Shown here: positions 1 through 64,000 of the stretch, in pieces
Layout of the letters: each line of letters starts with the position of its first letter
Numbering within the stretch: the first letter of the stretch is position 1
Virus record (IMG/VR): IMGVR_UViG_3300030673_000004
Location: 124,001 to 188,000 of that record
Length of the DNA: 64,000 nucleotides
Direction: 5' to 3' (one strand)
Made by a program: the position numbers and the translations under genes
The notes under the pieces: generated by a model
Seen by the model: the letters and a program-made list of their open reading frames with translations, nothing else
What the model was told of the DNA's origin: nothing
Database searches by the model: none

Positions 1-2
1 TT

Positions 3-341
3 GTTGCTGCTACGACTGCAAGCGTTACCTTCACCTATGTCTACAATCTGACTGCTGTTGAAGCTGACATTCTGTTTAAGAATGCTCCTATTGGCTCCAA
101 TGCTTCCTCTGTCTGGGGAACTGCTACAGTTGCTGTTGGCTTCGGTGAGATCAGCACAGATCAGTATGATACCACTAAGGATTACACCGTTGCCGGTACT
201 TTGCGTGTTGGCGCTGCTGGTGTAATCACTCTGGATACCGCTGGTACTGGAACAGCCACTGCAATTCCTGGTGGTCGCGTTATCAAGGCCCCGACCTCTG
301 ATGATCCGCTGCTCACTATCGGTTTCAACTTCGCTGGCTGA
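3..341 (+). CDS. Partial (5' truncated) putative head decoration/cement protein
   Basis: Open frame from the window start (VAATTASVTFTYVYN...PTSDDPLLTIGFNFAG*), ending TGA at 339-341. Gly/Thr/Ala/Val-rich, with the same codon style as the capsid gene just downstream. Not in the ORF track because the start lies outside the window. Confidence 0.55.
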   Translation, partial: VAATTASVTFTYVYNLTAVEADILFKNAPIGSNASSVWGTATVAVGFGEISTDQYDTTKDYTVAGTLRVGAAGVITLDTAGTGTATAIPGGRVIKAPTSDDPLLTIGFNFAG

Positions 342-380
342 TAATAACCTGAGCAAAAATTCACCAAGGAGAATATTACA

Positions 381-1496
381 ATGAAAAAGACATGGATTGC
401 TACTAAGAATCAGGCCCCTGTATCGGGCAATGCGGCGTTTTCGCCTGAAAGTATTGCTCGCGCTGTTGGCGCTGAGGGTACTTGGTCGGCGGAAGCTGCT
501 GTCGCTAATGATGGCGAGTTGAATGCTGGCAGCAAGCAGGAGCTTATGCGCCTTGCTGGCTTGCTTGCACAGGCAGCCGGTGCCGGTGTGGCTCAGGCTC
601 ACGTAGAAGAAGATACTTCTGCCGACGAAGCAAAGCAAGCAATTGCTTCTGCTTTCTCCGATAAGGAAGGCCATCAGTGGCAGGCAGTTGGTGAGTATCT
701 TGGTGACCAGGTCGAACAGACTCTTGGTCGTGTTGGATTTACTCGTCGTCTTCTGCAGTTCAAGCAGTTGGCTAAGGGTGAAGTGCCCCGTGTTCGCTTC
801 CGTGAGCGTGACTCTGATGTGTACTTCTTGACCGATGACCCAACTGTTGTGGCTTCACAGCCTCGTCAGCAGTTTGAGTTCCCGCCCATTTTCAAGTTGG
901 CCTTCCGCGCTAACATTGATGTGCAAGAAATTGCTCTTGATCCGGGTGACATCCTGGAAGATCGTTACAATGACGGTCTTGAGCAGTTGATGGTTGGTGA
1001 AGACCGTGCATTCAAGCGCTTGGCTGATACCGTTGCTCCTATGTACAACCCTTACGTGTTCTTCCCCTCATTGACTCCTGCAGTCTTCATGGGAATGAAG
1101 AACGAAGTTGAGAAGTGGGGTGGACTTCCTGTGACCAATACTCTTCTGAGCATTGATCTGTGGAATGATATCACAACTGATCAGGAGTTTGTATCATGGT
1201 GGTCCGAGATCTCGAAGCACGAGATCAACTTGGAAGGTAACTTGGGTCGTATCGGTGGTGTTGAGATCATCACTGATGGCTGGCGCAACAAGCGTTTCCA
1301 GGTGTTGAACAGCGGCGAAATCTATATGCTTTCGCACCCGAAGACCCTTGGTATGATCCTTCAGTTGGATCAGTTGGATGTTCAGTCCACCAATGGCTTC
1401 AACCTGGGACAGACATGGAAGGGCTGGCTGATGACTCAGATGGAGTCTATCGTCCTCCCCAACCCGTATGGTATCATTCGCGGTCAGCGCACCTGA
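381..1496 (+). CDS. Major capsid protein (HK97-like fold, inferred)
   Basis: 371 aa, AAGGAG SD, strongly biased codons, followed by a strong terminator. Motifs GRVGFTRRLL..L..GEVPRV, ILEDRYNDGLEQLMVGEDR and GNLGRIGGVEIITD resemble large-phage capsid proteins. Confidence 0.8.
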   Translation: MKKTWIATKNQAPVSGNAAFSPESIARAVGAEGTWSAEAAVANDGELNAGSKQELMRLAGLLAQAAGAGVAQAHVEEDTSADEAKQAIASAFSDKEGHQWQAVGEYLGDQVEQTLGRVGFTRRLLQFKQLAKGEVPRVRFRERDSDVYFLTDDPTVVASQPRQQFEFPPIFKLAFRANIDVQEIALDPGDILEDRYNDGLEQLMVGEDRAFKRLADTVAPMYNPYVFFPSLTPAVFMGMKNEVEKWGGLPVTNTLLSIDLWNDITTDQEFVSWWSEISKHEINLEGNLGRIGGVEIITDGWRNKRFQVLNSGEIYMLSHPKTLGMILQLDQLDVQSTNGFNLGQTWKGWLMTQMESIVLPNPYGIIRGQRT

Positions 1497-1520
1497 TATT
1501 AAGTTTGATATTTTTTACAA

Positions 1521-1551
1521 GGGGCATTTGGGAAACCAAATGTCCTTTTTT
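1521..1551 (+). terminator. Rho-independent terminator after the capsid gene
   Basis: GGGGCATTTGG-GAAA-CCAAATGTCC hairpin followed by a T run. Confidence 0.85.
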
Positions 1552-1590
1552 GTTTTCACTTCTATTGGAAAACATATGTGAGGATTTGCC

Positions 1591-1890
1591 ATGGTTACAG
1601 AACGTGATATTTGTGTTCTTACAACGTATCTTAAAGATGCCGGTTGTTCTGACGTAGCTTTAGCTATGGAAATGGCTTTGTTCTCAGAAGAGTCTGCTGA
1701 TCTTGGTGAGGGTGTTACTGAGGCTGCTGCCGATACATCTGACGTGTCTTTAGGTTCTTTATCTTTAAGAATACCCCAGATATCTAGTGAGACAAAAGAT
1801 AGTTATCGTGTTATTGCGTCATCTCTGTTAAAAAACAGTAGTGTTGATGTACAGAAGCGTGCTCGTACTCTCTTGAAGGTTCTTGGTTAA
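1591..1890 (+). CDS. Hypothetical protein
   Basis: 99-aa ATG ORF filling the gap between the terminator and the next gene. Confidence 0.6.
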   Translation: MVTERDICVLTTYLKDAGCSDVALAMEMALFSEESADLGEGVTEAAADTSDVSLGSLSLRIPQISSETKDSYRVIASSLLKNSSVDVQKRARTLLKVLG

Positions 1891-1891
1891 T

Positions 1892-2422
1892 ATGGCAGGT
1901 CGTGGCTTTAGTGGATCTGTTCCTGTAGGTACTCCTGTATTTGTAAATGTTACAGGTACTAAAACTACATCTTTACTTGATTCTTATGGTAAACGAAATG
2001 CGGCTGAAAGTATTGATATTGTTGATAGTTCTGGGATAAGTCGTACTATAATAGGGCCTTATCAGATACCATCCGATGCAACGAAATCTTGGTATCTAGA
2101 TGTTTGGGATGGTGAAGCTAAAGTTTATCGTACTCTGTTAATACCCTCCAGTACTATATTTGACGTAACTGATTGGTCACCATCTTCTCAAACAACACAA
2201 CTTAATGTTATAACAAATGAGCCACCTGCTGGTGTTATCAATGGCACTAATAGGGCTTTTAGCCTAGCAAATTCACCTATAGCAAATTCTGTTGTTGTGT
2301 CTATCAATGGTATGCAGCTACAGCCAGGGCAGGCTAATGATTATACGTTAGTGTCAAAGACTATAATATTTGCAGTTGCTCCGACACCTGGTGACATCAT
2401 TCTTGTTGATTATTGTAGGTAA
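1892..2422 (+). CDS. Putative virion protein with a C-terminal beta-rich domain
   Basis: ATG at 1892 preferred over the upstream TTG. C-terminal EPPAGVINGTNRAFSLANSP...VSINGMQL...DYTL...IIFAVAP..GDIILVDY is a module typical of large-phage tail/structural proteins. Confidence 0.55.
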   Translation: MAGRGFSGSVPVGTPVFVNVTGTKTTSLLDSYGKRNAAESIDIVDSSGISRTIIGPYQIPSDATKSWYLDVWDGEAKVYRTLLIPSSTIFDVTDWSPSSQTTQLNVITNEPPAGVINGTNRAFSLANSPIANSVVVSINGMQLQPGQANDYTLVSKTIIFAVAPTPGDIILVDYCR

Positions 2423-2495
2423 TTGTTGATAACATGTTACTAAAATGTGCATACATGCGTAAATATAGGTATGTACACTTTCTAGGGAGTTAGTT

Positions 2496-3143
2496 ATGCC
2501 TGCTAAATACTATTTGCTGAAGCGTCCGGAGCCTCGTTTTGATGGTCGGATGACTACTGTTATTGATAAAGAAACACGTAGGGTGGTAGATACTATTCCT
2601 GATCTTACTCAGGGTGTGTACCGATCTGCTTGGGCTACCTATGAGTTAGCGCTTCAGTCTGTAACTCGTGGCGCTGATATCTTGACCGTTTTGCAGTTGC
2701 GTAAGAAGCTGCAAGATGCCGCTGATCCAGAAGATGCTAATTATGATTCTAAGTTTTTAGTTGTTACAGATGCTGAACATAAACTGATCATTGATGCTGT
2801 TCGCAACTTTGATTGGACATTTTCATCAGATAAGGGTAGTTTAGGAAGTTCGTTCTTTGTTACTTGGACTGAATTGTTTGAAACTGTTCTTGATCCGGAC
2901 AGTGCAAATTATGGCTTTTCTGATTATGATATTTCTCGTCCGTCAGATGCCTATGTCGCAGATGCATCTGCTTTTGATGCTAGGAAGTCCTTAGTTGCTG
3001 AAAGGTTCCGTCAGGCTAAAGAGCGATATGCTGCATCTAAGACTAATCAAGATGCTCCCTTTGCTGATGCTGTAGAACCCACGGAACCTGCACTTCTAGA
3101 TGTGTCAGGTTCCATTGGGGATGGAGAACTTGCTGCTGTGTGA
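2496..3143 (+). CDS. Hypothetical protein
   Basis: 215 aa, GGAG SD, no recognisable motif. Confidence 0.65.
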   Translation: MPAKYYLLKRPEPRFDGRMTTVIDKETRRVVDTIPDLTQGVYRSAWATYELALQSVTRGADILTVLQLRKKLQDAADPEDANYDSKFLVVTDAEHKLIIDAVRNFDWTFSSDKGSLGSSFFVTWTELFETVLDPDSANYGFSDYDISRPSDAYVADASAFDARKSLVAERFRQAKERYAASKTNQDAPFADAVEPTEPALLDVSGSIGDGELAAV

Positions 3144-3622
3144 TTTATGTAGGGCCGAAAGGCCCTTTTATTTTGGAGTTTTATATGCATGATTTTGATA
3201 GCTTAACTGATGTTCTTAATAATTTAATAGATATGTCATCAGATATGATGTCTACGCCTGTTGCTTCCTCCGAGGACTCAGGTGAGTCTGTTGATAGCAT
3301 TGCTTTTATTTTATCTGCTTTAGTTGACGATATGCTTGTTCGGAGTGCCTATGATGAGTTGGATTGGGTTTTAACTTCTTTACGTGATACCAATTTAGAG
3401 AGTACATCGTGTTTAGTCTTGTCTGCTTTACTCTTAACTTGTGACTACTCATCAGTTAAGCGTGATATTTTGAGTGATTGGTATCTTAAGTGGATTAGTC
3501 AAAATAGGAGTGAGATGGCTGCGTTTTATTTAGCGCAATTGCTTGCTCCCAAGGAACCCGAAAATGAACATCATACAGCATCTTCTTCCGGACAATCAGC
3601 ATCTTCCCACAAAGACAACTAA
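3140..3622 (+). CDS. Hypothetical acidic helical protein
   Basis: 160 aa, GTGA overlap with the upstream stop. Confidence 0.55.
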   Translation: MIYVGPKGPFILEFYMHDFDSLTDVLNNLIDMSSDMMSTPVASSEDSGESVDSIAFILSALVDDMLVRSAYDELDWVLTSLRDTNLESTSCLVLSALLLTCDYSSVKRDILSDWYLKWISQNRSEMAAFYLAQLLAPKEPENEHHTASSSGQSASSHKDN

Positions 3623-4226
3623 GCATCAAGTTGTTATTCATCATACTGCGGGTAACAGCGACCCTATTCAGGTTATTGACGGCTGGTCTGCCGATACAGC
3701 TCGCATAGCGACTCCTTACATAATTGGTGGTAAATCTTCAGCGGGTGACACTAAATATGAGGGTGCTATAGTAAAGGCATTTGATCCTGAGTGGGATGCC
3801 TATCATTTAGGTCAAGTTCCTGGTGATCCTAAGAATATCACGAGAACCTCCTTTGGCATTGAAATCTGTAACTGGGGGTATTTGACTGTAAAAAATGGCC
3901 AGTATTACAATTATGTAAATAAGGTTGTTCCTTTAGCTCAGGTTATTGATCTTGGGTTCAAGTTTCGTGGTTATCAGTTCTGGCATGCTTACACTGATGC
4001 TCAGGTTGCAGCTCTACATGATCTTCTAATTGCACTGATTAAGAATAGGTTTCATTGGACGTACCAAGCTAAGACATGGGATGCAAAATCGTTTGATTTT
4101 AATCCAGCAGCTTTTGCTGATGATAGCATTGGTACACATGCTAATTATAGGACAGACAAGTGGGACTGTAGTCCACAACCAAAATTGATAGAAATGCTTA
4201 ATGGGTTAAACTCGGAGTTAGTCTAA
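3564..4226 (+). CDS. N-acetylmuramoyl-L-alanine amidase (Amidase_2-type endolysin or virion lysin)
   Basis: VIHHTAG zinc motif, AYHLG, SFGIEICNWG, YTDAQ and GTHANYRTDKWDCSPQP. ATG at 3564 after AAGGA. Confidence 0.85.
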   Translation: MNIIQHLLPDNQHLPTKTTKHQVVIHHTAGNSDPIQVIDGWSADTARIATPYIIGGKSSAGDTKYEGAIVKAFDPEWDAYHLGQVPGDPKNITRTSFGIEICNWGYLTVKNGQYYNYVNKVVPLAQVIDLGFKFRGYQFWHAYTDAQVAALHDLLIALIKNRFHWTYQAKTWDAKSFDFNPAAFADDSIGTHANYRTDKWDCSPQPKLIEMLNGLNSELV

Positions 4227-6946
4227 TGTCTAGTGAAGTTGTAGCTGCTACCCCAAAGTTAGATCGTTTCTCTTTGTGGAAGTCTGATTCTGACTTGGCT
4301 GGTATACCTTTTGGCTTTGAGTTTGAGTTTGCTTCACGTTTGGGCCGTGAAGATTTTGCGTCTGAGCTTAGTGACTCCTTAAATATATCTACTGATCATA
4401 TTGCTACATACGATGGGTACCACAGCAGTGATGAGGACGATAAGGACTATACTCTCTGGAATGTTGAAGGTGACTCTTCTATACATACTAGAGGAAACGA
4501 GACAGATATTGAGTTGGTGACACCTCCTCGTAACATTGCGTATTGGTCTTCACATTTGGAGACTGTCCTAGATTTGATTAAGGAACATGGGCGTACTGTA
4601 AAAGGTACAGGTGCTCATATTACTTTTTCTTATAGAGATTTGGATAATATTGACCCTATAAAGTTTGCTCTTCTTATTAATGACATTAGCATAGCAGATA
4701 CGTTTGGTAGGGCTCTGCATCATTATGCTGCTTTGTATCTAGCCAATGTGCGTAAGTATGTTTTTGACCACTATGAAATATCTGGTAAGAATATACCAGA
4801 CATACTTGAAGATATCTGCTCTGAAAAGCCTTCTGAGATATACGAGACAGAAAAATTTACATCTATTAACTTATCTAAGTTAGATAATGATCCACCCTTG
4901 ATTGAAGTTCGCAGTCCCGGTGGCTATGACTATGAGAATAAAGGATCTGATTTTTTACGTGTGTGTCGTATAATAGCTAGTGCTTTGATAGTAGCGTGTG
5001 ACAATGCTGCTTACCCTGACGTTTATGCTCACAAATTTGGTAAGTTGCTCGCTGTCGGTCAGTTTGATACGCCATTAGTTTCTAATGGTGTTCCAGATCA
5101 ATTAGGTTCCCGTTCACAGTTATGGCAGTATCAGTGGTCTGTGTCACTAGGTAATACTTCTTACACTATGCGCGCTCGGTTGGGTTTTTCTTCAGCTATT
5201 GACTATGTAATTAGTGCTGATATGGCTTTGTGTGTTTTATATGATCCGGATGAACCTACAATACGCTTAGATTGTGATCATGCTGATATAAATCAAGCAT
5301 CTCGTAACATGAAAACGCTGTTTCCTATTGCTAAATTAATTCAGTTGATCAGGCTAACACCTGTTGGTAGCTATCTCCCTGGTGTACCTGCGGATATAAT
5401 AGATAAGTGCAACCAAAGTGCTGCTACACTTGGTGATGAAAATACTAAGATATCTGATTATTTTGGTAAGAAGCCTTCTGCTAAGGTACATACATCTAAT
5501 AACATAAGTATGTTACTTAGTATTTTTGTTAAGCCAACAGCTACATCTATGATTAAAGCTGCTCGCTTGGCTGCTCTTCGGACTGCTGCTACATATCAAA
5601 TTGAGTACCTAAATAAGTTTGTTGGTGCTCTTGCTGATAATGCTTCATCCTATATTGAAAATCATTTCAAAGATGCTCAACAGTTGTATGAAGCATCTCC
5701 CGAGATACTAGGGAACTTAGCTAAGTACGCCGGTAAGCAGGATGACCCATCAGCGTTGCACAATATATTTCGTGCTGTTGGTTCAGATTTGATTAAACTA
5801 CCGTCTAGCATGTATACAGAACTTGCAAGGGATTTTGTTGCGTCTGTGCCCTTAGAGTCTGATAAAGTGTTAGATATTCTAAGTGGTGCTGTGTCCTCGA
5901 TAGGTTCGTCCAATTTACCTGCTCCTATTAAGTTATCCATGTCTGCTCAGTTGCAGACACGGGTAGACGAGTATATAGAACAAGCACCCGAGCCGGAGTT
6001 GCTTAGAGGTCTGTATTTAAGCATAGCAAATGCAAGCAAAGATAGGACAGAACTTCAGAAATTGTGCATCCTTTGTTGTCAAAAGCCGAAACTTAAAGCA
6101 CTCCTGCTTGGTCAAGTTTTAGGTAATTTTGATTATTTCATCCATGCTTTATCTTCTAAACCCGTAGATCTTTGTAACCTTATTTGGGTAGTTGATGACT
6201 TAGACATACCAGATACTGAAAAGTTGCTACTCTGGCGTTCTCAACATAATTCAACACCAAGGAATCAGTTACTAAAGCTTGCTGATTCTAGGGATACAGA
6301 ACCTTTAATAAAGTGGGATTTAGCTGCTGGTGTTGATGAGGAGTCTAGAACTCAGACACGTAAGGACCATGCTGTTATTTTGTTTGCTGCTATGCTCAAG
6401 AGTGGCTCTGTTGCTCTAAGTGCTTATGACGGCATTATGACTATGTATGCATCACTTCCCGAGAATTTACGTATGGGTTGTACTCGGTATGTATTCTCGC
6501 AGTTAACTGGCTTTTTATCTTCTCCCCGTACAAAGTTGTGGTTGGTTTTAAGTGGTTATTTGCTAAGTATGGTTGATGGTCTAGCCACCTGCACCGAATC
6601 AGACACAGCCTTAGTTCGTCGGGCACATACGTTGCCTAAGTTTACAGAAGATGTTGACTTATACCTCGGTGAGGGTTCGCAGTTCTGGCGGAAAGATCGC
6701 CCACAACACTGTGGTAAACTGCACTCTATTTTACAACAGTCCTTGTTTATTGATGATACTCCTGTGACACTACAGCAGTTAGCTACTAACAATTTTACTC
6801 TTGGTGCTGGTACTCCTGGTGTTGTGTCTTATATGTTTGGTGGAGAGAAGAAGCAGTTAGCTGAGTTTAACATCAGTCTTCTGCAGAACTACGCTCGTGC
6901 TCTGATACGGGTAGAGGCAACTATAAAAGACCGGCCCACTGCGTAG
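4226..6946 (+). CDS. Amidoligase-domain protein, paralog 1 (906 aa)
   Basis: GFEFEF, WNVEGDSSI, IELVTPP, TGAHITFS, KFTSIN and IEVRSPGG in the first ~270 aa. TAATG overlap with the amidase stop. Confidence 0.8.
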   Translation: MSSEVVAATPKLDRFSLWKSDSDLAGIPFGFEFEFASRLGREDFASELSDSLNISTDHIATYDGYHSSDEDDKDYTLWNVEGDSSIHTRGNETDIELVTPPRNIAYWSSHLETVLDLIKEHGRTVKGTGAHITFSYRDLDNIDPIKFALLINDISIADTFGRALHHYAALYLANVRKYVFDHYEISGKNIPDILEDICSEKPSEIYETEKFTSINLSKLDNDPPLIEVRSPGGYDYENKGSDFLRVCRIIASALIVACDNAAYPDVYAHKFGKLLAVGQFDTPLVSNGVPDQLGSRSQLWQYQWSVSLGNTSYTMRARLGFSSAIDYVISADMALCVLYDPDEPTIRLDCDHADINQASRNMKTLFPIAKLIQLIRLTPVGSYLPGVPADIIDKCNQSAATLGDENTKISDYFGKKPSAKVHTSNNISMLLSIFVKPTATSMIKAARLAALRTAATYQIEYLNKFVGALADNASSYIENHFKDAQQLYEASPEILGNLAKYAGKQDDPSALHNIFRAVGSDLIKLPSSMYTELARDFVASVPLESDKVLDILSGAVSSIGSSNLPAPIKLSMSAQLQTRVDEYIEQAPEPELLRGLYLSIANASKDRTELQKLCILCCQKPKLKALLLGQVLGNFDYFIHALSSKPVDLCNLIWVVDDLDIPDTEKLLLWRSQHNSTPRNQLLKLADSRDTEPLIKWDLAAGVDEESRTQTRKDHAVILFAAMLKSGSVALSAYDGIMTMYASLPENLRMGCTRYVFSQLTGFLSSPRTKLWLVLSGYLLSMVDGLATCTESDTALVRRAHTLPKFTEDVDLYLGEGSQFWRKDRPQHCGKLHSILQQSLFIDDTPVTLQQLATNNFTLGAGTPGVVSYMFGGEKKQLAEFNISLLQNYARALIRVEATIKDRPTA

Positions 6947-6953
6947 TTTGTAG

Positions 6954-6982
6954 TTGACAGATTTGACAGGCATACTTATATT
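6954..6982 (+). promoter_or_regulatory. sigma70-type promoter (leaderless start at 6989)
   Basis: TTGACA-17 nt-TATATT; ATG 7 nt after the -10 hexamer. Confidence 0.7.
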
Positions 6983-6988
6983 AAAGGT

Positions 6989-9739
6989 ATGCCACGTCTT
7001 ACTGTTCGGGATAGTGTCGGTGTTTCTCTACAGAGTGTTACTTTCACTAAAAGCATGGTAGAGGATTTACTGCGTTGTGGTGATCATGAATCCGTTGCAT
7101 CGTACATAGGTAAGACTATAGCTGCTCATTATAGGGAGCAGTTATTTTTGCCTGAGTTCTGTCATTGTGTGGATGATCCTGTGGTGGTGCCTGATGACTT
7201 CCTCATGGGCTATGAGTTTGAGTTTATTTCTGCCGTATCACGTGAGTTTGCCGCTGAAATTTTTACGCATGTCTTGTCTAGTGTGTATAACCCGTGCTGT
7301 GATGCCGCCCGTTTCCATGTCACAGCTTGCTCTGGCTACCATGCAGTAGAACGTTCTAAGGGGATTTGGATCTTTGAGCATGATGGTTCGGTTAAGCCTA
7401 CAGACGCATACCCATCGGTCATTGAGCTTATAACACCCCCTATGAAGGCAGACGCTTGTTTTGCTTTTTTACCGTTAATCTTTAGCTTTATTTCTGCTAT
7501 CGGTCAGACCAATGCTTCTTGCGGTCTCCACTTTACTGTTGGTAGCCCAAAATTACGTTCTTGCTTGGACGGGTTAGAGTTTTTTACTCGGTTTTCTTCA
7601 AGTAACGTTCTATCTGAGTTTAATCGTGAGGATAATCACTACTGTGCTCCTGTGACTATTAATCGGGACTGGTTCAAGCGAGCATCGCTGGAGAAACATG
7701 CCGTATCTCGTGACCTTGATATAAGTATGGTTGAGGATCGGGAGAAGTACCGTTCTATCAATTTTTCTAAATTAGGTAGGGGCCTTATTGAGCTACGTGC
7801 CATGGGTGGAGCTCAGTATGAGTCAAAACTGAAATCAGTTCTATCTGTAAGTAAGCATTTTTTAGATACTGCCTGTCGTGCTACGTGTTTTAGTTATAAA
7901 GACAAGTCGCACAATTACCGATATTTGGCTCGTGAGCTTGGAATTCCTCATGTAGATGGCGCTGGGATTTCCGCTCAGAAGCCTCCAGATTTGCTGTCGC
8001 AAGCAGTTCCTATTATCAGAGAACTAGGTCTTCAGCTTTTTGCTGGATGTGCTCAGCGTGATCCGGACGTAGCTTTTTTTGCTGGTACTCGGGATACAAA
8101 GACTGATAAGCCTTGGTTACATATTCTTACAGTTTTCCAGTACTTTGCAGCGCAGTTTTCGTTCAAGGGCTATATTGTAAATCTACGAGCTTACATTAAT
8201 CCTTTTGGAACTCTTGTTTTTGCTGTATCTAGGGCTCTTCCTGATAGCGGTAAGTTTCAGCAAAGATCCTTGTTGTGTAGAACTATTAGCTATCTAGCAG
8301 AGCATCTACCTAGGATGCTTGGTTTTGCTTGTTTTGTGTCTTGGGATTCCAGTGATGCGGTTTCTTTTGTTTCTAAGCTACGTCAAACGAGTAGCATCTT
8401 TGTTAATTTGCGCAAAAGTCTAGCTTTGCGAGATCCAAATCACATAGCTATAAGTCCACGAACTCCTTTTGTAGGCTACCCGCAATCTACTGTAAGACTG
8501 CAAGAGCTTTTTGGAACGTCAATTGAACCGTTAACTGCGTTGCATAATAATGTTCCCTACGTGCAGAGTTCTGAGTTCCTGTTTCAGTATTTAGTTCATT
8601 TGCGTTCTGCTTATCTGTTACACATGGAAAATCCTACAACGAATGAGTTTGGGTCTACTTTTGTTAAATGCTTAGCTGCGGCTGTGCAGGACGGTGTTCC
8701 AGATATTAAACTTTTGCAAGAGGTTTATTTGCTTTCTTCGTATACTAGCGGACGGAGGCATAGTTTATATTATCATAAATATACCTCTGACTCAAGTATA
8801 AGAAGTAGTAAAGTAAATGCTCTGTTGCTTTTATCTCTAGCTCGTCAGTACGCTTTTCGGGTACGACCCTTTGTGTCTGAATTAAGTGGCACGGAATTGT
8901 CGGGTATCATTAGGGAACTCGTATCGTTGTGGGAGATTCAGGCTGCTGTTGCTGTAGAAGCACAGTGTGCTACGTCTGTATCCTGTGATATTTTAATTGT
9001 TATTAGGCTATGTATAGAAATGCACCCATCAGCTATCAGTTTTATTATTGATGCCTTAACAGATATTGCTAGTTGTCCGTCGCCGGTTGCTTCTGATAGT
9101 AGTAAGAGGGACTATCTTGTATGTTTGGTTGAGTCGTTACTGTCTAACATGTCTGTACCACTAGCTACTCGTAGATTCTTTTTTGAAGCTATCTTTTGTG
9201 GTAGCCGTTCTGTAGTAGAACATAATACTTACTCACTAAGCTCTCCTTGTATTCCTAACGTGAAAGCCCTGCTAGTTGATATTATGCAGGATTATTTGTG
9301 TACCGGAAATCTTCGTTTGCTTCGTATTCTCGTTTATGCTGGTCGTGGCTTTTGTAATACTGCTGATACTAAAACGGGAAAGTGTATTGTCACATCTGCT
9401 CTTTGGACAGCATTGGGTCCTGTTAGTTGCGGTTTCTCTTCATTGCATGATTTAATTCGTATCACACATGAGATTAGTGATACTTGCAGTAGTGATACGT
9501 ACACAGGTATTAAGAATGCTCTTGTGCGTGCTTGGGGTAGAATTAAATCGTTGTGTAAGTACCCAACAGGTACCAAATTTTGCAGTTCCGTTGACGTGTG
9601 TGCTCGATACCTTCGTTATTCTCTTTGGCGTTCTACTTTTAAGGAACTCCTTTATAATAAGCCTGCGTACTTCAAAAGCCGCATGATTGTGGCCTCTCGT
9701 ATTGAGGCTCTTTTTATGCTTCAGGATAAAATAAACTAG
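6989..9739 (+). CDS. Amidoligase-domain protein, paralog 2 (916 aa)
   Basis: GYEFEF, WIFEHDGSV, IELITPP, CGLHFTVG, KYRSIN and IELRAMGG, preceded by a ~70-aa N-terminal extension. Confidence 0.8.
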   Translation: MPRLTVRDSVGVSLQSVTFTKSMVEDLLRCGDHESVASYIGKTIAAHYREQLFLPEFCHCVDDPVVVPDDFLMGYEFEFISAVSREFAAEIFTHVLSSVYNPCCDAARFHVTACSGYHAVERSKGIWIFEHDGSVKPTDAYPSVIELITPPMKADACFAFLPLIFSFISAIGQTNASCGLHFTVGSPKLRSCLDGLEFFTRFSSSNVLSEFNREDNHYCAPVTINRDWFKRASLEKHAVSRDLDISMVEDREKYRSINFSKLGRGLIELRAMGGAQYESKLKSVLSVSKHFLDTACRATCFSYKDKSHNYRYLARELGIPHVDGAGISAQKPPDLLSQAVPIIRELGLQLFAGCAQRDPDVAFFAGTRDTKTDKPWLHILTVFQYFAAQFSFKGYIVNLRAYINPFGTLVFAVSRALPDSGKFQQRSLLCRTISYLAEHLPRMLGFACFVSWDSSDAVSFVSKLRQTSSIFVNLRKSLALRDPNHIAISPRTPFVGYPQSTVRLQELFGTSIEPLTALHNNVPYVQSSEFLFQYLVHLRSAYLLHMENPTTNEFGSTFVKCLAAAVQDGVPDIKLLQEVYLLSSYTSGRRHSLYYHKYTSDSSIRSSKVNALLLLSLARQYAFRVRPFVSELSGTELSGIIRELVSLWEIQAAVAVEAQCATSVSCDILIVIRLCIEMHPSAISFIIDALTDIASCPSPVASDSSKRDYLVCLVESLLSNMSVPLATRRFFFEAIFCGSRSVVEHNTYSLSSPCIPNVKALLVDIMQDYLCTGNLRLLRILVYAGRGFCNTADTKTGKCIVTSALWTALGPVSCGFSSLHDLIRITHEISDTCSSDTYTGIKNALVRAWGRIKSLCKYPTGTKFCSSVDVCARYLRYSLWRSTFKELLYNKPAYFKSRMIVASRIEALFMLQDKIN

Positions 9740-9832
9740 AGACTTCTTCCAGTTCTCTGCGGTAAATGGTAAGGATACTGCTGGTGACAGCAACTGCATT
9801 TACTACAGAGATCTTGTTAGGAGTATCTAGAA

Positions 9833-12238
9833 ATGAGTTTTGCCCTTCCTTCTGCATATCAAGAGTTCATCGCTAAGTCCCGTTATTCTCGCTGGTTGGA
9901 GAATGAGAATCGTCGTGAGACTTGGGATGAGACAATTGATAGGTATCTTAATTTCTTCTTTGATCACCATAAGCCTACAGCATCTGCTTTTCTATCCCTA
10001 GATGATCAGGGTGCTGGTCTAAAGCAAGACTTACGCAATGCTATGCTTCATTTAGAGGCTCTACCAGCTATGCGTTGTTTGATGACAGCCGGACCTGCCT
10101 TAGATCGTGATAATGTTGCTGGTTACAACTGCTCGTATGTTGCCATTGATCACATCAAAGCCTTTTCTGAGGCGATGTACGTACTTATGTGCGGTGCAGG
10201 CGCAGGATTTTCTGTAGAGCGTCAGTTTGTATCTAAGTTACCTGAAATAGCCGAGTCATTTCATCCATCGGATACTGTTATTATTGTAGAGGATAGTCGG
10301 ATTGGGTGGGCAAAAGCCCTAGATGAGCTTCTTTACTTGCTTTATGGTGGCCAAATTCCTCGTTGGGATGTTTCTCGTGTGCGTCCTGCGGGATCCCGTC
10401 TTAAGATCTTTGGCGGTCGTGCTTCTGGTCCTGAACCCTTGGAGAAACTATTTAAGTTTGCTGTTGCTTTGTTCCAAAAAGCTGCTGGGCGTAAGCTGGA
10501 GTCAATTGAGTGCCATGATCTCATGTGCAAAATTGCAGATATTGTTGTCGTTGGTGGTGTTCGTAGAGCTGCACTTCTATCCCTATCGAACTTGTCTGAT
10601 TTAAGGATGCGTGATGCTAAGTCAGGATCCTGGTGGGATTACGCTCCTCATCGGAAGCTTGCTAATAATTCTGTTGCCTATACGGAGCGTCCTGATATTG
10701 GGCACTTTATGGAGGAGTGGGTATCTTTGTATAAATCCTACTCTGGTGAACGTGGCATCTTCAACAGAGAAGCTGCCCGAAAGCTCGCTGCTCGTTACGG
10801 TAAGAGAGACCCGAATCAGCAGTTTGGGTGTAATCCGTGCTGCTTTACTGGTGATACTTTGATTGCTGTTGCTGATGGTAGGAATGCTGTCAGCATTCAT
10901 GATTTAGCTGAACAGAGTGCTGGTTCAGTTCCTTTTCTTGTTTACAGTGCTCGGCTGAATCGTCGTGGTGACAAGGTTAATTCTTGGGTTACTGAGATAA
11001 AGTCGGCTGTAGCTAAGAAGACAGGCACAAAGCCTGTTGTTCTTGTAACATTATCTAATGGTTCTTCCTTCCGTTGTACTGATGACCATTTATTGGCTAC
11101 TCCTGCTGGAACTTATGTGATGGCTAAAGACGCCTTAGGTGCTGTACTCGTGTCTTATACGGATAATTCCTCTGATATTACTGTTGTATCTATTGAGGAT
11201 GCGGGTATCGAAGATATCTTTGATTTGACTGTTGAGGATAATCACAATTTTTATATTATTACATCTACAGAGGATGCTTCTTATAATAATTGTGAAGGTA
11301 TTCTGGTTCATAACTCAGAGATCATTCTTCGATCCATGCAGTTCTGCAATCTATCTACTATTGTTTTGCGTCCTGATGATACAAAAGATGACATTCGTAA
11401 GAAGATTCGCCTAGCTGCTATTTTTGGAACTATGCAGTCAACGTTGACTAATTTTCGGTATCTGCGGAAAAAGTGGCGGCAGAACACTGAGGAGGAAGCT
11501 CTTATCGGTGTATCCATGACAGGCATCTTTGATCATCCTCTCATGGGTGCCGTATCGTCAGAAGAGCGTGATACATTCCTGCAGGAGCTTCGTCTTATTG
11601 TGGAGAGTGTTAATAAGGAATTTGCTGAGATCTTTCATGTGAGTCCTGCGGCTGCTGGGACTTGCATTAAACCAGAAGGCACCGTTTCTGAGTTGGTTGG
11701 GTCGGCTTCAGGCATCCACCCGCGATTCTCTAAGTATTATATCCGGTCTGTTCGCGGTGACAACAAGGATCCTCTAACTAGTTTCTTGAAGACCACAGGT
11801 GTTAAGTGGGAACCCGAGATTGGTAAAGAAGATTCTACCACAGTGTTTTACTTCCCTGTTAAAGCTCCTGATGTTTGTGTAACCCGAGATGATCTTACGG
11901 CTATTGATCAGTTGAAGATCTGGAAGGCATATCAAGATCACTACTGTGAGCATAAGCCATCTATTACGGTATATGTTCGTGAGAATGAGTGGCTTGAAGT
12001 GGGTGCTTGGGTTTGGGATAACTTTGATATGATGTCTGGTGTTTCATTCTTGCCTTATGACAATGGTGTGTATCAGCAAGCACCCTATACCGTATGTACA
12101 GAGGAAGAGTACCTGGCTTTGAAGGAGAAGACCCCTGTAATTGATTGGGCCGCTCTTGAAGCTGTGGAGACCGATGACGCTGCTGTTGCCGGTATTCGTG
12201 AGTATGCTTGCACAGGTGGGGGTTGTGAGCTCCGTTAA
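9833..12238 (+). CDS. nrdJ: Ribonucleotide reductase, probably class II (adenosylcobalamin-dependent, NrdJ-like), interrupted by an intein
   Basis: SRYSRW...RRETW, AGYNCSY, GGVRRAALLSL, NPC|SEI..R..QFCNL, TCIKPEGTVSEL and a C-terminal CTGGGC. About 643 aa after intein removal. No beta-subunit gene in the window, so the class is inferred. Confidence 0.85.
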   Translation: MSFALPSAYQEFIAKSRYSRWLENENRRETWDETIDRYLNFFFDHHKPTASAFLSLDDQGAGLKQDLRNAMLHLEALPAMRCLMTAGPALDRDNVAGYNCSYVAIDHIKAFSEAMYVLMCGAGAGFSVERQFVSKLPEIAESFHPSDTVIIVEDSRIGWAKALDELLYLLYGGQIPRWDVSRVRPAGSRLKIFGGRASGPEPLEKLFKFAVALFQKAAGRKLESIECHDLMCKIADIVVVGGVRRAALLSLSNLSDLRMRDAKSGSWWDYAPHRKLANNSVAYTERPDIGHFMEEWVSLYKSYSGERGIFNREAARKLAARYGKRDPNQQFGCNPCCFTGDTLIAVADGRNAVSIHDLAEQSAGSVPFLVYSARLNRRGDKVNSWVTEIKSAVAKKTGTKPVVLVTLSNGSSFRCTDDHLLATPAGTYVMAKDALGAVLVSYTDNSSDITVVSIEDAGIEDIFDLTVEDNHNFYIITSTEDASYNNCEGILVHNSEIILRSMQFCNLSTIVLRPDDTKDDIRKKIRLAAIFGTMQSTLTNFRYLRKKWRQNTEEEALIGVSMTGIFDHPLMGAVSSEERDTFLQELRLIVESVNKEFAEIFHVSPAAAGTCIKPEGTVSELVGSASGIHPRFSKYYIRSVRGDNKDPLTSFLKTTGVKWEPEIGKEDSTTVFYFPVKAPDVCVTRDDLTAIDQLKIWKAYQDHYCEHKPSITVYVRENEWLEVGAWVWDNFDMMSGVSFLPYDNGVYQQAPYTVCTEEEYLALKEKTPVIDWAALEAVETDDAAVAGIREYACTGGGCELR
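10841..11314 (+). mobile_element. Mini-intein (158 aa, no homing endonuclease)
   Basis: Starts CFTGDTLI, has block B CTDDHLL and IFDLTVEDNHNF, ends ILVHN followed by Ser. Removing it restores GCNPC-SEI. Confidence 0.9.
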
Positions 12239-12260
12239 TCTTTGCTAGAAGATTGATAAG

Positions 12261-12288
12261 GCCCAGTCTTTATAGGCTGGGCTTTTTT
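12261..12288 (+). terminator. Rho-independent terminator after RNR
   Basis: GCCCAGTCT-TTAT-AGGCTGGGC followed by T6. Confidence 0.85.
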
Positions 12289-12305
12289 ATTACCCACTTC
12301 TTTGT

Positions 12306-13319
12306 ATGGCCGTAGACTACAATGTAACGAATCTTAGCCCCAGACCTGTTGCTGTATCTCCGTCTGAGGCAGCAAAGATTACAGCACCGACTCATATTAA
12401 GATGCTGGCTAAGAATGCTATTCAGACGTATCTGGAAAGGTTCTTTTCTGAGCGTGGTGACTTGCGTGAGATTGTAGCGAATCTATTTCCCGAAGGTACC
12501 AAGTACATTACAGATAAATCGTTTAATTTTGATGAAGATCAAACAAAAGTGAGTTTGAAGTTATCAAAGTTTTATGAAGAGATGCAAGCAAGTATTCCGT
12601 GTATTGTTATAGCAGATACCGGGATGTCTAGTAAACGTCAGGGGCTTGGATATCACTCGGGCATGCAACGAGATAATAATGGGGACACTGTTAGGCACTT
12701 TCATATTATACGAGAGGTGCAGATTACCATATCCGTAGCAACATTTGATCAAGATTCAACAAATGGCTTTATGGATTTACTCGGCTTGGCTTTTGGTGAT
12801 ATGAACGGCGTTTTATCTGGTAGCTATTTGTATCCAGAGGATCCTGTACAATCTTGGGAACTTCGGTTTCCTATGAACATTGAATTGGGTACTACTGAGA
12901 AAATGGCCCGGCAGGATGACCCTAAGAATCAAATATGGATGTCGCTACTAACTATACCTGTAACTTTTGAGCATTTGTTCTGCATGCGTGTGCTTCGTCC
13001 TATGAATGCTGATGTGGCTATGGCTACACCATACAATGTGCCAACGACGGCATTCGTTAATTTTTCAGATACAGTTCGTGTTGGTTCAAAAGTGCATGGC
13101 TTTGTTTCAGGTATGCCTGTAGGTGCTACTTTAATTAGCAGTGATCCATCAAGAGCACTCATAAGTCGTGGGACTATGCCTACTGAATATGTATTAACAA
13201 TACGTTCTCCCGGTACGTTTTATTTAAGACTCGTTTCAGATCATACCGTTCAGGGTGTCCCCGGCGAAGGTGTGACGCATCAAATTCTATTAGAAAAGAA
13301 GATAACAGCGACATACTAG
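12306..13319 (+). CDS. Putative tail completion/neck protein
   Basis: 337 aa directly upstream of the tail sheath, the usual tail-terminator position, with a beta-rich C-terminus. Function inferred from synteny only. Confidence 0.45.
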   Translation: MAVDYNVTNLSPRPVAVSPSEAAKITAPTHIKMLAKNAIQTYLERFFSERGDLREIVANLFPEGTKYITDKSFNFDEDQTKVSLKLSKFYEEMQASIPCIVIADTGMSSKRQGLGYHSGMQRDNNGDTVRHFHIIREVQITISVATFDQDSTNGFMDLLGLAFGDMNGVLSGSYLYPEDPVQSWELRFPMNIELGTTEKMARQDDPKNQIWMSLLTIPVTFEHLFCMRVLRPMNADVAMATPYNVPTTAFVNFSDTVRVGSKVHGFVSGMPVGATLISSDPSRALISRGTMPTEYVLTIRSPGTFYLRLVSDHTVQGVPGEGVTHQILLEKKITATY

Positions 13320-13421
13320 TTACAAAACTAGTGCATTTTGTCACTTTTATCTGTTAATAACATTGAAATCTCTTCTTAGAAGATACACCGTAATTACCAA
13401 AAAAGAATAGAAGGAATATCC

Positions 13422-16400
13422 ATGGCAACATCACTGAATCCGGGTCGTTATGTACCAGTAGGTGCGTACACTTCGGAAATCGTTCAGGCTTCGGGTACAA
13501 ATCTGGATACGGCTACCCGTATTCCTACTTATATTGGTGTCGGTAGCCGACTGATCAATCAAGCGAATCTTCAGATCAGCCGCGCTTATATCAACGATGC
13601 ACCTCTGACTTTTACTGCTACTAGCCCACATACAGCAGCTCTTTCGCCTTTGGCCGTATGCAATAAGAGCATGACGACTATCGTTGATTCAAAGGCAGTA
13701 GCTGTTCGTAGTGACCTTTGGTACTTCAATAGCGACGGATCTACTGTTGTTATTGCTGATGCTGCCTACAGATCTGGTGAAGTTTATACGATTTCATATC
13801 AATCTGCCGATGCTTCTATTGGTGATGCCATGCCGTATGCAGGCATTCGTGAAATAACATCTGTTGGTACTTTTGCTAGTCAATCGCAGTTTGAGCGTAA
13901 CACAGATTTTTATCTGTCAACATCTGTTGGTTCTGTTGGTGCTAAGATCGACTCATCTACAGGTGAATATGTTCAGTATACTAATAGTGCTGCTACGTTT
14001 ACGGCTGTTACCCATACATCGGGTGCTGGATCGGCCAAAGTAGCTCTAGACGCATACACTGAATTCAATCATAACTACAGTCGTTCCTATACACTTCAGG
14101 TGACAGCAAGCTCAAGCACTGCTTATACGTTTGCTTGGACAGCAACACCTATTGCTTCTGGTAATGATGCGGCTCCTTCTGTGCCCTTAACATCTGCTGT
14201 AGCTGCACCGACATTTTTGGTGGATTCTACTTTAGTCCAGACTCAAACGGTCACTCTAGAATATGGTGTGAAGGTTGATTTTGACTTCTCCGGTAGTACT
14301 TCATTTGTTGTTGGTGACACTTACACATTCAGTGCTTATGCTCCGGCTCTTATTGAGCCCCATTCTGCATTTGCCAATAAAAATCAGTATGCTGTTGCAA
14401 CTGATGTGATTGCTGCTGATGATAATACAGGTGTTGGTTCCCTTGTAGCTGACGTAGATGGTTACACAGGAACTACAAATCTAAATGTTCAGTTGAACGT
14501 TGTTTCTGTAGATCCCGCTATCAGTGCAGCCTCTGTTCCGACGGGTACTGTTACATTGACAGGTACTCCTGTAGATGGGCAGGCTTTTGTTATCAGCAAT
14601 GGACTTGCTGGTACCAAGAAGGTAACACGTACTTTTGAGTTTGATACCGATGGTGTTCGCTCTGTTGCGGATTCTACTTTGGTACCCGTGTCTACCGTTG
14701 CTGCTACCTATTCTGTAGGTGGTATTGCTTTTGGAACTGCTAGCGCTCCTGTTATCCCGGCAGACGGCGATGTCTTAGTGCTGAATGATGGTTCTAGCAC
14801 TTATACATTTGAGTTTGATTCCGACAATAACTTGACAAACCGTAGTGCTATTCGTGTTGTAATTGATACAACATCTCTGCTAACGGCTGCTAATTTAGCA
14901 TCTGCTATCAATAGCTCGGCTGTGCGCCTAACGGCTGCTAATGATGTGTCCTCTACTTATGGTAAGATCACACTTACTAATAAAGTTGCTGGAACAATTG
15001 GTAACGCTGCTAATTCCTATACAGGATCGGCTGCTGTTATTCTTACGCAGCCCACAAACGGAACAGATGCCTCGGTTAATCTTAGTGCAACTACCACAGC
15101 GTTGATCTCTGCGCTTAATAGTGCAAGCACCGCTTTGGGCATGGTCGCTACTTCAGATGATTCTACTGTAGGTTTAGTGCATCTTACCTATGGTGCTCAG
15201 TTTACGTTGACCGCTCTTCCAACGGCTGCTGACACGGTAACTGTTGCTTTGGGATCCACAACCAACGTGTTTACCTTCCGTGCTCTTGCGGATGCTACAG
15301 GAGCTACAGATGTAGCTATCGGTACTACCGTAGCAGCTACTGTTGCTAATTTGGCAGCAAAGCTAAGTGCTGAGGTGTCTTACTTAGTGGCCCATACAGA
15401 TGTAACCGTAACTGTTGCTCATGCTTATGGTAGATCTCTTACTCTGAGTAAGACTTCTTCTGTTGTAACAATTCTTTCTAGCGTTGTTGATAATGCTTCG
15501 GCTAGTTCTGTCGGGAATGTGGCAATCACAGCAGTCAGCACTCTTTCTAATGTTACTTTGGCTGGAATGTCTGGCGGTGTTGTTGCTGCTGATGCACCCG
15601 ATCACCTGACATTTGCTTGGGGTGTTGGTGGTGATATCTTTGCAGGTGGTACATTCACGGTTGCTGAAACAGATAAAGCAACTAAGGAGTTTACTCTTGT
15701 TCGTGGTATCAAGGTGAAGCTGAGTCAGGCCATTGCTTCTCATGCTGCCGGATCTGTCGTTTTTCATTCCCAACCTGCTGTTGCAGATCTTCTGACTGTT
15801 ACCGATGGCTTGGGTGAGTCAGCTCATGTTTTTGAGTTCAGCACGACAGGAACAGTTACTTCTGGTCATACGGCTGTTCTGATTGGTAGTTCTATTGCAA
15901 CAACCGCTGCTAATCTAGTAGCTACTGTGAATGCTGCTACTACAGCTCTAGCAATAACTGCTTCGCTGTCCGGAAGTACCGTTACATTGGTAAACGATAA
16001 GACAGGCACAGGCTCGTCTAATGCTTACAATACAGCGATCACTACAACAAGTACACATCTAGCCACAACAGGATTTGCTGGTGGTAAGGAGAACTACGCT
16101 GTTGGTGATGTATACACATTCACGGTTAAGGCTCCTCGTAAGTTTCCTACTGCTTATGATAGCCGAACTGTAGAATTTACTGTGTCTCAGGTTGGACTTA
16201 CTGGTAGTGGTGTTACAACGGATAACGGTTATGTAGCGTTTACCTATTCGTCGTCTACTCCCGAGGGTGGCTTTGGGAGTGTTACTGCGGCTACATCCAG
16301 CTACGGTTACTTCTCTCTACCTGGCCAGCTTACCTATGCTGCACGTAATACAATCCCGACGGTGTCTGGTGCTAACCGATTCGCAGTAGGTGATAAGTTC

Positions 16401-17849
16401 ACAACTAAGTTTGTGAACAATGAGGTCATCTATTGGGATTTGGATACTAAAGTATCTGAGTCTTTTACTGCTGATGACATTTTAGTTGATCGTAGTGGTG
16501 CCGTGACAGGATCTATTGGTGCTCTATATATTGCTTTGGAGTCCACACCAGTAACAAAGTATGGTGTCAAAGCTACTATGAGTGGAGTAACTTTTGCCGA
16601 TTATACATTGTCTGGAAATCAGATTCTGTTGACAGCAACGTCTACTGCGTCAATCAGTGGTACCCTAGTTTTCAATTATGTATCTGTCGGTTCAGAGCCT
16701 TCTCTAGGATCAACTTACTACATCTCTGGCAACTACAAGAGACCTGCTAGTAAGTATAATACGCTTCTTACGTATTCTACTTATGAAGATGCTCGTGATG
16801 CTCTGGCCCCCATGACTGCCAGTAATAACTTGGCAATCATGAATGAGCTGGCTTGGTCTCAGTCCTATACGCCGGTTAAGGTAGGCTTCATTCAGATTCA
16901 AGATTCGGATGATGATGGTGTGATCAGTACAGATGACGTGACCAACGCTTTGGAAGCAGCCGCATCTGTATCAGGCATTACTGAGGTTACCCCTATCGGT
17001 TTGTCATCCTTCTTAAGTAAGATTATGGCTTTTGATGAGAAGGGTCAGGATCCATTTGAGAAGCGTGAGCATATCACCTGGTACGGATTCCCTATTGGAA
17101 CTGCTGTTGGAGATTCCAATACAGTAGGTACCCTTGTGTATTATGCCCAGAACACGTTGAAGAGCTACGGGTCCGCGCTAACACACGGTCGTCGTGTAAT
17201 GATAGGTCACACTAAGGCTACCATGACGATAACTCTGTACGATGGAACAGATACTTCGGTAACGTTGGATGGTTCATTCATCAATGGTGCTGCTTGTGCT
17301 CTTTGGGCTGCTCGTCCGAATAACTCTACAACGCTATTGAAGAAAAATCTTCTTGGCTTTGATACCATTGATACCTATTCGGATACCGATAACAACACTC
17401 TTGGTGCCGCAAGCATCATCTGGTTGAAGCCTAATGGGGCGGGTGTTTATCAGTTCATGGAAGATATCACTATTGATAATTCCGATGCTACTTTCCAGAG
17501 CTTGCTTGCTACTGGTACTAAGTTGGATGCTGAGCGTGTTGTTCGTAGAGAGATGGATGCTGGTCTTGTTGGTGTTGTTGCCGATACACCGGAATCTGGT
17601 GTAGCTCTGGTTCGGACTAAGTTGGTAACTATCCTTTCCGGTTTAGTGTCCCAGGGACTCATTGCTCCCTACCAGACATCGGATGGATCACCTCGTGCTA
17701 TCTCGTCTGCTGATATTTTAGTCTATGTGGATTCGTCGGATCCAACTCTTTACAATTTCTTCTACGTCATCTACTCGCGCACTGTGATCAAGAGACTGTA
17801 CGGTATGTATTCCGTAAACAAAAATCTCTTTACCTCCTCTGCGTCGTAA
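13422..17849 (+). CDS. Tail sheath protein with a large inserted repeat region
   Basis: N-terminal PGRYVPVGAYTSE..IPTYIGVG and C-terminal sheath domain (EDITID...LVRTKLVTILSGLVSQGLIAPY...DPTLYNFFY...IKRLYGMYSV). AAGGA SD; tube gene downstream. Confidence 0.85.
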   Translation: MATSLNPGRYVPVGAYTSEIVQASGTNLDTATRIPTYIGVGSRLINQANLQISRAYINDAPLTFTATSPHTAALSPLAVCNKSMTTIVDSKAVAVRSDLWYFNSDGSTVVIADAAYRSGEVYTISYQSADASIGDAMPYAGIREITSVGTFASQSQFERNTDFYLSTSVGSVGAKIDSSTGEYVQYTNSAATFTAVTHTSGAGSAKVALDAYTEFNHNYSRSYTLQVTASSSTAYTFAWTATPIASGNDAAPSVPLTSAVAAPTFLVDSTLVQTQTVTLEYGVKVDFDFSGSTSFVVGDTYTFSAYAPALIEPHSAFANKNQYAVATDVIAADDNTGVGSLVADVDGYTGTTNLNVQLNVVSVDPAISAASVPTGTVTLTGTPVDGQAFVISNGLAGTKKVTRTFEFDTDGVRSVADSTLVPVSTVAATYSVGGIAFGTASAPVIPADGDVLVLNDGSSTYTFEFDSDNNLTNRSAIRVVIDTTSLLTAANLASAINSSAVRLTAANDVSSTYGKITLTNKVAGTIGNAANSYTGSAAVILTQPTNGTDASVNLSATTTALISALNSASTALGMVATSDDSTVGLVHLTYGAQFTLTALPTAADTVTVALGSTTNVFTFRALADATGATDVAIGTTVAATVANLAAKLSAEVSYLVAHTDVTVTVAHAYGRSLTLSKTSSVVTILSSVVDNASASSVGNVAITAVSTLSNVTLAGMSGGVVAADAPDHLTFAWGVGGDIFAGGTFTVAETDKATKEFTLVRGIKVKLSQAIASHAAGSVVFHSQPAVADLLTVTDGLGESAHVFEFSTTGTVTSGHTAVLIGSSIATTAANLVATVNAATTALAITASLSGSTVTLVNDKTGTGSSNAYNTAITTTSTHLATTGFAGGKENYAVGDVYTFTVKAPRKFPTAYDSRTVEFTVSQVGLTGSGVTTDNGYVAFTYSSSTPEGGFGSVTAATSSYGYFSLPGQLTYAARNTIPTVSGANRFAVGDKFTTKFVNNEVIYWDLDTKVSESFTADDILVDRSGAVTGSIGALYIALESTPVTKYGVKATMSGVTFADYTLSGNQILLTATSTASISGTLVFNYVSVGSEPSLGSTYYISGNYKRPASKYNTLLTYSTYEDARDALAPMTASNNLAIMNELAWSQSYTPVKVGFIQIQDSDDDGVISTDDVTNALEAAASVSGITEVTPIGLSSFLSKIMAFDEKGQDPFEKREHITWYGFPIGTAVGDSNTVGTLVYYAQNTLKSYGSALTHGRRVMIGHTKATMTITLYDGTDTSVTLDGSFINGAACALWAARPNNSTTLLKKNLLGFDTIDTYSDTDNNTLGAASIIWLKPNGAGVYQFMEDITIDNSDATFQSLLATGTKLDAERVVRREMDAGLVGVVADTPESGVALVRTKLVTILSGLVSQGLIAPYQTSDGSPRAISSADILVYVDSSDPTLYNFFYVIYSRTVIKRLYGMYSVNKNLFTSSAS

Positions 17850-17902
17850 GTGAAGTTTTGAAATTCACAGATCACACCGATTTATACTCAAAGTAGGACT
17901 CC

Positions 17903-18391
17903 GTGAAAGTAATTAGACGACCAACTCTGTTTGAAATTACAGCAGCTCTTGCCAAGTCCGGTTATATGGATATGGCAACAGATCTGGCTGCTAAAGCAGG
18001 TGTTGACGTTGATGATTTGCTTACTTCTCGTTTGAACAAACTTGTTAAACCCAAGTATGTTCGTGAGAAAGTTAAGTCTGCTTATTTGTATCCAAAGCAA
18101 GCGGGCTTAACTGAGCAAGAGCAGAAAGATTTGCTTATCTCTTTTATTGAGAATTTGCAGAAATCCCCGAAGTATGCATTGCTTCCGAGTCTTGATGAGG
18201 CTGCTGGGAATTTTCTCCGGGTAGTTCTTCCTGGTAATCATCCAATTTGGTCCTATAAGATCTCTTTGGGTGATTACCGCTCTTTGGGTTTGGATCAGGT
18301 TGTTTCGGAATCTTCATTGATTGGAGCTTATGTCCGTAAGCCGCGTGCTGACGTACAAGACAAGCTCAGTGATTCATCTAATCACAATTAA
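17903..18391 (+). CDS. Hypothetical protein between sheath and tube
   Basis: 162 aa, GTG start after AGGA. Confidence 0.6.
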   Translation: MKVIRRPTLFEITAALAKSGYMDMATDLAAKAGVDVDDLLTSRLNKLVKPKYVREKVKSAYLYPKQAGLTEQEQKDLLISFIENLQKSPKYALLPSLDEAAGNFLRVVLPGNHPIWSYKISLGDYRSLGLDQVVSESSLIGAYVRKPRADVQDKLSDSSNHN

Positions 18392-18414
18392 ACATCAGAA
18401 CTGAGGTAAACTCT

Positions 18415-19050
18415 ATGAGCGGTAGCTACAGTAATCTTACAGGAGGTCTTGGGTACGGAAATACAGGTATCCAGACCGATAATTCTATAATTAATAGTGA
18501 TAATGGTCATTTTTCGTGGGACTCTACACACGCCCCCTATCAGCCAACAACCATGGTTTATCATGGTATGTCTATTGCAGTAACGCCTCCAGGTGGCACT
18601 ACAACGGAAATTGGACGTGTGCAGTCGTGGAATCCACAAGGTATGACACGTCAGGTTACACACAAAAGTGAGATATCCAAGACAGACTGGGGTCGTCCTG
18701 TGGATATCATTCCCGGCAAGGCTGACGGCTATACGATCAGCATGTCTAGGATTGAAGTTTGGAATAATGAGCTGGAAATTGTTCTTGGTTACTCGGAGCC
18801 TTGGCGTGATCTGATGGATCAGCAGTTCCCTGTGGATTTCTATGAATTCCTGTATAAAGGTAATAAGCTGTATCGTTGCTGGGTATATCCAAATGCTTGG
18901 TGCCAGTCATATTCACGACAGGATATATCAGCAGACGGTGATGGTATTGTATCTGTTAACGCAGACTTTGCTCATATGCCTAAGCTTCTGCTACCTGGCG
19001 TAGATACAATCTTCTCTGCTGGTAGTAACCCCTTAACGGCTGTCGGCTAA
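18415..19050 (+). CDS. Tail tube protein
   Basis: EIGRVQSWNP..TRQVTHKSEI...DIIPGK..GYTISMSRIEVW...LMDQQFPVDFYE...WCQSYS..ISADG..IVSVNADF pattern, downstream of the sheath; GAGG SD. Confidence 0.75.
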   Translation: MSGSYSNLTGGLGYGNTGIQTDNSIINSDNGHFSWDSTHAPYQPTTMVYHGMSIAVTPPGGTTTEIGRVQSWNPQGMTRQVTHKSEISKTDWGRPVDIIPGKADGYTISMSRIEVWNNELEIVLGYSEPWRDLMDQQFPVDFYEFLYKGNKLYRCWVYPNAWCQSYSRQDISADGDGIVSVNADFAHMPKLLLPGVDTIFSAGSNPLTAVG

Positions 19051-19089
19051 CCCCTAACCACCTAGATACACTAAACAAAGGAAATTACA

Positions 19090-19869
19090 ATGGGAATGTC
19101 AATGTTCAATAATAACATCGGGCTGGCTATCGGCAAGTCGCTCGCAAATGATCAGAAGCAGAAGCTGGGCTATCGTGGAGATATGTACTTCGCTGATGCT
19201 CTTCCTCTGAATCGTTCGGAGGCTAAGGTTATGATTGGTTATGATCGTAGCTTAGGTCGCCCATCTCTGAATCAGGTTAGCAGTTTTGTGCTGGCTAAGT
19301 TTGACGGTGAAGTGGATCCCAAGTTGGCTTCAGTTCAGTACCACGAGAAGGGTTTTCAGCATGCAGTTACTGTTGCTGGTGTCTTGATGAGCAAGCGTTT
19401 GCCCGCTGAAGAGAGCAAGCAGATGGAGGCTTTATCCTCTACTATGTTCTTGGATACTACTCTAGGAGAGACTTGGGAAATCAAGGCCGATAACGGTCAT
19501 GATTATCTTGAGTGTGTACGTGATGAAGATATTGGTTCTATACTTAAAGCCGCCCGTGGAAAGCATGTTGTATCTGCTTCTTGCAGTTTTGCTAGTGTAG
19601 CTACGGGTTCTGTTGAGTTCAATGTAGGTGATACTGTTGAATTTATCGGTAACGGTATTCTGCGTGTAGGTGTTGTCAAGTCTAAGACTGACAGCAAGGT
19701 TACTATTTCGTCTGATGATCAGTCCCTGATTGTTGATGCTGAATCTGTTATCAAGGTTGTTGAACTAAGCCCAAAGAGTGCTGAAGAGCAGCGTAAGGTT
19801 GTGTTTGACTACTTTAAGCAGGTTTATGGTCCCGAGCACGCTCGTGAGTTTGTTAAAGAGATGAAGTAA
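19090..19869 (+). CDS. Hypothetical (probably virion) protein with an SH3-like C-terminal segment
   Basis: 259 aa, AAGGA SD; FNVGDTVEF..GVVKSK..KVTI segment; last gene before the terminator. Confidence 0.6.
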   Translation: MGMSMFNNNIGLAIGKSLANDQKQKLGYRGDMYFADALPLNRSEAKVMIGYDRSLGRPSLNQVSSFVLAKFDGEVDPKLASVQYHEKGFQHAVTVAGVLMSKRLPAEESKQMEALSSTMFLDTTLGETWEIKADNGHDYLECVRDEDIGSILKAARGKHVVSASCSFASVATGSVEFNVGDTVEFIGNGILRVGVVKSKTDSKVTISSDDQSLIVDAESVIKVVELSPKSAEEQRKVVFDYFKQVYGPEHAREFVKEMK

Positions 19870-19895
19870 GTTAGAATTAATCGCTGTATTACTCT

Positions 19896-19921
19896 AAGGC
19901 TAATTTCGGTTAGCCTTTTTT
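19896..19921 (+). terminator. Rho-independent terminator ending the tail operon
   Basis: AAGGCTAAT-TTCG-GTTAGCCTT followed by a T run. Confidence 0.85.
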
Positions 19922-19932
19922 GTGCTCTTCCT

Positions 19933-19979
19933 GTTGACAAGCATACAAAATTAATGTATATTTGTTCTTGTCACCTCAA
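19933..19979 (+). repeat. 47-bp promoter/leader direct repeat, copy 1
   Basis: 45/47 identical to 21280..21326. Confidence 0.9.
19934..19962 (+). promoter_or_regulatory. sigma70-type promoter with internal TACA-N7-TGTA
   Basis: TTGACA-agcatacaaaattaatg-TATATT. Confidence 0.85.
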
Positions 19980-19994
19980 TAGCAAGGATTACAA

Positions 19995-20180
19995 ATGAAG
20001 ATCACTGAACTAACAGACGCTCAATGCAAGAAGATTGCTCAGCATAATCCTGATTGGATGGCTAAGAATCGTCCTGCTTGGATAGCTGAAAATCGCCCTT
20101 ATTGGATGGCTAAACATTGCCCGGAAGTAATGGCAAAGTATACTTTTGATGTTCCTGCAGATATTCTTAAATATCTGTGA
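19995..20180 (+). CDS. Small protein with four 8-aa tandem repeats
   Basis: HNPDWMAK/NRPAWIAE/NRPYWMAK/HCPEVMAK; AAGGA SD behind the promoter. Confidence 0.7.
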   Translation: MKITELTDAQCKKIAQHNPDWMAKNRPAWIAENRPYWMAKHCPEVMAKYTFDVPADILKYL

Positions 20181-20187
20181 GATACTA

Positions 20188-20216
20188 TTGACATTCATAC
20201 AAAATTAATGTATATT
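20188..20216 (+). promoter_or_regulatory. sigma70-type promoter with TACA-N7-TGTA (leaderless start at 20223)
   Basis: TTGACA-ttcatacaaaattaatg-TATATT. Confidence 0.85.
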
Positions 20217-20222
20217 GTGTTT

Positions 20223-20540
20223 ATGAAAATCGGACCTGCTTCTGCAACTGGAAATACTTATCCCCACCGTCAGATTCTATTGGCGACGGGGTGGCAGTGG
20301 AATGGGCAGCTTCGTTGCTGGCAGAAAGCACGCTACGAGGAAGGGAGTTTGACTCTTTCCGGCGTAACAATCACAGTACACTGGGATCTTGTAGATCACC
20401 TTACGCAGATGATTGCGGATCTGAAGCGTCCTGTTGAGTTTAAGAATTCACATACGTATGCTCGTTCTATGTCACAGAAGAGTCAACTTCCTGACTTGGA
20501 GAGAGAGTTGCGTTGTGAGCTGGCTTTGCGTAACAACTGA
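20223..20540 (+). CDS. Hypothetical early protein
   Basis: The track start (20208) lies inside the -10 element, so ATG 20223 is preferred. Confidence 0.65.
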   Translation: MKIGPASATGNTYPHRQILLATGWQWNGQLRCWQKARYEEGSLTLSGVTITVHWDLVDHLTQMIADLKRPVEFKNSHTYARSMSQKSQLPDLERELRCELALRNN

Positions 20541-20562
20541 ATCCTAAAAGGAGTACACGTTT

Positions 20563-20886
20563 ATGTTTCACATTCATTCTTTCAGCGCATCCTCTGTGAC
20601 TGGTGCTACTGTTACTCAGCATGTAGATAAGTACTGGTACCCGGAGGTGCATACGCATCAAGTATGTGCCTGTGGTGTGTCAAAGGTTCGTGTTACGAAG
20701 CTGCCTTTCGTCCTTACAGAGTCTCTGGCATGGCGTTCTGTAGTCGCCTACCTTAGAATTGTTGCTTCACAGAATCCAAAGCATACCCTGATCGTGGCTA
20801 TGGCTGAGTTGAATGTCCTGTTCGATCAGTATGCTGAAAAAGTTGCAGCTAAGGAAGCGCAAGCAAACGTTCCAAAGGGTTCGTAG
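20563..20886 (+). CDS. Hypothetical early protein
   Basis: 107 aa, AAGGAG SD. Confidence 0.65.
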   Translation: MFHIHSFSASSVTGATVTQHVDKYWYPEVHTHQVCACGVSKVRVTKLPFVLTESLAWRSVVAYLRIVASQNPKHTLIVAMAELNVLFDQYAEKVAAKEAQANVPKGS

Positions 20887-21011
20887 CTGCTCTGGTGTTA
20901 GTAATCAGCAAAAAGCTAATATTGATGCTGCCGTTGCTATAGTTTCAAATAAAGGCGCAGCATTGATATTCTTTCTGACTATAAAGATCTTTAACTTAGG
21001 AGGCTGTGTTT

Positions 21012-21275
21012 ATGTTTGGGGATGTAACTATGTTTATTTTCTGTTTTGGTGGTGTGCTGCTCATCTGTACTTTGTGGTTCCTTGTTAAGCCATCAGTGTC
21101 AACTAAGAATAAGGATCTGGTATTTTGCTTTGCTGTTGCCTGTGCATTCTTAGCTGGTGGTTTATTCGGACTACACATTTTTCAAAGCTTCTTAGCTTTG
21201 GGTATTTCGTTGTTGATCTTGATAAAGTGTAGAGTTTCCCGATTTAATTCTTGGCTTGAGCGATATCGTAAATAA
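21012..21275 (+). CDS. Small multi-pass membrane protein
   Basis: AGGAGG SD; three hydrophobic segments. Confidence 0.6.
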   Translation: MFGDVTMFIFCFGGVLLICTLWFLVKPSVSTKNKDLVFCFAVACAFLAGGLFGLHIFQSFLALGISLLILIKCRVSRFNSWLERYRK

Positions 21276-21279
21276 TTTA

Positions 21280-21326
21280 GTTGACAAGCATACAAATTGA
21301 ATGTATATTTGTTCTTGTCACCTCAA
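21280..21326 (+). repeat. 47-bp promoter/leader direct repeat, copy 2
   Basis: 45/47 identical to 19933..19979. Confidence 0.9.
21281..21309 (+). promoter_or_regulatory. sigma70-type promoter with TACA-N7-TGTA
   Basis: TTGACA-agcatacaaattgaatg-TATATT. Confidence 0.85.
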
Positions 21327-21339
21327 CACGGAGTTCAAC

Positions 21340-21753
21340 ATGAGTCACCCTACTGTTACTGAAGCCGCTGATAAGTTTCGCGCTGCCGTGGAAGCTGCAC
21401 CTGATGTCACTGTGGCTGTAATGTCTATTCAGTTGGAGCAGATGACTGAGCAGCAGGAACATTTTCGTAGTATTACGAAGGATCTTGAGCATCTTCCTTA
21501 TGCAGATTTTGGTGTCATCTTTGAGGATGCTGTAAACCGTGTTGTTGTCGTGGAAGATATCATTGCTGGTCGCAAGGGGGAGTACAAGTATACTTCTGCT
21601 CTTCATGACGGTAAGCGTTGGCGTTGGCGTTGCGCCTCTTCCTACTGGGATAAGGTGGAGCTTGCTTATATGCAGGGCATCGCTGAGCAGCGGCTCGGTC
21701 TGAACAATCAGTTTGTTCTGTTCGCTGATCGCATGCTCACACCTGAGAAGTAA
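21340..21753 (+). CDS. Hypothetical early protein
   Basis: ATG 21340 after GGAG; the track start lies in the promoter. Confidence 0.7.
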   Translation: MSHPTVTEAADKFRAAVEAAPDVTVAVMSIQLEQMTEQQEHFRSITKDLEHLPYADFGVIFEDAVNRVVVVEDIIAGRKGEYKYTSALHDGKRWRWRCASSYWDKVELAYMQGIAEQRLGLNNQFVLFADRMLTPEK

Positions 21754-21776
21754 ACAAAGTATCAATAGGAGTTTCT

Positions 21777-21977
21777 ATGTGGACACTACTTGTTTTTGTA
21801 CATGTCATGACGCCTTATGGGGCGTCGGATCCGGCTGCATCGTCACTTGAGATTCGTGGTTTCTCTTCTGAGCAGAATTGCCTGTCGCAGGGACCGAAAG
21901 CAGTTAAAACTGCAGTTCGTGCCAATCCCGGTTCTGCTCGGATCAGTGCCACCTTCACTTGCCTTGAAGTGCGTTAA
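21777..21977 (+). CDS. Small putative secreted protein with a Cys pair
   Basis: AGGAG SD; MWTLLVFVHV...GFSSEQNC....A...C pattern common in small phage proteins. Confidence 0.6.
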   Translation: MWTLLVFVHVMTPYGASDPAASSLEIRGFSSEQNCLSQGPKAVKTAVRANPGSARISATFTCLEVR

Positions 21978-21982
21978 TTGCT

Positions 21983-22207
21983 ATGCTGAGCCTTTCTGTG
22001 GAACGCTATAATAGGCTAACAGCGCCGCCTGCTGTCGGTAGGCATGTAGTTATTATACACAGCACACCGACAGGTCCTGTTGCCGGTCGTAGAGGCTGCG
22101 TTGCTCGATTAAAGAATAGGTATGCTGGGGGCTTTTGTGAAGTAGATGCGCTGGTTGAACTCACAGACGGTACTTGTGAGTTCTGGTGGAACTGTGCTTA
22201 CGCTTAA
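21983..22207 (+). CDS. Hypothetical small protein
   Basis: 74-aa ATG ORF ending just before a terminator. Confidence 0.45.
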   Translation: MLSLSVERYNRLTAPPAVGRHVVIIHSTPTGPVAGRRGCVARLKNRYAGGFCEVDALVELTDGTCEFWWNCAYA

Positions 22208-22233
22208 ACTGCATAAAAGTATGTATGCGAATT

Positions 22234-22265
22234 AACCTCTAGTAAAGATATCTCTAGAGGTTTTT
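22234..22265 (+). terminator. Terminator closing the small-gene cassette
   Basis: AACCTCTAG-11 nt-CTAGAGGTT followed by TTT. Confidence 0.65.
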
Positions 22266-22267
22266 CT

Positions 22268-22405
22268 ATGCCTGATGCTGAGCAGCCCTTACGCTATGTT
22301 GACTTTGACGGCAAGATACGAGAAGTATCTGCTGCTGTTTTAGATAACTTGGACGATTATATTCCTCAAGAAGCGTCGGCTGCCTCTGAGAGGGAGCTTA
22401 ACTAA
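22268..22405 (+). CDS. 45-aa acidic ORF below the track cutoff
   Basis: MPDAEQPLRYVDFDGKIREVSAAVLDNLDDYIPQEASAASERELN*; its TAA overlaps the next ATG (TAATG). Confidence 0.5.
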   Translation: MPDAEQPLRYVDFDGKIREVSAAVLDNLDDYIPQEASAASERELN

Positions 22406-25400
22406 TGCTGTTTGCCCTGGGTGCTCAGTTTGAAAAAGATTCTAATCATTTAGATGAATCCATTGTGAGCAATATTCGCTGTGGTTTTGAAGCTGAGTTC
22501 GCATCTGAAGTATCTTACGATACTTGTGGTGAATACTTAGAAGAAAACCTACAAGATAGAACAGGTGCTGTTATTATAGCTAAGAGTTATGGGGCGTCTC
22601 ATAATAGTTCTTATGAGGATTGGTCTGTAGAATCTGATAGCTCTATCCCAACAGCAATACAGTATCCTAACCAGGTTGAAATTGTATCTCCGATTCAAGA
22701 TGTAGAAAAGACTATAGATGACCTTGGTGTTGTTTTTGAACTGATTAAGAGTCATGGCAAGACAGCGCAGGCTACGGGTCTTCACATGACATTTAGCATT
22801 AAAGATGTTAATTTATATGAGGATAAATTTGACCATTTGAAGTTTTTGTTTCTTGTTGGTGAGAGCTATTACGCTAAGTTTTTTGGACGTGTTGCTTATG
22901 GCTATGCTCTGGAGTTTTTAACAGTATTCAAGCAAAAACTTCTTGCTTATTTGTATCAGGTTGACAAAGTAACTATAACGCCTTCTGATTGTGCTGAGTT
23001 TGTACGAATACATGCAAGTCAGCCTTTTGCTGGGTTTTCTGAGAATATCAAAGCTGTAGGTGAAGATAATAAAGGTCTTTACACACTATTCGCTGCATAT
23101 AAAGAAGCTAGTGCTAATTTATCTGATCGGTACCAATCAGTTAATACTCAGCATCTAACTAAAGACGCTTCTCGTATTGAGTTTCGGCTTCCTGGTGGGG
23201 CTGGGTATGAGAATAAGTTTGAGCAGTGCTCTAGGCTAATGCGTGTTCTGGCTAATGCTCTATGGGTATCTCGTGCTGGGATGACTCAATATAATGATTA
23301 TTATATTAAGAAACTGACTCGTTTAGTGCTGGCGGCACAAGAAGAGGCACGCTCTGATAAGGCTACTCTTAATCAGACTGATACAAATAGAACATTTCGT
23401 ATTCAAACTACACAAGAGGGTCGTAATACTGTACATCAGTTAATGCGGTTTGAAAAGACACGTATGCAAAAGCCTACAGCTACGGCTGTTGCTTCTTTTG
23501 TATTTTCGGGGAGTGATGTTAAGCACATCGGCGTGCATCGTGCTATCAATGGTGATGCAAATGAAGCTTTTTTTGACTGTGTGAGGAAATTTTCTGAAGC
23601 GCAGTTGTGGTCTATTGCCGGTGCAGTTCACTGCATTGAAGGGCAGGAAGCTGTGTGTGATGGTTTAGATCGTCCTGAGTTGAATACTCTTGTTTTAGCT
23701 ATTCAAGCAAGACCAACGTTAGATTTTCCTGATATTAGATCTAATGATCCACAAGACTGGTCTATTGTACCTCGTATCGTAGAAAAGATCGGTCAGTTAT
23801 CTGGGAAGTCTCGTGTGTGGGCGTCTGCTTTTGCTCTTAATTATGTTGTTATGGGTTGCTTACAGTTTGCTCATAACATTGGTAGCTTTCCTACGTCGGA
23901 TACTGAGTTCAAATCTATTGGACAGCTTGTTATATGGGCTAAGTCTGCACTATCTCCTGAGAGTCTTGTTTACTTTAAGTTTTGGGTATGGGCGAAGCTA
24001 GATTCAAACTATGATTATTCTGCCGATAATGCTCTTGATGATCTCACTTCTGGGTTTATGCTGGCCCACATTGGTAGTACTGCAGTGCTAAAACGTACAT
24101 CTATGGGCTATATGAGTTTTGGTACTGTGCTCAGTTTAGCTCGTTATCGTAAACTAAGTAATTCTCTATCTAAGGATATTCTTAATGTCTTCCCTTCGAC
24201 AACTAATGTGTCGTTTATCATTAAGGGTATAATTTCCTTAAAGGCTGTGTCCAATCCTTTAGATTGTGCTGGTTTAATTGTATTATTAAAGGATTGCATA
24301 CAGTCAAAGCCTGCAGTTTCTGAGTGTCAATCTGTTTTGTACATAGTGTACAAAACTTATGGTCTGACTACATTTACAGAGCTGCTTTTTAAGTGTACAA
24401 GACAGCTCGCTACTTTTGATGGTAGCGCTGCTGCCGATGGCGACAGTTCTTACATACTGGAAGATATACTAAGCCCTATAACATCTTCAGATATCCCAGA
24501 TTCAGCCAAATTAGATATAGAAAAAGCTATAGCAACTACTGTAAACTCTGAGTTGCGTAAAGGTAGTGAAAAAATTAGTGTTTATGATATTCTGTTGGAA
24601 GCTGAGTCTCGGGATACATTGTCTATACCTGATACGTTGCATATTCTAGATAGCGCTACAGAAAGTGATCTTGAAACTTTCAGAAGTAGCTCCGTTGTTG
24701 CTTTTAAGCTAGCAAGAGCAGCTTGGCTTTTGAATAGATCTGGATTAAAACTTCCAGTAAATAAAGCTCTTGCTGTGATATACTTAAAAAATCCTGTTTG
24801 GTTCGGTGCTCTTGCTGCTGTAGCACTTATACCAAACTCAAACATGTATAATCATGACTACACGTGGCTTTTTGGTATTAAGCCTACAGCTTTTCTTCGA
24901 GATCTTTTCACTAAGGCTGATACTCTTTTTCCGTACATTAAGCGGACTATGTCTGCTGCAAGTCACATAGATTTCTGTTCTTTATTGCAGCATGTACCTG
25001 TCGTAGATAAGCACTTGGCGTTTGGTAAGGATGCTTTGAATTTTCTGCTCAAGTCTCTAGCTTTAGGTCTCATGAAATATCCTTGGGATAATAAATCTGT
25101 TTTTTACGAGTTTCCTTCTTATGAGACACGAGAGTATACAGGTACTCTACTTCCTGTTTTGGATTATCTTGCAGGTCAAGAGACCAAGCACCGCAGGACA
25201 ACAATACGATTAGCTAGCCTGAATTTTATACCACTAGACTTCCGTGTTGGTGATGCTTACGAAGGGACAGAGCCCGGTCCTTATTTTAATCTTAAGGTAT
25301 CTCGCACGGATGTTCAGACATGGCGCTCATCCTTTGCCGAAAAGTTGAGTGAAAAGGAACCGTTTGATTATCCTGTAGAAAAACCTGTATCTGACACAGG

Positions 25401-26214
25401 TGTAGTTTCAGAAGATAAATCTGTACCTCCGGAGGTTTTATACAAGGTCCGGAAGTATAGCATTACAGATAATTACGATCTGACAAGAGAAGATGTAAGG
25501 TCATTTATTGATAATGCCTCAAAAGATGATTTGCTTAAATTCTTTACGTCTATTTTTGCGGATCCTGCTCTTATCTATAGAGACTTTGTCGAATTTAATA
25601 GTATTCGTGATACAGCTAGAGTAAGTACAAACCCAGCAGTATGGCAGGCTATTCATGAGTTTGTTTTAGGCTATTCTTCAGTAAATCGTGGAGTGATTGC
25701 CATTGCTGATTGGCTGATGTATGTATTTGCTGCTCATCGTACAGATGCTGATGAAACAGTGCCTTCTACTTTATATGGTGCGTCATATTCACAAGTTTTA
25801 TATGATACCTTAACTATGGTAGCAGACGGCAGTAACGTTGCTTATATACCATATTCATTACTTAGTACATACACGTTTGCCCTTGCTCTTAAAGATAGCA
25901 ACCCGGATATTTATAGGATGCTAACTAGTAATCTTGCTATTAAGGCTATTAAGCAAAATGTACGTAAACATGTTAATACACGTCTGCGTACATTACCGGA
26001 TGCTGCGATTGACACGTACAACAGCAAGCATGTAGTGTCGGCTAGCATTACTCCGATATTATACACGGAGGATAGAACACCTTTGGGTGATTATTTACTT
26101 CAGTTAGTAGGTCGTAGTAAAGTAGCTTCTGAAGTGTATAAACTTCATCAGGAGCATCAGCTAGATAGCACAAAACCAGAGCCTGTCTATCCTTGGCGTT
26201 CGGCCTTCGCGTAG
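22405..26214 (+). CDS. Amidoligase-domain protein, paralog 3 (1269 aa)
   Basis: CGFEAEF, YGASH, WSVESDSSI, VEIVSPI, TGLHMTFS, RYQSVN and IEFRLPGG. Confidence 0.85.
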   Translation: MLFALGAQFEKDSNHLDESIVSNIRCGFEAEFASEVSYDTCGEYLEENLQDRTGAVIIAKSYGASHNSSYEDWSVESDSSIPTAIQYPNQVEIVSPIQDVEKTIDDLGVVFELIKSHGKTAQATGLHMTFSIKDVNLYEDKFDHLKFLFLVGESYYAKFFGRVAYGYALEFLTVFKQKLLAYLYQVDKVTITPSDCAEFVRIHASQPFAGFSENIKAVGEDNKGLYTLFAAYKEASANLSDRYQSVNTQHLTKDASRIEFRLPGGAGYENKFEQCSRLMRVLANALWVSRAGMTQYNDYYIKKLTRLVLAAQEEARSDKATLNQTDTNRTFRIQTTQEGRNTVHQLMRFEKTRMQKPTATAVASFVFSGSDVKHIGVHRAINGDANEAFFDCVRKFSEAQLWSIAGAVHCIEGQEAVCDGLDRPELNTLVLAIQARPTLDFPDIRSNDPQDWSIVPRIVEKIGQLSGKSRVWASAFALNYVVMGCLQFAHNIGSFPTSDTEFKSIGQLVIWAKSALSPESLVYFKFWVWAKLDSNYDYSADNALDDLTSGFMLAHIGSTAVLKRTSMGYMSFGTVLSLARYRKLSNSLSKDILNVFPSTTNVSFIIKGIISLKAVSNPLDCAGLIVLLKDCIQSKPAVSECQSVLYIVYKTYGLTTFTELLFKCTRQLATFDGSAAADGDSSYILEDILSPITSSDIPDSAKLDIEKAIATTVNSELRKGSEKISVYDILLEAESRDTLSIPDTLHILDSATESDLETFRSSSVVAFKLARAAWLLNRSGLKLPVNKALAVIYLKNPVWFGALAAVALIPNSNMYNHDYTWLFGIKPTAFLRDLFTKADTLFPYIKRTMSAASHIDFCSLLQHVPVVDKHLAFGKDALNFLLKSLALGLMKYPWDNKSVFYEFPSYETREYTGTLLPVLDYLAGQETKHRRTTIRLASLNFIPLDFRVGDAYEGTEPGPYFNLKVSRTDVQTWRSSFAEKLSEKEPFDYPVEKPVSDTGVVSEDKSVPPEVLYKVRKYSITDNYDLTREDVRSFIDNASKDDLLKFFTSIFADPALIYRDFVEFNSIRDTARVSTNPAVWQAIHEFVLGYSSVNRGVIAIADWLMYVFAAHRTDADETVPSTLYGASYSQVLYDTLTMVADGSNVAYIPYSLLSTYTFALALKDSNPDIYRMLTSNLAIKAIKQNVRKHVNTRLRTLPDAAIDTYNSKHVVSASITPILYTEDRTPLGDYLLQLVGRSKVASEVYKLHQEHQLDSTKPEPVYPWRSAFA

Positions 26215-26227
26215 ACCACTTCTTGAT

Positions 26228-29200
26228 ATGGACATTGTAACTGCTGCTCAATTTGATAGAGATCTGAGTAAAAATCTGTCTAGTCTTCCTGTTCGTTGCG
26301 GCTTTGAGGCTGAGTTTGCTTCTGCCTTGCCTCATGATCGTATCCCTACAATACTTGAAGCGTTTCTGCAGAATCCGGGGAAGACGGATATTGAAGGCAT
26401 ACCAGAGCGTCTTGGCCCTCGCCCTGGTATTGAAGTAAACAATAGCTATGGTGCGTCTCATGGTGGTTCCTACAAATCTTGGTCTGTAGAAACTGATAGT
26501 ACTATTCATGTTGATAATCATCATTCCTATCGCATTGAGCTTGTTAGTCCTATTTTGACTCTCCCTGATATGATTCACGGGCTCAAGGCTGTAATGGCTA
26601 TGCTCCGTAGTAATGTTGAATTACCTTCAGAGTATGTAGATCAAGACGTTGTATCTTTAGGTGAGACAGATAAAGAAACAGGTTGTCATCTTACGTTCTC
26701 TATTAAAGATATAGACTTATCTAAAGTTGACGTACTTAAGCTAGCGGTCCTGCTCGGGGAGGATCATTGGGGTGATGTATTCGGTCGCCATAATAATGGT
26801 TGGGCTGAAGAGGCGTTAGATCATTTCAAGAATTGGGTTACGACAAAAGAGATTAAGGATCCCAGAGATTTAGCCGCCGCTGTGTCAGATCTATGCAATA
26901 GATCTGCATTAGATGTCCAGGATTCGGAATTATTTAAGTGGTTGGATAACAGGATGGAGAAGTATCGCTCTATTAACATGAGTAAAACTCGTCAAGGTGT
27001 TTTAGAGTTCCGATTACCTGGTGGTAAGGATTATCAGTATAAAGATGATAAGCTAGCTATCGTTGCGGAACGTTTCGCTTATGCTTTTTATGCCTCGGCG
27101 GACCCTACCGCTTATGCTGATTACTACAAACAGAAACTTGTACGTATTGCTTTGAAGTTTATGGCTACACCTGAAGCACAGCAGCGTAGCGCTACACAGA
27201 TATACGATGAATCTAAAGTTTTTATGCGTGTTCGTTCTACTGGTGGTAGTTCTTATTTATGTTTGATGCCTGATGATAAACCCTTGTCCGCACCTGCTAT
27301 GGCTTTTGCTCTTAAATCTCTTGGCGAGGGTGCCTACAGTATTGAGCAAGATGTCCCAGAGCAGCAGAGTTTTAGATCTATCACGGGTACTATTAATTTG
27401 GTTAAGACTAACTCAATCTTGGGATATGTTAGTTATGCTTTGATTAATACTAAGTTCAAATTAAGTGATACTGTTGTATCCTCCCTATTAAGGTCATTTC
27501 TCTTACCACGCAGCGTACCAGATACACGCTCGGTGCAGCATTATATCTATCTGCCCCATACGTCTGTAGATGAATTATCTGTTTCAAAGTTTGCTACTAC
27601 TACAATTGACGTGAATTGGCCTGAGTCCATAAAAGAGGCTGTTCAAAAAGAAAAAGATGCGAGTAGTGAGTGGCTGGCCCCTGGTGGTTCGTTATATTTG
27701 AGCCGAATAGTAGCTGCTATACGGAATTCTAAGGCATCAGACATCATTAAGTTACATGCTCAGTATAATGATCAATTAAATACATTGATTTATGGTGATT
27801 TTCGCGGTGTTCATTTAGACCAGTTAGCTGGTGATCCGTTAGCTAAGAATAAGTTTGATCTTATGCACACGGTTGAAGCTCCTGCTGCTGACATAGCTAA
27901 TTACCTAAACTCCTCAGACTATCAACGTGAGGTACAAACAGCGTGGGGAGAACGGTTTAATGGTAATAGGCCGATACCATTTATAATACTTAGTTCGTTA
28001 TCTCAACTAGATGAGTCTTTTGTAGCTCGTTTGAAAACTCACTATTGGTTATTTGCTGAGTGTTTCCCTGGGACAGTTAAGAGCTACGCTGACGCGATTG
28101 ACCCTGACGAGGTTTCTTTCTATTTAGATGTCTTGCGTTTATTACCCGAAGAGAAGAAAGAATCTTTAATTGTTCCCGTTAGTGCCTATATAGGTAGGCA
28201 GCTAGCTGGCACACTTAATGCTGATGCTCTTTCAGATGATATTTTTGTAAAAGAGCTTAATGTTCTATTAGAGCATGTATCGGATATTGCTGATACAGGT
28301 GCCAAAGATACTACAGAGGTAGAACTCCCTACTGTGCTTAGTACGGTTTCTACTAGAATAATTCTAAATATGCAGGGTATGGCTGCCCAGGCCATAAGTC
28401 CTGTATTGGGTATAATTTTCCCTAAGTTGCCTAATTTTGTTAAGTACATGGAGACCATGCATGCACATGCGCTGGTTGATTCTCTCACAGATGATATGTT
28501 ATTAAATTATGATGGTACTGATTTTTCAAATAAGCTTCCTCCATTAACTATAAAAATATTTCTCTCAAATACAGCAAAACAGTTAGAGTCAGCCGGTGCT
28601 TATACCGGTACTGACGTTTCTGAGATAGCCACTGCTTTTGTTTTAGCTTATGCTAAGGGTATCATAGATACGATACCCAAGCAGCTAGACTCTACTGTAG
28701 TCTCACAGGCCGCTGTTCATTGTGTCTTAAACATGAAAAATGCTGCTATGGAGGGCAATGATGAACTCTATGTGAAACTTAATGTTTTTGTAGATCAAGG
28801 AACCCGGATTTTAGACATTGCACCTAAGCTTAAATCTGAATTGTATCGTGCTTACTTACACGACATGAGTAAAGAGAAAGAGACAGAAGATAGCTTAAAA
28901 GAAAAAGGTGCCTTGACATTAGCCGCCTTGATAGCTATCGGGTACGGTACTTATGGTGCTCAAGCTTTAGGTGCAGGATCGGCTACTTGTTTTAATGCTG
29001 CTGTAAAACATTATCGTGGTGCATGGACGAGTTCTGTAACAGATGATTTTTTACACCACATGAATGCGTTGTGTAATTTATCTCGCCCTCTGCCCGCGTG
29101 TTCTTTGTTTGATGCTATAAGTAAGCTGATCTCTACATACCCTACTACCGGGGATCCTGCGGCGGACAGTCTTAGGGGTATATTTTCAGATTATCAAGTG

Positions 29201-30076
29201 GCATCTACTAAAATAACAACTCAAAAAGATTTAATTGTTACATATCCTAAAATGCACATTGAGTTGCAGGATGCGCCTGTGGTACCGTATCCTGCTGATT
29301 TCTCTGCTCAGTATAGATTGACACCTAAGCAATTAGCTTCTTTCTTTGGCTCTCCTAGTGGTGAAGAGGTGGATCGTGCTTCTCTGGCACCCCTGCCGTT
29401 CAAAGCATCACATCTACTGATTACTAATCTGAATGCTTACACAGTTAAGCAGCTTGATGAGCTGTACTCTTGCCCGGCACCTAGTGCGGAGGCACAATCA
29501 TTCGGTGATTCTTTGGCAAGGACTATATTTGCTGCTACTAAGTCTGGACCTTGTCCTGCTTCCTTGCTGACATCAAACATAGCACGTGCTTATATGACAT
29601 CTACATCACCGGGTATGGGAACATTCTTGTTTCAGTATATAGAATCTATTTTAATACCTGACGATGATTTTCGTAGATTTAATATGTTTACTGGTGGTAC
29701 GAGTAATCCTGAATTGGGGTCTGTTCTGTTCTCCTCGTTGCTACCTTTCTATTCTATTTATGCTTCTATTACCCATGTGGGTAGGCAACATGTTTCATTT
29801 GTTGATTTATTGGACGCCTTTATAGGTGATCATGCAGTATCTCCAGAAGCTTTCTGCTCTAAGGAATTTGTTGCTCTGTATAAATTCTGTGTTCATGTTG
29901 GTATTGTTAATAAGATTAGCTCTGATTCTTTACCTGATGCATTATTTGAGGTATATACGGGCCTTAAATTGCATACGCATGTTGCTTTGATTGATGCTTT
30001 GATACATGAGCATAAGAAATCCCATAAAGTAACATCACTATTTCCTATGTATGGGTACCCTTATTATGGCGACTGA
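26228..30076 (+). CDS. Amidoligase-domain protein, paralog 4 (1282 aa)
   Basis: CGFEAEF, YGASH, WSVETDSTI, IELVSPI, TGCHLTFS, KYRSIN and LEFRLPGG. Confidence 0.85.
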   Translation: MDIVTAAQFDRDLSKNLSSLPVRCGFEAEFASALPHDRIPTILEAFLQNPGKTDIEGIPERLGPRPGIEVNNSYGASHGGSYKSWSVETDSTIHVDNHHSYRIELVSPILTLPDMIHGLKAVMAMLRSNVELPSEYVDQDVVSLGETDKETGCHLTFSIKDIDLSKVDVLKLAVLLGEDHWGDVFGRHNNGWAEEALDHFKNWVTTKEIKDPRDLAAAVSDLCNRSALDVQDSELFKWLDNRMEKYRSINMSKTRQGVLEFRLPGGKDYQYKDDKLAIVAERFAYAFYASADPTAYADYYKQKLVRIALKFMATPEAQQRSATQIYDESKVFMRVRSTGGSSYLCLMPDDKPLSAPAMAFALKSLGEGAYSIEQDVPEQQSFRSITGTINLVKTNSILGYVSYALINTKFKLSDTVVSSLLRSFLLPRSVPDTRSVQHYIYLPHTSVDELSVSKFATTTIDVNWPESIKEAVQKEKDASSEWLAPGGSLYLSRIVAAIRNSKASDIIKLHAQYNDQLNTLIYGDFRGVHLDQLAGDPLAKNKFDLMHTVEAPAADIANYLNSSDYQREVQTAWGERFNGNRPIPFIILSSLSQLDESFVARLKTHYWLFAECFPGTVKSYADAIDPDEVSFYLDVLRLLPEEKKESLIVPVSAYIGRQLAGTLNADALSDDIFVKELNVLLEHVSDIADTGAKDTTEVELPTVLSTVSTRIILNMQGMAAQAISPVLGIIFPKLPNFVKYMETMHAHALVDSLTDDMLLNYDGTDFSNKLPPLTIKIFLSNTAKQLESAGAYTGTDVSEIATAFVLAYAKGIIDTIPKQLDSTVVSQAAVHCVLNMKNAAMEGNDELYVKLNVFVDQGTRILDIAPKLKSELYRAYLHDMSKEKETEDSLKEKGALTLAALIAIGYGTYGAQALGAGSATCFNAAVKHYRGAWTSSVTDDFLHHMNALCNLSRPLPACSLFDAISKLISTYPTTGDPAADSLRGIFSDYQVASTKITTQKDLIVTYPKMHIELQDAPVVPYPADFSAQYRLTPKQLASFFGSPSGEEVDRASLAPLPFKASHLLITNLNAYTVKQLDELYSCPAPSAEAQSFGDSLARTIFAATKSGPCPASLLTSNIARAYMTSTSPGMGTFLFQYIESILIPDDDFRRFNMFTGGTSNPELGSVLFSSLLPFYSIYASITHVGRQHVSFVDLLDAFIGDHAVSPEAFCSKEFVALYKFCVHVGIVNKISSDSLPDALFEVYTGLKLHTHVALIDALIHEHKKSHKVTSLFPMYGYPYYGD

Positions 30077-33000
30077 TTATACTGTTGTAACGGCATCTCA
30101 GTTCGATAGAGATCTTCATAGTATTAGTTCTGACTGGTCTAAGTATAAGGGTCCTGCTGTTCGCTGCGGCTTTGAAGCTGAAATGGCTTCTGCTTTATGG
30201 TGGTCTGATTTTGCAGATAAGTTACAATTGGCTCTAGGCATCAATAGGAGTAGCATAGTTGTAAGTGAGCGTTACGGCGCATCTCATGATGGGGATTACC
30301 GCTATTGGTCGGTAGAGTCAGACACATCAATTCAGGTTGATCCGGAGCACCAGTGTCAGATTGAAGTAGTCTCCCCGATACTTGGAATAGATGCTATGCT
30401 GGGGTCTTTGGAGAAGGTCTGCTCGTTGATGGCAACTAAGCAGAGTGGTAAGGCTCTAGCTATTTCAAATAACTCTACTGGATTGCATATAACATTCAGT
30501 CTAGAGGATACTAACCTAACTAAGGTCAATGTTGCTAAGCTGTACCTGTTGCTGGGTGAGGATTACTGGAGATTGGTTTTTGGGCGTAATGATACAAGCT
30601 ATGCAAAATCTGTAAAGCCTGCTTTGCTCGCTATGGTAGCTGAATTGTCTCGTTCTTCTGGCATGAAGAGCATGCAACAGTTTGATCTTGATAAGTTCTA
30701 TCAAGAGATGCGCAGTGATGACATTGGTCGCTATGGTACTATTAATATTTCCAATATAGTTAGCCAGAAAGACTTCCCCGATAAGCAGCGTATCGAGTTT
30801 AGGTTGCCTGGTGGTGCTGGTTATGAGCACAAGTTTTCATTATTAGCACGTGTAGCTCGTAGGTTTGCTTATGCTTTGTACGCATCAACCTGTGATGCTT
30901 ATGATGATGTTTTTGCACTTAAATTGTACAAGTTCCTAGATAAGTATAAAGAAGCTACTCATGAGGATGACCATCGTGTTAAAGCTATAGCAAATACCCA
31001 TGGATTCTCTTTAGTAGATTTTCCTGCAAATATGGATCAGAGTCGTGTTCGGTTATTTAGTTTCATTTATACTGGAAGTAGCCTTACGCACATAGAGGCG
31101 GATAATCCTGCTGCTGGATTCTCATCTGAGATAGAGAGTCAGATAGAGGCGTTGGCTGAGAAGTATGGTGGTCGAAGCATTTCTCTCGGGAGTCACGAGT
31201 TCAGCTTAAAGCCGGAAGTCTTGCTAACGCTGGACCATGGATCTTCGCAGAGATTGGCTTACGGTAAGTATACTGAAACATTGTTACATCTATTTGGGTT
31301 AACTACGAGCGTGCAGCTTTCTCAGTTTACTATGCAGGCTCTTGCAGAAAATTCAAATTGTACAGATATACTGTTTTCCATTATTTCTACTATGGCTGTA
31401 GGACCTCGGGGTGCTGCTGGTTGTTCATATGCTAACTTAGGTTTCTTCTTATCTCAACATGGTGGTGATTCAGATCCTTATGTAATCTATAATAAAGATT
31501 ACTTTCTTGATCATCCTGTTTATTTAGATTACTTCCTTGCTGGTTTTGGTGTAGAACCTAAAGACGGTATCTCTGATTCTTATTTGAGTGCTCTTCGTGG
31601 TATCTTGCAGTATGGTATGATACCGTCTGGTATTACCTCTAGTTTTGTTGGTAAGATAGCTGAAGCCGCTTTTGTGGCGAGTGACTCAGTAGATGCTAAG
31701 ATGCTGCTAAGTTCTTTAGCTACGAAGGGTTATTTAGTAAATGCGTCACAGGCTAGCCATGCTTTTGTACAAGAAGTACTGTCTGATACAGCTAAAGTTG
31801 ATGCATTATTCATGAGAAGAGATGTGGCAGAAATGAACCTTGGTTTTATTTATGGTGTAATAAATAAACTGGGTTTTGCTTCTGAGGTGCGTCCTGCTTT
31901 AATTCAGATAATCAAAGATCACGGCGGTTGGCGTGCATCCGAGACGTTTCCTCGTAATGCCTTAACGTTAGATTTATCTAACGCAGAACTGAACGAGATA
32001 GGTATAACAAATATACCTGGTATTAATCTGCATCCTGATATGCACACGATAAATGAGATACTCGTTGGACTTAAGAATCAGAACTATCCTAGAGACAGCA
32101 TTTCTGCTTTTTTTAATGGTCCCGACGTATTGAGTTATATTAAAACAGAAGATTTTATTGATGATGATGATTTCTGCATAAAATTAGTATCTGGTTGGCT
32201 TGCTAATTATGAAAACGTTCACGGTTCCCTTGTTGAGAATGAGATACTGCATAATGCGGGTATCGCATTTTGGTTTACATCCGCGCTGCATGAATTTGAC
32301 AAACACTTGTTATCTGTTCTTAGCTGGGGTGACGTAGATACTATTTATACCACAGTATTACATAGTAGTTATGCTAACGAGTTATTCCATAAGATTTTAT
32401 CTAGTAGTGCTGCGTCTAAAGAGTTGCCAGCATTTATGCGTGCCTACTTAACTTATGTGAGTTCTGCCAGTAGTGGTGGTATCACTAATGGTGCAATGGA
32501 TGCTCCTCCAAGTATCTATGTACCTTTGTTGAATGAGGCAGGTGTTAAAATACTAACTGCGTTTTTTGAGAAAGGCTTTATTTTTGAGCCTACGTTTAAG
32601 GCGTTGGCAATGACAGTAGACGCCTTTGTAGCATCTTCCTACATAACCGAGATAGCGCCACACTGTTTATTGCTGGATAAAGTGTTCTCAACCTATAAGA
32701 GTAAGTCTGTTGACCCTACTAATGAGAATGGCTTTTTGACTAATCGCATTGAGTCTCTTAGACGTGCGGGTTTTGATGTGCGTGATGTGGCACCAATAGC
32801 TACTAAAGAGTTACAGCATGAGACAGCACCCTATGTTCATGAGTTCTCTGCACCCTTTCAACCATCTCGTGGTGAGCGTAGATCTGTAGAAGATACAATT
32901 TCTTATATTGCAAACCCTCCGTTTCATAAATCTGACTTCTTTGGTGCTGTTGAAGCTATGCCTGCTGAAGATATGCCTGATCTTTTTGTGAAGATACAGT

Positions 33001-33593
33001 CGGGAGCACCCGTTGTTAAAGCTATGGGTTTTGGTCTGTTGACATCTGCGTCTATATACCCGATGGATGATCAGGGGAATCGCTTGATTAAACCTGAGGT
33101 ACTATTAGAGGGTCTTAAATACCCAGATTTTACTACCAACTTAGTGCTTGCTCTGGTGTCAGACGCTAAAGCAGAGACACACAGTTCTAGTACGACACAT
33201 AGAGTGTACGGTTATACTTGGAGTGATTTTTTCTATTTGCTGTTATCTCCTGATACTAAGCTAGGTCCTGTGACCTTTGATACTAAAGATTACTTAGTGA
33301 TGCTTGGTTATTTTGCAGCTTTTGTTAATCCATCTATCCTGTTATCTGAGAGATCTTTGGGATTTTATAAAACATTAGTAAATGAGATACCAGGAAGGTA
33401 TGCTGATCCTAGGACAGAGTCTTCTATTAAGCTTCTGTTGCATAAATTTGCCCGAGGTCTTGTTGAGTTTGATCCTGTTAATCACGTGCGTGTTTTAGAT
33501 CCCAATATGCCTTATCCGTTGCTTCGCTATGTGGCTAAGAATCTGTCAACAACCGCATACCTGCATAATTTCTTTGAAAACTTTTGTAAGTAG
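30066..33593 (+). CDS. Amidoligase-domain protein, paralog 5 (~1175 aa)
   Basis: CGFEAEM, YGASH, WSVESDTSI, IEVVSPI, TGLHITFS, RYGTIN and IEFRLPGG. ATG at 30051 or 30066. Confidence 0.85.
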   Translation: MATDYTVVTASQFDRDLHSISSDWSKYKGPAVRCGFEAEMASALWWSDFADKLQLALGINRSSIVVSERYGASHDGDYRYWSVESDTSIQVDPEHQCQIEVVSPILGIDAMLGSLEKVCSLMATKQSGKALAISNNSTGLHITFSLEDTNLTKVNVAKLYLLLGEDYWRLVFGRNDTSYAKSVKPALLAMVAELSRSSGMKSMQQFDLDKFYQEMRSDDIGRYGTINISNIVSQKDFPDKQRIEFRLPGGAGYEHKFSLLARVARRFAYALYASTCDAYDDVFALKLYKFLDKYKEATHEDDHRVKAIANTHGFSLVDFPANMDQSRVRLFSFIYTGSSLTHIEADNPAAGFSSEIESQIEALAEKYGGRSISLGSHEFSLKPEVLLTLDHGSSQRLAYGKYTETLLHLFGLTTSVQLSQFTMQALAENSNCTDILFSIISTMAVGPRGAAGCSYANLGFFLSQHGGDSDPYVIYNKDYFLDHPVYLDYFLAGFGVEPKDGISDSYLSALRGILQYGMIPSGITSSFVGKIAEAAFVASDSVDAKMLLSSLATKGYLVNASQASHAFVQEVLSDTAKVDALFMRRDVAEMNLGFIYGVINKLGFASEVRPALIQIIKDHGGWRASETFPRNALTLDLSNAELNEIGITNIPGINLHPDMHTINEILVGLKNQNYPRDSISAFFNGPDVLSYIKTEDFIDDDDFCIKLVSGWLANYENVHGSLVENEILHNAGIAFWFTSALHEFDKHLLSVLSWGDVDTIYTTVLHSSYANELFHKILSSSAASKELPAFMRAYLTYVSSASSGGITNGAMDAPPSIYVPLLNEAGVKILTAFFEKGFIFEPTFKALAMTVDAFVASSYITEIAPHCLLLDKVFSTYKSKSVDPTNENGFLTNRIESLRRAGFDVRDVAPIATKELQHETAPYVHEFSAPFQPSRGERRSVEDTISYIANPPFHKSDFFGAVEAMPAEDMPDLFVKIQSGAPVVKAMGFGLLTSASIYPMDDQGNRLIKPEVLLEGLKYPDFTTNLVLALVSDAKAETHSSSTTHRVYGYTWSDFFYLLLSPDTKLGPVTFDTKDYLVMLGYFAAFVNPSILLSERSLGFYKTLVNEIPGRYADPRTESSIKLLLHKFARGLVEFDPVNHVRVLDPNMPYPLLRYVAKNLSTTAYLHNFFENFCK

Positions 33594-33610
33594 CTAGGAA
33601 TAATTATCCT

Positions 33611-35410
33611 ATGAATACAAAGCCTGTTAAACTAGGTCATACACGTATGGGGTTTGAAGCTGAGTGTTTCTTAGATACGCGCAAATTGCAGTCTGTTCAT
33701 TTGGATGTAGGTACAGCCTTATCTAAATTCGTAGGACATCATAGTCGTATCAATGATCAGCTCGGTGAGGGTAAACTTCAACATCCTAATTACTCTTACT
33801 GGAATTTAACAGATGACAGTACCATACAAATACCCAATACGTCTGCCCAGGGCGTTGAGGTTGTATCTCCTATATTATCGTACCCGCAGTTCAGTTCTTC
33901 TGTTGAACATGTTTTTGATTTTATAGATGCCTTTGGTGGAACTAATGAAAGCTGCGGTTTTCATATTGGTGTTAGCTTGGATGGTGTAGATCTGTCTGAG
34001 ACTCTTGATGTCTTAAAACTGGTTGTGTTTATTGGCGAAGCTCATATAGCTCAGATGTTTGCTCGCTTTGACAATGACTATGCTCAGCGTCTAGAGCCTT
34101 TTGTATCTGATTATTTGAGTTCTTTTCATGACGTTACAGATCAGATAAAAGAGCTAGTAAAAAGACCTTTGTATCCTGTATCTAGCAGTACGGAGCATGT
34201 TATTCCGTGGGATAAGTATTTTAGCTTTAATTTTACAAAGATAAAATCTAAAAACTATATTGAATTTAGATTAATTGGTGGTGCTGACTACCATAAAAAA
34301 GCTAAGGATGTTTTGGTAGTTGCTCGGAGACTGGCTTGGGCGGTATCTGTTGCATGCGATCCAGAAGCCCTGAAAAGTGACTATGTGAATAAGCTACTGA
34401 GGATAGCTAGTTTGAGTCCTATTAGCTCTGTGTCTACCCATGTTCGTTTGAAGTTGGATGGAAATCAATGCCATATTGACGTTCCTCCCCCTTCCGATGC
34501 TTATGCAAGAACAGCGCTGCGTGATCATTTAACGCTCTCAGCCACTAAGTCTAATGCCGGCAGCTATGCGATCACGGCATGCTCTACAGATGATTTATCC
34601 GGTATTTACCGCGACTCTTTGTATGCGTTGCTAACGACAGGTGTGGGTGGTAACTTTAAGTTTACTATCTCGCCTAAAGCTGATCGTAATGTCTTTTGGA
34701 TAGTATTCTCGCTGTTGGATTTAGTTTCTTCTAATAAGGCTTTGTTGTATCTGCTTACAGCATGTCCCTCTGTATTTTATGTACTGGCTTCCGATGTTAC
34801 ATCTAAGGCTGTGGGTCGTGTTTTAGCATTATCGCATGATGCTTCAACTGCAATAGCTCTGCGCAGAGCGTTAGCGAAATGTAATCTAGCTGATGTAATA
34901 TCTGTGTATACTGCCCTGCATATGGTACCAACGCATATGGATCCTTCTGAGTTCTTAGGTGCCCTAGTAGACACTGGTGTTGATATTTTAGATTTGCCCG
35001 ACTACGCTAAGTATGTTCCTACTGTTTTTGACTCTGCACTAGAGTCGTTCTCTTATTTGGATCTTGTTGCACATAAATATCGTGATCTTGGTGTTATTCT
35101 GCAGATTCTAACATCACTGAATCCTGTGTTGCTTATGAACTCAGATCTGTTTCCTGTGGATAGCTCAAGTTCTTTAGCTCGTATGCTTTTAGAGCAGTGC
35201 CCCTCTGACTTTGACCCGTCCTATGCTGTTTCGTATCTACCTACTCTAGTCAGTATTCTCCAGCAGTATACAACAGAAGATCTTCCTATCTTCTTTCATT
35301 TGTTCGATATAGGCGTTGCTTTTGAGCGTCCTTATATTTTTGGATTGATCACAGCGCTAAAAAGCTACAATGTGGATAAGTCGTGGACAAAATGTTTACA
35401 GTTGCCTTGA
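33611..35410 (+). CDS. Amidoligase-domain protein, paralog 6 (599 aa)
   Basis: MGFEAEC, WNLTDDSTI, VEVVSPI, CGFHIGVS, KYFSFN and IEFRLIGG. Confidence 0.85.
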   Translation: MNTKPVKLGHTRMGFEAECFLDTRKLQSVHLDVGTALSKFVGHHSRINDQLGEGKLQHPNYSYWNLTDDSTIQIPNTSAQGVEVVSPILSYPQFSSSVEHVFDFIDAFGGTNESCGFHIGVSLDGVDLSETLDVLKLVVFIGEAHIAQMFARFDNDYAQRLEPFVSDYLSSFHDVTDQIKELVKRPLYPVSSSTEHVIPWDKYFSFNFTKIKSKNYIEFRLIGGADYHKKAKDVLVVARRLAWAVSVACDPEALKSDYVNKLLRIASLSPISSVSTHVRLKLDGNQCHIDVPPPSDAYARTALRDHLTLSATKSNAGSYAITACSTDDLSGIYRDSLYALLTTGVGGNFKFTISPKADRNVFWIVFSLLDLVSSNKALLYLLTACPSVFYVLASDVTSKAVGRVLALSHDASTAIALRRALAKCNLADVISVYTALHMVPTHMDPSEFLGALVDTGVDILDLPDYAKYVPTVFDSALESFSYLDLVAHKYRDLGVILQILTSLNPVLLMNSDLFPVDSSSSLARMLLEQCPSDFDPSYAVSYLPTLVSILQQYTTEDLPIFFHLFDIGVAFERPYIFGLITALKSYNVDKSWTKCLQLP

Positions 35411-35430
35411 AATCACTGTAAATATAGTTC

Positions 35431-36174
35431 ATGAGCCGTGAGGAATTACTAAAGTTACTTCTTAGCATTGTAGCTATGCTTCGTTTGGGTAAGGCTAAAC
35501 GAGCCTCGTTGCTTGTTGCTGAGTTATCTTTATATATTCCGGAGTCTCTTAAAGAGGGTCAGGTATTTCTACAGGCGTGTAAGGATATCCGGTTAGGGAA
35601 GCAGAATAATCTGCCTAAAAGTCAGTTTATGGATCTTATTGGACAGGCTTATGCTTTTGCTCAAGAATTACTTCCTTCTGTTCGCGTCCCTGACGATGTT
35701 GTGCTCCCTAGTAAACGTGCTCGGCGCATATGTATTGGTAACTCTTTTGATGCTTTGAGGATTCTTCAAAAAGAGGATCTACTTAAGAATCTTAGATACA
35801 TACACGCTCTGGCTTATGACGATGTTTACGCTCTGCGCATGATTAGAACTATAGATGCTGTGCGCGTACAAGATTCTACTCTGAGATATCAACCTATTAT
35901 TCTTAGTAATTCATACATAGCTGATGATGCTATTGCTCAGTATGCTACAGACTTAGGTATGCAGCTAATTCTACGTAGGTATATTCTGCTGACACGAGCA
36001 CCTATCCTAACATCCGATATCAGAGATTACTTTAGATGTTCTGATGTGCCCGATGGATTTAAGCCAATAGGGCATGCTCAACGGATTGAGGGGTCTACCT
36101 ATGGTATTTTGTATCTACCGGAAGCTCTGCTTCAGCATCCAGGAACATCAATAAGGAAATGGTCTGTCGTATGA
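35431..36174 (+). CDS. Hypothetical protein
   Basis: 247-aa ORF continuing the array operon; no motif recognised. Confidence 0.6.
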   Translation: MSREELLKLLLSIVAMLRLGKAKRASLLVAELSLYIPESLKEGQVFLQACKDIRLGKQNNLPKSQFMDLIGQAYAFAQELLPSVRVPDDVVLPSKRARRICIGNSFDALRILQKEDLLKNLRYIHALAYDDVYALRMIRTIDAVRVQDSTLRYQPIILSNSYIADDAIAQYATDLGMQLILRRYILLTRAPILTSDIRDYFRCSDVPDGFKPIGHAQRIEGSTYGILYLPEALLQHPGTSIRKWSVV

Positions 36175-36304
36175 AAGATAATCTAATAAGTCTGTATGAT
36201 TGTTTTGACCTATCTGAGGAGATTGAAATGACTAAGTCTTTACTCGGTCCATCTTTTGCTGTATTGATTTTGCTTGTTTATACAGTTATTGTGTCTATCA
36301 GCAT

Positions 36305-36628
36305 ATGATACTTATCGCTATTTTAGCTTATATAGCTTTGCTGTTATTAGATGATGGCACAGATACTAACATGCTCCTTTATATTCTACCAAGGTGGATA
36401 TTTCGTTTAGTTATATCCTGTTCTTTGGTTCTTGTAGTTATTTATACTCTATCTGTTAAATACACAGTTGAAGCCACTTCTTTTAGGCAAGTTTATTTTA
36501 CCGTGCATGATAGATATTTAACTACAGCACAAACTCTTGATTCAAGTTCTAGGACTTCCCTACAGGTTGAGTCAATTCAACCAGCGTCTCAGGACGATGT
36601 TTCTATAATACCACATTCAACAAAATAA
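36305..36628 (+). CDS. Small membrane protein (two hydrophobic segments)
   Basis: Hydrophobic N-terminal half; ATGA overlap with a short upstream hydrophobic ORF (36171 or 36228..36308). Confidence 0.5.
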   Translation: MILIAILAYIALLLLDDGTDTNMLLYILPRWIFRLVISCSLVLVVIYTLSVKYTVEATSFRQVYFTVHDRYLTTAQTLDSSSRTSLQVESIQPASQDDVSIIPHSTK

Positions 36629-36637
36629 AGGTGTATC

Positions 36638-37795
36638 ATGCCAAAGCCTAAGTCCAAGCGTCCTGATTTCGCACAGCCCCAGGGTGATCCTGATTCACAG
36701 TTGCTCGCAGAAGCTCTTCCAGGAATACCCGGAACTGAAGGAATGCGCCGACTGACTCCCGAGGAAGAGGCTACAGCTCTTCCTTTGCCTGTAAAGGAAC
36801 CTGCTGTGAAGAGGACAATTCCAAAGTGGCTTCCTCGTGAGTTAGATCTGACTGCTCTTCCTGAGGGAATGGAGGAGTATGTACACCCCGACCTCAAGTC
36901 CGCTATTGAGGAATCTCCGTTACAGACTGAAGGACTGGATGAGGTTCTTCGCGAAATTGAGAAGGAACAAGCCGTTGATTCACCTGTTCGTAGGCATTCT
37001 TCTTTTGCACAAGTACAGCCACCGGAAGTAACTGATGCTCCTGTGATTCCGCAGCAACTTCCTACCACACCAGTACCTCCTGTGCAACAATATCGACCTG
37101 CTGAGCCACCACGTCCTCCAGTTATGGCTTCTGGTGCTCGTCCCCCTGTAGCTACACGCCAAGCAGTTCCTACTAAGCCTCAGATTAAGCGACACCCTGT
37201 GTTTGATTCGCTTCTTCGGGATTTTGGTCTATCACAGGAATTGAAGTTTGAAGTCTATAAGGGGCATAAGTTTACCTTTCGACAGTACAATGCGGAACAA
37301 AATACTTTCTGTATTTCTTTGGCTGATACCCTGTCCACATCAGCGCTTGAGTATAACGAGAGGATACGCCAAAATTTAGTAGCTGTGTCTCTTGTTGCTG
37401 TTGATGACCAACCGATCTATGAGATCCTAGATTATAATCCACGAGATGCTGGGTTTGTTATGACGGATCCGTTTAATCTTCCAAGTAAGCTATCTATGCT
37501 GCTGGTTGAACATGTGCGTAAGTTGTTCTTAGAGCAGTTTGCTCCTGGCGTGATTATTGATTTGTGGTCTATTTATGACTCACTGTTTCCTGCTTCAGCC
37601 ATTAAAGATACAGCAGCTTCTCCTGATGAAGTTTGGCGGTTCAAGTGTCCTGTCACTGGATGCACTTATTCTGTAGATGCTGTGCCTGAATTTGATGGCC
37701 AGGGTTTGCCTAGAAAGCACTTCTGCCCAGAGCACGGTAACGAGTTGTCTATCATGGGGCAGGTAGCAGAGCTGGAGAATGTCCCTTTGGCATAA
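36638..37795 (+). CDS. Tail assembly chaperone (lambda gpG analogue)
   Basis: Upstream of the tape measure gene; ends 6 nt after a slippery heptamer. Pro-rich N-terminus and C-terminal CPVTGC...CPEH. Confidence 0.7.
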   Translation: MPKPKSKRPDFAQPQGDPDSQLLAEALPGIPGTEGMRRLTPEEEATALPLPVKEPAVKRTIPKWLPRELDLTALPEGMEEYVHPDLKSAIEESPLQTEGLDEVLREIEKEQAVDSPVRRHSSFAQVQPPEVTDAPVIPQQLPTTPVPPVQQYRPAEPPRPPVMASGARPPVATRQAVPTKPQIKRHPVFDSLLRDFGLSQELKFEVYKGHKFTFRQYNAEQNTFCISLADTLSTSALEYNERIRQNLVAVSLVAVDDQPIYEILDYNPRDAGFVMTDPFNLPSKLSMLLVEHVRKLFLEQFAPGVIIDLWSIYDSLFPASAIKDTAASPDEVWRFKCPVTGCTYSVDAVPEFDGQGLPRKHFCPEHGNELSIMGQVAELENVPLA

Positions 37796-37853
37796 AGCTC
37801 ACGGAGGGCGTACCTGCTCTAGCTCTCCGTGGGCATGTAGGGGCTGCCTACAA
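37783..37853 (+). other. Programmed -1 ribosomal frameshift signal
   Basis: In-frame C-CCT-TTG heptamer (37783-37789), a 13-bp stem GCTCACGGAGGGC/GCTCTCCGTGGGC starting 8 nt downstream, and a second TGTAGG/CCTACA hairpin. The -1 frame is open to 38304. Confidence 0.8.
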
Positions 37854-38304
37854 CCTCTTGCCCAATGATTCTACACTGCTCTTAGCTACAGAAGAGCAGC
37901 TTTTATTTGCTGATCACTATAAGCGTGTTCAAATGGACATGATGTTTGATCGTTTGGCGAAACTTCTAGGAGTGAAGTATTCGGCTCTTGACCTACAAGA
38001 ACTTGTTCGTGCTCTTGCTAACCCTAAACGGAAGGTACGTAAGGGTAAAGATGGAAAACCAGATCTACCTAAGGATTTATTCGTACCGCTAGCTCTACTT
38101 GTGAACCCGCAATCTATTGAGATTCTAAAGAATGCTGCTAAGGGGATGAAGCTTCGAGCTAGGGGTGATGGTGATCTATCTGGGATGGATAAGGATGCGT
38201 ACCAGGAACTGATGGAGAGATCTCTTCAGAAAACGATTAAAGATGCTGTTGCAGCACTGAATACTGAGGCTGACCATGATAAACCTATTCCTACGAAGAC
38301 ATAA
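37789..38304 (+). CDS. -1 frame segment of the chaperone fusion (lambda gpGT analogue, ~555 aa in total)
   Basis: The frame of track ORF 37858..38304 stays open upstream through the slippery site (GIKLTEGVPALALRGHVGAAYNLLPND...). The TTG start has no SD; the stop overlaps the tape measure ATG. Confidence 0.75.
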   Translation, partial: GIKLTEGVPALALRGHVGAAYNLLPNDSTLLLATEEQLLFADHYKRVQMDMMFDRLAKLLGVKYSALDLQELVRALANPKRKVRKGKDGKPDLPKDLFVPLALLVNPQSIEILKNAAKGMKLRARGDGDLSGMDKDAYQELMERSLQKTIKDAVAALNTEADHDKPIPTKT

Positions 38305-41300
38305 TGCCTGAATCTATGTCTACAGGATCCGTTGTACCTGGAGCTCATGGTCCACATGTTGGTGTTAGTTCCTCCTCACAGCCATCGGGGCCGACAAGTC
38401 CTTTGATCTCGGGCAAGTCGGCCAATGATTACGCTTTCATGACTCGTGAGATGGAACGAGATAGAAAGCTGTATGATGCCGATTGGCAACGTCGCATAAA
38501 AGCTGAGAAGGCTCTATATGCGACAATGATTAAATCGCAGAAAGGCATGAACCAGAACATATCGGGTATCTCTACGGATTCCAAGGCATTCTGGGCTCGT
38601 ACCTCTGCTGAGTTTAATCGGACTATTCGTGGTATGGCGATCTCTATTAAGAGAGAGATGTCTGAAGTATCTAAGAATCTTGAGAGCTCTATGGACAAGA
38701 TGATAAGTCTGTCCATGCAGAGACAAAAGAAGGCTGATGATGCTCTTCGTGCTGCTGTTAAGCAGGGTGATCTGTATACATATCAATTAGCTTCTTACAA
38801 GGCGAAAAATGAGTCAAATCGTCTGAATCATGCAACAACATATAAGCGTAAGAATATAGAGTTGCAAGAAGCTTCGCGTGCTAAGACTGTTTATGAAACA
38901 AAGATGTCTCGTGGTGAAACATTATCACCTGAAGACTATCGTGCGTATGAACGCTTAACTGGTGAAATACGTGATCTTGAGCGTGAGATGAAGAAGCTAA
39001 ACATGGTTAATATGTTTTTAGCTAAAGGTATTACTGATGTAGAGCAGGCTATGCGAGCTGCTGACATAGAACTCGATTATGCTGAGAAGCACTTCAAATC
39101 TATGGAACAGCGTATGAGTGAGTGGAAAGTTAATTCCATGGAGGCTGCTAATCATACACTCACATTTGCTAACGCGCTTCATCATTTGGGTGAAGCTTTC
39201 CGTGTCCTGTACAAAGATTACGCATTATTCACAGATCAAGCTTACAAGATGAACGGTGTGATGGATTTGAATAATCTGTCATTTGCTACATTGGCAAAGA
39301 ATACAGTTTCTCTTGAGGTATCTAATGCTAAGCTTAGGTTATTTGCTGCCACTGCCGGTATATCCACTGAAGAGTTTGATCAATTGAATGGTAAGCTGTT
39401 TAATACTTATACTATGATGGATAAGTTTGGTAAGCTAGATAATCGCAAATATGAAATGATGGGTAGGGAACTACTTAGTTATAGTCGCCAAACGGGTGCC
39501 TCCTTAGATGAGACTATTGGGATACATGCTAAGCTGCGCATGCAATTTGGTAAGACTAATAGTGAAGCTATTCGTTCTATGCATTCTATCATAGCTGCAC
39601 AGAAAGAAACACAGTCCGCTACATCCAATGCTTTTGGTGACTTTGCTACGTTCAATGATGACTTTCAAAAGTCAATTGAATCTGTAATTGATGGTTACAG
39701 CGGTTTTAAGCTTGATATTTCTGGTGTGACATCGTTGTTCAAAGATCAGGTTCAAGTAGCTGCTAAATTGGGATATACGTATCAACAAAGTTTTGATATA
39801 GCTAAGAAGTTTACAGGTCTTCTGACTAAAAAGAATAGTAGCTATATGTCATATCATACAGGGCAGATAGTACTGTCTCAAGCAGAGGAGTTATTTGGTG
39901 GTGAGCAGGGGCTGAAATCTTTGCAGGATATGAAGCCTGATGAACGTGGAAAATATATTGAAAAAGTTCTGGGAACCGGGAAGGGTAAGGCGTCGGGATT
40001 TAAGACTAGCGATATTCAAGACTTATCTAATGCTGTAACAAATACTATGTACGGCCCGGCTGCCATTCAAGCTGCTGATATGCTTGAAGGGTCTACTCCT
40101 ATGATTGCTGCTAAACTTCAACAACTGGATACCATGCAGCAGCAGGGTCTGGGGTCTGGTCCTGCATTCAAGGCTATTATGGGTGAGCAGGGTGGCCCAG
40201 ATGCTATGCGTGAGTATCAGATGATGCAGGATATGCTAAAGAATCGTGGATCAAAGTCTTATACCCAGCTTGGTGCTGAGTTAAAAGCTACTAATGATAA
40301 GAATGGTGAGAAACAAGCTCCGGATAAGGCAGCTACCTTTTTGGATCCCACTAATTTGTGGAATCATTTCAAAGATTTTTGGGATAAATCGCCATTAGGC
40401 CAACTTGGTAAGTTTGCTGCCGTTCTTACCGGTGCTGTTGTGCTAAACACTATGGCACTCGGTGTGAATACTATTGCACTATTGGGGAATACTGGTGGTA
40501 AGGCTGCTGGCGTTTTAGGTTCTATTGGTAGAAAAATTCCGGGTATCCGTGGTATTCTAGGACCTGCAAAAATACCTGGAGGTGTTGCTGGTGAGGTAGA
40601 GTCCGGTGTACTGAAAAAGTCTAGTAGCTTAGGTAAAGTCGCTAAGGTTGCGAGTAAGTTTGGAACTCCCGGTAAGCTTCTTGCTGGGGCAGCTCTTGCT
40701 GCTGGTGGTATATGGGGTTTAACTAAGCTCTGGGATCATTATTCGAACAAGTCACCTCAGGATCAGTCAAAAGAGCAGCAGGCGGAGTTAGACGCCCAGA
40801 ATTTACTTGGCAATACCGGTGATCAGGTTGACGAGCAGAAGAAAACAAATGAGAAACTTGACAAGATAAGTGACAATTTGGGTAAGGGCGGTGCGGGTTC
40901 CGGTGGTGGCCTAATGGGCACTGTGGGCACTGTCGCCGCTGGTGCTACTGGGGTTGCTGGTGGTTTAGCTGCCTATTTTGGTATAAAGGGTTTACTCTCT
41001 AGCGGTGCTGATGACGCTGCTATAGCAGCCAAAGCTGCAGAAGCAGCCACGGGTGCTAAAACAGCCGAAGCTGTAGGCGAGGGGGCTAAAGCTGCATCTG
41101 CAGGCGCTAAGACTGTATCCAAGTTGACACCGTTTCTTGAGGCGCTAGGACCAATAGCAACTTATTTAACAACAGAAGGTCCTGATGGCCGCAAGATGGC
41201 TGCTGCTACAGGCGCTGCTCTTGGTGGAACAGCGGGATTGATAGGGGGTGGTGGCTTACTATCTGCTGTCTTGGGTACTGCTGGCATGATAGGTGGTGAG

Positions 41301-41708
41301 CATCTAGGTACAGGGATCTATGATACGTGGCTTGCGGATAAGACACTAATAAAAGGTAATGCTCATATGCCATCATTAGCAAAATCACCTACGGATTTTG
41401 ATGCTAATACTGTTGCTGGTGCTGTAGGGCAGTCTACTGCTGGTACTGGAGCCTCATCAGGTACTATTGGTTCTAATGGCAAGCCTGTATCTACCACAGG
41501 AACTCCTTCTGGTGTAGGTACTGGATCCTTTACTAATGTCGGAAGGGATGGTACTGCTGAATTGACGTTGAAAGTTAAAGTTGCAAATATGCACCACGCT
41601 GTCCGTACTGTTTTACGTGATGACTATAATACTCAACACTCTGATTCTGGGATGGCTCGCACTGCATGGGAGCCCTCAGTAATCGGTGGTGCCGTTCCAG
41701 GAACTTAA
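38304..41708 (+). CDS. Tape measure protein
   Basis: 1134 aa; coiled-coil N-terminal half and Gly/Ala-rich hydrophobic C-terminal segments; follows the G/GT chaperone. Confidence 0.85.
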   Translation: MPESMSTGSVVPGAHGPHVGVSSSSQPSGPTSPLISGKSANDYAFMTREMERDRKLYDADWQRRIKAEKALYATMIKSQKGMNQNISGISTDSKAFWARTSAEFNRTIRGMAISIKREMSEVSKNLESSMDKMISLSMQRQKKADDALRAAVKQGDLYTYQLASYKAKNESNRLNHATTYKRKNIELQEASRAKTVYETKMSRGETLSPEDYRAYERLTGEIRDLEREMKKLNMVNMFLAKGITDVEQAMRAADIELDYAEKHFKSMEQRMSEWKVNSMEAANHTLTFANALHHLGEAFRVLYKDYALFTDQAYKMNGVMDLNNLSFATLAKNTVSLEVSNAKLRLFAATAGISTEEFDQLNGKLFNTYTMMDKFGKLDNRKYEMMGRELLSYSRQTGASLDETIGIHAKLRMQFGKTNSEAIRSMHSIIAAQKETQSATSNAFGDFATFNDDFQKSIESVIDGYSGFKLDISGVTSLFKDQVQVAAKLGYTYQQSFDIAKKFTGLLTKKNSSYMSYHTGQIVLSQAEELFGGEQGLKSLQDMKPDERGKYIEKVLGTGKGKASGFKTSDIQDLSNAVTNTMYGPAAIQAADMLEGSTPMIAAKLQQLDTMQQQGLGSGPAFKAIMGEQGGPDAMREYQMMQDMLKNRGSKSYTQLGAELKATNDKNGEKQAPDKAATFLDPTNLWNHFKDFWDKSPLGQLGKFAAVLTGAVVLNTMALGVNTIALLGNTGGKAAGVLGSIGRKIPGIRGILGPAKIPGGVAGEVESGVLKKSSSLGKVAKVASKFGTPGKLLAGAALAAGGIWGLTKLWDHYSNKSPQDQSKEQQAELDAQNLLGNTGDQVDEQKKTNEKLDKISDNLGKGGAGSGGGLMGTVGTVAAGATGVAGGLAAYFGIKGLLSSGADDAAIAAKAAEAATGAKTAEAVGEGAKAASAGAKTVSKLTPFLEALGPIATYLTTEGPDGRKMAAATGAALGGTAGLIGGGGLLSAVLGTAGMIGGEHLGTGIYDTWLADKTLIKGNAHMPSLAKSPTDFDANTVAGAVGQSTAGTGASSGTIGSNGKPVSTTGTPSGVGTGSFTNVGRDGTAELTLKVKVANMHHAVRTVLRDDYNTQHSDSGMARTAWEPSVIGGAVPGT

Positions 41709-41712
41709 ATAC

Positions 41713-41934
41713 ATGCATATTCTTGAAATATCTGAACAGATTGGCTTTTTAGCTGTTGTTCGTTCTACAACAGGTGAAGTTGTTATATCAACTAATCCAC
41801 CTATTTTCTTATCTAATAATGCTCCTCGTATCTTAGCAGATAATAAAGAGACAGCATCTAAAATCATACATACAAGTAACATTAAATCTCTTGTAGATAA
41901 TAAACTTGTAACGGTACTCACACCAACTTGTTAA
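41713..41934 (+). CDS. Small hypothetical protein
   Basis: ATG 41713 just after the tape measure stop. Confidence 0.5.
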   Translation: MHILEISEQIGFLAVVRSTTGEVVISTNPPIFLSNNAPRILADNKETASKIIHTSNIKSLVDNKLVTVLTPTC

Positions 41935-41945
41935 GGATGCACTAA

Positions 41946-42368
41946 ATGCTTCTATCCCTTTTAGTTTCTTTGTTGATATCAGCAGCACCTGTAGCTTACG
42001 ATTCTGGGTCAACTATTACAATGACCGTACCAACTATATGTATGGATAGGTCTGATTTTCAGTACTCTGTTGTAGGGTTAACGGATAGATCATCCTATGT
42101 TGGTATTGTAGAAGCACAAAATACGCTGATAAAGAGTTATCAGTCACAGATAGCTACATGTAGCTCTATTGTAGCTCAGAAGGACATAGTTATTTCTTCG
42201 GACTCTACTAGGTTGTCGTTAGTACAAGCACAGAAGGATATTGCTCGTGATAGTACTAAGGCGGCTATTAAGCAATCTTTTTGGCAGGGGTTCCGTTGGG
42301 GATCGGGTAGTGTTGTTGCTGCTGAGGCAGTAGCTATTATTGTTATCCTGGTGAAATATGCCTTATAG
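41946..42368 (+). CDS. Signal-peptide/coiled-coil membrane protein (possible spanin-like)
   Basis: Hydrophobic N-terminus, central coiled coil and C-terminal hydrophobic segment; AAGGA SD. Function inferred. Confidence 0.45.
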   Translation: MLLSLLVSLLISAAPVAYDSGSTITMTVPTICMDRSDFQYSVVGLTDRSSYVGIVEAQNTLIKSYQSQIATCSSIVAQKDIVISSDSTRLSLVQAQKDIARDSTKAAIKQSFWQGFRWGSGSVVAAEAVAIIVILVKYAL

Positions 42369-45279
42369 TCTTGAAACCTGTTACGTACCTGGTGACTCAT
42401 CTGCACAGTTTGCTGCTTTAGCTGATTCATTAGATGCGGCATCCACTGAAGCTCAAACAGCTATAGATAAGGTTCTTGCTGATCCTAAGTTAACTGCTGT
42501 TTTAGCTTCGTTTCAAGATGGTGTGACATCACATAATAGTGTGCTCACGTCTCCTGACGTATCTACTGTTGATGATCTATTAAACGATATTGGTGCCCTT
42601 GGTTTTACTGCCACAGATCGGGACTATCAAAAAGTAACAGAAGCTAAAGGTTTTATGTTTGTTGATAGTAATTTATACCTTGTTAATCAGTATGATGCTA
42701 ACTCAGTAACACAACATGCACCGTCATCCACATACTCTATTGCTGGATTAGGTAAAGGGGTTACAGATATTGATTTAGATTATTTAGGTGTTAAATCATC
42801 CTCGGATTATAATAAGAGTCTAGTACAAAAGTCTGGTTCCTATAATCAGACAGCTTATAAGGCAAATACAAAAACATCTTCATCTACAACAGGAACTGAG
42901 TATCAGACTGATGGTAATGTTTCTATTATGCGTGAGGCTTTGCGTGCTGCTGGTGGTGATATTGATAGTATGCGGTTAATTTTTGCTGCTGGTAAGAGTA
43001 AAGGTTATGCTGTAGTTTGGTCTGTTGTCTCTCAAGAGGAGGTCAGTGTTGATGATGCGGATACCGGTGATTATGATAAAATTCGTGAAAGACATGACTA
43101 TCCTTTATATGATGACCAAATAACATTTTATGCTTCTAAAAAAATAGCTATTGTTTCTCAGGAAACTTTTGTAGGTATAAACATATCAAAAGATTCTGCT
43201 GTTACTGCTGTTAAGGCTACCTATAAGAGTAAGCACGGTGTAGAGTTAGCATACGACCCATCGTTGTTTTGTCGCGTATTCAAATTTTGCTTAAATAATG
43301 TTATTAGCTCAGCTCCTTTATTTATTACCGCAGGTCTAGATGTATCTAAATTAAGTTCTACCAGTTATTCTTTAGGCATCTCTATATCTGGGTATGCTAT
43401 TGTAGTTGATGTAACAGGTGATCGGGGTACAGGCACAATTGGTACATATACAGCCCAGTCTGTAGCATCTTGTATTACAGCGCAGCTTGGGGATATATTA
43501 AGTGTACGTGTTTTTGGCAATGAAATTGTTTTTACAGCAAAAGTAAAAGGCTCATCTGCGTTTATTCAGTTTTTTGATACAACATACAGTGCCTCATCTG
43601 TTTTAGGGATAGACGGGTCTATCTATCAATTACAAACTATAGCTAAAACTAAATCTTCGGCCTCGTCTTTAAGAACTCTTAAGTCTCTTGTTGTTGGTGG
43701 TGGGGCATCTAATCTGGCAGATACTGCACTATCTGGGACACTTTACTCAGATTGCAGCCGTTATGGTTTTACAGATGAACAAAAGAAAGCGTTGATTAAT
43801 GGTGCATATTATTGGACTTCTTTGAATTCATACTCATCACGTTCTAAGGTTGCATTTACTGCAGTAGCTTCAGATCTAGCTGCTGTTACAACTACGATAA
43901 ATAAAACTAAATATATAAATGATACAAAAGATGCTATTGCTTTATTAGGGCAGGATACATTTTTTATGGAAATGCCTGAGATAGATGTCAGACTCTTAGA
44001 TTTGTTTATAGCGGAATTTGAGACTACTGGAGTTGTTTCTTTATTAGCTGAGCGGATTAATGTATATGATTTATCATTTAACATACCTGTATCTGTTGGT
44101 TTTTCTTACTTAGGTCAAGTAGTTGAGAAATCATCTTCATCTGGCGGCGTTAGTACAGTACAAACACAAGTTAGCTATATTACGGCCTTTCATGAGAATA
44201 TATCACCTGTTTGGAAACTCTATAATGAGATTGATTGGTTGGAGTCGCGTGCATCTGATCTTGATACAGATGATTTTATTTCAGAATTGGCTACAGATCT
44301 TGGATTAGCTGCAGGTGTTACGTATACAACATCATCTACTACCTCTGTTGGTGATTCCTCATCAAGTTCTACAAATGTTGGTGATTTTGACTTAGCCTTA
44401 CGCATGCAAGATCCTAATTGGGGAAATAGCATTCTAGATGCTATTGCTGCCGCTAGTGTAATTACAATACCACAGGCTTGGCTTAATAAACAGGAAGCTA
44501 AGGTAGATAAATATCTTACGGGTATTGAGAATGATATTACAGACTGGATGGATGACAAGATGTCATCTCTTCTCGGCACTTTAGGTCTTGACGATGACAT
44601 AGCTGAAGCTCTTCGTAATTATAAACGATTACTGAATGGGCTCAAGACTATTACTCGTGTGCTGAAAACAGCTACTGCTTTTGTACAGCGTCAGCAGCAA
44701 GTATATAAGAACATACTTAAAATACTAAACGCCGGTATTAATTTCACATCAAATATGTATGCTAATTTTGAGATCAATACAAAATATGTTAGTTGCTATG
44801 CGTCTGGTAGCGGTAGTGTTGCATTGTCCGCTGCTTTTCAGAAATTAGTTAACGTTTTGAATAAAATTCTTGAATATATTAACAATATGCTTATGAAATT
44901 AGCGAAAATCGTGGATAAGTTCTTTACAGCACTTAACTGTACTATACAGACACTGTTCTCGTTTTTCTCTGCAACACTCTCATACTCTACGACAGCAGCA
45001 GGTGCCTACTCTGTACTTGGGGTGTCTCTTACGGTCAGTACTCAATTACACTGTACTATTAGCCTAGGTTATACGCCAGATACAACATTGATAACTTTGC
45101 TTGGTCAGGTGCAAAATCAGATCAATGCTTTGATAGGATCGTTACACTTAAGCACGATTACCATACATACGCATGCTGACACGACAGACTCACTTAAGGC
45201 CAAGGTCGCGGGCATAGGTGTAGGGGACTTGATTTCTCAGTTTGAGCAGAAGTTGGCTGCTCTTAAGAACTGTATTTAG
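42358..45279 (+). CDS. Large putative tail/baseplate-associated protein
   Basis: 973 aa, Ser/Thr-rich, with an internal beta module and a helical C-terminus; located after the tape measure gene. Confidence 0.5.
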   Translation: MPYSLETCYVPGDSSAQFAALADSLDAASTEAQTAIDKVLADPKLTAVLASFQDGVTSHNSVLTSPDVSTVDDLLNDIGALGFTATDRDYQKVTEAKGFMFVDSNLYLVNQYDANSVTQHAPSSTYSIAGLGKGVTDIDLDYLGVKSSSDYNKSLVQKSGSYNQTAYKANTKTSSSTTGTEYQTDGNVSIMREALRAAGGDIDSMRLIFAAGKSKGYAVVWSVVSQEEVSVDDADTGDYDKIRERHDYPLYDDQITFYASKKIAIVSQETFVGINISKDSAVTAVKATYKSKHGVELAYDPSLFCRVFKFCLNNVISSAPLFITAGLDVSKLSSTSYSLGISISGYAIVVDVTGDRGTGTIGTYTAQSVASCITAQLGDILSVRVFGNEIVFTAKVKGSSAFIQFFDTTYSASSVLGIDGSIYQLQTIAKTKSSASSLRTLKSLVVGGGASNLADTALSGTLYSDCSRYGFTDEQKKALINGAYYWTSLNSYSSRSKVAFTAVASDLAAVTTTINKTKYINDTKDAIALLGQDTFFMEMPEIDVRLLDLFIAEFETTGVVSLLAERINVYDLSFNIPVSVGFSYLGQVVEKSSSSGGVSTVQTQVSYITAFHENISPVWKLYNEIDWLESRASDLDTDDFISELATDLGLAAGVTYTTSSTTSVGDSSSSSTNVGDFDLALRMQDPNWGNSILDAIAAASVITIPQAWLNKQEAKVDKYLTGIENDITDWMDDKMSSLLGTLGLDDDIAEALRNYKRLLNGLKTITRVLKTATAFVQRQQQVYKNILKILNAGINFTSNMYANFEINTKYVSCYASGSGSVALSAAFQKLVNVLNKILEYINNMLMKLAKIVDKFFTALNCTIQTLFSFFSATLSYSTTAAGAYSVLGVSLTVSTQLHCTISLGYTPDTTLITLLGQVQNQINALIGSLHLSTITIHTHADTTDSLKAKVAGIGVGDLISQFEQKLAALKNCI

Positions 45280-45282
45280 CAC

Positions 45283-45311
45283 TTGACAGAGGTACATACT
45301 TAGTGTAACTT
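45283..45311 (+). promoter_or_regulatory. sigma70-type promoter with TACA-N7-TGTA
   Basis: TTGACA-gaggtacatacttagtg-TAACTT. Confidence 0.7.
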
Positions 45312-45370
45312 TGCTCTGTGCCATGTTTTAGTCTTACTAACGCAACTCGGGTTTCAGGATAATCCATTCG

Positions 45371-45766
45371 ATGTCCTTATATGATCCCGATCTGGTAGAA
45401 AGTAGAAACTACTATTTAGCACTACTGCGTGATTGCTCAGACTCGGCTATCTCCCGTTGCTACGAGTTGGCTATTTTATCTGTTGTCTTGCCTTGTAGCG
45501 TCTTCTTCTTCCTTCTCTGCCTGTATCATGTGGCACTTATTTCATATCTGTGCTTTATGCTTCTATCCTGCGCGTGTCCCTTAGTGTGTTTACCCTTTGC
45601 TCGAAGTGCTGCAAAGTTTCAACAAAGGCAGGGTTTGTTCCTTCTCCAGGAACGTTCTGAGAACAGTTGGCCTGCATGGCGAGCTTCTGTGTATCGGGCT
45701 CGTAGTTCTGTTCTTTTGGCTTACAGGCGACGGTATTTTAGTTTCTTTAGGGGCTACTTTGGATAA
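45371..45766 (+). CDS. Membrane protein
   Basis: 131 aa with a Cys/Leu-rich hydrophobic core; overlaps the next ORF, so boundaries are uncertain. Confidence 0.45.
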   Translation: MSLYDPDLVESRNYYLALLRDCSDSAISRCYELAILSVVLPCSVFFFLLCLYHVALISYLCFMLLSCACPLVCLPFARSAAKFQQRQGLFLLQERSENSWPAWRASVYRARSSVLLAYRRRYFSFFRGYFG

Positions 45767-46118
45767 GTCTGTGTACTCAACATTGCTTCAGAAGTGCTTG
45801 AATAGGATTCTACTGCGACTTGCCTGTACTTTCGTTGCAAGCGTTGTTGGCATGTTTGCGGTTGCCTGCACTGGTTATATGTTGTTTCCTACTGGAAGTG
45901 CTCTGCTCCAGATACTCGGGATTATAATCAATAGTTCTGGTTGGTCTTGCTGTTTGTATTTTTTGTGGAGTCACTGTTCCGCTTTGCTGGTGGAGTATCG
46001 TGCTCTATCTCACGACCTTTTTGCTGAGCAGGAGGATCCATGGGAATCCTGTCTTGCGCTAGATATGGCATGTTTCTTCTTGCATAAGAACTACTTGTCT
46101 TTATCTAAGATAATTTGA
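45597..46118 (+). CDS. Membrane protein (true start probably downstream of 45597)
   Basis: Hydrophobic segments in the C-terminal half; ends just before a promoter. Confidence 0.45.
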   Translation: MLEVLQSFNKGRVCSFSRNVLRTVGLHGELLCIGLVVLFFWLTGDGILVSLGATLDKSVYSTLLQKCLNRILLRLACTFVASVVGMFAVACTGYMLFPTGSALLQILGIIINSSGWSCCLYFLWSHCSALLVEYRALSHDLFAEQEDPWESCLALDMACFFLHKNYLSLSKII

Positions 46119-46126
46119 CGTAGGGC

Positions 46127-46155
46127 TTGACAAGTATGCAAGTTAAGTGTATCTT
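46127..46155 (+). promoter_or_regulatory. sigma70-type promoter with TGCA-N7-TGTA
   Basis: TTGACA-agtatgcaagttaagtg-TATCTT. Confidence 0.75.
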
Positions 46156-46185
46156 TTACTAACACTCAACAGCATAAGGAAATCA

Positions 46186-46434
46186 ATGCCAACAGCTAGT
46201 TCTAGAGATGATAAGTCTCCTAATTTGATTCTTCGTCTTACTTTGGCTGCTGTAGCAGCTCTTGTGATCATCTTGTGGTTGGGGGTTGTTGGCCCTTACT
46301 GCATGTCGTCACGTAATGATACTTTGGTGATCGCTTGGCCGGTCGCTACCATCCTCGGTGTGCTTGCTGGAGCAATCTATGCAATTCACTGGGTTTCCAC
46401 CAACACAGAAAGAAAGGATAGTAATCATGAATAG
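46186..46434 (+). CDS. Small two-TM membrane protein upstream of SPFH
   Basis: ATG 46186 after AAGGA; two hydrophobic helices. Confidence 0.65.
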   Translation: MPTASSRDDKSPNLILRLTLAAVAALVIILWLGVVGPYCMSSRNDTLVIAWPVATILGVLAGAIYAIHWVSTNTERKDSNHE

Positions 46435-47329
46435 GTCGTTGAAGGCAGACCTCATTGCGGGTATTGCGGGTATTGCCGCTCTTGTGGTCCTCTTGGGTTT
46501 GCTGTACGGAGGTATCATTCGAACTCCGAAGAATATCCCGCCAGGCAATGTTGGCATCGTCGTAGACAAGTACGGCTCGAATGCTGGTGTGGAAAAGAAC
46601 GTGGTGTACCCTGGCACGATCTGGCCGACTTTCAATCAGCATGTGTATCTGTATCCGACGTTCCGACAGACGAAGAACTTCGTGAAGTCTCCGGATGAGG
46701 ACAGTAAGACTGATGAGTCTTTTGTCTTCAAGTCTGCCGATGGTATTCAGTTCCGTGCTGATGTTGGTGTTTCGTATAACTTGGATCCTCGCTATGTGCC
46801 TCATCTGTTCCAGTTGTATCGTGGTGGTTTGAACGAGATCAATCAGCGGGTATTCCGCAATATCCTTCGTAAGGATCTGATCTATTACGGGGGTAAGGAT
46901 TCGGCTACTACTCTGATTGGTGCTGGTGTCTCTACTCTGTTTGACAGTATCCAGGCATCGCTTACTCGTCAGGTTGCTGGTCTTGGTGTGGTTCAGGTTG
47001 AGGTTTTTGTTCTTGGCGACTTGGCACCTACGGATGCTAAGTATGCTGAGTCTATCTCTAGCAAGGCTATTGAGGCACAGAAGGCTGCTGCTTCACAGGC
47101 TAAGATCCAGACGGCTCGTATGGATTCCAGTAGCAAGGTTATTGCAGCCGCAGGTGAGGCAGAATCCAATCGACGCATCGCTTCGTCCATCACACCTGAG
47201 CTCATTGACTACATCAAGGCCAATGCCTGGAATGGTGCCAATCCTCAGGTTGTATCTGGGGCTGGCGGCGGTGTGATTGTGCAGTTGCCAACTAGCGCTG
47301 CTGCAGCTTCAGGTAAGCATCACAAGTAG
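46427..47329 (+). CDS. SPFH/Band-7 domain membrane protein
   Basis: N-terminal TM, IPPGNVGIVVDKYG, VYLYPTF.Q, FKSADG....ADVGVSY and a C-terminal coiled coil; ATG 46427 after AAGGA. Confidence 0.9.
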   Translation: MNRSLKADLIAGIAGIAALVVLLGLLYGGIIRTPKNIPPGNVGIVVDKYGSNAGVEKNVVYPGTIWPTFNQHVYLYPTFRQTKNFVKSPDEDSKTDESFVFKSADGIQFRADVGVSYNLDPRYVPHLFQLYRGGLNEINQRVFRNILRKDLIYYGGKDSATTLIGAGVSTLFDSIQASLTRQVAGLGVVQVEVFVLGDLAPTDAKYAESISSKAIEAQKAAASQAKIQTARMDSSSKVIAAAGEAESNRRIASSITPELIDYIKANAWNGANPQVVSGAGGGVIVQLPTSAAAASGKHHK

Positions 47330-47343
47330 TTCTACCAAAGTGA

Positions 47344-47372
47344 TTGACAGTGCATCTATGTAATGCTATACT
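47344..47372 (+). promoter_or_regulatory. sigma70-type promoter
   Basis: TTGACA-17 nt-TATACT. Confidence 0.75.
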
Positions 47373-47403
47373 AAGGATCTACCAATGTTGGTAGATCCTT
47401 TTT
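47373..47403 (+). terminator. Perfect 13-bp inverted repeat/terminator directly after the -10 element
   Basis: AAGGATCTACCAA-TG-TTGGTAGATCCTT followed by TTT. Confidence 0.75.
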
Positions 47404-47437
47404 GGTTTATACTTCTTGGGGTGATCAGGAGATACTG

Positions 47438-47800
47438 ATGAAGCTCTTAATTGTAGATGACAGCCTAGACATCCTTTCTGGCATTACAGAATACTTGTCC
47501 CTGGTTCATACAGTTACTGCTTTTGGTGATTCTAGTGAGGCTTTTGATTACATGCAACAACAGCATCTTATTGATCTCCTGATTACAGATTATGAAATGC
47601 CTGGTTACTCTGGGTTGCAGTTAGCTGAGGCTGCTTCTACACTGTTTCCAGCCGTGCCTGTAATTGTGATGACAGGTGCTTCGGATATCTCTTCACTTGA
47701 GAGGAGTCTTTATATTCAGCATATCTTACGCAAACCTTTTTCCCTTAGTAAGGTAGCAGCTATCGTTCAGAGATTTGCTGCTGAGTTAATGCTTGATTAA
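47438..47800 (+). CDS. Single-domain response regulator (CheY-like receiver)
   Basis: LLIVDD, LLITDYEMPGYSG (phospho-Asp), VIVMTG and LRKPF; AGGAG SD; no output domain. Confidence 0.9.
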   Translation: MKLLIVDDSLDILSGITEYLSLVHTVTAFGDSSEAFDYMQQQHLIDLLITDYEMPGYSGLQLAEAASTLFPAVPVIVMTGASDISSLERSLYIQHILRKPFSLSKVAAIVQRFAAELMLD

Positions 47801-47817
47801 ATAATCGAGGTGCTCTT

Positions 47818-48348
47818 ATGTCAAAGAAGCGACCTCAAGAACCTGTTCTTGAGTTTTTTATTGTTAAGGCTGCTGATGGTAGATACTTCAAATCTCGTGG
47901 TAGCTTGGTGGATAAGAACTGGGTAACTGATATACATAATGCTCAAGTGTACTTAACTGCGGGACCCGCAAAAGCACAAGTTACTTGGCTTCTACATAAC
48001 TGTCCAGAGCTTGGCGTCCCTGAAGTCGTTGTTTTAGAGGCACGCTTGGCTGGTTCTATAAAAACTAAAGTTGGTGCAAAACTGTCGGCTGCTTATGAAC
48101 GATTGACCGAACGTTTGCAGTCTTATGATTCAGATATCCAAGATCTAGAGCTAGAAATTTCTGATTCTGATTCTGATATTGCGCGTAAATTGTTAGGGAA
48201 TCAGGTGGCCGACTTGAAGGCCAAACGTCGCAAGGTAGACCGTGATGCCTCTGTAATGCATAACCGTCTATCTCGTGTCAGAACTACGCTCAGGAGATCC
48301 GATGCAGATTTTGACTTCGAAAGACACTCTAGGGAAGACGCTAGTTAA
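47818..48348 (+). CDS. Hypothetical protein with a C-terminal coiled coil
   Basis: 176 aa, GAGGT SD. Confidence 0.65.
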   Translation: MSKKRPQEPVLEFFIVKAADGRYFKSRGSLVDKNWVTDIHNAQVYLTAGPAKAQVTWLLHNCPELGVPEVVVLEARLAGSIKTKVGAKLSAAYERLTERLQSYDSDIQDLELEISDSDSDIARKLLGNQVADLKAKRRKVDRDASVMHNRLSRVRTTLRRSDADFDFERHSREDAS

Positions 48349-49576
48349 GTCTCTCGCTTTTACTCTAGCTGCTGGTGCAACCACTTATATTTTGACTGAA
48401 TTGCGTCAGCAGCTTTTCCGTAAACTGACAACATCCTTCACTGCTAAACGGTCTGAGTCGGCTCTGGCTTACTCTTTAGTGGCTAAGTGGCTTGTTGATG
48501 ATCACATACTTGATGTAACAAGGCATTCAACTCTATCCTCCTTCTGGGAGGGGCATCGTTCGGGGTTTGAGGTAACTAGAAGATTGCCGCCTGCTGGGAC
48601 GTACTATGCTAAATATAGGGGTGTACACCTCAAGATTGAGTTGACTGATGCCGAGAAGAATTCTGATCGTAATCAGACTTCCGAACCCGTTATACAGGTT
48701 ACAGCTTTTCATGATGTTCATAAGGTTTTATCAAAAAAAGTGGCATCTCTATTTGCTGATGAGTTTGATACAGAGCGCTTACGAATTGAAGACGACCATA
48801 GTGATCAAATTATTCTTCGAGAGAAGCGTCCTCTGGACTCTGTTGTACTTGATCCAGAGGTGCGCGAGAAGCTTGTACATCACTTGGATTGGTGGAAAAA
48901 CGCTAAACCTTTGTATGCTAAACACGGTATCATCTACAAAACAGGTATTCTCTTAGAAGGTCCTCCCGGAACAGGCAAGACAAGTTTGGCACAAGCCATT
49001 GCTTCCTACTTGGATTTCCCTTTGATCTCTATGTCGGCTACAACATTAGCGTCTGGTAAGATAGATAGGGTTCGTAGCTGCATTCAGAAGAACTCTGTTG
49101 TTCTTATTGAAGATATTGATCGTGAGGGCCTAGGTAAAGCTAAGAAGTCTCAGCCGCACCGTGGAGATGAGGATGGGGAGGAAGCAGAAGACTTGGGTGA
49201 CGAGGAGGAGATGCCTAAATCTAGTGTTTTACCTCCTGCGTCATCTGATGGTGAGATTGGTAAATTGATGAAAACTGCCATCCTTGGTCCTCTTCTGGGC
49301 ATTTTAGATGGTATCGCCTCGCCTGAGGGGGTTGTTTTTATTATATCATCTAACAGAACAGAGGTTCTAGATCCTGCGCTTCTTCGTCCCGGTCGTATTG
49401 ATCTGCGCTTGTATTTAGACTATTTTACAGCAGAGAGTGCTGTAGAGCTCGGTGCTAAGTTTGGTGCTGATTTTGACACGGTTATGGATCTTGGTCGTAC
49501 TGTTTGGATGGAGCCGGGAAAGCTGCAGTTGGCGTTATTGCAGCTTGAGAAAGATAAAGATCAGACTCCTGTATGA
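48302..49576 (+). CDS. BCS1-like AAA+ ATPase
   Basis: N-terminal hydrophobic segment, RPLDSVVL, YKTGILLEGPPGTGKTS (Walker A), VLIEDID (Walker B), SSN and DPALLRPGRID. Confidence 0.85.
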   Translation: MQILTSKDTLGKTLVKSLAFTLAAGATTYILTELRQQLFRKLTTSFTAKRSESALAYSLVAKWLVDDHILDVTRHSTLSSFWEGHRSGFEVTRRLPPAGTYYAKYRGVHLKIELTDAEKNSDRNQTSEPVIQVTAFHDVHKVLSKKVASLFADEFDTERLRIEDDHSDQIILREKRPLDSVVLDPEVREKLVHHLDWWKNAKPLYAKHGIIYKTGILLEGPPGTGKTSLAQAIASYLDFPLISMSATTLASGKIDRVRSCIQKNSVVLIEDIDREGLGKAKKSQPHRGDEDGEEAEDLGDEEEMPKSSVLPPASSDGEIGKLMKTAILGPLLGILDGIASPEGVVFIISSNRTEVLDPALLRPGRIDLRLYLDYFTAESAVELGAKFGADFDTVMDLGRTVWMEPGKLQLALLQLEKDKDQTPV

Positions 49577-49959
49577 GAACGATCATAGCTGGAAGTCGTG
49601 ACATAACAGATATGTCAGAGCTAGAGATCGCTCTTCGTTCTTGTGGCTGGATACCGTCTACAGTTCTATGTGGCATGGCTAAAGGTGTAGATACCTTAGG
49701 TCGATTATGGGCCGTAGCACAAAGTATTCCTGTGGAAGAGTATCCTGCTGAGTGGCGTTCATCTGATGGCTCTTTAGATCGTCGTGCTGGAATTAGGCGT
49801 AATTGCGTTATGGGAGACCATGCAGACGCCTTATTAGCTCTTTGGGATGGCAAATCTCATGGAACGCGCCACATGATTAATTATGCTAAACAAAAAGGGC
49901 TGCACATTTTTGTTAGAATCGTGCAGCCCTCAATGCCCAGTATTTGTGATTTTCTATAG
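49573..49959 (+). CDS. SLOG/YspA-like (DUF2493-type) protein
   Basis: IIAGSR, GMAKGVD, AGIRRNCVM and LWDGKSHGTRHMI. Confidence 0.85.
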   Translation: MRTIIAGSRDITDMSELEIALRSCGWIPSTVLCGMAKGVDTLGRLWAVAQSIPVEEYPAEWRSSDGSLDRRAGIRRNCVMGDHADALLALWDGKSHGTRHMINYAKQKGLHIFVRIVQPSMPSICDFL

Positions 49960-49964
49960 CTAGG

Positions 49965-50243
49965 TTATCGACGATGACTTGCAAATGATCCTGGTGTCAA
50001 AACACCGTGTCGTTGAATTGCGACATCGTCTAGAAATTTCTGGTAACCCTCATTATCTAAATTGTTTAGGTGCTCAAACCACGGGCCATCCTCTTCTTCT
50101 TGCGCCATGCGCATCCTGTCAATGCCATCAAAGCTACGCATCCATCGGTAGAAAGTTCGGATACATAGGCACACAATAAGTATCCCCATGAGACCTGCAA
50201 AAAATACAGCGAGTGCAAAAAGAGTACTGTCGATGAATTCCAT
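49965..50243 (-). CDS. Small single-TM membrane protein
   Basis: Own promoter and AAGAGG SD; N-terminal hydrophobic helix and acidic tail. Confidence 0.7.
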   Translation of the reverse strand: MEFIDSTLFALAVFFAGLMGILIVCLCIRTFYRWMRSFDGIDRMRMAQEEEDGPWFEHLNNLDNEGYQKFLDDVAIQRHGVLTPGSFASHRR

Positions 50244-50275
50244 GGTTGTACCTCTTTCAGGAAGTTAGTACAGAC

Positions 50276-50304
50276 AATATACATTAATTTTGCATATTTG
50301 TCAA
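50276..50304 (-). promoter_or_regulatory. sigma70-type promoter with TGCA-N7-TGTA (minus strand)
   Basis: Reverse strand reads TTGACA-aatatgcaaaattaatg-TATATT. Confidence 0.85.
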
Positions 50305-50312
50305 TACGTATC

Positions 50313-50852
50313 TCATACCTTCTCGCCCGTAGGGAAGAGGACAGCCTCCAGATGATTCCACATATCATCGTGCTCGCCATTATACAGGGCTGTACGAAAA
50401 TCGTTGTATTCTGTTCTGTACATATCCATCTGGCGGGATCGTTCGCTAGCCGAGAATTCAGCATTCGTGATGCGATCAGCCAGCTTCACAATGATAGCAT
50501 CTTTGTTCTGACGGATCTTGGGATAAGTCTTTTCATGTCGCTCATGGCGATTACGGCCAATTTCATCTGTGACGCAGTAGACGATTTCAGCAACGCGCTC
50601 ACCAAATTCGGTGGCAATCTCGCGATACTTCACACCGGCATCTTCAACTGTGTCGTGTAGAAGAGCTCCCATGTGTTGATAGATGCCGTCGGTGGGGTCA
50701 GCAAGACAGATACCGAAGCGGGTGAGTACAGTAGACGCACTCAGAATATGCTGAGCATACGGGAGATTCCCATACTTCTGATCCTTATGTGCGCGGATAG
50801 CAAAGTTGAGAGCTTTTTGGTACCTGTGCGTGCAGTTGATTACAGTGTCCAC
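50313..50852 (-). CDS. HD-domain small alarmone hydrolase-like protein (RelA/SpoT HD, MESH1-type)
   Basis: AIRAHKDQKYG..PYAQH, ALLHDTVED, EFGERVAEIV..VTD and IVKLADRITN; AAGGAG SD. Confidence 0.85.
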   Translation of the reverse strand: MDTVINCTHRYQKALNFAIRAHKDQKYGNLPYAQHILSASTVLTRFGICLADPTDGIYQHMGALLHDTVEDAGVKYREIATEFGERVAEIVYCVTDEIGRNRHERHEKTYPKIRQNKDAIIVKLADRITNAEFSASERSRQMDMYRTEYNDFRTALYNGEHDDMWNHLEAVLFPTGEKV

Positions 50853-50886
50853 TGTGTGCTCCTTTGTTGTTCTAGTTCACAATTAC

Positions 50887-50915
50887 AATATAGTTTCTAT
50901 TTGTATTTTTGTCAA
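50887..50915 (-). promoter_or_regulatory. sigma70-type promoter (minus strand, operator half-site only)
   Basis: Reverse strand reads TTGACA-aaaatacaaatagaaac-TATATT. Confidence 0.8.
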
Positions 50916-50946
50916 GTAGGATTGTTAACAACCTCTTTAAGGGCGT

Positions 50947-51951
50947 ATGTCAACAGTACATCTACTTTTTTTCTACGATTCTACTGGTAGGGCATCAGTA
51001 TATCGTGAAATGCTGCGAAGCCCGAGTGATGCTGTGGCTCTTGCACGTGTTGAAGATGCTCAGGATTGGCTTGTTTATTCAGGGGCACCTGATGTTTTGC
51101 GCTCTTTTGTTCAATTTGTGGGTTCCACTAAACAGCCAACTCGAAACACTATTGTAGCTGCTGCTACAACAACATTTCATGGTACGGTTAAATTGACAGT
51201 ACAGGCTTCTGACTTCCACGCATCTGCAGCACCACAGACACGTCCTGGTGCTGGTGTGTATCCTAAAAATATAAACCCTCAAGGTAAGATGCTTTGGGAT
51301 CGTCTTATGGCTATGCCTAGGGTTGCCGATAACTTAGCAGGCCAGCAAGATCGTGCTGCCTGGGCAATTGCGGTGCAGCTTTATTTTAATAAAGCATCTC
51401 ATGCTAATATTGTTCCGTTTTCAGAAGATACTCGTGTTTCTCGCTTACCTCAACATCAAAGTGAGCAGCCCTTAACTCAGAAGGGTATACAAGAAGGATA
51501 CCTAATTAGGTCCTTTGTTCAACAGTTACATAAAAATCTAAAAACATATAATTTCGTAAGTAGCGCATCATCCGACTGGTTTATTCGTGATGTTGTGTAT
51601 GCAAACAACAAGTATAACATTGCTATCTCGAAATCTGTTCCTATCAACAGGTCTGTCGAGGATCCTTTGGCTTCTATTAAGCGTTATCTGGTATCTCGTG
51701 AGGGTTTTGCTCCCTACCCGAGAATGCAGAACACCTTGGTGTACCGCTTATCAGGTACAGGTTATATGCTAGTATCTTTATCTGAAAATCCGTTGCATCT
51801 GCAGTTTATAACAATTTTGGCTTTCTCTCGATCATTTTTAGAAGGTGCTCTTGGGCTTCGTCCTAATGCTTTGAACAAAGATGATCTGTTAAAGAAGCTC
51901 CGAGACTATACTCGTGAACACCTCTTATCAGACGCTAACTATCACGTTTGA
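50947..51951 (+). CDS. Hypothetical protein
   Basis: 334 aa; first gene of a tightly packed operon ahead of terminase. Confidence 0.65.
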   Translation: MSTVHLLFFYDSTGRASVYREMLRSPSDAVALARVEDAQDWLVYSGAPDVLRSFVQFVGSTKQPTRNTIVAAATTTFHGTVKLTVQASDFHASAAPQTRPGAGVYPKNINPQGKMLWDRLMAMPRVADNLAGQQDRAAWAIAVQLYFNKASHANIVPFSEDTRVSRLPQHQSEQPLTQKGIQEGYLIRSFVQQLHKNLKTYNFVSSASSDWFIRDVVYANNKYNIAISKSVPINRSVEDPLASIKRYLVSREGFAPYPRMQNTLVYRLSGTGYMLVSLSENPLHLQFITILAFSRSFLEGALGLRPNALNKDDLLKKLRDYTREHLLSDANYHV

Positions 51952-51957
51952 GGTGGC

Positions 51958-52431
51958 ATGAGTAAGGACTTTTTAATTGTACATCCTATTACCTGTAAGA
52001 CGGTAACAAAGCCTATTAAGGATGTGGATATTCCGGTTGGTGCTATTATTCGTAGTACTAATATGGCGGAAGAGTACGTAGTTGTATCTCCTGATACACT
52101 GGTGGATACCCTTATAGCTGTAGATATAGATAAGCACCCTCATGCTATTAAGCGTAAACCTTCCGTTATAGCAACAAAAGAAGAGTTTACTACTATTGAG
52201 AGTAGGCTTAAATCCGCAATTTCTCAATATACAGATCTCCCCGTTGTTCGGCTAAAGAACATGAAGGTGATAAGAGATCTCGGGCTGGCTAGTACGTGGG
52301 GACATGCAGATACACCTGCTTGGTTACATAAAATCAATACTGAGATTGTAATTCATCCATCTCTTGTAGTAGAGCCCTTCTTAAAGGGTAATGAACGACA
52401 TCTTGGTCTAGTTTATCATCACTTGAGTTGA
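51958..52431 (+). CDS. Hypothetical protein
   Basis: 157 aa, GAGGT SD. Confidence 0.65.
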   Translation: MSKDFLIVHPITCKTVTKPIKDVDIPVGAIIRSTNMAEEYVVVSPDTLVDTLIAVDIDKHPHAIKRKPSVIATKEEFTTIESRLKSAISQYTDLPVVRLKNMKVIRDLGLASTWGHADTPAWLHKINTEIVIHPSLVVEPFLKGNERHLGLVYHHLS

Positions 52432-52438
52432 GGGTACA

Positions 52439-52822
52439 ATGTATACAGTTCAGCTAAATCCTGCCGTATTTGATTCGGCATCGTCTCCATTTCCTGCATT
52501 TCTCAATGCTCCCGTTGAAGCTCGGAATAGAGTGCGTGTTCCTTTAGATACTATGGATGGAAATCCTTGTAACTATGAGTGGAGTCCTAAGCCTGTACCA
52601 CTCGGACCTGCTGATTCACCTATAGTACGTGAGCGTCGTGTTCTTTACATCGGATTGCAGCCAATACAATTGATAGATTCTATTGTAGAGACTGGTTGGA
52701 CGGCAAATAGCTATTTAGCTCGTTTGCTTGCTCATTATGTGGATACGGGACTTATCCTTGTTAAGAAAGACGGTACTGTAGTAACAACAGCAGCTTTGAT
52801 TGCATTTGCTAAGGATAACTAA
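52439..52822 (+). CDS. Hypothetical protein
   Basis: 127 aa, GAGG SD, TAATG coupling to the next gene. Confidence 0.65.
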   Translation: MYTVQLNPAVFDSASSPFPAFLNAPVEARNRVRVPLDTMDGNPCNYEWSPKPVPLGPADSPIVRERRVLYIGLQPIQLIDSIVETGWTANSYLARLLAHYVDTGLILVKKDGTVVTTAALIAFAKDN

Positions 52823-53142
52823 TGAGTTCCATATTTAATCCTATATCACCAAATGCTCGTTATGTATCACTTTGGGTGACATTGCTTGATAATTACATGC
52901 ATGAATTTCAAACAGTAGCAGATGATTGGGCACATTTTCGACGTGCTCTTACTAAGTACAGTATGGATAAAAAAGAATCCTTGGTTAAGCAGTTTATTGA
53001 GAAGAATGTGGCTGAGAAATTTGTATCCATTTATGGTAGTGGTGAAGTATCTGCTTCGGACATCGTACCTCGTGAGAGCATAGAGTCATTCTGCGAGATA
53101 ATTATGACACGTTTGGATCCGGAGACTCTTCAATATGTATAA
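52822..53142 (+). CDS. Hypothetical protein
   Basis: 106 aa, coupled to both neighbours. Confidence 0.6.
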   Translation: MSSIFNPISPNARYVSLWVTLLDNYMHEFQTVADDWAHFRRALTKYSMDKKESLVKQFIEKNVAEKFVSIYGSGEVSASDIVPRESIESFCEIIMTRLDPETLQYV

Positions 53143-53653
53143 TGTTGAAATAGCAAAGAACGACAAGTTTCGTTTAGTGGCTGCGGGAGCATCTTGCACA
53201 GTAAGTATTCAAGATATTACTGTTGGTACAACAACAGAACTTAAGTACTATAGCAACGTATCCGCTGCTTGGGTAGCCCAATCGTCTTTGAATCCTATGG
53301 TTGTGTCATCTACAGATACATCTATATATTTTTATGTGTTTGATGCCTCTGTAATAGCAACTGCTGCAACTGCTCAGCAGTTCCTTATTTTAACACGGGA
53401 TAGCACAGGTTCCTTAATAGATGCTATGGTGTTATTTGTTGGGTCCTCTGCTCAAAATGCTGTAGCTCGTATCGGTTATGCTGTAGCACCATATAAGAAA
53501 ACGATTTCAAGAACAACAGATACTGAAATTACTGTAAGTTCATATTCAGATACTGCTGGTACCAAAGAAGTGCTTCGCTATGATATTCAGCAAGATACTT
53601 CAGGTAACCAACCAGAAGAAACTCAGATAGATACTTCAAGCTTGATAAGTTAA
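53135..53653 (+). CDS. Hypothetical (possibly structural) protein
   Basis: 172 aa, beta-rich, Ser/Thr-rich. Confidence 0.6.
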   Translation: MYNVEIAKNDKFRLVAAGASCTVSIQDITVGTTTELKYYSNVSAAWVAQSSLNPMVVSSTDTSIYFYVFDASVIATAATAQQFLILTRDSTGSLIDAMVLFVGSSAQNAVARIGYAVAPYKKTISRTTDTEITVSSYSDTAGTKEVLRYDIQQDTSGNQPEETQIDTSSLIS

Positions 53654-54813
53654 TGGGAGATTTTGATATGCCTCATGATAATGTTAACCGTGCATTAGCT
53701 GTGCTAACTAGCTATTTGGAGAAATCTGGGCATCAGCTTGCTACTGCGTCTAATGCTGATGACGTACTAAACGCTTTTGATGCCATGCGTCAGAATCTCA
53801 GAGAAGAAGCGTATCGAACTCTTCTTGAGAATAAGCAAAAGTTATTTAATGACTTGCGTAGTGTGACAACAAGTTTTGGGTTGACTATCCAGTCCATGGC
53901 TGCTCTTGGCCAGGATACAAAACTCATGCAAAAGCTACAAGGAACCATCACTAAGATCACAGCCGATCTGTCGTTTACCGGCGAGGACGATGTTAATCAG
54001 GATGGCATCCGGGATAGTGCTGATATTGAAGAGCAGCCCAATCCAGCAGCACAAGATTTAAGTGTAGATCCTGCGATACAGAAGTCCGATGAGTTGTTTC
54101 AGTCGTTGGCTCTTAATAGTCAAGCACCGGCTGTTCCTGCGGAAGATGCTGCAACAGATGCTTTGCAGCAGAATCAGGGTGGCTTTGCTGATGATGTGGA
54201 TACCGATGATATGGAGACATCAACCCCCGGTAGTGGTGGTCTTGCTGATGATTTAGATGAAACGAAATCTCTAGATCAAGCTGTGGAAGACGCTACTAAA
54301 GAAAAAGAAGCTCCCGCAGAGCAGTCTGAAGAACAACCTGCTGAAGGTGAGGACGGTAGTGATCCATTTGCGTCTGTACCTGAGGATGGTAATGCTGGCG
54401 GTTCTCCTTTTGATGGTACCTCTAATGATGATACCGGAAATGTTGGTAGTGGTGGTACTCCTGTTGCTGACGAGGGTGGAGCTCCATCTGATGATCAACT
54501 CAATGACTTGTTCAATCAGGAGTTTCCTCCTGCAAAGAAGGCAGCACCTGCTGCACAACAAGCACAGTCTAGCGTAGCTTTAACATCTTTTGATGGCTTG
54601 TCTGCTATTAAGAAAATTCCGCTTCTGGTAGCAACGGCTGCTGATGGTACAACAGCTTTTTATAAGGCGGCTGCTTCCTATATGGATGGTGACACCGAAA
54701 CTGTAGCTTCAATGTTAGCTCAGATTAAAGAACAGCGAGGTGCCACAGCGGCTGTTAAGTCGCTAGCTCGGCTTATCCAAGAGTCAAATCTGGTTGAGTC
54801 CTATCGTATATAA
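53653..54813 (+). CDS. Highly acidic protein, possible head scaffold/core
   Basis: 386 aa; N-terminal coiled coil and a long Asp/Glu/Gly/Pro low-complexity centre. Function inferred. Confidence 0.55.
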   Translation: MGDFDMPHDNVNRALAVLTSYLEKSGHQLATASNADDVLNAFDAMRQNLREEAYRTLLENKQKLFNDLRSVTTSFGLTIQSMAALGQDTKLMQKLQGTITKITADLSFTGEDDVNQDGIRDSADIEEQPNPAAQDLSVDPAIQKSDELFQSLALNSQAPAVPAEDAATDALQQNQGGFADDVDTDDMETSTPGSGGLADDLDETKSLDQAVEDATKEKEAPAEQSEEQPAEGEDGSDPFASVPEDGNAGGSPFDGTSNDDTGNVGSGGTPVADEGGAPSDDQLNDLFNQEFPPAKKAAPAAQQAQSSVALTSFDGLSAIKKIPLLVATAADGTTAFYKAAASYMDGDTETVASMLAQIKEQRGATAAVKSLARLIQESNLVESYRI

Positions 54814-54835
54814 TGTGAAATTAGGCAGATAAATG

Positions 54836-54865
54836 AATAAAAGCACGTATTTGCGTGCTTTTATT
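54836..54865. terminator. Bidirectional-type terminator hairpin
   Basis: AATAAAAGCACG-TATTTG-CGTGCTTTTATT. Confidence 0.75.
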
Positions 54866-54962
54866 TTGTATGATATGCAAATTTTTAACATTTGAGTATG
54901 AATTGTTATATAACATCTATAGGGGATGTTAATTAAATTACCAATTTAATTGGAGTTGCCTT

Positions 54963-57107
54963 ATGGCTGCACGAAAGAAATCAGCTACCAGAATAGTAAG
55001 TTCTGAGTTTGAAAATCTACGGGCTTATTCGCAAGCAGAAGCTGTCGGAAGTGATTTTGATCCGGATGATTTGGTTACCCAAGCAATCAGTGCTGATCTA
55101 GACTCATCTGTATTTGAAGCTTTGGATGAGCGAGAGATACCAAGAGCACGAAATGTATTTGAGTTTTGTACGGGTCGTCAGTTTATGAATTCGACACCAT
55201 TCCCTCGTCAGATTCAGATACTTACTCATTTATTTGGTGATGCCTGTTATGACTGTAGTGATCAAGATCTGTTGTATGATATGTATGATCAGGATCTTGG
55301 AGAGATTCAAGATAGGATTCAATTTTTGGATCACGGTAGATGCCCTAAGTGCGGGAAAACTAGATTAGACTTCTATAAGTCTAATGACTGGAAATTTCCA
55401 CAAGCTGCTGCTCTACTGTGCGGTCAGCGTTCAGGCAAAAACGTAGCTCTTGTATTTGCTGCACATTATCAAAATCATCGTTACTTAACACTAGAGCGTA
55501 ATGGTTATCGTGTATCTCCATCCAAGTTTTTTGGTTTAACTCCGACATTCCTTCGTATGAGTTTTACAGCTATCACTTTGGAACAGGCTACGCAGAATAT
55601 CTGGGAGCAGTTCATTGCGAACCGTAATGAATCTCCATGGTATCGTGAATATCATGATTTTCTACGAGATGCTGGTAAGCGTATGGGTATTGAGTTGTTT
55701 ACGTCTAATGCTACGTATACAACATACCACCATAAAAACTTAGGTATCTCTTGTGCTGTTCCTGATTGTCGTAAGTTACGTGGGCGCACACGGTATTTTA
55801 CATCAGTCGATGAGATTGGCTGGTTTGACTCTAAAATTGATGTAACTCAGGCTAAGAAACTGGGTGATGCCGAAGAAGTTTGGCAGTCTTTGAATAATAG
55901 TTTAGCTACTATTCGTAATGCTGCTACAAAGTTATTTGAGGGTGGTGAGTATGATACCCCTATGGGTATTGCATTTGATATCAGTAGTCCTTCTGACATT
56001 AATGATGTCATGTGTCGTACTATTCGTAAATCTCGTAATGAACCACGTATTTTCACAGGTCACTGGGCTACATGGGAGTTCAATCCCAACTACAGTAGAG
56101 ACTCCGAGTTTATTAGACTAGAGTTTGCAAAGAACTATGACAATGCCCTGCGTGATTACGGTGCTATACCACCAGTAGCCGATTCACCCTGGATGCCCGA
56201 CCCAAAACCCATTATTGCTTGTGTTCGAACGAAATCCGACAAGCCTGTTATTTCTGTGAAGAAAGAAATATCCACTGATAACTTTGGTCAAACATCTGTT
56301 TGGTATTCATTAAACAAAGCGTTTGATCCGTATACTCCTAGAATCATGTCTTTTGACTACGGTCTTAACAATAACGGTTTTGGTTGTATTCTTGCATCGG
56401 CTACACCTGCAGGGGAGTTAAAGATAGACCATTGTATGTATCTGAAACCTGAGAAGGATCAGCAGATTAATTTAGGTAAGATGTTTAGAGATTTCATTTT
56501 GCCTTTAGCTACACAGACAACGACTGCTTTAGTGGCCTTTGACCAATGGAATTCTATTGGTGACGTGCAAGAATTACGCGATGCTAATATCGAGGCGCAT
56601 AAGTACTCATTGAAGCCCTTAGACTTTATTCAAATCAAACAAGATATCATGAACATGAAAGTAAGCTTACCTCCATCAGAGGTGAGTTTGGACGTATTTG
56701 TGAACAGATCAACAGAAGATGATCTTGTAGAACAGTCGTTTTTGAAGAATAATTTCGCATTAATCCTGCAGATCATGACAGTGCGTGATATTTCTGGCAA
56801 GTTACTAAAACCAAAGTATGGTGATGATGACCTATTCCGTGCCTTCTGCTTGGCTGTTCACTTTTATCAAGACCCCCGTGTTTTGCAAAAGTTACGCAAC
56901 GCTGGTCTGGGCTCAGGAAGACTCGGTGGCGCTGGTGTTGCTGTGCTTGGGTGTTTCTCTGGTGCAAGCACTAACCCTATAGAAGCGTACCAACGGTATC
57001 TAGATAGAGGAAATCCTAACACAGCTAAGTCTAGAATTACATCCGCAGGCTACTCAACACCTAGGAAGTTGAGCTTGTTTGCTGATGATAATGGTCCCGG
57101 TTATTAA
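54963..57107 (+). CDS. terL: Terminase large subunit
   Basis: PFPRQ adenine-binding motif, CGQRSGKN (Walker A), TSVDEIGW (Walker B), ISSP, RNase H-like RIMSFDYG, VAFDQWNS and GDDDLFRA; GGAG SD. Confidence 0.85.
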   Translation: MAARKKSATRIVSSEFENLRAYSQAEAVGSDFDPDDLVTQAISADLDSSVFEALDEREIPRARNVFEFCTGRQFMNSTPFPRQIQILTHLFGDACYDCSDQDLLYDMYDQDLGEIQDRIQFLDHGRCPKCGKTRLDFYKSNDWKFPQAAALLCGQRSGKNVALVFAAHYQNHRYLTLERNGYRVSPSKFFGLTPTFLRMSFTAITLEQATQNIWEQFIANRNESPWYREYHDFLRDAGKRMGIELFTSNATYTTYHHKNLGISCAVPDCRKLRGRTRYFTSVDEIGWFDSKIDVTQAKKLGDAEEVWQSLNNSLATIRNAATKLFEGGEYDTPMGIAFDISSPSDINDVMCRTIRKSRNEPRIFTGHWATWEFNPNYSRDSEFIRLEFAKNYDNALRDYGAIPPVADSPWMPDPKPIIACVRTKSDKPVISVKKEISTDNFGQTSVWYSLNKAFDPYTPRIMSFDYGLNNNGFGCILASATPAGELKIDHCMYLKPEKDQQINLGKMFRDFILPLATQTTTALVAFDQWNSIGDVQELRDANIEAHKYSLKPLDFIQIKQDIMNMKVSLPPSEVSLDVFVNRSTEDDLVEQSFLKNNFALILQIMTVRDISGKLLKPKYGDDDLFRAFCLAVHFYQDPRVLQKLRNAGLGSGRLGGAGVAVLGCFSGASTNPIEAYQRYLDRGNPNTAKSRITSAGYSTPRKLSLFADDNGPGY

Positions 57108-57113
57108 AACTAG

Positions 57114-57142
57114 TTGACAAATTTACATAAATAATGTAAATT
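57114..57142 (+). promoter_or_regulatory. sigma70-type promoter with an extended palindrome (leaderless start at 57149)
   Basis: TTGACA-aatttacataaataatg-TAAATT; AATTTACAT-N5-ATGTAAATT inverted repeat. Confidence 0.8.
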
Positions 57143-57148
57143 TGACTC

Positions 57149-57424
57149 ATGGTTTACTCCTGTACGACTTGGGTCTGTTTTGACTGCATGACCGTAGCTC
57201 GCAGGCGCTGCCAGGGTAGCGGTGCTGTGTGCCCCACTTGTCATAAGAGCATGGTTTCTTTAGGTACACGTTGGCGTGTTCCGAAGAGATCTCGTATGTC
57301 TTGGAAAAAGTTTCAGGAAATGCTTTTCGGCGTGTCCCTTTTATTAAGGAACGCTATTAAGGAACGCTATCATGAAACACTTGGTAGGTTATTAAATACA
57401 AAGGAGATCACAACTAATGGTTAA
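57149..57424 (+). CDS. Small zinc-ribbon protein
   Basis: CFDC...CPTC followed by a basic tail. Confidence 0.7.
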   Translation: MVYSCTTWVCFDCMTVARRRCQGSGAVCPTCHKSMVSLGTRWRVPKRSRMSWKKFQEMLFGVSLLLRNAIKERYHETLGRLLNTKEITTNG

Positions 57425-57854
57425 AAATAATCTTCCGGACTTGCTTCTTTCTATGCAGAAGGATCACGTTCCTTTCTATAAACTGCTCCAGACAATGATT
57501 ACTCTCAGTAAGGTTATCTTTAGGGGTGTCCCTGTGCATGGACAGGCCATCTGGCTGGCAGCTCTGATTGAACAGGCTACTGCGGGTACTGTATCGGCTG
57601 ACGCATGGAGTATCCAGCTAGTAGAAAGAAATCTGTTCCTCTTGAATTTTCTTCCGAAGACATCTTTGGGTACGTTTACCATTTCTCTTGTGGTTGTATC
57701 CTCTTTGGACAACCCTGGGATGTTTCTCAATGTTGAGAATGTGAACAGTCCAGAAGAGTCAACATTAACTTTGATCTCAGACTGGCACTCTTCTTTGGAT
57801 CAGATTCTGTTTTCTTTTCTACGTACTCGAAGTGATATAGAGGAACTTGTCTGA
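57417..57854 (+). CDS. Hypothetical protein
   Basis: 145 aa, AAGGAG SD. Confidence 0.65.
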   Translation: MVKNNLPDLLLSMQKDHVPFYKLLQTMITLSKVIFRGVPVHGQAIWLAALIEQATAGTVSADAWSIQLVERNLFLLNFLPKTSLGTFTISLVVVSSLDNPGMFLNVENVNSPEESTLTLISDWHSSLDQILFSFLRTRSDIEELV

Positions 57855-57881
57855 TGTCTACTGCAACTGGGGAGTAGCTAT

Positions 57882-58361
57882 ATGAAAAAAATAACATCTG
57901 TAGATGTTCTGGCGTCCTTTCATGTTGGTGGTGATGTAGCTGATCCTGATATGGATAGGCTGCTGGAGAGCATCATGGGACCTATGTGTGTTCCTAAGGA
58001 TACGCATGATCCATACCTCCTAGCTATGATTAAGGTTCCCTGCGGTTCTAACGGACCCCTTCAATGGGATATCGTTTTAGAGCCGTATAACGCTAAATTT
58101 TACATTGGTGTGATCACTGTTTGGGGGCAGTTGCGCGACTGCTCTCAGGAGATTCTTGGTGAGTGGTTTAAGAATACTTTGACAGAATTAAGTGCTCATG
58201 GTCTTGTATTCAATGCTGTCTGCTCTGTGACGCTTAAGTCTAGCGAACCGTCTACGGGTGGTGTTATATTCAATGCTGTTTGCTCTACTACTGGATTCGC
58301 AAAACCTCATATAGTCACATCCATATGGTTGGATGATGCGGGAGATACTAATGCTGCTTGA
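57882..58361 (+). CDS. Hypothetical protein with an internal duplication
   Basis: 159 aa, GGAG SD; VFNAVCSVT/IFNAVCSTT repeat. Confidence 0.6.
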   Translation: MKKITSVDVLASFHVGGDVADPDMDRLLESIMGPMCVPKDTHDPYLLAMIKVPCGSNGPLQWDIVLEPYNAKFYIGVITVWGQLRDCSQEILGEWFKNTLTELSAHGLVFNAVCSVTLKSSEPSTGGVIFNAVCSTTGFAKPHIVTSIWLDDAGDTNAA

Positions 58362-59229
58362 CATTGCTATTGGCGACGCATACGGAGCAGGGTTTGAGTT
58401 TGCTCCCCAAGATGAAGTCAATCAGCTTAATACAGTAACTGAATACCGTAGGCACCATCTCGGCGGTGACCATGCTCTTCCTTTGGGCTGCTACACTGAT
58501 GATACCCAAATGTCTATCGCTGTTGCAGAGCTTTTGCTCACTGGTGGTCCGTACACGCGAGAAGCTTTTGCTGATGCTTTTGTAACTACATTTAGGCGTG
58601 ATCCCCGACGCGGGTATGCTGAACGCTTCTATGATTTATTGGTGACCTGTGAAAACGGTGCAGATCTGCTGTCTAGGATCCAACCTAACAGCATTCGTAA
58701 TGGTGCGTTAATGCGTTCTGTGCCTCTTGGGTTGCTTCATGATGCTGCTACTGTTTTGCGAGTTGCCGATATCCAGGCATCAGTTACACATGATACGTTC
58801 ATAGGGCGGCTATCATCTCAGGTTGTTGGTTTGATGTCTCACGCTCTGCTTCAGGGTGAGAAGATTGAGAGTCTACCAAAGATTGTTTGGAACGATCTTC
58901 ACTATGCTCTGGTACTGCGCAGTGCGGATGCCGGTCGTGTAGCCTGTGATGCTGAGCAGACCATCCAAGCAGTTTGGACAGCACTCTCTGGAAATCATAC
59001 GGCTGTAGACATGTTGAAGCAGGCTATTTCTTTCGGGGGTGATACTGATTCCGTTGCTGCTGTTGCCTTGGGGCTGGCATCTCTGACTGATGAAGTTGAG
59101 AGCTTCTATCCTACATTTTTGCTGACTGGGTTGGAAGCTAAAGCAGATAATCTAAATTTCGGTTTAGAGTTTCTCAATACCTTGGACATCAAACTGTTAT
59201 CCTTGAGGATTTTTCAGCATGAAATCTAA
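58351..59229 (+). CDS. ADP-ribosylglycohydrolase (DraG/ARH family)
   Basis: AIGDAYGAGFE, YTDDTQMS, NGALMRSVP, ASVTH and FGGDTDSVAA; ATG 58351 after GGAG. Confidence 0.9.
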   Translation: MLLDIAIGDAYGAGFEFAPQDEVNQLNTVTEYRRHHLGGDHALPLGCYTDDTQMSIAVAELLLTGGPYTREAFADAFVTTFRRDPRRGYAERFYDLLVTCENGADLLSRIQPNSIRNGALMRSVPLGLLHDAATVLRVADIQASVTHDTFIGRLSSQVVGLMSHALLQGEKIESLPKIVWNDLHYALVLRSADAGRVACDAEQTIQAVWTALSGNHTAVDMLKQAISFGGDTDSVAAVALGLASLTDEVESFYPTFLLTGLEAKADNLNFGLEFLNTLDIKLLSLRIFQHEI

Positions 59230-59716
59230 TCATACTTTTGTGCTTTGCGCTGAGACCTATCGTACAAAAGAGCAGTCCTATGACGCAGATGACTACGTTG
59301 TAGATGGTATTAAGCTGGTCTATTTTCCATTTAGTGCCGGTGAGGTCAAAAATTTGCAGGAGTCCTCTGGTGGTGAAAATCGCACAGAGGTTCTCTCAAA
59401 GCTTTTGCAGTCAACATTGAAGTTGTTCACTGAGCAATTGAAAAATCCTCTTGCTGCATCCCAGATGGCAAAAACATTTCCGAGGTTTGATTCTCTTCGT
59501 CAGTCTGAGCACGGGTATTGGTACCACATTACTACGAACGCTGACTTGGCAAAGCGGCCCAAGGAATTTAATTCCAATGCTTTTACGGAGGAACAGCTCT
59601 TGGGTGTCTCCGAGGAAGAGAATGATCTGGAGAACGTTTCTTTCTACTTCAACAGTGATGGCGATTTAATTGAAGGTCCTCCGGATAAGTTTATGCTATC
59701 TTTGGGCGCTGCTTGA
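59219..59716 (+). CDS. Hypothetical protein
   Basis: 165 aa, GAGGA SD. Confidence 0.65.
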   Translation: MKSNHTFVLCAETYRTKEQSYDADDYVVDGIKLVYFPFSAGEVKNLQESSGGENRTEVLSKLLQSTLKLFTEQLKNPLAASQMAKTFPRFDSLRQSEHGYWYHITTNADLAKRPKEFNSNAFTEEQLLGVSEEENDLENVSFYFNSDGDLIEGPPDKFMLSLGAA

Positions 59717-59868
59717 CTTTAGGTGCCCACTACTTGGCATAGTAGATTTCTGGGACTACCTTAGGTTGGCCACCTCCTTTTTGATATGCTCTTGTGACGC
59801 TCCTAAGCATCTGTTGTCATGGAAGTGTGATTGGTGCTTAGGGGCTATTTTCTAGAATAGGTAACTTA

Positions 59869-60171
59869 ATGTTTTTCAAAAAGCTATTGGCTGCTCTCTG
59901 TAATGTACGCTTTACCCAAGAGCCTCTAGATACTTTTACTTTTGTATTGTATCTGTCGCCTGAAGATAGGGCTTTGTGGCCCAAAGCTTTAGCTGATCTG
60001 AATGATCTGCTAGTTTTAACAGGCACGAAATCTTCGGAACCTCATCTTGGTATTGCGTGCCGTTTGGATCCTTGGTGCAATAGCATTTCTGGTAAATGTA
60101 CTCACGAGTTATTGTATCAGGTTGTGTCCTGGTCTTTTGAACATGGTTTTCACATAAACACGGCAATTTAG
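59869..60171 (+). CDS. Hypothetical protein
   Basis: 100-aa ATG ORF. Confidence 0.5.
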   Translation: MFFKKLLAALCNVRFTQEPLDTFTFVLYLSPEDRALWPKALADLNDLLVLTGTKSSEPHLGIACRLDPWCNSISGKCTHELLYQVVSWSFEHGFHINTAI

Positions 60172-60364
60172 CTATGTCATCAATTGAAATACAGTTAGAG
60201 ATCGCTAATTCAACTATAGCCGCACTCAAATCTGTTATTGCTGATCTGCAGCGGGAGATTGTTGGGTTGCGTAGTTCTAACGTTCCTACTGATGTATTAC
60301 CTATAATACACCAGCAGGGCTAAGGTAGAAAGTATGTTAATTTTTACTTGGAGGAAATACTCGT

Positions 60365-60697
60365 ATGTCTAAGTTGTTTTCTTTCTTTGCGTTTTGTCTG
60401 CTCTTAAGTCTTGGTGGCTGTTTCGGTTACGGATTTAAGGTTTCAGGCCAGGTATCTTTTCAGGAGGTCTATCGTGTAAACTACTATAGTCCTTTGTTAG
60501 GGGATGATTTTATTACCATAGACTTCTGTGGTCCCTTGAATCGTTCTGTCATTTCAGCAAAAGATCTTGAGCTTATCAAAGCTGGTCCTTGTACTGTTAC
60601 TTCCGCGAATAGAAGGCTTGCTTCTATATTTCAACCAGATGATACTATTGTTAGCGTGATACCCGTTACGTCGAGGGACGTTCCAAATGCCAGATAA
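60365..60697 (+). CDS. Putative lipoprotein
   Basis: GGAGG SD; signal peptide ending in a lipobox-like LGGC. Confidence 0.55.
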   Translation: MSKLFSFFAFCLLLSLGGCFGYGFKVSGQVSFQEVYRVNYYSPLLGDDFITIDFCGPLNRSVISAKDLELIKAGPCTVTSANRRLASIFQPDDTIVSVIPVTSRDVPNAR

Positions 60698-61520
60698 GTC
60701 CATTGAAGGTTGTTTTAAGCGTCTTTCTCGTGCTTTAGGTGATGAGAATCTCGCATCAGATCTTGATACCATTAAGCAACATGTTGAGCTGCTTGAAGAG
60801 AAGAATATCTTTTCTGCATCTGATGACTTGGTCCGGGATATAGTTTCTTCTAAGAACTGGGACGAGGGCTTCCCTGGATCTGCCGCACAGCATTTCGGTG
60901 AGAATACTATAGCTCTTCTTGAGTTCCCCGGTGATACTGCATTTATTCGGGAACTTGACGAGAATTATGTTACTGTCAACTGTCGCATGGTTGATCCTGC
61001 TCGGGATCATCTTTTATCTTTTAAGGATACTAAGAATCAGTATTTAGATCGTACTGCTACGTTGCCTACGCTTCATTCAAAATACTATGTTGTTGCCCAT
61101 AATGCACCAGGTGTTGGGTGGGTTGGTGGTGAGTATCAACTACTTGAGGATACGTCATGTATTTATTTAGATGCAACAAAAGCTATTAGGTGCTGGGTAT
61201 TTCGTACATCCGGTACTAATAATGTGCTTCGTACCAGTTTGCTGCGGCAGATCTCGCGGCTAAAACATGAGCTAACTAATCTGCAGGAGAGTTCCCGGAT
61301 AAAGAATCTGGAGCTTGATGCCCTTCACCATGTTTGGTGTACTGGCTTGTGTTCTGGTGGTCAGCATAGGCATACCCCAAATGATTTGACTCCTGAGATG
61401 CTGCGATCTGCTATTTATCAAGTATCGGCTATGGTATCCCGTGGTCCTGCAGGAGAGCTTCGGAAGCAGTGGTATAAAACTTTAGCTGGTTGGAAGATTG
61501 AGGTTCAAAATGAAGATTAA
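60687..61520 (+). CDS. Hypothetical protein
   Basis: 277 aa, GAGG SD; C-terminal coiled coil with HHVWCTGLC. Confidence 0.65.
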   Translation: MPDKSIEGCFKRLSRALGDENLASDLDTIKQHVELLEEKNIFSASDDLVRDIVSSKNWDEGFPGSAAQHFGENTIALLEFPGDTAFIRELDENYVTVNCRMVDPARDHLLSFKDTKNQYLDRTATLPTLHSKYYVVAHNAPGVGWVGGEYQLLEDTSCIYLDATKAIRCWVFRTSGTNNVLRTSLLRQISRLKHELTNLQESSRIKNLELDALHHVWCTGLCSGGQHRHTPNDLTPEMLRSAIYQVSAMVSRGPAGELRKQWYKTLAGWKIEVQNED

Positions 61521-61704
61521 AACGCCTGATGGTATGGCAACATTGCTTGAAACATATTTACCTACACGTGAAGAGAAGCGTCCTTATGGTCTACCTCCTA
61601 TGGTTGTTCCAAGTGGCCCTGCTATGAGCCGTGTTCGCTTCTCTAGCGGTGAGGAGCGTGAGTACGCTGTAAAAGACTGCCAAGTACAGAAAGGCTTGCA
61701 GTGA
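61510..61704 (+). CDS. Small hypothetical protein (SH3-like)
   Basis: ATG 61510 after GAGG. Confidence 0.55.
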   Translation: MKIKTPDGMATLLETYLPTREEKRPYGLPPMVVPSGPAMSRVRFSSGEEREYAVKDCQVQKGLQ

Positions 61705-61767
61705 TTTCATTAATACGGGAGAACTATGAATGAAAGTATGTATGTACACTTCTAATATGCTTAATTA

Positions 61768-62145
61768 ATGACTAGGATTAATGTAGGAATTAAGCCGAAG
61801 GAATTGCCCAATAAATTACTATTGGCGGAACATAGGGAAATAAAAAGAATTCCTAATATGGTTAGATCTGGTAGGACTAATATGCAAAATATCCCTACTA
61901 AGTTCACTTTAGGGACGGGCCATGTGAAATTCTTCTATAACAAGTTAGGGTACCTTAAGAAAAGGTATACTGAAATATATCTTGAATGCATTAGCAGATC
62001 ATTAAATGTCACATGCTATAATGATTCATTTGATGGAATATCTGACGAATTAATGAACGACTATGAAGAATCTTTGAATGATAGGAATATCTTATTAGCT
62101 AGGATTAATTCAAAAGGTTTTAAGTTACTAAACCAACAATGCTGA
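61768..62145 (+). CDS. denV: Pyrimidine-dimer DNA glycosylase (T4 endonuclease V family)
   Basis: MTRIN N-terminus (catalytic Thr2), LLAEHREIKRI (catalytic Glu) and FTLGTGHVKFFYNKL. Confidence 0.9.
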   Translation: MTRINVGIKPKELPNKLLLAEHREIKRIPNMVRSGRTNMQNIPTKFTLGTGHVKFFYNKLGYLKKRYTEIYLECISRSLNVTCYNDSFDGISDELMNDYEESLNDRNILLARINSKGFKLLNQQC

Positions 62146-62255
62146 AGTTTATGTTAGATGACACACTAGGTCCATCAAGGGAGTCTTGGACGGCATCTTA
62201 AGATATAGGAAGTAGATTTTCAACCCACTAATCTTTGAGACTTCTTGAAAGTACC

Positions 62256-62284
62256 TTGACAAATATACACAAGTAGTGTATATT
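62256..62284 (+). promoter_or_regulatory. sigma70-type promoter with TACA-N7-TGTA (leaderless start at 62291)
   Basis: TTGACA-aatatacacaagtagtg-TATATT. Confidence 0.85.
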
Positions 62285-62290
62285 TTAAGT

Positions 62291-62665
62291 ATGCCTGATA
62301 CTGAAATTTTTAACGCTTTGCTTAACGAACAGCTCGCACGAATCATTGATGCTACGAAGGCTCATCGTCTTAGCTGGCAGCAGTCTGCTACAAGTAACAA
62401 TACCTATAGGTTGGATTTTAAGGACATCTCTTTGCGCTTAGGGGATCTCCGTGCGTTTACGACAAATCGTGTCATTCTGGCAGTTAGGTATCGTGAACAA
62501 AGTTCTACAGGCAGTTTTAGTAGGACTATCATTTATAGTAGTATTGAATATCCAAAAATTATTGAGCTGCTGAATGTCATTATGGTGTATCTACCCGTGT
62601 TGGCTTCAGCGCCAGCTAATGTGTTTACCAGTGTTATCGACGCTCTAAGCTCTTTGTCAGACTAA
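62291..62665 (+). CDS. Hypothetical early protein
   Basis: ATG 62291; the track start lies in the promoter. Confidence 0.65.
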   Translation: MPDTEIFNALLNEQLARIIDATKAHRLSWQQSATSNNTYRLDFKDISLRLGDLRAFTTNRVILAVRYREQSSTGSFSRTIIYSSIEYPKIIELLNVIMVYLPVLASAPANVFTSVIDALSSLSD

Positions 62666-62668
62666 CCC

Positions 62669-63064
62669 ATGATGCCTCAAGATATTCGTTTAGCTCTATC
62701 TGATATCATTTCTGGTACGTATAAGTATGATATCAAATGGTATAAGTCAGGTAATATCTATACTGCTAACAGGGGTGCTGTTAGGCTTGTACTTACAGAC
62801 GCTAGAGAAGTTTGTACTGTTTGTGGTGCCTTTCTTCCCGATTACGGTTACTGTGGCGCTACTGAATCAGATCATGTTCCTGGCTCCGTTCAACTTGTTG
62901 TGAAGTATCCGACGGAAGCCACACAATGTACTGTTGTTGTACCTGCCGATGACGAGCTAAAAGAAAGAGTTGCTGCTATAGTAACTCTACGTGCTCAAGA
63001 ATCTGTTAGGCACTGGCCTCCCTGCCGTTCCTTGACAGCAGCCCTCGCTCGTTTTCAATCTTAA
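62669..63064 (+). CDS. Hypothetical protein with a CxxC motif
   Basis: VCTVCG...YCG; weakly similar in layout to the preceding ORF. Confidence 0.6.
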   Translation: MMPQDIRLALSDIISGTYKYDIKWYKSGNIYTANRGAVRLVLTDAREVCTVCGAFLPDYGYCGATESDHVPGSVQLVVKYPTEATQCTVVVPADDELKERVAAIVTLRAQESVRHWPPCRSLTAALARFQS

Positions 63065-63079
63065 GCAGAAAGTGTACTA

Positions 63080-63916
63080 ATGGAAATCCATAAGAATCGT
63101 GATCGTGCTCCTTACACGTTTGCCAACATCAATCTGTTGGGTCGCTGTAATGCTAATTGTTTTTTCTGCCTTGGAAAAGACATTGCAGACCAACTGGCTG
63201 GGTTGGATCAGATGTCTGTGCCATTCTCTGAGTGGGCAAACTTTGAGACATTTCTAACCCGCTGCACTGAATTGGGTGTGCATAAGCTGTACATGACTGG
63301 GCAGACGGCTGATGGTCTGCAATACAAGTACCTTGGGGAACTTGTGGATTATCTCCAGTCTCGTGACTTCACGGTGGGCTTGCGGTCTAACGGTCTTCTT
63401 GCTCTACAGAAGATGTCTATCATCAATAAGATGCAGGATGAGATTGCTTATTCCATTCATTCTCTGCGTCCGGAGGTGAACAAACTTATTGGTGCTCCCA
63501 TTCACCTGGACTGGGAGAAGATTATTCCTGCTAGTGGCGACAATGTTCGAGTGTCTATTGTGGTTAATAGGTATAATGCTGACGAGGTACTTGATGTCAT
63601 TAAGTATATCTCTCAGTTTAAGAATGTTCGCTACGTCCAAGTTCGTCGTATCTCGACGGATCTGCGGTTTGATCTTCTTAAGGAAGATGTTGAGGTCTAT
63701 GAGGGTTTGTATAACAACATTGCTACTCAGTATCCTAAGGTTGGTGAGTTTTACTTGTCTCAGGATCATATCATTCACGGTATGCACTGTTTCTTTTGGC
63801 GCACGGTGGAGACAAACATTAACAGTTTGAACTATTTTACCGATGGTACTTGCTCTGATGAATATTTTGTCGTAGAGGGCTATCTGAAGAACCGCGTACA
63901 GAAAGAAGTCATCTGA
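63080..63916 (+). CDS. Radical SAM superfamily protein
   Basis: CNANCFFC (CxxxCxxC), YMTGQTADG, GLRSNG and YSIHS. Confidence 0.85.
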   Translation: MEIHKNRDRAPYTFANINLLGRCNANCFFCLGKDIADQLAGLDQMSVPFSEWANFETFLTRCTELGVHKLYMTGQTADGLQYKYLGELVDYLQSRDFTVGLRSNGLLALQKMSIINKMQDEIAYSIHSLRPEVNKLIGAPIHLDWEKIIPASGDNVRVSIVVNRYNADEVLDVIKYISQFKNVRYVQVRRISTDLRFDLLKEDVEVYEGLYNNIATQYPKVGEFYLSQDHIIHGMHCFFWRTVETNINSLNYFTDGTCSDEYFVVEGYLKNRVQKEVI

Positions 63917-64000
63917 TGCCTATTGAAGATTATATCAAGCAACTACATGACTACACATTGTTCGGTCGCTATAATTGGAAGTTTGATGAGTCTGTGTTTA
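63916..64000 (+). CDS. Start of an ORF running off the window
   Basis: TGATG overlap with the radical SAM stop; MPIEDYIKQLHDYTLFGRYNWKFDESV... Confidence 0.5.
   Translation, partial: MPIEDYIKQLHDYTLFGRYNWKFDESVF

What the first reader, a model, noticed from the sequence alone, without database searches (positions are those of the whole stretch)
4226..35410. Six-member family of large amidoligase fusion proteins with divergent C-termini inside the virion gene region
Seen: six ORFs (starts 4226, 6989, 22405, 26228, 30066, 33611; 18,474 bp in the track coordinates, about 29% of the window) share a ~250-300 aa N-terminal domain. All its motifs are kept in each copy: G-[FY]-E-x-E, W-x4-D-[GST]-[ST]-[IV], E-[LIV]-[VI]-[ST]-P, G-x-H, [KR]-[YF]-x-[ST]-x-N and E-x-R-x-x-GG. 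Each then carries 300-1000 aa of largely unrelated, helix-rich sequence. Established: these motifs match the glutamine-synthetase-fold COOH-NH2 ligase (Amidoligase_2) family, the superfamily that includes the Pup ligase PafA. Such genes usually occur singly next to a glutamine amidotransferase or AIG2 cyclotransferase, and neither is visible here. Inference: a conserved catalytic head with variable substrate-binding bodies suggests a polymorphic set of peptide- or amino-acid-tagging ligases. Their position among capsid and tail genes suggests they may be packaged and injected to modify host proteins or the envelope. This is the best candidate for an undescribed system here.
Basis: partly seen in the sequence, partly recalled or inferred. 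Interest (0 to 1): 0.88.

Follow-up and report, generated by a model that had tools for sequence, protein, structure and literature searches.

The report
Six amidoligase-solenoid enzymes, jumbo phage
An uncultured 375-kb jumbo phage carries six large genes that each join an apparently active ATP-dependent amide-bond ligase head to a different helical-repeat body, a conserved and undescribed enzyme set that probably tags six different large molecules during infection.

Summary
Six + strand ORFs (906, 916, 1269, 1282, 1175 and 599 aa; 29% of the window) share a roughly 300-aa N-terminal Amidoligase_2 (PF12224) domain. Every family-invariant residue is kept in all six and in all 26 orthologues examined. 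The C-terminal bodies are mutually unrelated, and the one modelled folds as a HEAT-like alpha-solenoid.

The window comes from a ~375.6-kb uncultured jumbo phage whose major capsid protein is distantly phiRSL1-like. The set is not a hypervariable cassette. Each paralogue has full-length orthologues in several related phage lineages, with conserved gene order. The bodies do evolve 2-5 times faster than neighbouring genes.

An AIG2/GGACT cyclotransferase partner exists about 4 kb upstream of the window, so it was missed rather than absent. No glutamine amidotransferase was found.

Packaging is plausible but unproven. The nearest cultured homologue, Atu_ph07 gp196, was detected in virions by mass spectrometry, and one relative is fused to SLT and LysM domains. 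Against this, sigma-70-like promoters and apparent co-transcription with ribonucleotide reductase suggest expression that is not strictly late.

Best reading: six substrate-specific carboxylate-amine ligases acting on macromolecules. This is a new variant of a known enzyme kind.

The parts
4226..6946 (+). A1: amidoligase head (aa 1 to about 290) plus a body of about 600 aa (906 aa total)
   Evidence: PF12224 E 5.6e-9. Orthologues are P0005 (76%) and P0017 (37%), both full length. The start ATG overlaps the stop of the upstream Amidase_2 gene (TAATG), with a GGAG 9 nt upstream.
6989..9739 (+). A2: most divergent paralogue, with a leader of about 70 aa, an amidoligase head (aa 5 to about 332 by the family HMM) and a body of about 580 aa (916 aa total)
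   Evidence: PF12224 scores 18.3 bits, below the gathering score of 22. BLASTP to A1 gives E 2e-16. All invariant residues are kept. Orthologues are P0010 (63%) and P0035 (33%). It sits on its own deep branch in the domain tree.
22405..26214 (+). A3: amidoligase head plus a body of about 930 aa (1269 aa total); first gene of the four-gene tandem block
   Evidence: PF12224 E 2e-12. Orthologues are P0001 (67%), P0006 (41%) and P0024. It forms a clade with A4 and A5 at 100/99 support.
26228..30076 (+). A4: amidoligase head plus a body of about 950 aa (1282 aa total)
   Evidence: PF12224 E 2.1e-7. Orthologues are P0003 (70%), P0008 (44%), P0015, P0020 and P0022.
30066..33593 (+). A5: amidoligase head, a small beta linker and an alpha-solenoid body of about 830 aa (1175 aa total; an alternative ATG lies at 30051)
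   Evidence: PF12224 E 3.8e-11. The AF2 model of aa 311-1175 has pLDDT 72.8 and is all-alpha after a small beta unit. Foldseek hits are HEAT/solenoid proteins: a chain of the Fanconi anaemia core-ID complex (7kzv_U), importin-13, CRM1 and condensin Ycg1, with E 6e-4 to 3e-2 and TM 0.14-0.20. The body is found only in this phage clade.
33611..35410 (+). A6: shortest member, with an amidoligase head (aa 2-280), a small beta unit (aa 279-324) and a helical body of about 270 aa (599 aa total)
   Evidence: PF12224 E 1.2e-7. phrog_2443 'amidoligase' E 3e-9. The AF2 model has pLDDT 73.7. Orthologues are P0007, P0014, P0026 and P0030.
3564..4226 (+). Amidase_2 (N-acetylmuramoyl-L-alanine amidase) gene translationally coupled to A1 (the ORF as listed starts at 3543; the likely ATG is 3564)
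   Evidence: PF01510 E 1.3e-7. phrog_1794 amidase. The Amidase_2 to A1 to A2 order is conserved in the close relative L012 and the divergent relative L011.
6954..6982 (+). Sigma-70-like promoter motif (TTGACA-N17-TATATT) immediately upstream of the A2 start
   Evidence: The motif has 10 sites in the window against 0.58 expected by chance.
19934..21309 (+). Three copies of the same promoter-like motif with a conserved spacer (19934, 20188, 21281), ahead of the small ORFs that lead into A3-A6. No terminator is predicted between 21309 and 22405.
381..1496 (+). Major capsid protein (context), followed by a strong terminator-like hairpin at 1519-1548
   Evidence: phrog_2522 E 1e-48. About 30% identity to the capsid proteins of phiRSL1, Dickeya/Erwinia jumbo phages, NCTB and Motura. 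Terminator.
9833..12238 (+). Ribonucleotide reductase (context). It lies directly downstream of A2 with no predicted terminator before 12258-12285.
   Evidence: phrog_367 E 2e-169. Terminator scan.
54963..57107 (+). Large terminase subunit (context)
   Evidence: phrog_17415 E 4e-116.

Best explanation
The six genes encode a conserved set of ATP-dependent carboxylate-amine ligases of the Amidoligase_2 family. For the related glutamine-synthetase-type ligases, established knowledge is that a carboxylate is activated as an acyl-phosphate and then attacked by an amine to form an amide or isopeptide bond. Each protein has a catalytically intact ligase head, a short beta linker, and its own large alpha-solenoid (HEAT-like) body. 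I infer that the body is the substrate-recognition platform, so the six enzymes carry out the same chemistry on six different large substrates, most likely proteins of the host or of the phage itself. The phage also encodes a stand-alone GGACT/AIG2 gamma-glutamyl(amine) cyclotransferase about 8 kb upstream of A1. Relatives fuse that domain directly to amidoligase domains. This suggests the bond made is of the gamma-glutamyl-amine type and that the cyclotransferase trims or reverses it. Delivery as capsid cargo that enters the cell with the DNA is plausible but unproven. Shown here: domain identity, intact invariant residues, unrelated solenoid bodies, conservation of the set across a phage clade, faster evolution of the bodies, and presence of the GGACT partner. 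Inferred: enzymatic activity (about 0.85), macromolecular/protein substrates (about 0.55), gamma-glutamyl chemistry (about 0.4), and packaging into virions (about 0.4).
For: Domain identity and activity:
- PF12224 is found at the N-terminus of all six proteins.
- Eight charged or metal-ligand-type residues (E27, E29, D90, E104, H154, R187, E260, R262 in A4 numbering) are invariant in all 32 members of the six orthologue groups. The core E-x-E, D, E, H and E-x-R residues are also invariant across 51 more distant relatives.
- In the A6 model these residues sit on or beside successive beta strands.

Bodies:
- They are mutually unrelated.
- The A5 body model is an alpha-solenoid resembling karyopherins, the Fanconi anaemia ID complex and condensin HEAT subunits.
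- The A5 body occurs only in this clade.

Conservation and rates:
- Each paralogue has full-length orthologues.
- Six orthologue groups each have 100% support in the domain tree.
- Synteny holds in L009, L012, L011 and L008.
- Against the close relative, neighbouring genes are 82-100% identical while A3-A5 are 67-70% and A6 is 81%. Body dN is 0.16-0.28 against 0.05-0.10 for neighbours. In the divergent relative L008, A5 and A6 are 30% and 43% identical while their neighbours are 70% and 53%. This pattern fits target-interface evolution.

GGACT link:
- L002:5004-5558 hits PF06094 at E 9e-20. The gene is conserved in L012 and L019.
- GGACT is fused to two amidoligase domains in P0016 and to one in a 944-aa neighbour of P0034.

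Packaging:
- Atu_ph07 gp196 is an Amidoligase_2 protein adjacent to the portal gene. It was found in virions with 14 unique peptides and 30% coverage (PMC6102473 Table S5).
- P0034 combines SLT, LysM and two amidoligase domains in one 2288-aa protein on a contig that also carries DnaJ and ClpB genes, as Atu_ph07 does.
- The genes lie between prohead protease/MCP and TerL.
Against: - There is no biochemical evidence for any PF12224 member in the literature I could search.
- The glutamine-synthetase-like fold was not confirmed here. Foldseek of the A6 model gave nothing significant: the best hit was E 0.016 with TM about 0.1, and a glutamine synthetase appeared only at E 0.14. Residues 143-213 of that model were poorly predicted. 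PDB profile searches found no homologue.
- Solenoid matches have low TM-scores (0.14-0.20) and indicate a fold class, not homology or a substrate.
- The GGACT gene is about 8 kb from A1 and 26 kb from A3, so the linkage in this genome is loose.
- Against packaging: a sigma-70-like promoter motif shared with accessory-gene blocks sits before A2 and before the ORFs leading into A3-A6. A1-A2 appear co-transcribed with RNR. No tail genes were identified nearby. The Atu_ph07 virions were only PEG-purified, and that proteome also contained a topoisomerase subunit.
- gp196 belongs to a different, shorter (about 500 aa) branch of the family.
Confidence: 0.5

Rival explanations
1. The proteins are not packaged. 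They are intracellular enzymes that act one after another, in the manner of the Mur ligases, to build or remodel a peptide-like product. Candidate products are a small metabolite or the peptidoglycan stem peptide and its precursors, with the adjacent Amidase_2 and the GGACT enzyme working on the same substrate.
For: - Many close relatives carry two or three amidoligase domains in a single polypeptide (P0012, P0013, P0016, P0019, P0021, P0023, P0027, P0028, P0033, P0034).
- Linked peptide ligases often catalyse successive ligations (PMC4431377).
- Amidase_2 is translationally coupled to A1, and that arrangement is conserved at deep divergence.
- Relatives are fused to SLT, LysM and GH19 cell-wall domains.
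- Sigma-70-like promoters and apparent co-transcription with RNR suggest early or middle expression.
- In LUZ24-like phages the amidoligase sits in the early module with a GATase and an ATP-grasp ligase (PMC3890496).
Against: - Six different, non-homologous solenoid bodies of 320-960 aa are hard to justify for small-molecule or stem-peptide substrates.
- The genes lie in two separate clusters.
- No GATase, carrier protein or transporter was found within -20 kb to +10 kb of the window.
- The bodies evolve faster than their neighbours, which is unusual for a fixed biosynthetic pathway.
Confidence: 0.25
2. The proteins are head-assembly or inner-capsid components. They would either crosslink or tag the phage's own capsid or core proteins with isopeptide bonds, or serve mainly as bulky internal scaffold proteins, like the paralogous inner-body proteins of other giant phages.
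For: - The genes lie between prohead protease, a virion protein and MCP on one side and TerL on the other.
- Homologue gp196 is virion-associated and sits next to the portal gene in Atu_ph07.
- Large paralogous families of head proteins are a known feature of giant phages (my own knowledge of phiKZ-like phages, not tested here).
Against: - Structural partners usually co-evolve slowly, yet these are the fastest-evolving genes in the block.
- There is no similarity to any virion protein family in PHROGs, BFVD or PDB.
- Strict conservation of catalytic residues argues against a purely structural role.
- The promoter evidence is not typical of late genes.
Confidence: 0.12
3. The enzymes take part in DNA or nucleotide hypermodification, adding amino-acid or amine groups to modified bases, with the solenoid bodies clamping DNA.
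For: - Amidoligase and amidotransferase genes co-occur with thymidine-hypermodification clusters in viral metagenomes (PMC8989533).
- Relatives are fused or adjacent to a cytidylyltransferase-like nucleotidyltransferase and an NT5C nucleotidase (P0012 and the neighbours of P0034). RsoM2USA_22 near ORF26 is CTP_transf_like plus NUDIX.
- The top structural hit for the A5 body is a chain of the DNA-bound Fanconi anaemia core-ID complex, and a DNA-bound condensin Ycg1 structure is also among the hits.
- dUTPase and RNR genes are nearby.
Against: - No 5-hmdU kinase, dUMP hydroxymethylase, glycosyl/pyrophosphoryl-transferase-type or GATase gene was recognised in the window or its flanks.
- Six paralogues with unrelated bodies are not expected for one base modification.
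- The solenoid hits are generic and include protein-binding karyopherins at equal scores.
Confidence: 0.1
4. The heads are inactive pseudo-enzymes and the family is just a set of large helical proteins of unrelated function that share an ancestral N-terminal module.
For: - No activity has been shown for any member.
- A2 falls below the Pfam gathering score.
Against: - All eight candidate catalytic residues are invariant in 32 of 32 proteins across six groups. Within those groups overall identity falls to 20-40%.
- Head dN is as low as that of conserved neighbours.
Confidence: 0.03

Closest known systems
Pfam PF12224 Amidoligase_2 proteins of small phages (e.g. LUZ24-like Pseudomonas phages, UFV-P2 ORF23)
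   Same: They have the same catalytic domain family. They are phage-encoded and their substrate is unknown.
   Different: Those are single-domain proteins of about 385 aa, present in one copy. They lie in the early module next to a class-II glutamine amidotransferase, an ATP-grasp ligase and a COOH-NH2_lig protein (PMC3890496). Here there are six copies of 599-1282 aa, each with a large solenoid body. No GATase or ATP-grasp partner was found, and the genes lie in the head-gene region of a jumbo phage.
Agrobacterium jumbo phage Atu_ph07 gp196 (AUZ94978.1) and Ralstonia phage RsoM2USA ORF26
   Same: They are the nearest homologues in cultured phages, with 27-35% identity over the head, and both hit Amidoligase_2. 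Both come from jumbo phages. gp196 lies beside the portal gene and was detected in the virion proteome.
   Different: They are about 500-523 aa and single copy. The conserved core starts about 200 residues into the protein, and there is no long solenoid body. They belong to a different phage lineage (Rak2/XacN1-like, T4-type core genes). ORF26 was not among the ten virion bands analysed.
Giant multi-amidoligase proteins from metagenomes (P0012, P0016, P0034 and others)
   Same: They are among the closest relatives of the heads outside the clade (230-265 bits). The ligase module is again present in multiple copies.
   Different: The copies are fused in one polypeptide rather than spread over paralogous genes. 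They are combined with other enzymatic domains: GGACT, SLT+LysM, CTP_transf_like and NT5C. They do not carry solenoid bodies.
Pup ligase PafA / Dop (glutamine-synthetase-fold protein ligases of actinobacteria)
   Same: From established knowledge, these are carboxylate-amine ligases that use an acyl-phosphate intermediate to make an isopeptide bond to a protein lysine. That is the kind of reaction proposed here.
   Different: No Pup_ligase Pfam hit was found at E <= 0.1. There is no PDB sequence hit, and no Pup-like tag or proteasome genes were seen. The relationship is at most at superfamily level and was not demonstrable with these tools.
Ligase plus AIG2-like cyclotransferase pairs (e.g. BtrJ/BtrG in butirosin biosynthesis; mammalian GGACT acting on epsilon-(gamma-glutamyl)-lysine)
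   Same: An ATP-dependent ligase that installs a gamma-glutamyl amide is paired with a GGACT-family enzyme that removes it as 5-oxoproline (my knowledge, not tested here). The same domain pairing is seen in this genome and as fusions in relatives.
   Different: BtrJ is an ATP-grasp enzyme, not a GS-like one. Substrates here are unknown, and the pairing in this genome is by loose proximity only.
Packaged enzymes and paralogous internal head proteins of large phages (T4 internal proteins and Alt, N4 virion RNA polymerase, phiKZ-type inner-body families)
   Same: This is an analogy. These are large, often paralogous proteins encoded near head genes that travel in the capsid and act on the host at the start of infection (my knowledge).
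   Different: There is no sequence or fold relationship. Packaging of A1-A6 is untested, and none of those systems uses amidoligase chemistry.

Membership tests
Amidoligase_2 (Pfam PF12224) | Significant match to the family HMM above the curated gathering score | tested here: met
   Five of six score above 22 bits (31.5-48.0 bits). A2 scores 18.3 bits but is linked by BLASTP to A1 (E 2e-16). A2's orthologue group branches within the set of PF12224-containing proteins recovered by the family profile.
Amidoligase_2 (Pfam PF12224) | Conserved motif set (G-x-E-x-E, D, E...P, G-x-H, F-x-R, N, E-x-R-x-x-G-G) | tested here: met
   The residues are invariant in all six paralogues and in all 32 clade members. 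The core residues are invariant in 51 distant relatives.
Amidoligase_2 (Pfam PF12224) | Glutamine-synthetase-like (GCS/GS clan) catalytic fold | tested here: inconclusive
   In the A6 AF2 model the invariant residues sit on or next to successive beta strands. Foldseek against PDB gave no significant hit, with a glutamine synthetase (4bax_A) only at E 0.14 and rank 21. PDB profile searches were empty.
Amidoligase_2 (Pfam PF12224) | Genomic association with a glutamine amidotransferase and/or AIG2/GGACT cyclotransferase | tested here: met
   A GGACT/AIG2 gene is present at L002:5004-5558, about 4 kb upstream of the window, and in relative L012. GGACT fusions occur in relatives. No GATase was found from -20 kb to +10 kb.
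Amidoligase_2 (Pfam PF12224) | ATP-dependent carboxylate-amine ligase activity | not testable with these tools
   This needs biochemistry. No characterised member was found in the searchable literature.
Pup ligase (PafA/Dop, PF03136) pupylation system | Match to the Pup_ligase family model | tested here: not met
   Only PF12224 was reported at E <= 0.1 for all six. No PafA or Dop chain appeared in the PDB sequence searches.
Pup ligase (PafA/Dop, PF03136) pupylation system | Small Pup-like tag protein and proteasome/Mpa partners | not tested
   No such Pfam hit occurred among the ORFs scanned. Small ORFs were not examined systematically for tag-like C-termini.
Virion-packaged (ejected) phage enzymes | Protein physically present in purified virions | not testable with these tools
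   The phage is uncultured. The only indirect evidence is that homologue Atu_ph07 gp196 was detected in PEG-purified virions with 14 peptides and 30% coverage.
Virion-packaged (ejected) phage enzymes | Gene embedded in a late/structural transcription unit | tested here: inconclusive
   The genes lie between protease/MCP and TerL. However, sigma-70-like promoter motifs precede A2 and the A3-A6 block, RNR follows A2 without a terminator, and no tail genes were recognised.
Polymorphic effector/toxin-type gene sets | Conserved module joined to rapidly swapped, strain-variable cassettes, usually with cognate immunity genes | tested here: not met
   Each body is vertically conserved over its full length in orthologues down to about 20-40% identity. 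Omega is below 0.25. No immunity-like partner genes are evident. The only signs of change are faster divergence and some body remodelling at deep divergence.

The most novel reading that the evidence does not exclude
A clade of jumbo phages carries its own protein-tagging system. Six 'writer' ligases, each aimed by a different solenoid at a different host or phage protein, would be paired with a GGACT 'eraser'. At least some of the writers would be delivered pre-made inside the capsid. The system would install gamma-glutamyl-type isopeptide marks that reprogramme the cell at the start of infection, making it a phage counterpart of pupylation or ubiquitin-like tagging built on the Amidoligase_2 fold.
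Probability: 0.2. Interest if true: 0.85.

Novelty: new variant of a known kind. Interest (0 to 1): 0.62.

Why it matters
Amidoligase_2 is a large family. The profile built here finds more than 5,500 cluster representatives. Yet I could find no characterised member and no solved structure.

This phage clade spends about 18.5 kb on six intact copies, each tied to a different large binding scaffold. Selection keeps every catalytic residue while the scaffolds diverge faster than the surrounding genes. That pattern is what one expects of enzymes working at a host-virus interface.

If the proteins tag other proteins, they would define a new class of phage-encoded post-translational modification, and the ligase/GGACT pair would be a ready-made writer/eraser pair for study. 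If they are capsid cargo, they would add a new enzymatic activity to the short list of enzymes phages inject.

Even the conservative reading is useful. It gives six natural head-plus-adaptor constructs with which to find the first substrates of this family.

Tried and rejected
- Near-identity DNA search of 20 kb against cultured phages found no match.
- tblastn of heads against cultured phages found only Atu_ph07, RsoM2USA, SCTP-2 and two uncultured huge phages.
- IMG/VR scans with A4, the MCP, the A6 family and the six-head alignment found only the source contig plus a few distant short contigs. No further copies were detected elsewhere in the genome, though the pattern-based scan is not exhaustive.
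- A GTDB representative-genome scan found no relative.
- Pfam and PHROG scans of the bodies and of the large neighbouring proteins (1475, 1134, 973 aa) gave nothing. tblastn of the 1134-aa and 1475-aa neighbours gave nothing informative.
- PDB sequence and profile searches with the heads gave no true hits.
- Foldseek of the full-length A6 model was not significant. Foldseek of the A5 body against BFVD was not significant.
- Profile-profile comparison of bodies between paralogues gave no relationship beyond about 20% probability for A3-A5 and A4-A5.
- A search for a T4-type late promoter (TATAAATA) showed no enrichment.
- dN/dS is only semi-quantitative because dS is saturated at 1.1-2.2.
- The idea that Atu_ph07 gp195 is the same cytidylyltransferase-like partner seen in other relatives was rejected. 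It is an RlaP-type nucleotidyltransferase.
- Iyer et al. 2009 (PMC3268129), the primary description of the family, is not held in the library. Statements about it therefore rest on memory.

Full report
Observation. The six ORFs are present on the + strand at the coordinates given. A1 is 4226-6946 (906 aa), A2 is 6989-9739 (916 aa), A3 is 22405-26214 (1269 aa), A4 is 26228-30076 (1282 aa), A5 is 30066-33593 (1175 aa, or 1180 aa from an ATG at 30051) and A6 is 33611-35410 (599 aa). Together they cover 18,474 bp, which is 28.9% of the window. Pfam reports one family for each protein, PF12224 Amidoligase_2, and always at the N-terminus. Five score above the gathering threshold. A2 does not (18.3 bits against 22) but is tied to the others by BLASTP and by the shared invariant residues. 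Similarity between paralogues stops after 250-390 residues.

Source and setting. The window is positions 124,001-188,000 of IMGVR_UViG_3300030673_000004, a 375,537-bp contig. The same genome was assembled at about 375.6 kb in nine samples, which suggests it is complete or nearly so. No cultured phage matches at the DNA level. The major capsid protein (381-1496) is about 30% identical to those of phiRSL1, the Dickeya/Erwinia jumbo phages, NCTB and Motura. All recognised genes but one run on the + strand.

Gene order. Just upstream of the window lie a dUTPase, a GGACT/AIG2 cyclotransferase, an exonuclease-like gene, the prohead protease, a 641-aa protein and a virion structural protein. Within the window come the capsid protein, small ORFs, an Amidase_2 gene, A1, A2, ribonucleotide reductase, orphan genes including a 1475-aa protein, a block of small ORFs, A3-A4-A5-A6, more orphans (1134 and 973 aa), an AAA ATPase, the large terminase, an ADP-ribosylglycohydrolase and a radical-SAM protein. 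This is a head-gene neighbourhood interleaved with metabolic and accessory genes. No tail gene was recognised.

The heads. In A4 numbering, G25, E27, E29, W85, D90, E104, P108, G152, H154, F185, R187, N250, E260, R262, G265, G266, Y269 and K272 are invariant in the six paralogues. The eight charged or metal-ligand-type residues among them are unchanged in all 32 proteins of the six orthologue groups. Within those groups overall identity falls to 20-40%. The core residues are also invariant in 51 more distant relatives. In the AlphaFold model of A6 they lie on or beside successive beta strands. From general knowledge, that layout resembles the curved antiparallel sheet of glutamine-synthetase-type ligases. 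The fold itself could not be confirmed. Foldseek gave no significant hit, part of the head was poorly modelled, and no solved structure is detectable by sequence profile. I conclude that all six are very probably active enzymes of the Amidoligase_2 family. I treat the link to PafA as unverified superfamily-level background.

The bodies. After the head and a small beta unit (A6 residues 279-324, A5 residues about 313-346), each protein continues with 270-950 residues of helices. The bodies are unrelated to one another by BLASTP. Profile-profile comparison of orthologue alignments agrees, with only weak A3-A5 and A4-A5 signals. The model of the A5 body (pLDDT 72.8) is an alpha-solenoid. Its best PDB neighbours are a chain of the Fanconi anaemia core-ID complex, importin-13, CRM1 and other karyopherins, and the condensin HEAT subunit Ycg1 (E 6e-4 to 3e-2, TM 0.14-0.20). 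That identifies a fold class used widely to grip proteins or nucleic acids. It does not establish homology. A word-based search with the A5 body found only itself and two orthologues.

Conservation and tempo. A profile of the six heads finds 5,558 cluster representatives at E < 1e-3 and 568 at E < 1e-30. Among the best hits, every paralogue has full-length orthologues of matching size at about 65-75%, 35-45% and 20-35% identity. A maximum-likelihood tree of the heads resolves six groups, each with 100% support. A3, A4 and A5 form one clade (100/99), which indicates an old tandem triplication. A1, A2 and A6 are separate deep branches. Gene order is conserved in a close relative (L012 and L009) and largely conserved in divergent ones (L011 and L008). 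L008 shows shorter, different bodies at the A3 and A4 positions. The set is therefore ancient and vertically inherited, not a swapping cassette array.

The ligases are nonetheless the fastest-evolving genes in their block. Against the close relative, neighbouring genes are 82-100% identical in protein, while A3-A5 are 67-70% and A6 is 81%. Body dN is 0.16-0.28, head dN is 0.07-0.14 and neighbour dN is 0.05-0.10. Omega is below 0.25 everywhere, although dS is saturated. In the divergent relative, A5 and A6 are 30% and 43% identical while the flanking genes are 70% and 53%.

Family-wide associations. Many close relatives outside the clade carry two or three amidoligase domains in one polypeptide. 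Some add other domains. P0016 has GGACT/AIG2 plus two amidoligase domains. P0034 has SLT, LysM and two amidoligase domains in 2,288 aa. It is flanked by a cytidylyltransferase-like gene, an NT5C-like gene and a GGACT-amidoligase fusion, on a contig with DnaJ and ClpB genes. P0012 has a cytidylyltransferase-like domain, three amidoligase domains and NT5C. In this genome the GGACT partner is a separate 166-aa gene about 4 kb upstream of the window, and it is conserved in the relative. No glutamine amidotransferase was found from 20 kb upstream to 10 kb downstream of the window.

Packaging. In favour: the nearest cultured homologue, Atu_ph07 gp196, is an Amidoligase_2 protein encoded next to the portal gene. 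It was detected in virions with 14 unique peptides and 30% coverage (PMC6102473, Table S5). The SLT+LysM fusion resembles ejection proteins that carry a cell-wall hydrolase. The genes also sit in the head region. Against: those virions were only PEG-purified, and the proteome also contained a topoisomerase subunit. gp196 belongs to a shorter branch of the family. A sigma-70-like motif (TTGACA-N17-TATATT, mostly with a conserved spacer) occurs ten times in the window against 0.58 expected. It precedes accessory-gene blocks, A2, and the small ORFs leading into A3-A6, but not the capsid or terminase genes. A1-A2 also run into the ribonucleotide reductase gene without a predicted terminator. I put packaging at about 0.4.

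Mechanism. The best-supported account is a set of six ATP-dependent carboxylate-amine ligases that perform one chemistry on six different large substrates chosen by their solenoid bodies. The GGACT enzyme would be the trimming or reversing partner, which points to gamma-glutamyl-amine bonds. Three rivals remain. The first is a non-packaged sequential ligation pathway, possibly acting on peptidoglycan precursors. The translationally coupled and deeply conserved Amidase_2-A1 pair supports it, as do the cell-wall domain fusions. The second is a role in head assembly or as internal scaffold. The third is DNA or nucleotide modification, suggested by literature co-occurrence (PMC8989533) and by the nucleotidyltransferase/NT5C associations. 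A pseudo-enzyme reading is effectively excluded.

Comparison and novelty. Phage amidoligases are known as annotations. In LUZ24-like phages they are single 385-aa early genes beside a GATase and an ATP-grasp ligase (PMC3890496). They are also noted near thymidine-hypermodification genes. A jumbo-phage survey mentions the family only in its reference list (PMC7824862). I found no description of a multi-paralogue set of amidoligase-solenoid fusions, nor of multi-amidoligase giant proteins. The proteins pass the membership tests for Amidoligase_2 that could be run. They fail or cannot be tested for PafA-type pupylation, and they fail the test for a polymorphic cassette system. I rate this a new variant of a known kind, with moderately high interest.

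Limits. No experiment bears directly on these proteins. The alignments behind the structure models were shallow (5-7 sequences). Only about 94 kb of the 375-kb genome was inspected. Promoter and terminator calls are consensus scans, not evidence of function.

Noticed in passing
window 6954, 19934, 20188, 21281, 46127, 47344, 50276(-), 50887(-), 57114, 62256: A sigma-70-like motif, TTGACA-N17-TATATT, with a conserved spacer in most copies (e.g. ...ATACAAAATTAATG...), occurs 10 times against 0.58 expected. It always sits in short gaps ahead of small-ORF or accessory-gene blocks and never before the capsid or terminase genes. It is probably the phage's early/middle promoter class.
   Followed up: partly
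window 20208-20540 vs L009:604-936: A 110-aa ORF is 100% identical in protein to its counterpart in the relative (dS 0.014), and the next small ORF matches 38 of 38 residues. Flanking genes have dS above 1. This points to a recent recombination patch between two otherwise diverged phages.
   Followed up: partly
L002:5004-5558 (about 4.1-4.6 kb upstream of window position 1); also L012:1206-1703 and L019:14806-15306: A stand-alone GGACT/AIG2-like gamma-glutamyl cyclotransferase gene (PF06094, E 9e-20) sits three genes upstream of the prohead protease. It is the 'missing' partner of the amidoligases.
   Followed up: yes
L010 (P0012), the contig of P0034 (no DNA held), L004:11163-12197: Relatives of the ligase head are repeatedly fused or adjacent to a cytidylyltransferase-like nucleotidyltransferase and an NT5C nucleotidase. 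In RsoM2USA a CTP_transf_like+NUDIX gene lies about 2 kb (four annotated genes) downstream of the amidoligase. This may link part of the family to nucleotide or NAD metabolism.
   Followed up: partly
L004:2306-7119 (RsoM2USA ORFs 28-30): The Ralstonia jumbo phage carries a complete PrkA-DUF444-SpoVR trio (the bacterial yeaG-yeaH-ycgB type stress module) a few hundred bp upstream of its amidoligase gene, separated by one small ORF.
   Followed up: no
window 58333-59229, 63080-63916, 48275-49576; L019:5252-5929: Accessory genes in the same genome include an ADP-ribosylglycohydrolase, a radical-SAM protein and a BCS1-like AAA ATPase. Upstream of the window there is a protein with the precomputed Pfam hit PF25185 (Tad3), plus an RNA ligase, a weak macro-domain hit and a Pyr_excise gene.
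   Followed up: no
L012:15596-17929 vs window 9833-12238: In the close relative, the ribonucleotide reductase gene carries a PT-HINT hit and a faint Intein_splicing hit. In the window, the RNR matches its PHROG profile in two stretches. An intein may be present, but I did not check.
   Followed up: no
window 13422-17849, 38304-41708, 42358-45279: Three large ORFs (1475, 1134 and 973 aa) flanking the amidoligase clusters have no Pfam or PHROG match. Two of them were also searched against cultured phages and found essentially nothing. The 1134-aa protein and the first 413 residues of the 973-aa protein are well conserved in the relative (90% and 83%). They could be unrecognised structural proteins.
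   Followed up: partly
L011:7957-10519: In a divergent relative the A2 position is occupied by a 283-aa amidoligase-only gene followed by an overlapping 576-aa ORF. This is either a split or frameshifted A2 orthologue or an assembly error.
   Followed up: no

What the first reader, a model, noticed from the sequence alone, without database searches (positions are those of the whole stretch)
19934..62284. Promoter family with a positionally fixed TRCA-N7-TGTA operator in the -35/-10 spacer
Seen: 11 TTGACA-17-TAnnnT promoters, at 6954, 19934, 20188, 21281, 45283, 46127, 47344, 50304(-), 50915(-), 57114 and 62256. Eight fit TTGACA-N4-TRCA-N7-TG-TAnnnT exactly, so the right half-site overlaps the -10 hexamer. 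The TG abuts the -10 directly, so it is not the classic TGn extended -10. 50915 keeps only the left half-site; 6954 and 47344 lack the element. Inference: a dimeric regulator, phage or host, coordinately shuts off or activates the accessory/early regulon. No helix-turn-helix gene was recognised in this window.
Basis: partly seen in the sequence, partly recalled or inferred. Interest (0 to 1): 0.62.

Follow-up and report, generated by a model that had tools for sequence, protein, structure and literature searches.

The report
Jumbo-phage early promoter family, not operator
The repeated motif is real and marks the host-type early promoters of a new 375-kb peat/freshwater phage. Its "two half-sites" behave as two independent promoter modules spread as a copied cassette, not as the binding site of a dimeric repressor.

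Summary
Observation confirmed. The window has 11 TTGACA-N17-TAnnnT sites (about 1 expected), and 8 carry TRCA-N7-TG (0 expected). The whole 375,537-bp virus record has 67 and 26.

They are real promoters. 51 of 67 lie in the 11.5% of sequence that is non-coding. 13 have an ATG that opens an ORF exactly 6-7 nt after the -10 hexamer (0.4 expected). These are leaderless mRNAs, and they fix TG at -14/-13.

The dimeric-operator reading is not supported.
- The half-sites co-occur only because about 20 copies are near-identical. Among 47 distinct spacers they are independent (p=0.76), and likewise in 19 promoters from four related phage lineages (p=1).
- Conservation is not mirror-symmetric.
- The dyad is never found outside the promoter register.
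- TG abutting TA also defines a second promoter class with no -35, (T)GTAAAT, which has no left half-site. This motif is conserved upstream of the phage's own sigma gene in all four lineages.

Best reading: two independent modules, an ATACA block at -26..-22 and an extended -10-like TTAATG at -18..-13. One variant was spread as a promoter(+leader) cassette in front of unrelated small ORFs, as with T4 PeSL elements.

No transcript data exist, so what reads ATACA is unknown.

The parts
6954..6982 (+). Class-1 (-35/-10) promoter without the spacer motif. Leaderless: the ATG at 6989 opens a 916-aa ORF.
19896..19925 (+). Hairpin plus T-run (terminator-like) ending about 8 nt before the -35 of the 19934 promoter. 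This gives a PeSL-like terminator+promoter arrangement. Coordinates are approximate.
   Evidence: G000 143934
19934..19962 (+). Class-1 promoter with the full motif (ATACA, AAATTAA, TG, TATATT). It is followed by the shared cassette leader and an SD. ATG at 19995.
20188..20216 (+). Class-1 promoter with the full motif. Leaderless: ATG at 20223 (105 aa).
21281..21309 (+). Class-1 promoter with the full motif, plus the shared leader ending in an SD. ATG at 21340 (137 aa).
35417..35423 (+). Class-2 promoter core TGTAAAT, with no -35 and no TACA. Leaderless ATG at 35431 (247 aa). The motif is conserved at the orthologous gene in relatives L131 and L133.
45283..45311 (+). Class-1 promoter with GTACA...TG and -10 hexamer TAACTT. 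ATG at 45371 with an SD.
   Evidence: orthologues
46127..46155 (+). Class-1 promoter with ATGCA...TG and -10 hexamer TATCTT. ATG at 46186.
47344..47372 (+). Class-1 promoter without the motif. It precedes a stand-alone receiver-domain gene (ATG at 47438).
50276..50304 (-). Class-1 promoter with ATGCA...TG. ATG at 50243 (92 aa).
50887..50915 (-). Class-1 promoter with ATACA but AC instead of TG. It precedes an HD-domain gene (GTG at 50852).
57114..57142 (+). Class-1 promoter with TTACA...TG. Its -10 region reads TGTAAATT, so it also satisfies the class-2 core. Leaderless ATG at 57149 (91 aa).
62256..62284 (+). Class-1 promoter with ATACA...TG. Leaderless ATG at 62291 (124 aa).

Best explanation
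These are the sigma-70-type (-35/-10, 17-bp spacer) promoters of an uncultivated 375-kb phage from peat and freshwater. Host RNA polymerase most likely reads them immediately after infection. Transcription starts 7 nt after the -10 hexamer, often on the A of the start codon.

The conserved spacer is not one dyad. It is two independent promoter modules:
(a) TTAATG at -18..-13, whose TG abuts the -10. This is an extended -10-like contact in a register shifted by one base. It is also used by the phage's second promoter class, (T)GTAAAT, which has no -35.
(b) An ATACA block at -26..-22. This is the part best conserved across related phages. Its reader is unresolved: polymerase itself or an accessory factor.

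The striking identity of about 20 copies comes from the spread of one promoter variant as a cassette. The cassette often carries a fixed 26-nt leader with SD and sometimes an upstream terminator, and it sits in front of unrelated small ORFs. Selection or gene conversion keeps the copies alike.

Shown: the promoters are real, their register, the independence and asymmetry of the two halves, conservation across the clade, and the second class. Inferred: who reads each module, and the timing of expression.
For: Promoters are real:
- 67 sites at N17 against 4-5 at N16 and N18.
- 51 of 67 lie in the 11.5% of sequence that is non-coding, including 25 of 26 full-motif sites.
- 13 of 67 have an ATG (ORF of at least 50 aa) 6-7 nt after the -10, against 0.44 expected.

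Two blocks rather than a dyad:
- The information profile peaks at A-26..A-22 and T-18..G-13, with nothing upstream of -36.
- Retention among 43 diverged promoters is heterogeneous (chi2 42.6, p=3e-4): C-23 74%, T-17 60%, G-13 58%, T-14 35%, A-19 28%.

Independence of the halves: OR 1.2, p=0.76 after de-duplication. In 19 promoters from relatives, 7 have both halves against 6.6 expected.

Clade conservation in phages with 50-80% protein identity and 44-52% GC: ATACA (at most 1 mismatch) in 14/19, TG in 9/19. The most distant lineage has TG in 1/6 but ATACA in 3/6.

TG-TA is a general promoter feature:
- TGTAAAT occurs 97 times, 34 of them intergenic.
- GTAAAT is followed by an ATG at +5..8 in 17 cases, against 1 for TATAAT and 2 for TTAAAT.
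- An unbiased scan of 374 ORF starts shows TGTA peaking with TA at -12/-11.
- The motif is conserved 40-50 nt upstream of the sigma gene's ATG in all four lineages.

Cassette spread:
- About 10 copies share the same leader.
- The genes downstream are not paralogous.
- 10 of 67 have an upstream terminator, against 1.9% of random windows.
- The whole cassette is nearly identical in lineage B although flanking proteins are about 67% identical.

Precedent: T4 early promoters carry extra consensus beyond UP/-35/TGn/-10 (PMC2988021). PeSL cassettes are described in PMC2839356 and PMC4122927.
Against: - There are no transcript data: no RNA runs hold this phage. Start sites, timing and the polymerase or sigma involved are all inferred.
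- The host is unknown, so it cannot be checked whether host promoters use TG at -14/-13 or an ATACA block.
- Base-specific reading of -26..-22 by RNA polymerase has little precedent, which leaves room for a DNA-binding factor.
- The consensus does form a perfect 5-bp dyad with a 7-bp centre. Its two most informative non-hexamer positions, C-23 and G-13, are mirror images.
- The genome encodes several HTH proteins of unknown role.
- The sample from relatives is small (19 promoters).
Confidence: 0.55

Rival explanations
1. ATACA-N7-TGTAT is an operator for a dimeric phage or host regulator. The regulator occludes the -10 and switches the early/accessory regulon off (or on) as a group.
For: - The consensus is a perfect 5-bp dyad. 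C-23 and G-13, its mirror pair, are the most informative spacer positions.
- An operator inside the spacer that overlaps the -10 is a classic repressor layout (own knowledge: P22 Arc/Mnt, LexA boxes, engineered tetO promoters).
- Full-motif promoters precede small accessory ORFs.
- The genome encodes HTH candidates: a 164-aa protein with three HTH motifs (HTH_28 E=2.6e-10), two roughly 220-aa paralogues with a C-terminal HTH, and a 196-aa sigma-like protein.
- The motif is conserved in relatives.
Against: - The half-sites are uncoupled once copies are removed, and also in relatives.
- Conservation is asymmetric. 'Centre' positions T-17 and A-16 are better kept than arm position T-14.
- The centre AAATTAA is not palindromic.
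- Three of the five right-arm bases belong to the -10 hexamer.
- The dyad is never found outside the promoter register.
- TG-TA also occurs in class-2 promoters that lack TACA.
- The most distant lineage keeps ATACA but not TG.
- The genome has no Xre/CI-type HTH_3, RHH_1, HU or integrase hits.
Confidence: 0.2
2. Hybrid promoters. The host sigma reads -35/-10 early. The phage's own 390-aa sigma has region 2 and a region-3.0-like segment but no detectable region 4. It reads (T)G-TA..T, and later keeps the TG-bearing class-1 promoters active. The TG would then set how long expression persists, not whether the promoter is repressed.
For: - The phage sigma aligns to RpoS regions 2-4.1.
- Its regions 2.3-3.0 are invariant in 7 homologues. 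The positions matching sigma-70 H455 and E458 read R and K.
- Pfam finds no region 4 in it.
- Class-2 GTAAAT has no -35 and is conserved upstream of the sigma gene in four lineages.
- The window promoter at 57114 satisfies both class definitions.
- TG in class 1 varies between lineages while GTAAAT does not.
Against: - This is pure inference; there is no expression or binding data.
- The class-2 hexamer is TAAAT, whereas class 1 is mostly TATAT.
- The model does not explain the ATACA block.
- The second sigma-like ORF (196 aa) could be the class-2 reader instead.
Confidence: 0.15
3. Pure ancestry. All copies descend from one ancestral promoter, and the spacer similarity is unselected residue of copying.
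For: About 20 copies are identical across 19 nt, and about 10 also share a 26-nt leader. The association between half-sites disappears when these copies are collapsed.
Against: - Retention differs strongly between spacer positions (p=3e-4).
- Similarity stops sharply at -36, and the 3-4 nt just after the -35 vary.
- The same blocks are kept in relatives with different GC content and 50-80% protein identity, at orthologous and non-orthologous promoters.
Confidence: 0.07

Closest known systems
T4 early promoters ('uber' UP/-35/TGn/-10 promoters; Hinton 2010, PMC2988021)
   Same: Many near-consensus sigma-70-type phage promoters that carry extra conserved positions beyond the hexamers. They are thought to out-compete host promoters, and they sit in front of small early genes.
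   Different: There is no UP-element conservation here (nothing upstream of -36). The TG is at -14/-13, not -15/-14. There is an ATACA block at -26..-22. The phage is unrelated to known phages at DNA or protein level.
PeSL cassettes (promoter-early stem-loop) of T4-like phages (PMC2839356, PMC4122927)
   Same: Near-perfect TTGACA-N17-TATAAT promoters repeated many times with high identity. They flank unrelated small ORFs, sometimes with a stem-loop just upstream, and are proposed to spread and shuffle genes by recombination.
   Different: Only 10 of 67 have an upstream terminator. Here the conserved partner is a downstream leader with SD. Recombination between cassettes was not tested. The phage is not T4-like.
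Extended -10 element (TGn at -15/-14, read by sigma region 3.0)
   Same: A TG just upstream of the -10. It is enriched in promoters and is the only upstream signal in the class that lacks a -35.
   Different: The register is one base closer to the hexamer: 16/47 against 4/47 at the canonical place.
Repressor operators placed in the promoter spacer (P22 Arc/Mnt, LexA boxes, engineered tetO/lacO promoters; own knowledge)
   Same: A dyad between -35 and -10 that overlaps the -10.
   Different: The half-sites are uncoupled and unequally conserved. No copy lies outside the promoter register, and no cognate regulator has been identified.
phiEco32 gp36 promoters, consensus tAATGTAtA (PMC8948821, PMC12276001)
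   Same: The identical 9-mer TAATGTATA lies inside the consensus here. It is the most over-represented intergenic 9-mer in the genome.
   Different: gp36 promoters were first described as single-element, without a -35 hexamer (PMC8948821), though a later structure shows a contact near -35 (PMC12276001). Here the 9-mer is essentially always paired with a TTGACA-like -35. The leaderless ATGs lie 9 nt after the 9-mer, which fits the TATATT register. Neither phage sigma shows sequence similarity to gp36 or to any sequenced phage.
T4 late promoter TATAAATA (gp55; own knowledge), compared with the class-2 motif
   Same: A -10-only promoter with an A-rich octamer, TGTAAATa against TATAAATA, read by a phage-encoded sigma.
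   Different: The second position is G. The candidate sigma is RpoS-like and 390 aa, not gp55-like. No link to a sliding clamp was tested.

Membership tests
sigma-70-type -35/-10 promoter | TTGACA-like -35 and TAnnnT -10 separated by 17+/-1 bp | tested here: met
   67 sites at N17 against 4 at N16 and 5 at N18. In the window, 11 found against 0.99 expected.
sigma-70-type -35/-10 promoter | Located upstream of genes, with the start site about 7 nt after the -10 | tested here: met
   51 of 67 lie in the 11.5% of sequence that is non-coding. 13 of 67 have an ATG that opens an ORF 6-7 nt after the hexamer, against 0.44 expected. This is indirect evidence; no RNA data exist.
sigma-70-type -35/-10 promoter | Transcribed by a primary-sigma holoenzyme | not testable with these tools
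   The host is unknown, and no RNA runs hold the phage.
dyad operator of a dimeric regulator | Inverted repeat with two equivalent half-sites | tested here: inconclusive
   The consensus has 5-bp arms ATACA/TGTAT. However, 3 of the 5 right-arm bases are the -10 hexamer, and the 7-bp centre is not palindromic.
dyad operator of a dimeric regulator | Half-sites occur together and are conserved alike | tested here: not met
   After de-duplication OR=1.2, p=0.76. In relatives 7 have both against 6.6 expected. Retention is C-23 74% against G-13 58%, and A-22 63% against T-14 35%.
dyad operator of a dimeric regulator | The site exists as an independent unit (other registers or positions) | tested here: not met
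   28 of 35 TACA-N7-TGTA lie in the one promoter register. The remaining 7 are at or below background.
dyad operator of a dimeric regulator | A cognate DNA-binding regulator | tested here: inconclusive
   There are no HTH_3, RHH_1 or HU hits. There is a 164-aa triple-HTH protein, two HTH paralogues and two sigma-like ORFs. Binding cannot be tested here.
extended -10 (TGn) | TG at -15/-14, one base before the hexamer | tested here: not met
   TG is at -14/-13 in 16 of 47 distinct spacers and at -15/-14 in 4 of 47.
extended -10 (TGn) | Can substitute for a -35 element | tested here: met
   Class-2 (T)GTAAAT sites have no upstream conservation and have leaderless ATGs at the correct distance.
PeSL cassette | A highly similar early promoter repeated in front of unrelated small ORFs | tested here: met
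   About 20 copies are identical across 19 nt. The downstream ORFs are not paralogous and have a median of 125 aa.
PeSL cassette | A stem-loop directly upstream of the promoter | tested here: inconclusive
   10 of 67 have a hairpin plus T-run within 70 nt, against 1.9% of random windows. Only 5 full-motif copies have a clean terminator ending 8-11 nt before the -35.
PeSL cassette | Mediates gene gain, loss or shuffling between close relatives | not tested
   Only fragments of relatives were available. Gene-order differences near promoters were seen but not analysed.
phiEco32 gp36-type promoter | tAATGTAtA as a single element read by a gp36-like sigma | tested here: not met
   The 9-mer is present but is nearly always paired with a TTGACA-like -35. 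Neither sigma shows similarity to gp36 or to any sequenced phage.
N4-type hairpin promoter | A stable DNA hairpin at the promoter | tested here: not met
   The dyad folds at -1.3 kcal/mol with z=-1.1 against shuffles.

The most novel reading that the evidence does not exclude
The phage runs a two-reader promoter code. An ATACA block at -26..-22 marks host-read promoters. A G-13/T-14 junction abutting the -10 is the recognition mark of the phage's own RpoS-like sigma, which has an altered region 3.0 and no detectable region 4. Class-1 promoters that also carry TG would then be hybrid promoters, handed over from host sigma to phage sigma during infection. The 'palindrome' would be the accidental overlap of two separate signals. 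This would be a new extended -10 register and a new way of timing expression without a repressor.
Probability: 0.15. Interest if true: 0.7.

Novelty: new variant of a known kind. Interest (0 to 1): 0.45.

Why it matters
The phage belongs to an undescribed clade of very large peat/freshwater phages with no close sequenced relative.

Its transcription signals can be read straight from the sequence: a host-type promoter class with two extra conserved modules, a second class with only a -10 that is probably tied to a phage sigma, and widespread leaderless genes. This gives an immediate map of transcription units for annotating the clade.

It also offers two testable oddities in promoter recognition: a TG one base out of the classic register, and a base-specific block at -26..-22.

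The case is also a caution. A dyad that overlaps the -10 hexamer can look like an operator when most of its symmetry comes from the hexamer and from copied cassettes.

Tried and rejected
1. A loose motif scan of IMG/VR gave 113+ single hits. They turned out to be two orthologous coding-sequence sites in abundant marine phages, so they are irrelevant.

2. The exact consensus is absent from IMG/VR and from 185,579 bacterial/archaeal species genomes.

3. My single metagenome scan used a pattern with one N too many, giving an 18-bp spacer. Its 6 hits are meaningless and the scan was wasted.

4. The correctly spaced pattern in IMG/VR found unrelated 155-166-kb phages of 35-37% GC. Each has one identical promoter, and several have the same ACAAAATTAATGT block shifted 3 bp in front of a canonical TGTGn-TATAAT. 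They lack the G000 sigma and could not be classified. This remains unexplained.

5. The phiEco32 gp36 lead (same 9-mer) was rejected as a family membership.

6. An N4-like hairpin was rejected.

7. RNA evidence: no RNA runs exist. Laying low-coverage DNA contigs of related strains was uninformative.

8. Records of relatives could not be searched whole, so only about 20-kb pieces were used.

9. Searches for a temperate lifestyle or a classic repressor found no integrase, HTH_3, RHH_1 or HU.

10. Text searches of the literature for the block and for TGTAAAT gave nothing relevant.

The host was not identified.

Full report
**1. What the window is.**
The window is G000:C1:124001-188000 of a 375,537-bp IMG/VR virus record with 42.8% GC. 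Its terminal repeat is only 36 bp, which may simply reflect a circular assembly.

The record has no DNA or protein match among 50,697 sequenced phages. It is found in peat metagenomes, and in part in freshwater metagenomes. It carries 34 tRNA genes, a ribonucleotide reductase, and several giant amidoligase-like genes.

**2.
Eight fit TTGACA-N4-TRCA-N7-TG-TAnnnT (0 expected).

Genome-wide there are 67 sites at a 17-bp spacing, against 4-5 at 16 or 18 bp. 26 carry the full motif, and the reversed control pattern gives none.

The consensus is TTGACA, three variable bases, ATACA, AAATTAA, TG, TATATT.

**3. They are real promoters, and the register is fixed.**
- 51 of the 67 sites, and 25 of the 26 full-motif sites, lie in the 11.5% of the genome that my crude ORF map leaves non-coding.
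- 13 of the 67 have an ATG that opens an ORF of at least 50 aa exactly 6-7 nt after the -10 hexamer, where 0.44 is expected. In the window these ATGs are at 6989, 20223, 57149 and 62291.

These are leaderless mRNAs. They place +1 seven bases after TATATT, so the TG sits at -14/-13. Among 47 distinct spacers, TG is at -14/-13 in 16 and at the canonical -15/-14 in 4.

**4. Is it a dyad operator? Five tests say no.**

*(a) Coupling.* Over all 67 sites the two halves are associated (OR 4.8, p=0.003). That association is entirely due to about 20 near-identical copies. After collapsing spacers that differ at fewer than 5 of 17 positions, the table is [[19,9],[12,7]], OR 1.2, p=0.76. Each half on its own is still far above chance: TRCA is present in 19/47 and TG in 16/47.

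*(b) Symmetry.* Among 43 diverged promoters, retention of the consensus base differs strongly by position (chi2 42.6, p=3e-4).

| Position | Retention |
|---|---|
| C-23 | 74% |
| A-24, A-22 | 63% |
| T-17 | 60% |
| G-13 | 58% |
| T-18, A-16 | 56% |
| T-14 | 35% (near background) |
| A-19 | 28% (background) |

This pattern shows two blocks, ATACA and TTAATG. It does not show two mirrored arms around an indifferent centre. Three of the five right-arm bases are also just the -10 hexamer.

*(c) Independence from the promoter.* 28 of the 35 TACA-N7-TGTA in the genome are in the single promoter register. The other 7 are at or below the background seen for other spacings.

*(d) Relatives.* I found homologues of the phage sigma, of the 973-aa protein at window 42358-45279, and of a 339-aa protein, then fetched their contigs. 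This gave four related lineages with 50-80% protein identity and 44-52% GC. Their 19 exact-TTGACA promoters show:
- ATACA (at most 1 mismatch) in 14.
- TG in 9.
- Both in 7, against 6.6 expected (Fisher p=1).
- Retention of 74-89% across the ATACA block, against 58% for T-14 and for G-13.
- In the most distant lineage, ATACA in 3/6 but TG in 1/6.

At orthologous promoters the halves come and go separately.

*(e) A second promoter class.* After masking class 1, the most enriched intergenic words are TGTAAAT and GTGTAAAT.
- TGTAAAT occurs 97 times, 34 of them intergenic.
- GTAAAT is followed by an ORF-opening ATG at +5..8 in 17 cases, against 1 for TATAAT and 2 for TTAAAT.
- There is no conservation upstream of T-14, so no -35 and no TACA.
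- An unbiased look at 374 ORF starts shows TGTA peaking with TA at -12/-11.

So TG abutting TA is a general promoter feature of this phage. It is not half of an operator. In the window, class 2 is seen at 35417 (ATG at 35431), and it is conserved at the orthologous gene in two relatives.

**5. Who might read what (inference).**

The genome encodes a 390-aa sigma-70-family protein at G000 51413-50241, minus strand.
- It aligns to RpoS regions 2 to 4.1.
- Its regions 2.3-3.0 are invariant in seven homologues.
- The positions equivalent to sigma-70 H455 and E458, the residues that read TGn (own knowledge), are R and K.
- Pfam finds no region 4 in it.
- In all four lineages its gene is preceded, 40-50 nt before the ATG, by tgtGTAAAT or tgcGTAAAT in an otherwise diverged spacer.

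I therefore infer that this sigma reads class 2 and auto-amplifies. Class 1 would be read first by the host's primary sigma. Consistent with this, the sigma gene lies about 1.6 kb downstream of, and on the same strand as, the class-1 promoter at G000 53060; a shared transcript was not checked.

A second sigma-like ORF of 196 aa and several HTH proteins exist. Their targets are unknown.

What reads ATACA at -26..-22 is open. C-23 lies one helical turn from G-13, so both face the same side of the DNA. That would suit either polymerase or an accessory factor.

**6. Why so many identical copies.**
- Similarity starts sharply at -36, and the three bases after the -35 vary.
- About 10 copies continue into the same 26-nt leader ending in an SD. 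Another set shares a different start.
- The genes behind the copies are unrelated and small.
- 10 of 67 have a terminator just upstream.
- In lineage B the whole promoter+leader cassette is almost unchanged at the orthologue of G000 267957, although neighbouring proteins are about 67% identical.

This resembles the PeSL cassettes of T4-like phages (PMC2839356, PMC4122927). It also resembles the extra consensus positions of T4 early promoters (PMC2988021).

**7. Leads that did not hold.**
The consensus contains the exact phiEco32 gp36 promoter 9-mer TAATGTATA (PMC8948821; register in PMC12276001). It is the top intergenic 9-mer here. However:
- It is nearly always tied to a TTGACA-like -35.
- The leaderless ATGs fit the TATATT register.
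- The phage sigmas show no similarity to gp36.

The dyad is also not a stable hairpin.

**8. Limits.**
- No RNA data exist.
- The host is unknown.
- ORF calls are crude.
- Relatives are known only as roughly 20-kb pieces.
- One metagenome scan was wasted through my spacing error.

**Verdict.** The operator interpretation is the less likely reading (about 0.2). The most likely reading (about 0.55) is two independent promoter modules plus cassette spread.

Noticed in passing
window 6989, 20223, 57149, 62291, 35431; genome-wide in G000: Leaderless genes are widespread. 13 class-1 promoters and 17 GTAAAT sites have the start ATG 6-7 nt after the -10. These include 916-, 792- and 673-aa paralogues and a CCA-adding enzyme. 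Other genes use a strong AAGGAG SD.
   Followed up: partly
window 35417-35423; G000 e.g. 51458(-), 61224(-), 110882, 288164, 369122, 374476(-): There is a second promoter class, (T)GTAAAT, without a -35. It is dense between the tRNA genes and is conserved upstream of the phage sigma gene in four lineages.
   Followed up: partly
G000 51413-50241 (-) = L009:1081-2253; G000 about 12407-11817 (-) = L136:1447-2037: There are two phage-encoded sigma-like proteins. One is 390 aa and RpoS-like, with altered region 3.0 residues and a 180-aa N-terminal extension. The other is 196 aa with a region-4-type HTH. Neither has a match in sequenced phages.
   Followed up: partly
L137:1168-1662(-) (G000 about 68.4-68.9 kb); L138:889-1689 and 1801-2463 (G000 about 106.4-108 kb): A 164-aa protein carries three HTH motifs. 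There are also two paralogous proteins of about 220 aa with a C-terminal HTH. All sit behind class-1 promoters, and their function is unknown.
   Followed up: no
window 19963-19994, 21310-21339; about 10 copies in G000: The shared cassette leader contains a second dyad, CTTGT-N7-ACAAG, with the same 5+7+5 geometry as the spacer dyad. It spans roughly -2 to +15 and runs into the SD. The loop reads CACCTCA, which resembles the anti-SD sequence.
   Followed up: no
L146, L148, L150, L152-L155 (IMG/VR sample 3300045988; G006-G008): Unrelated 155-166-kb phages of 35-37% GC each carry one promoter identical to the G000 consensus except that the -10 is TATAAT. It sits behind a terminator. Several of their other promoters have the same ACAAAATTAATGT block shifted 3 bp and feeding into a canonical TGTGn-TATAAT. 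Convergence, transfer or a shared host factor could each explain this.
   Followed up: partly
window 47402-47800; L002:1046-1501(-) (G000 about 8.3-8.7 kb): There are at least two stand-alone response-regulator receiver domains without an output domain. The one in the window is conserved in all relatives, next to an AAA ATPase.
   Followed up: no
window 4226-6946, 22405-35410: There is a run of giant genes (906-1282 aa) with weak amidoligase-like matches. They are conserved in relatives, where they are called Amidoligase_2.
   Followed up: no
G000 91.5-118 kb: There is an array of 34 tRNA genes interleaved with small ORFs and both promoter classes. One 96-nt tRNA-like gene has an anticodon loop that could not be assigned.
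   Followed up: no
L123 14513-16543 and 18498-21173: In one related lineage the RecA-like and PolA genes carry intein-like insertions. These are absent from the closest sister contig (L124).
   Followed up: no
L136:764-1372(-): A 202-aa ORF has a weak SpoVG-like match (E=2.4e-4, below the cut-off). It lies next to the 196-aa sigma-like gene.
   Followed up: no

What the first reader, a model, noticed from the sequence alone, without database searches (positions are those of the whole stretch)
22405..35410. 13-kb tandem array of four amidoligase paralogs formed by local duplication and C-terminal diversification
Seen: four head-to-tail genes with gaps of 13 bp, an overlap and 17 bp, and no promoter or terminator found between them. 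Paralogs 3-5 share extra motifs (RCGFEAE, YGASH..Y..WSVE, EFRLPGG..Y, L..Y..KL) that paralogs 1, 2 and 6 lack or have only in part. Weak end-of-protein echoes exist (HQEHQ...PVYPW in paralog 3, HEHKK...YGYPY in paralog 4). Inference: serial duplication followed by fast divergence of the C-termini, as expected in a host arms race.
Basis: partly seen in the sequence, partly recalled or inferred. Interest (0 to 1): 0.65.

Follow-up and report, generated by a model that had tools for sequence, protein, structure and literature searches.

The report
Old four-gene amidoligase array in jumbo phage
Four neighbouring genes of a 375-kb peat and freshwater phage each join a glutamine-synthetase-like ligase domain to a different large helical tail; the array is old and conserved, it evolves faster than its neighbours, and it belongs to a 16-gene family filling about a tenth of the genome.

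Summary
ORFs 22405-26214, 26228-30076, 30051-33593 and 33611-35410 are head-to-tail. Each starts with a Pfam Amidoligase_2 domain that keeps its catalytic residues. A confident model of gene 4 has a glutamine-synthetase-type ligase fold.

- **Duplication:** genes 1-3 form one clade, and adding gene 4 to it is not rejected. The duplications are old. At least seven related metagenomic contigs show the array (four show all four positions), with variation only at position 1 and two extra copies in one relative.
- **C-terminal tails:** they share an architecture of a small beta linker plus a helical domain. They show almost no detectable sequence homology, only a YP motif and one weak shared module.
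- **Rate:** the tails evolve 2-3 times faster than the catalytic domains. Against neighbours of similar synonymous divergence the whole-gene dN/dS is 1.5-12 times higher. dN/dS stays at 0.10-0.26, so an arms race is possible but not shown.

The array is one of five clusters. The genome holds 16 amidoligase genes (9.6% of its length) plus GGACT and GATase partner domains.

Most likely these are ATP-dependent carboxylate-amine ligases, each aimed at its own target by its tail. The targets are unknown.

The parts
22405..26214 (+). Array gene 1 (A1, 1269 aa): N-terminal Amidoligase_2 domain (about aa 1-330) plus a roughly 940-aa mostly helical tail that ends in a conserved YPWR motif.
   Evidence: ORF. 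Pfam PF12224 at 48 bits. Orthologs in L001, L003, L006 and L004. Tail motif.
24508..25065 (+). Conserved module of about 185 aa inside the A1 tail (aa 702-887). It is shared with the shorter 'B2-type' position-1 proteins of relatives and perhaps with gene 3.
   Evidence: hhalign A1 tail against B2-type tail: 94%, E 1.3e-7. An HMM built from A1 alone hits L008_g1 at E 2e-9 and L007_g1 at E 1.5e-8. A1 against A3 reaches only 60%, and the A1+B2 HMM hits the A3 family at E 0.79.
26228..30076 (+). Array gene 2 (A2, 1282 aa): Amidoligase_2 (aa 1-325), a small beta domain (about aa 326-445), and a helical solenoid-like domain (about aa 446-1282) ending in YGYPYYG.
   Evidence: Full-length orthologs at 70, 44, 29 and 28% identity. 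AlphaFold2 model of aa 326-1282 with pLDDT 67. Foldseek returns only generic alpha-solenoids at TM about 0.15.
30051..33593 (+). Array gene 3 (A3, 1180 aa): Amidoligase_2 plus a roughly 865-aa tail, with a conserved YPLL motif about 26-32 aa from the end. The start overlaps gene 2 by 26 nt, or by 11 nt from the Met at 30066.
   Evidence: Full-length ortholog L002_B4 at 28.6% identity.
32823..33383 (+). Region of the A3 tail (aa 925-1111) that aligns weakly with the A1 module.
   Evidence: hhalign 60% probability, E 8.7e-5. Not confirmed by the non-circular HMM test. A combined HMM covers aa 925-1111 (circular).
33611..35410 (+). Array gene 4 (A4, 599 aa): Amidoligase_2 (aa 1-267; 33611-34411), beta linker (aa 279-353; 34445-34669) and helical domain (aa 359-596; 34685-35398). 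It is the most conserved member.
19934..19962 (+). Copy of a conserved sigma-70-like promoter element (TTGACA, 17 nt, TATATT, with a conserved spacer and leader) upstream of the array.
   Evidence: Genome-wide pattern scan. About 43 copies exist; this one is at genome position 143934.
20188..20216 (+). Second copy of the same promoter-like element.
   Evidence: 11 of 12 consensus matches. Conserved element.
21281..21309 (+). Third copy, and the last promoter-like element before the array, 1.1 kb upstream of gene 1. The next + strand copy lies at window 62256. It is the likely start of the transcript covering the array (inferred).
4226..6946 (+). Further amidoligase paralog of the window (906 aa), abutting an Amidase_2 gene at 3543-4226. 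It lies outside the array clade.
   Evidence: Pfam. Tree. Amidase_2.
6989..9739 (+). Further, very divergent amidoligase paralog (916 aa).
   Evidence: Pfam 18.3 bits, below the cut-off. Family HMM E 1e-103, but this ORF was one of the six seeds of that HMM, so the figure is circular. Independent support: blastp hits from the array proteins down to E 3e-13.

Best explanation
The region is a conserved four-gene block, probably co-transcribed, in a 375.5-kb tailed phage from peat and fresh water.

Each gene encodes an ATP-dependent carboxylate-amine ligase of the glutamine-synthetase fold (Pfam Amidoligase_2) with a complete set of catalytic residues. A small beta linker follows, then a gene-specific alpha-helical, solenoid-like domain of about 240 aa in gene 4 and about 850 aa in genes 1-3.

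The four genes arose by old tandem duplications inside this phage lineage. Since then they have been kept as one-to-one orthologs.

The tails evolve faster than the catalytic domains, and for genes 1-3 much faster than neighbouring genes, yet they remain under purifying selection.

The array is one of five clusters of a 16-member family that fills 9.6% of the genome.

**Inferred mechanism.** The catalytic domain activates a carboxylate, probably as an acyl-phosphate as in glutamine synthetase, glutamate-cysteine ligase and PafA, and joins it to an amine. The helical tail selects a different macromolecular target or partner for each paralog. GGACT-type and GATase-like enzymes encoded elsewhere in the genome could trim or reverse such gamma-glutamyl-type bonds.

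**Shown:** the genes, domains, fold, conserved residues, phylogeny, conservation across relatives and evolutionary rates.

**Inferred:** co-transcription, ligase activity, target selection by the tails, and any role in taking over the host.
For: **Genes and domains**
- Genes and spacing.
- Pfam hits over the cut-off in all four.
- Invariant GFExE, D, E-x-VSP, GxH, R and ExR-x-GG residues across paralogs and 120 homologs.
- Viral structure hits are annotated amidoligases.
- Both models share the same order of beta linker then helical domain.

**Origin and conservation**
- Genes 1-3 form a clade with SH-aLRT 97 and UFboot 94 within the genome.
- A clade of all four is not rejected.
- The array is syntenic in L001, L003, L006, L004, L007 and L008, and varied in L002.

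**Rates**
-.

**Family context**
- 16 paralogs make up 35,928 nt, 9.6% of the genome.
- One GATase_4 and three GGACT domains are in the genome. One GGACT sits in the ORF directly upstream of the amidoligase at genome 313963.
- Conserved promoter-like elements lie upstream and none lies within the array.
Against: - No biochemical or expression data exist. Only DNA runs hold the sequence.
- The tails have no informative fold match. Only generic solenoids turn up, at TM about 0.15 from a model of pLDDT 67, so target binding is a guess.
- The GGACT and GATase genes are not next to this array.
- The neighbouring genes have no family matches, so the functional context is dark.
- No clear Shine-Dalgarno sequence precedes genes 2-4.
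- dS between this phage and L001 is saturated (above 1), so the dN/dS values are rough.
- The trees have long branches and used a quick search.
Confidence: 0.6

Rival explanations
1. One reading: a fast-turnover array in which serial duplication is followed by positive selection on the C-termini, driven by a host arms race.
For: - The tails are the fastest-evolving parts. At the L003 distance they are 35-41% identical against 60-67% for the catalytic domains.
- Whole-gene dN/dS of genes 1-3 is 0.14-0.21 (gene 4: 0.07), against 0.018-0.045 for neighbours with similar dS.
- Position 1 varies: an A1-type protein of about 1270 aa, a B2-type protein of about 920-950 aa, or a split gene in L004.
- L002 carries two extra copies whose tails are still alignable to each other.
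Against: - dN/dS is 0.10-0.26 in the tails, including the close pair L003/L006 with unsaturated dS of about 0.2.
- Positions 2-4 keep their order and near-constant lengths in every relative where they can be seen, down to about 25-35% identity.
- Paralogs are only 28-38% identical, so there has been no recent duplication in this genome.
Confidence: 0.25
2. The tails are unrelated in origin. One amidoligase domain was fused repeatedly to different pre-existing helical proteins (domain shuffling). Whole-gene duplication followed by divergence did not happen.
For: - No profile-profile similarity between most tail pairs, with probability 3.4% or less.
- No hits for the gene 2 tail from the A1, A3 or B2 modules.
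- Foreign homologs carry the domain in many architectures, including 2-3 copies per protein.
Against: - All four share the same order of catalytic domain, beta linker and helical domain.
- blastp homology among genes 1-3 runs past the Pfam domain to about aa 390.
- A conserved YP tail motif occurs in genes 1-3.
- A1-type and B2-type tails share a module (94%; HMM E 2e-9), and the L002 B2 and B3 tails are alignable. This shows whole-gene duplication followed by divergence in the same family.
Confidence: 0.2
3. The proteins are virion-borne, as internal or ejected proteins or structural paralogs like the large paralog families in other jumbo phage particles. In this reading the ligase domain acts on particle or early host targets.
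For: - They are large, helical, paralogous proteins in a jumbo phage. The link to other jumbo phages is general knowledge and was not tested here.
- No evidence here excludes it.
Against: - The surroundings hold ribonucleotide reductase, a clamp-loader-like ATPase, ADP-ribosylglycohydrolase and a radical SAM enzyme. No recognisable structural genes are present.
- Sigma-70-like promoter elements upstream suggest early or middle expression.
- The structural module could not be located at all: sheath and terminase searches were blank.
Confidence: 0.12
4. The enzymes act on nucleotides or DNA, adding amino acids or amines to modified bases. They do not act on proteins or the cell envelope.
For: - Foreign homologs are fused to cytidylyltransferase-like and NT5C 5'-nucleotidase domains (P0023).
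- One viral homolog is fused to a dCMP-deaminase-like domain.
- Amidoligases co-occur with thymidine hypermodification genes in viral metagenomes (PMC8989533).
Against: - The genome has no thymidylate-synthase-family gene, the usual source of 5-hydroxymethyl-dUMP.
- Sixteen paralogs with large, distinct helical tails are hard to fit into one base-modification pathway.
- GGACT partners point to gamma-glutamyl-amine chemistry (the reaction is assigned from the Pfam family name).
Confidence: 0.1

Closest known systems
Pfam PF12224 Amidoligase_2 / PHROG 2443 phage 'amidoligase enzyme' (for example in Pseudomonas phage tf and LUZ24-like phages, Agrobacterium phage Atu_ph07, Arthrobacter phage Salgado)
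   Same: - The N-terminal domain scores over the curated cut-off and matches phrog_2443.
- BFVD structure hits are these annotated phage amidoligases, at E 1e-13 to 1e-4.
- The partner domains named in the Pfam description and seen in prophages (GGCT/Aig2, GATase-like) are present in the genome.
   Different: - Known phage members are mostly 250-650 aa (a few of the viral structure hits reach about 800-1100 aa), and the other phages checked here had at most one Pfam-level copy: RsoM2USA 1, five IMG/VR contigs 0-1.
- Here there are 16 copies.
- Array genes 1-3 carry tails of about 850-950 aa that are found only in this lineage.
- No member has a tested activity as far as the searched literature shows.
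Glutamine synthetase, gamma-glutamylmethylamide synthetase, YbdK and glutamate-cysteine ligase (the carboxylate-amine ligase superfamily)
   Same: - Acidic, His and Arg residues are invariant in the family alignments. That they sit at metal and ATP positions is assumed from the fold, not checked by superposition.
   Different: - Sequence identity is 9-15%.
- There is no Pfam or PDB sequence match.
- The N-terminal beta-grasp domain of glutamine synthetase is absent.
- The substrates are unknown.
PafA and Dop (Pup ligase and depupylase)
   Same: - They set a precedent for this fold ligating a gamma-carboxylate to protein lysines, which is the kind of target-directed chemistry proposed here.
   Different: - There is no sequence-family membership.
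- No Pup-like tag gene was identified.
- The helical tails have no counterpart in PafA.
Metagenomic multi-amidoligase polyproteins (for example P0023, 2938 aa with three amidoligase domains; P0019, P0020, P0024-P0028)
   Same: The same domain is multiplied locally. There the copies lie within one polypeptide; here they lie in adjacent genes.
   Different: - Those domains lie in another part of the tree.
- They are fused to nucleotide-metabolism domains.
- They lack the long helical tails.

Membership tests
Pfam PF12224 Amidoligase_2 | The profile HMM score is over the curated gathering cut-off (22 bits). | tested here: met
   The four array proteins score 48, 31.5, 43.7 and 32.3 bits. The six-frame genome search finds 14 matches over the cut-off.
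Pfam PF12224 Amidoligase_2 | A glutamine-synthetase-like carboxylate-amine ligase fold. | tested here: met
   [not shown]
Pfam PF12224 Amidoligase_2 | Conserved acidic, His and Arg catalytic residues (GFExE, D, E, GxH, R, ExR). | tested here: met
   Invariant in the 12-sequence alignment of the array families. D69, E83, H118, K136, E218, R220 and G223 are invariant in 120 homologs.
Pfam PF12224 Amidoligase_2 | A gene neighbourhood with a GATase-like thiol peptidase or an Aig2/GGCT cyclotransferase. | tested here: inconclusive
   GATase_4 and three GGACT domains are in the genome. One GGACT lies directly upstream of the paralog at genome 313963. None lies beside this array.
Pfam PF12224 Amidoligase_2 | ATP-dependent amide bond formation. 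| not testable with these tools
   This needs enzyme assays.
Glutamine synthetase proper (types I-III) | The Gln-synt_C sequence family plus an N-terminal beta-grasp domain. | tested here: not met
   PF12224 is the only Pfam hit. A PDB profile search finds no synthetase. The structure match covers only the catalytic part of the synthetase chains, for example residues 114-408 of 8pvg.
Pup ligase family (PafA/Dop) | Sequence-family membership and a Pup-like tag. | tested here: not met
   [not shown]
Lineage-specific tandem duplication array | Array members are each other's nearest relatives when compared with foreign homologs. | tested here: met
   Genes 1-3 and their orthologs form one clade with SH-aLRT 97. 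A clade of all four is not rejected and scored better than the free quick tree. For gene 4 this shows 'not rejected', not proof.
Arms-race (positively selected, fast-turnover) gene array | dN/dS near or above 1 in the variable part, and copy-number turnover among close relatives. | tested here: not met
   dN/dS is 0.10-0.26 in the tails. Positions 2-4 are fixed in every relative where they can be seen. Only position 1 and L002 vary. Site-wise tests were not run.

The most novel reading that the evidence does not exclude
The 16 paralogs, including this array, form a phage-encoded battery of target-specific ligases. Each helical tail docks one host or phage macromolecule. The glutamine-synthetase-fold domain then attaches an amino acid or short peptide to it, as PafA does with Pup. 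The GGACT and GATase-like enzymes act as erasers. This would be a viral post-translational 'tagging' system of a kind not yet described.
Probability: 0.2. Interest if true: 0.8.

Novelty: new variant of a known kind. Interest (0 to 1): 0.55.

Why it matters
No tested activity for a phage amidoligase turned up in the searched literature, although the family is widespread. A profile search found 5,426 cluster representatives.

This phage lineage invests about a tenth of a 375-kb genome in 16 copies with intact active sites and distinct large tails. It keeps this four-gene block across distant relatives. Genes 1-3 of the block change several-fold faster, relative to synonymous change, than neighbouring genes.

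That pattern points to an important, target-diversified function in infection. It also offers a natural set of 'same enzyme, different adaptor' proteins for finding out what phage amidoligases modify.

If the targets prove to be proteins, this would add a new kind of viral protein modification. If they prove to be envelope or nucleotide substrates, it would define a new phage metabolic toolkit.

Tried and rejected
- **Close relatives in curated collections.** Megablast of the array against GenBank phages found nothing. tblastn of gene 2 found only one weak domain hit, in Ralstonia phage RsoM2USA. A single-protein scan of IMG/VR found no relative. Relatives came only from the large protein collection.
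- **Neighbouring genes.** PHROGs and Pfam scans of 20 neighbours gave almost nothing, so context gives little help.
- **ESM Atlas.** The feature search on the gene 2 tail gave no usable hit. The Atlas shape search gave TM of 0.21 or less.
- **Foldseek on the gene 2 tail.** Only generic solenoids such as condensin Ycg1, karyopherins and FANCI appeared, at TM about 0.15 from a model of pLDDT 67. I do not read a function from this.
- **PDB sequence search with the domain profile.** No relative was found.
- **Homology between tails.** Three rounds of hhalign were run. Only A1 against B2-type is solid. A1 against A3 (60%) failed the non-circular HMM test at E 0.79. The combined-module HMM is circular and was set aside.
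- **Literature.** I recalled that amidoligases feature among the 'polyvalent proteins' of phages and conjugative elements. The paper does not mention them, so that link is dropped. The 2009 amidoligase survey (PMC3268129) is not held. What I say of it comes from a citing paper.
- **Expression.** No RNA run holds the sequence. Laying contigs of four DNA runs showed only that a 95-100% identical strain occurs in freshwater and peat samples.
- **Locating the structural module.** Searches for Phage_sheath_1 and Terminase_6C were blank.
- **Other blank searches.** ATP-grasp_4 and Thymidylat_synt were blank in the genome. The window has no tRNAs.
- **Complex prediction.** It was not used, because I do not claim that specific proteins bind.

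Full report
**Where the window lies.** The window is bases 124001-188000 of a 375,537-bp virus record with direct terminal repeats, rated complete. Its sequence occurs in peat metagenomes. A strain 95-100% identical in the pieces laid occurs in freshwater and peat metagenomes from other studies. It has no close relative among GenBank phages.

**The observation.** One search lists four + strand ORFs at 22405-26214 (1269 aa), 26228-30076 (1282 aa), 30051-33593 (1180 aa) and 33611-35410 (599 aa).
- They are separated by 13 nt, a 26-nt overlap and 17 nt.
- Each begins with a Pfam Amidoligase_2 domain over the curated cut-off.
- The window holds two more paralogs, at 4226-6946 and 6989-9739.
- No consensus promoter or terminator sits at the junctions, and promoter-like matches in the region are fewer than in shuffles.

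**The enzyme domain.** An alignment of the array families has invariant G-F-E-x-E, D, E, G-x-H, R and E-x-R-x-G-G positions. The core of these stays invariant across 120 homologs.
- Gene 4 was folded with that alignment and gave a confident model, pLDDT 88.
- Among viral models the hits are annotated phage amidoligases.
- No solved structure is related by sequence.
- The domain is therefore a glutamine-synthetase-fold carboxylate-amine ligase with an apparently intact active site. Activity itself is inferred.

**The tails.** blastp similarity among the four proteins stops at about residue 300-390, at 28-38% identity.
- The gene 4 model continues with a small beta domain (aa 279-353) and a helical domain (aa 359-596).
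- The model of gene 2 residues 326-1282 (pLDDT 67) shows the same order: a beta domain of about 120 aa, then an all-helical region.
- That helical region resembles only generic alpha-solenoids at TM about 0.15.
- Profile-profile comparison of the tails, using ortholog alignments, finds no homology for most pairs.
- With deeper profiles two signals appear. The first is a module of about 185 aa in gene 1 (aa 702-887) that is shared with the shorter 'B2-type' proteins occupying position 1 in some relatives, at 94% probability. An HMM built from gene 1 orthologs alone confirms it, at E 2e-9 and 1.5e-8.
- The second signal is a 60% match of the same module to gene 3. It failed the non-circular HMM test at E 0.79.
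- A tiny shared feature is real. A YP motif near the C-terminus is kept in 6 of 6, 7 of 9 and 8 of 8 orthologs of genes 1, 2 and 3. The background is 5.7% of ORFs of 150 aa or more.
- The tails thus share architecture and a few traces. Whether they diverged from one ancestor or were partly replaced stays open.

**Origin of the array.** Within the genome, genes 1-3 form a clade with UFboot 94 and SH-aLRT 92.
- A profile search of 1.84 billion representatives found 5,426 family members.
- In a 92-row tree that includes the nearest of these, genes 1-3, their orthologs and two further lineage members form one clade with SH-aLRT 97.
- Gene 4 and its orthologs form a separate clade with an uncertain position.
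- Forcing all four ortholog groups together gave a tree 23.8 log-likelihood units better than the free quick search, with p-AU 0.876. A single local origin of all four is therefore not rejected.
- Branches are long, so the duplications are old.

**Conservation in relatives.** Homologs of gene 2 led to eight loci in all; L005 is a short second contig carrying the same gene-2 ortholog as L004 and is not counted apart. Seven show the array.

| Contig | Array genes (aa) | Note |
|---|---|---|
| L001 | 1266 / 1288 / 1170 / 599 | Same flanking genes as the window |
| L003 | 1276 / 1264 / 1178 / 599 | |
| L006 | 1263 / 1278 / cut | Contig ends inside gene 3 |
| L004 | 113+1135 / 1265 / cut | Gene 1 is split |
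| L007 | cut 847 / 1284 / 1233 / 627 | Contig starts inside gene 1 |
| L008 | 948 / 1292 / 1230 / 628 | Same downstream genes as the window |
| L002 | gene 2 ortholog / two extra ~900-aa copies / gene 3 and gene 4 orthologs | The two extra tails are alignable to each other |

The array is an old, stable block. Turnover is confined to position 1 and to L002.

**Rates.**

| Comparison | Catalytic domains | Tails | Source |
|---|---|---|---|
| Identity, window vs L001 | 78-89% | 62-77% | |
| Identity, window vs L003 | 60-79% | 35-68% | |
| Identity, window vs L004 (gene 2) | 46% | 24% | |
| dN/dS (NG86), close pair L003/L006 (dS about 0.2-0.37) | 0.09-0.14 | 0.11-0.26 | |
| dN/dS (NG86), window vs L001 (dS above 1, saturated) | 0.04-0.11 | 0.10-0.25 | |

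- In both identity rows the highest figures belong to gene 4. At the L003 distance genes 1-3 are 60-67% identical in the catalytic domain and 35-41% in the tail.
- Flanking genes are far more conserved, at 87-99.6% identity to L001 apart from one 107-aa ORF.
- For flanking genes with similar synonymous divergence, dN/dS is 0.018-0.045. Whole genes 1-3 have 0.14-0.21 and gene 4 has 0.07.
- dS varies from 0.02 to 2.2 along the locus, which points to recombination between strains.
- The array, and above all its tails, evolves unusually fast for this region while staying under net purifying selection.
- An arms race is compatible with this but not shown.

**Wider family.** A family HMM finds 16 amidoligase ORFs in five clusters:
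- genome 76661-82280 on the minus strand, 3 genes
- 128226-133739, 2 genes
- 146405-159410, 4 genes (this array)
- 213939-226704, 6 genes
- 313963-315579, 1 gene

Together they cover 35,928 nt, or 9.6% of the genome. RsoM2USA and five IMG/VR contigs with a homolog have 0-1 Pfam-level copy.

The genome also encodes one GATase_4 domain near the first cluster and three GGACT domains. One GGACT lies in the 1014-aa ORF directly upstream of the paralog at 313963. These are the partner families that the Pfam entry names, and that prophage annotations show beside amidoligases.

**Transcription (inferred).** About 43 copies of a conserved sigma-70-like element are spread over the genome. It reads TTGACA, 17 nt, TATATT, with a conserved spacer and leader.
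- Three copies lie at window 19934, 20188 and 21281.
- The next + strand copy is at 62256.
- Given the tight spacing, the array is probably part of a long transcript that starts at 21281.
- No RNA data exist.

**Mechanism and rivals.** The most likely reading is a set of ATP-dependent ligases that share chemistry and differ in target, with the helical tails as adaptors. This part is inferred. Four rivals are weighed in their own section:
- positive-selection turnover
- tail replacement by domain shuffling
- virion proteins
- nucleotide or DNA modification

The DNA-modification rival is weakened by the lack of a thymidylate-synthase-family gene. It is kept alive by fusions of foreign homologs to nucleotide enzymes and by the reported co-occurrence with thymidine hypermodification genes.

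**Novelty.** The domain family is known, and its phage members are annotated but untested in the searched literature. Three things are not described there: the long lineage-specific tails, the conserved four-gene block, and the 16-fold expansion. I rate the finding a new variant of a known kind.

**Operator rules.** No alternative genetic code was needed.

Noticed in passing
whole genome G000 (window = 124001-188000); clusters at genome 76661-82280(-), 128226-133739, 146405-159410, 213939-226704, 313963-315579: Sixteen Amidoligase_2 ORFs cover 35,928 nt, 9.6% of the genome. Other phage records checked have 0-1 copy.
   Followed up: partly
about 43 sites genome-wide; window 19934, 20188, 21281, 6954 (weaker), 62256: A highly conserved element of about 50 nt looks like a sigma-70 promoter. 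It reads TTGACA, a conserved 17-nt spacer (ACATACAAAATTAATG-like), TATATT, then a conserved leader GTTCTTGTCACCTCAACAAG. It probably marks one temporal class of promoters.
   Followed up: partly
genome 71216-71956(-), 119495-119884(+), 261114-261470(+), 313241-313585(+): One GATase_4 and three GGACT (gamma-glutamylamine cyclotransferase-like) domains. One GGACT lies in a 1014-aa ORF immediately upstream of an amidoligase paralog. They may be partners or erasers of the ligases.
   Followed up: partly
window 3543-4226: An Amidase_2 (N-acetylmuramoyl-L-alanine amidase) gene ends at the start codon of amidoligase paralog 4226-6946. This hints at a link to the cell wall.
   Followed up: no
window 9833-12238: A ribonucleotide reductase-like ORF has weak matches to RNR domains and an intein splicing domain signal below the Pfam cut-off.
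   Followed up: no
window 58333-59229 and 63080-63916: An ADP-ribosylglycohydrolase (124 bits) and a radical SAM protein lie downstream. ORF 48275-49576 is a clamp-loader-like AAA ATPase, and ORF 46358-47329 matches phrog_200 'lipoprotein'.
   Followed up: no
L004 6236-9981: The gene 1 ortholog of this relative is split into 113-aa and 1135-aa ORFs that overlap by 4 nt. This is either a frameshift or an assembly error within the catalytic domain.
   Followed up: no
window 19090-19869 vs L001 3294-4073: Synonymous divergence between this phage and L001 ranges from 0.02 (259-aa gene, 99.4% nt identity) to above 2 in genes a few kb away. This points to mosaic recombination between strains.
   Followed up: partly
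proteins P0019, P0020, P0023-P0028, P0034, P0035 (metagenomic): Foreign proteins carry two or three amidoligase domains in one chain. P0023 (2938 aa) adds cytidylyltransferase-like and NT5C nucleotidase domains.
   Followed up: partly
window starts 26228, 30051, 33611: No clear Shine-Dalgarno sequence precedes genes 2-4, and only gene 1 has a GAGGGAG-like site. Sheath and terminase Pfam searches of the genome were blank, so the host and the structural module remain unidentified.
   Followed up: no
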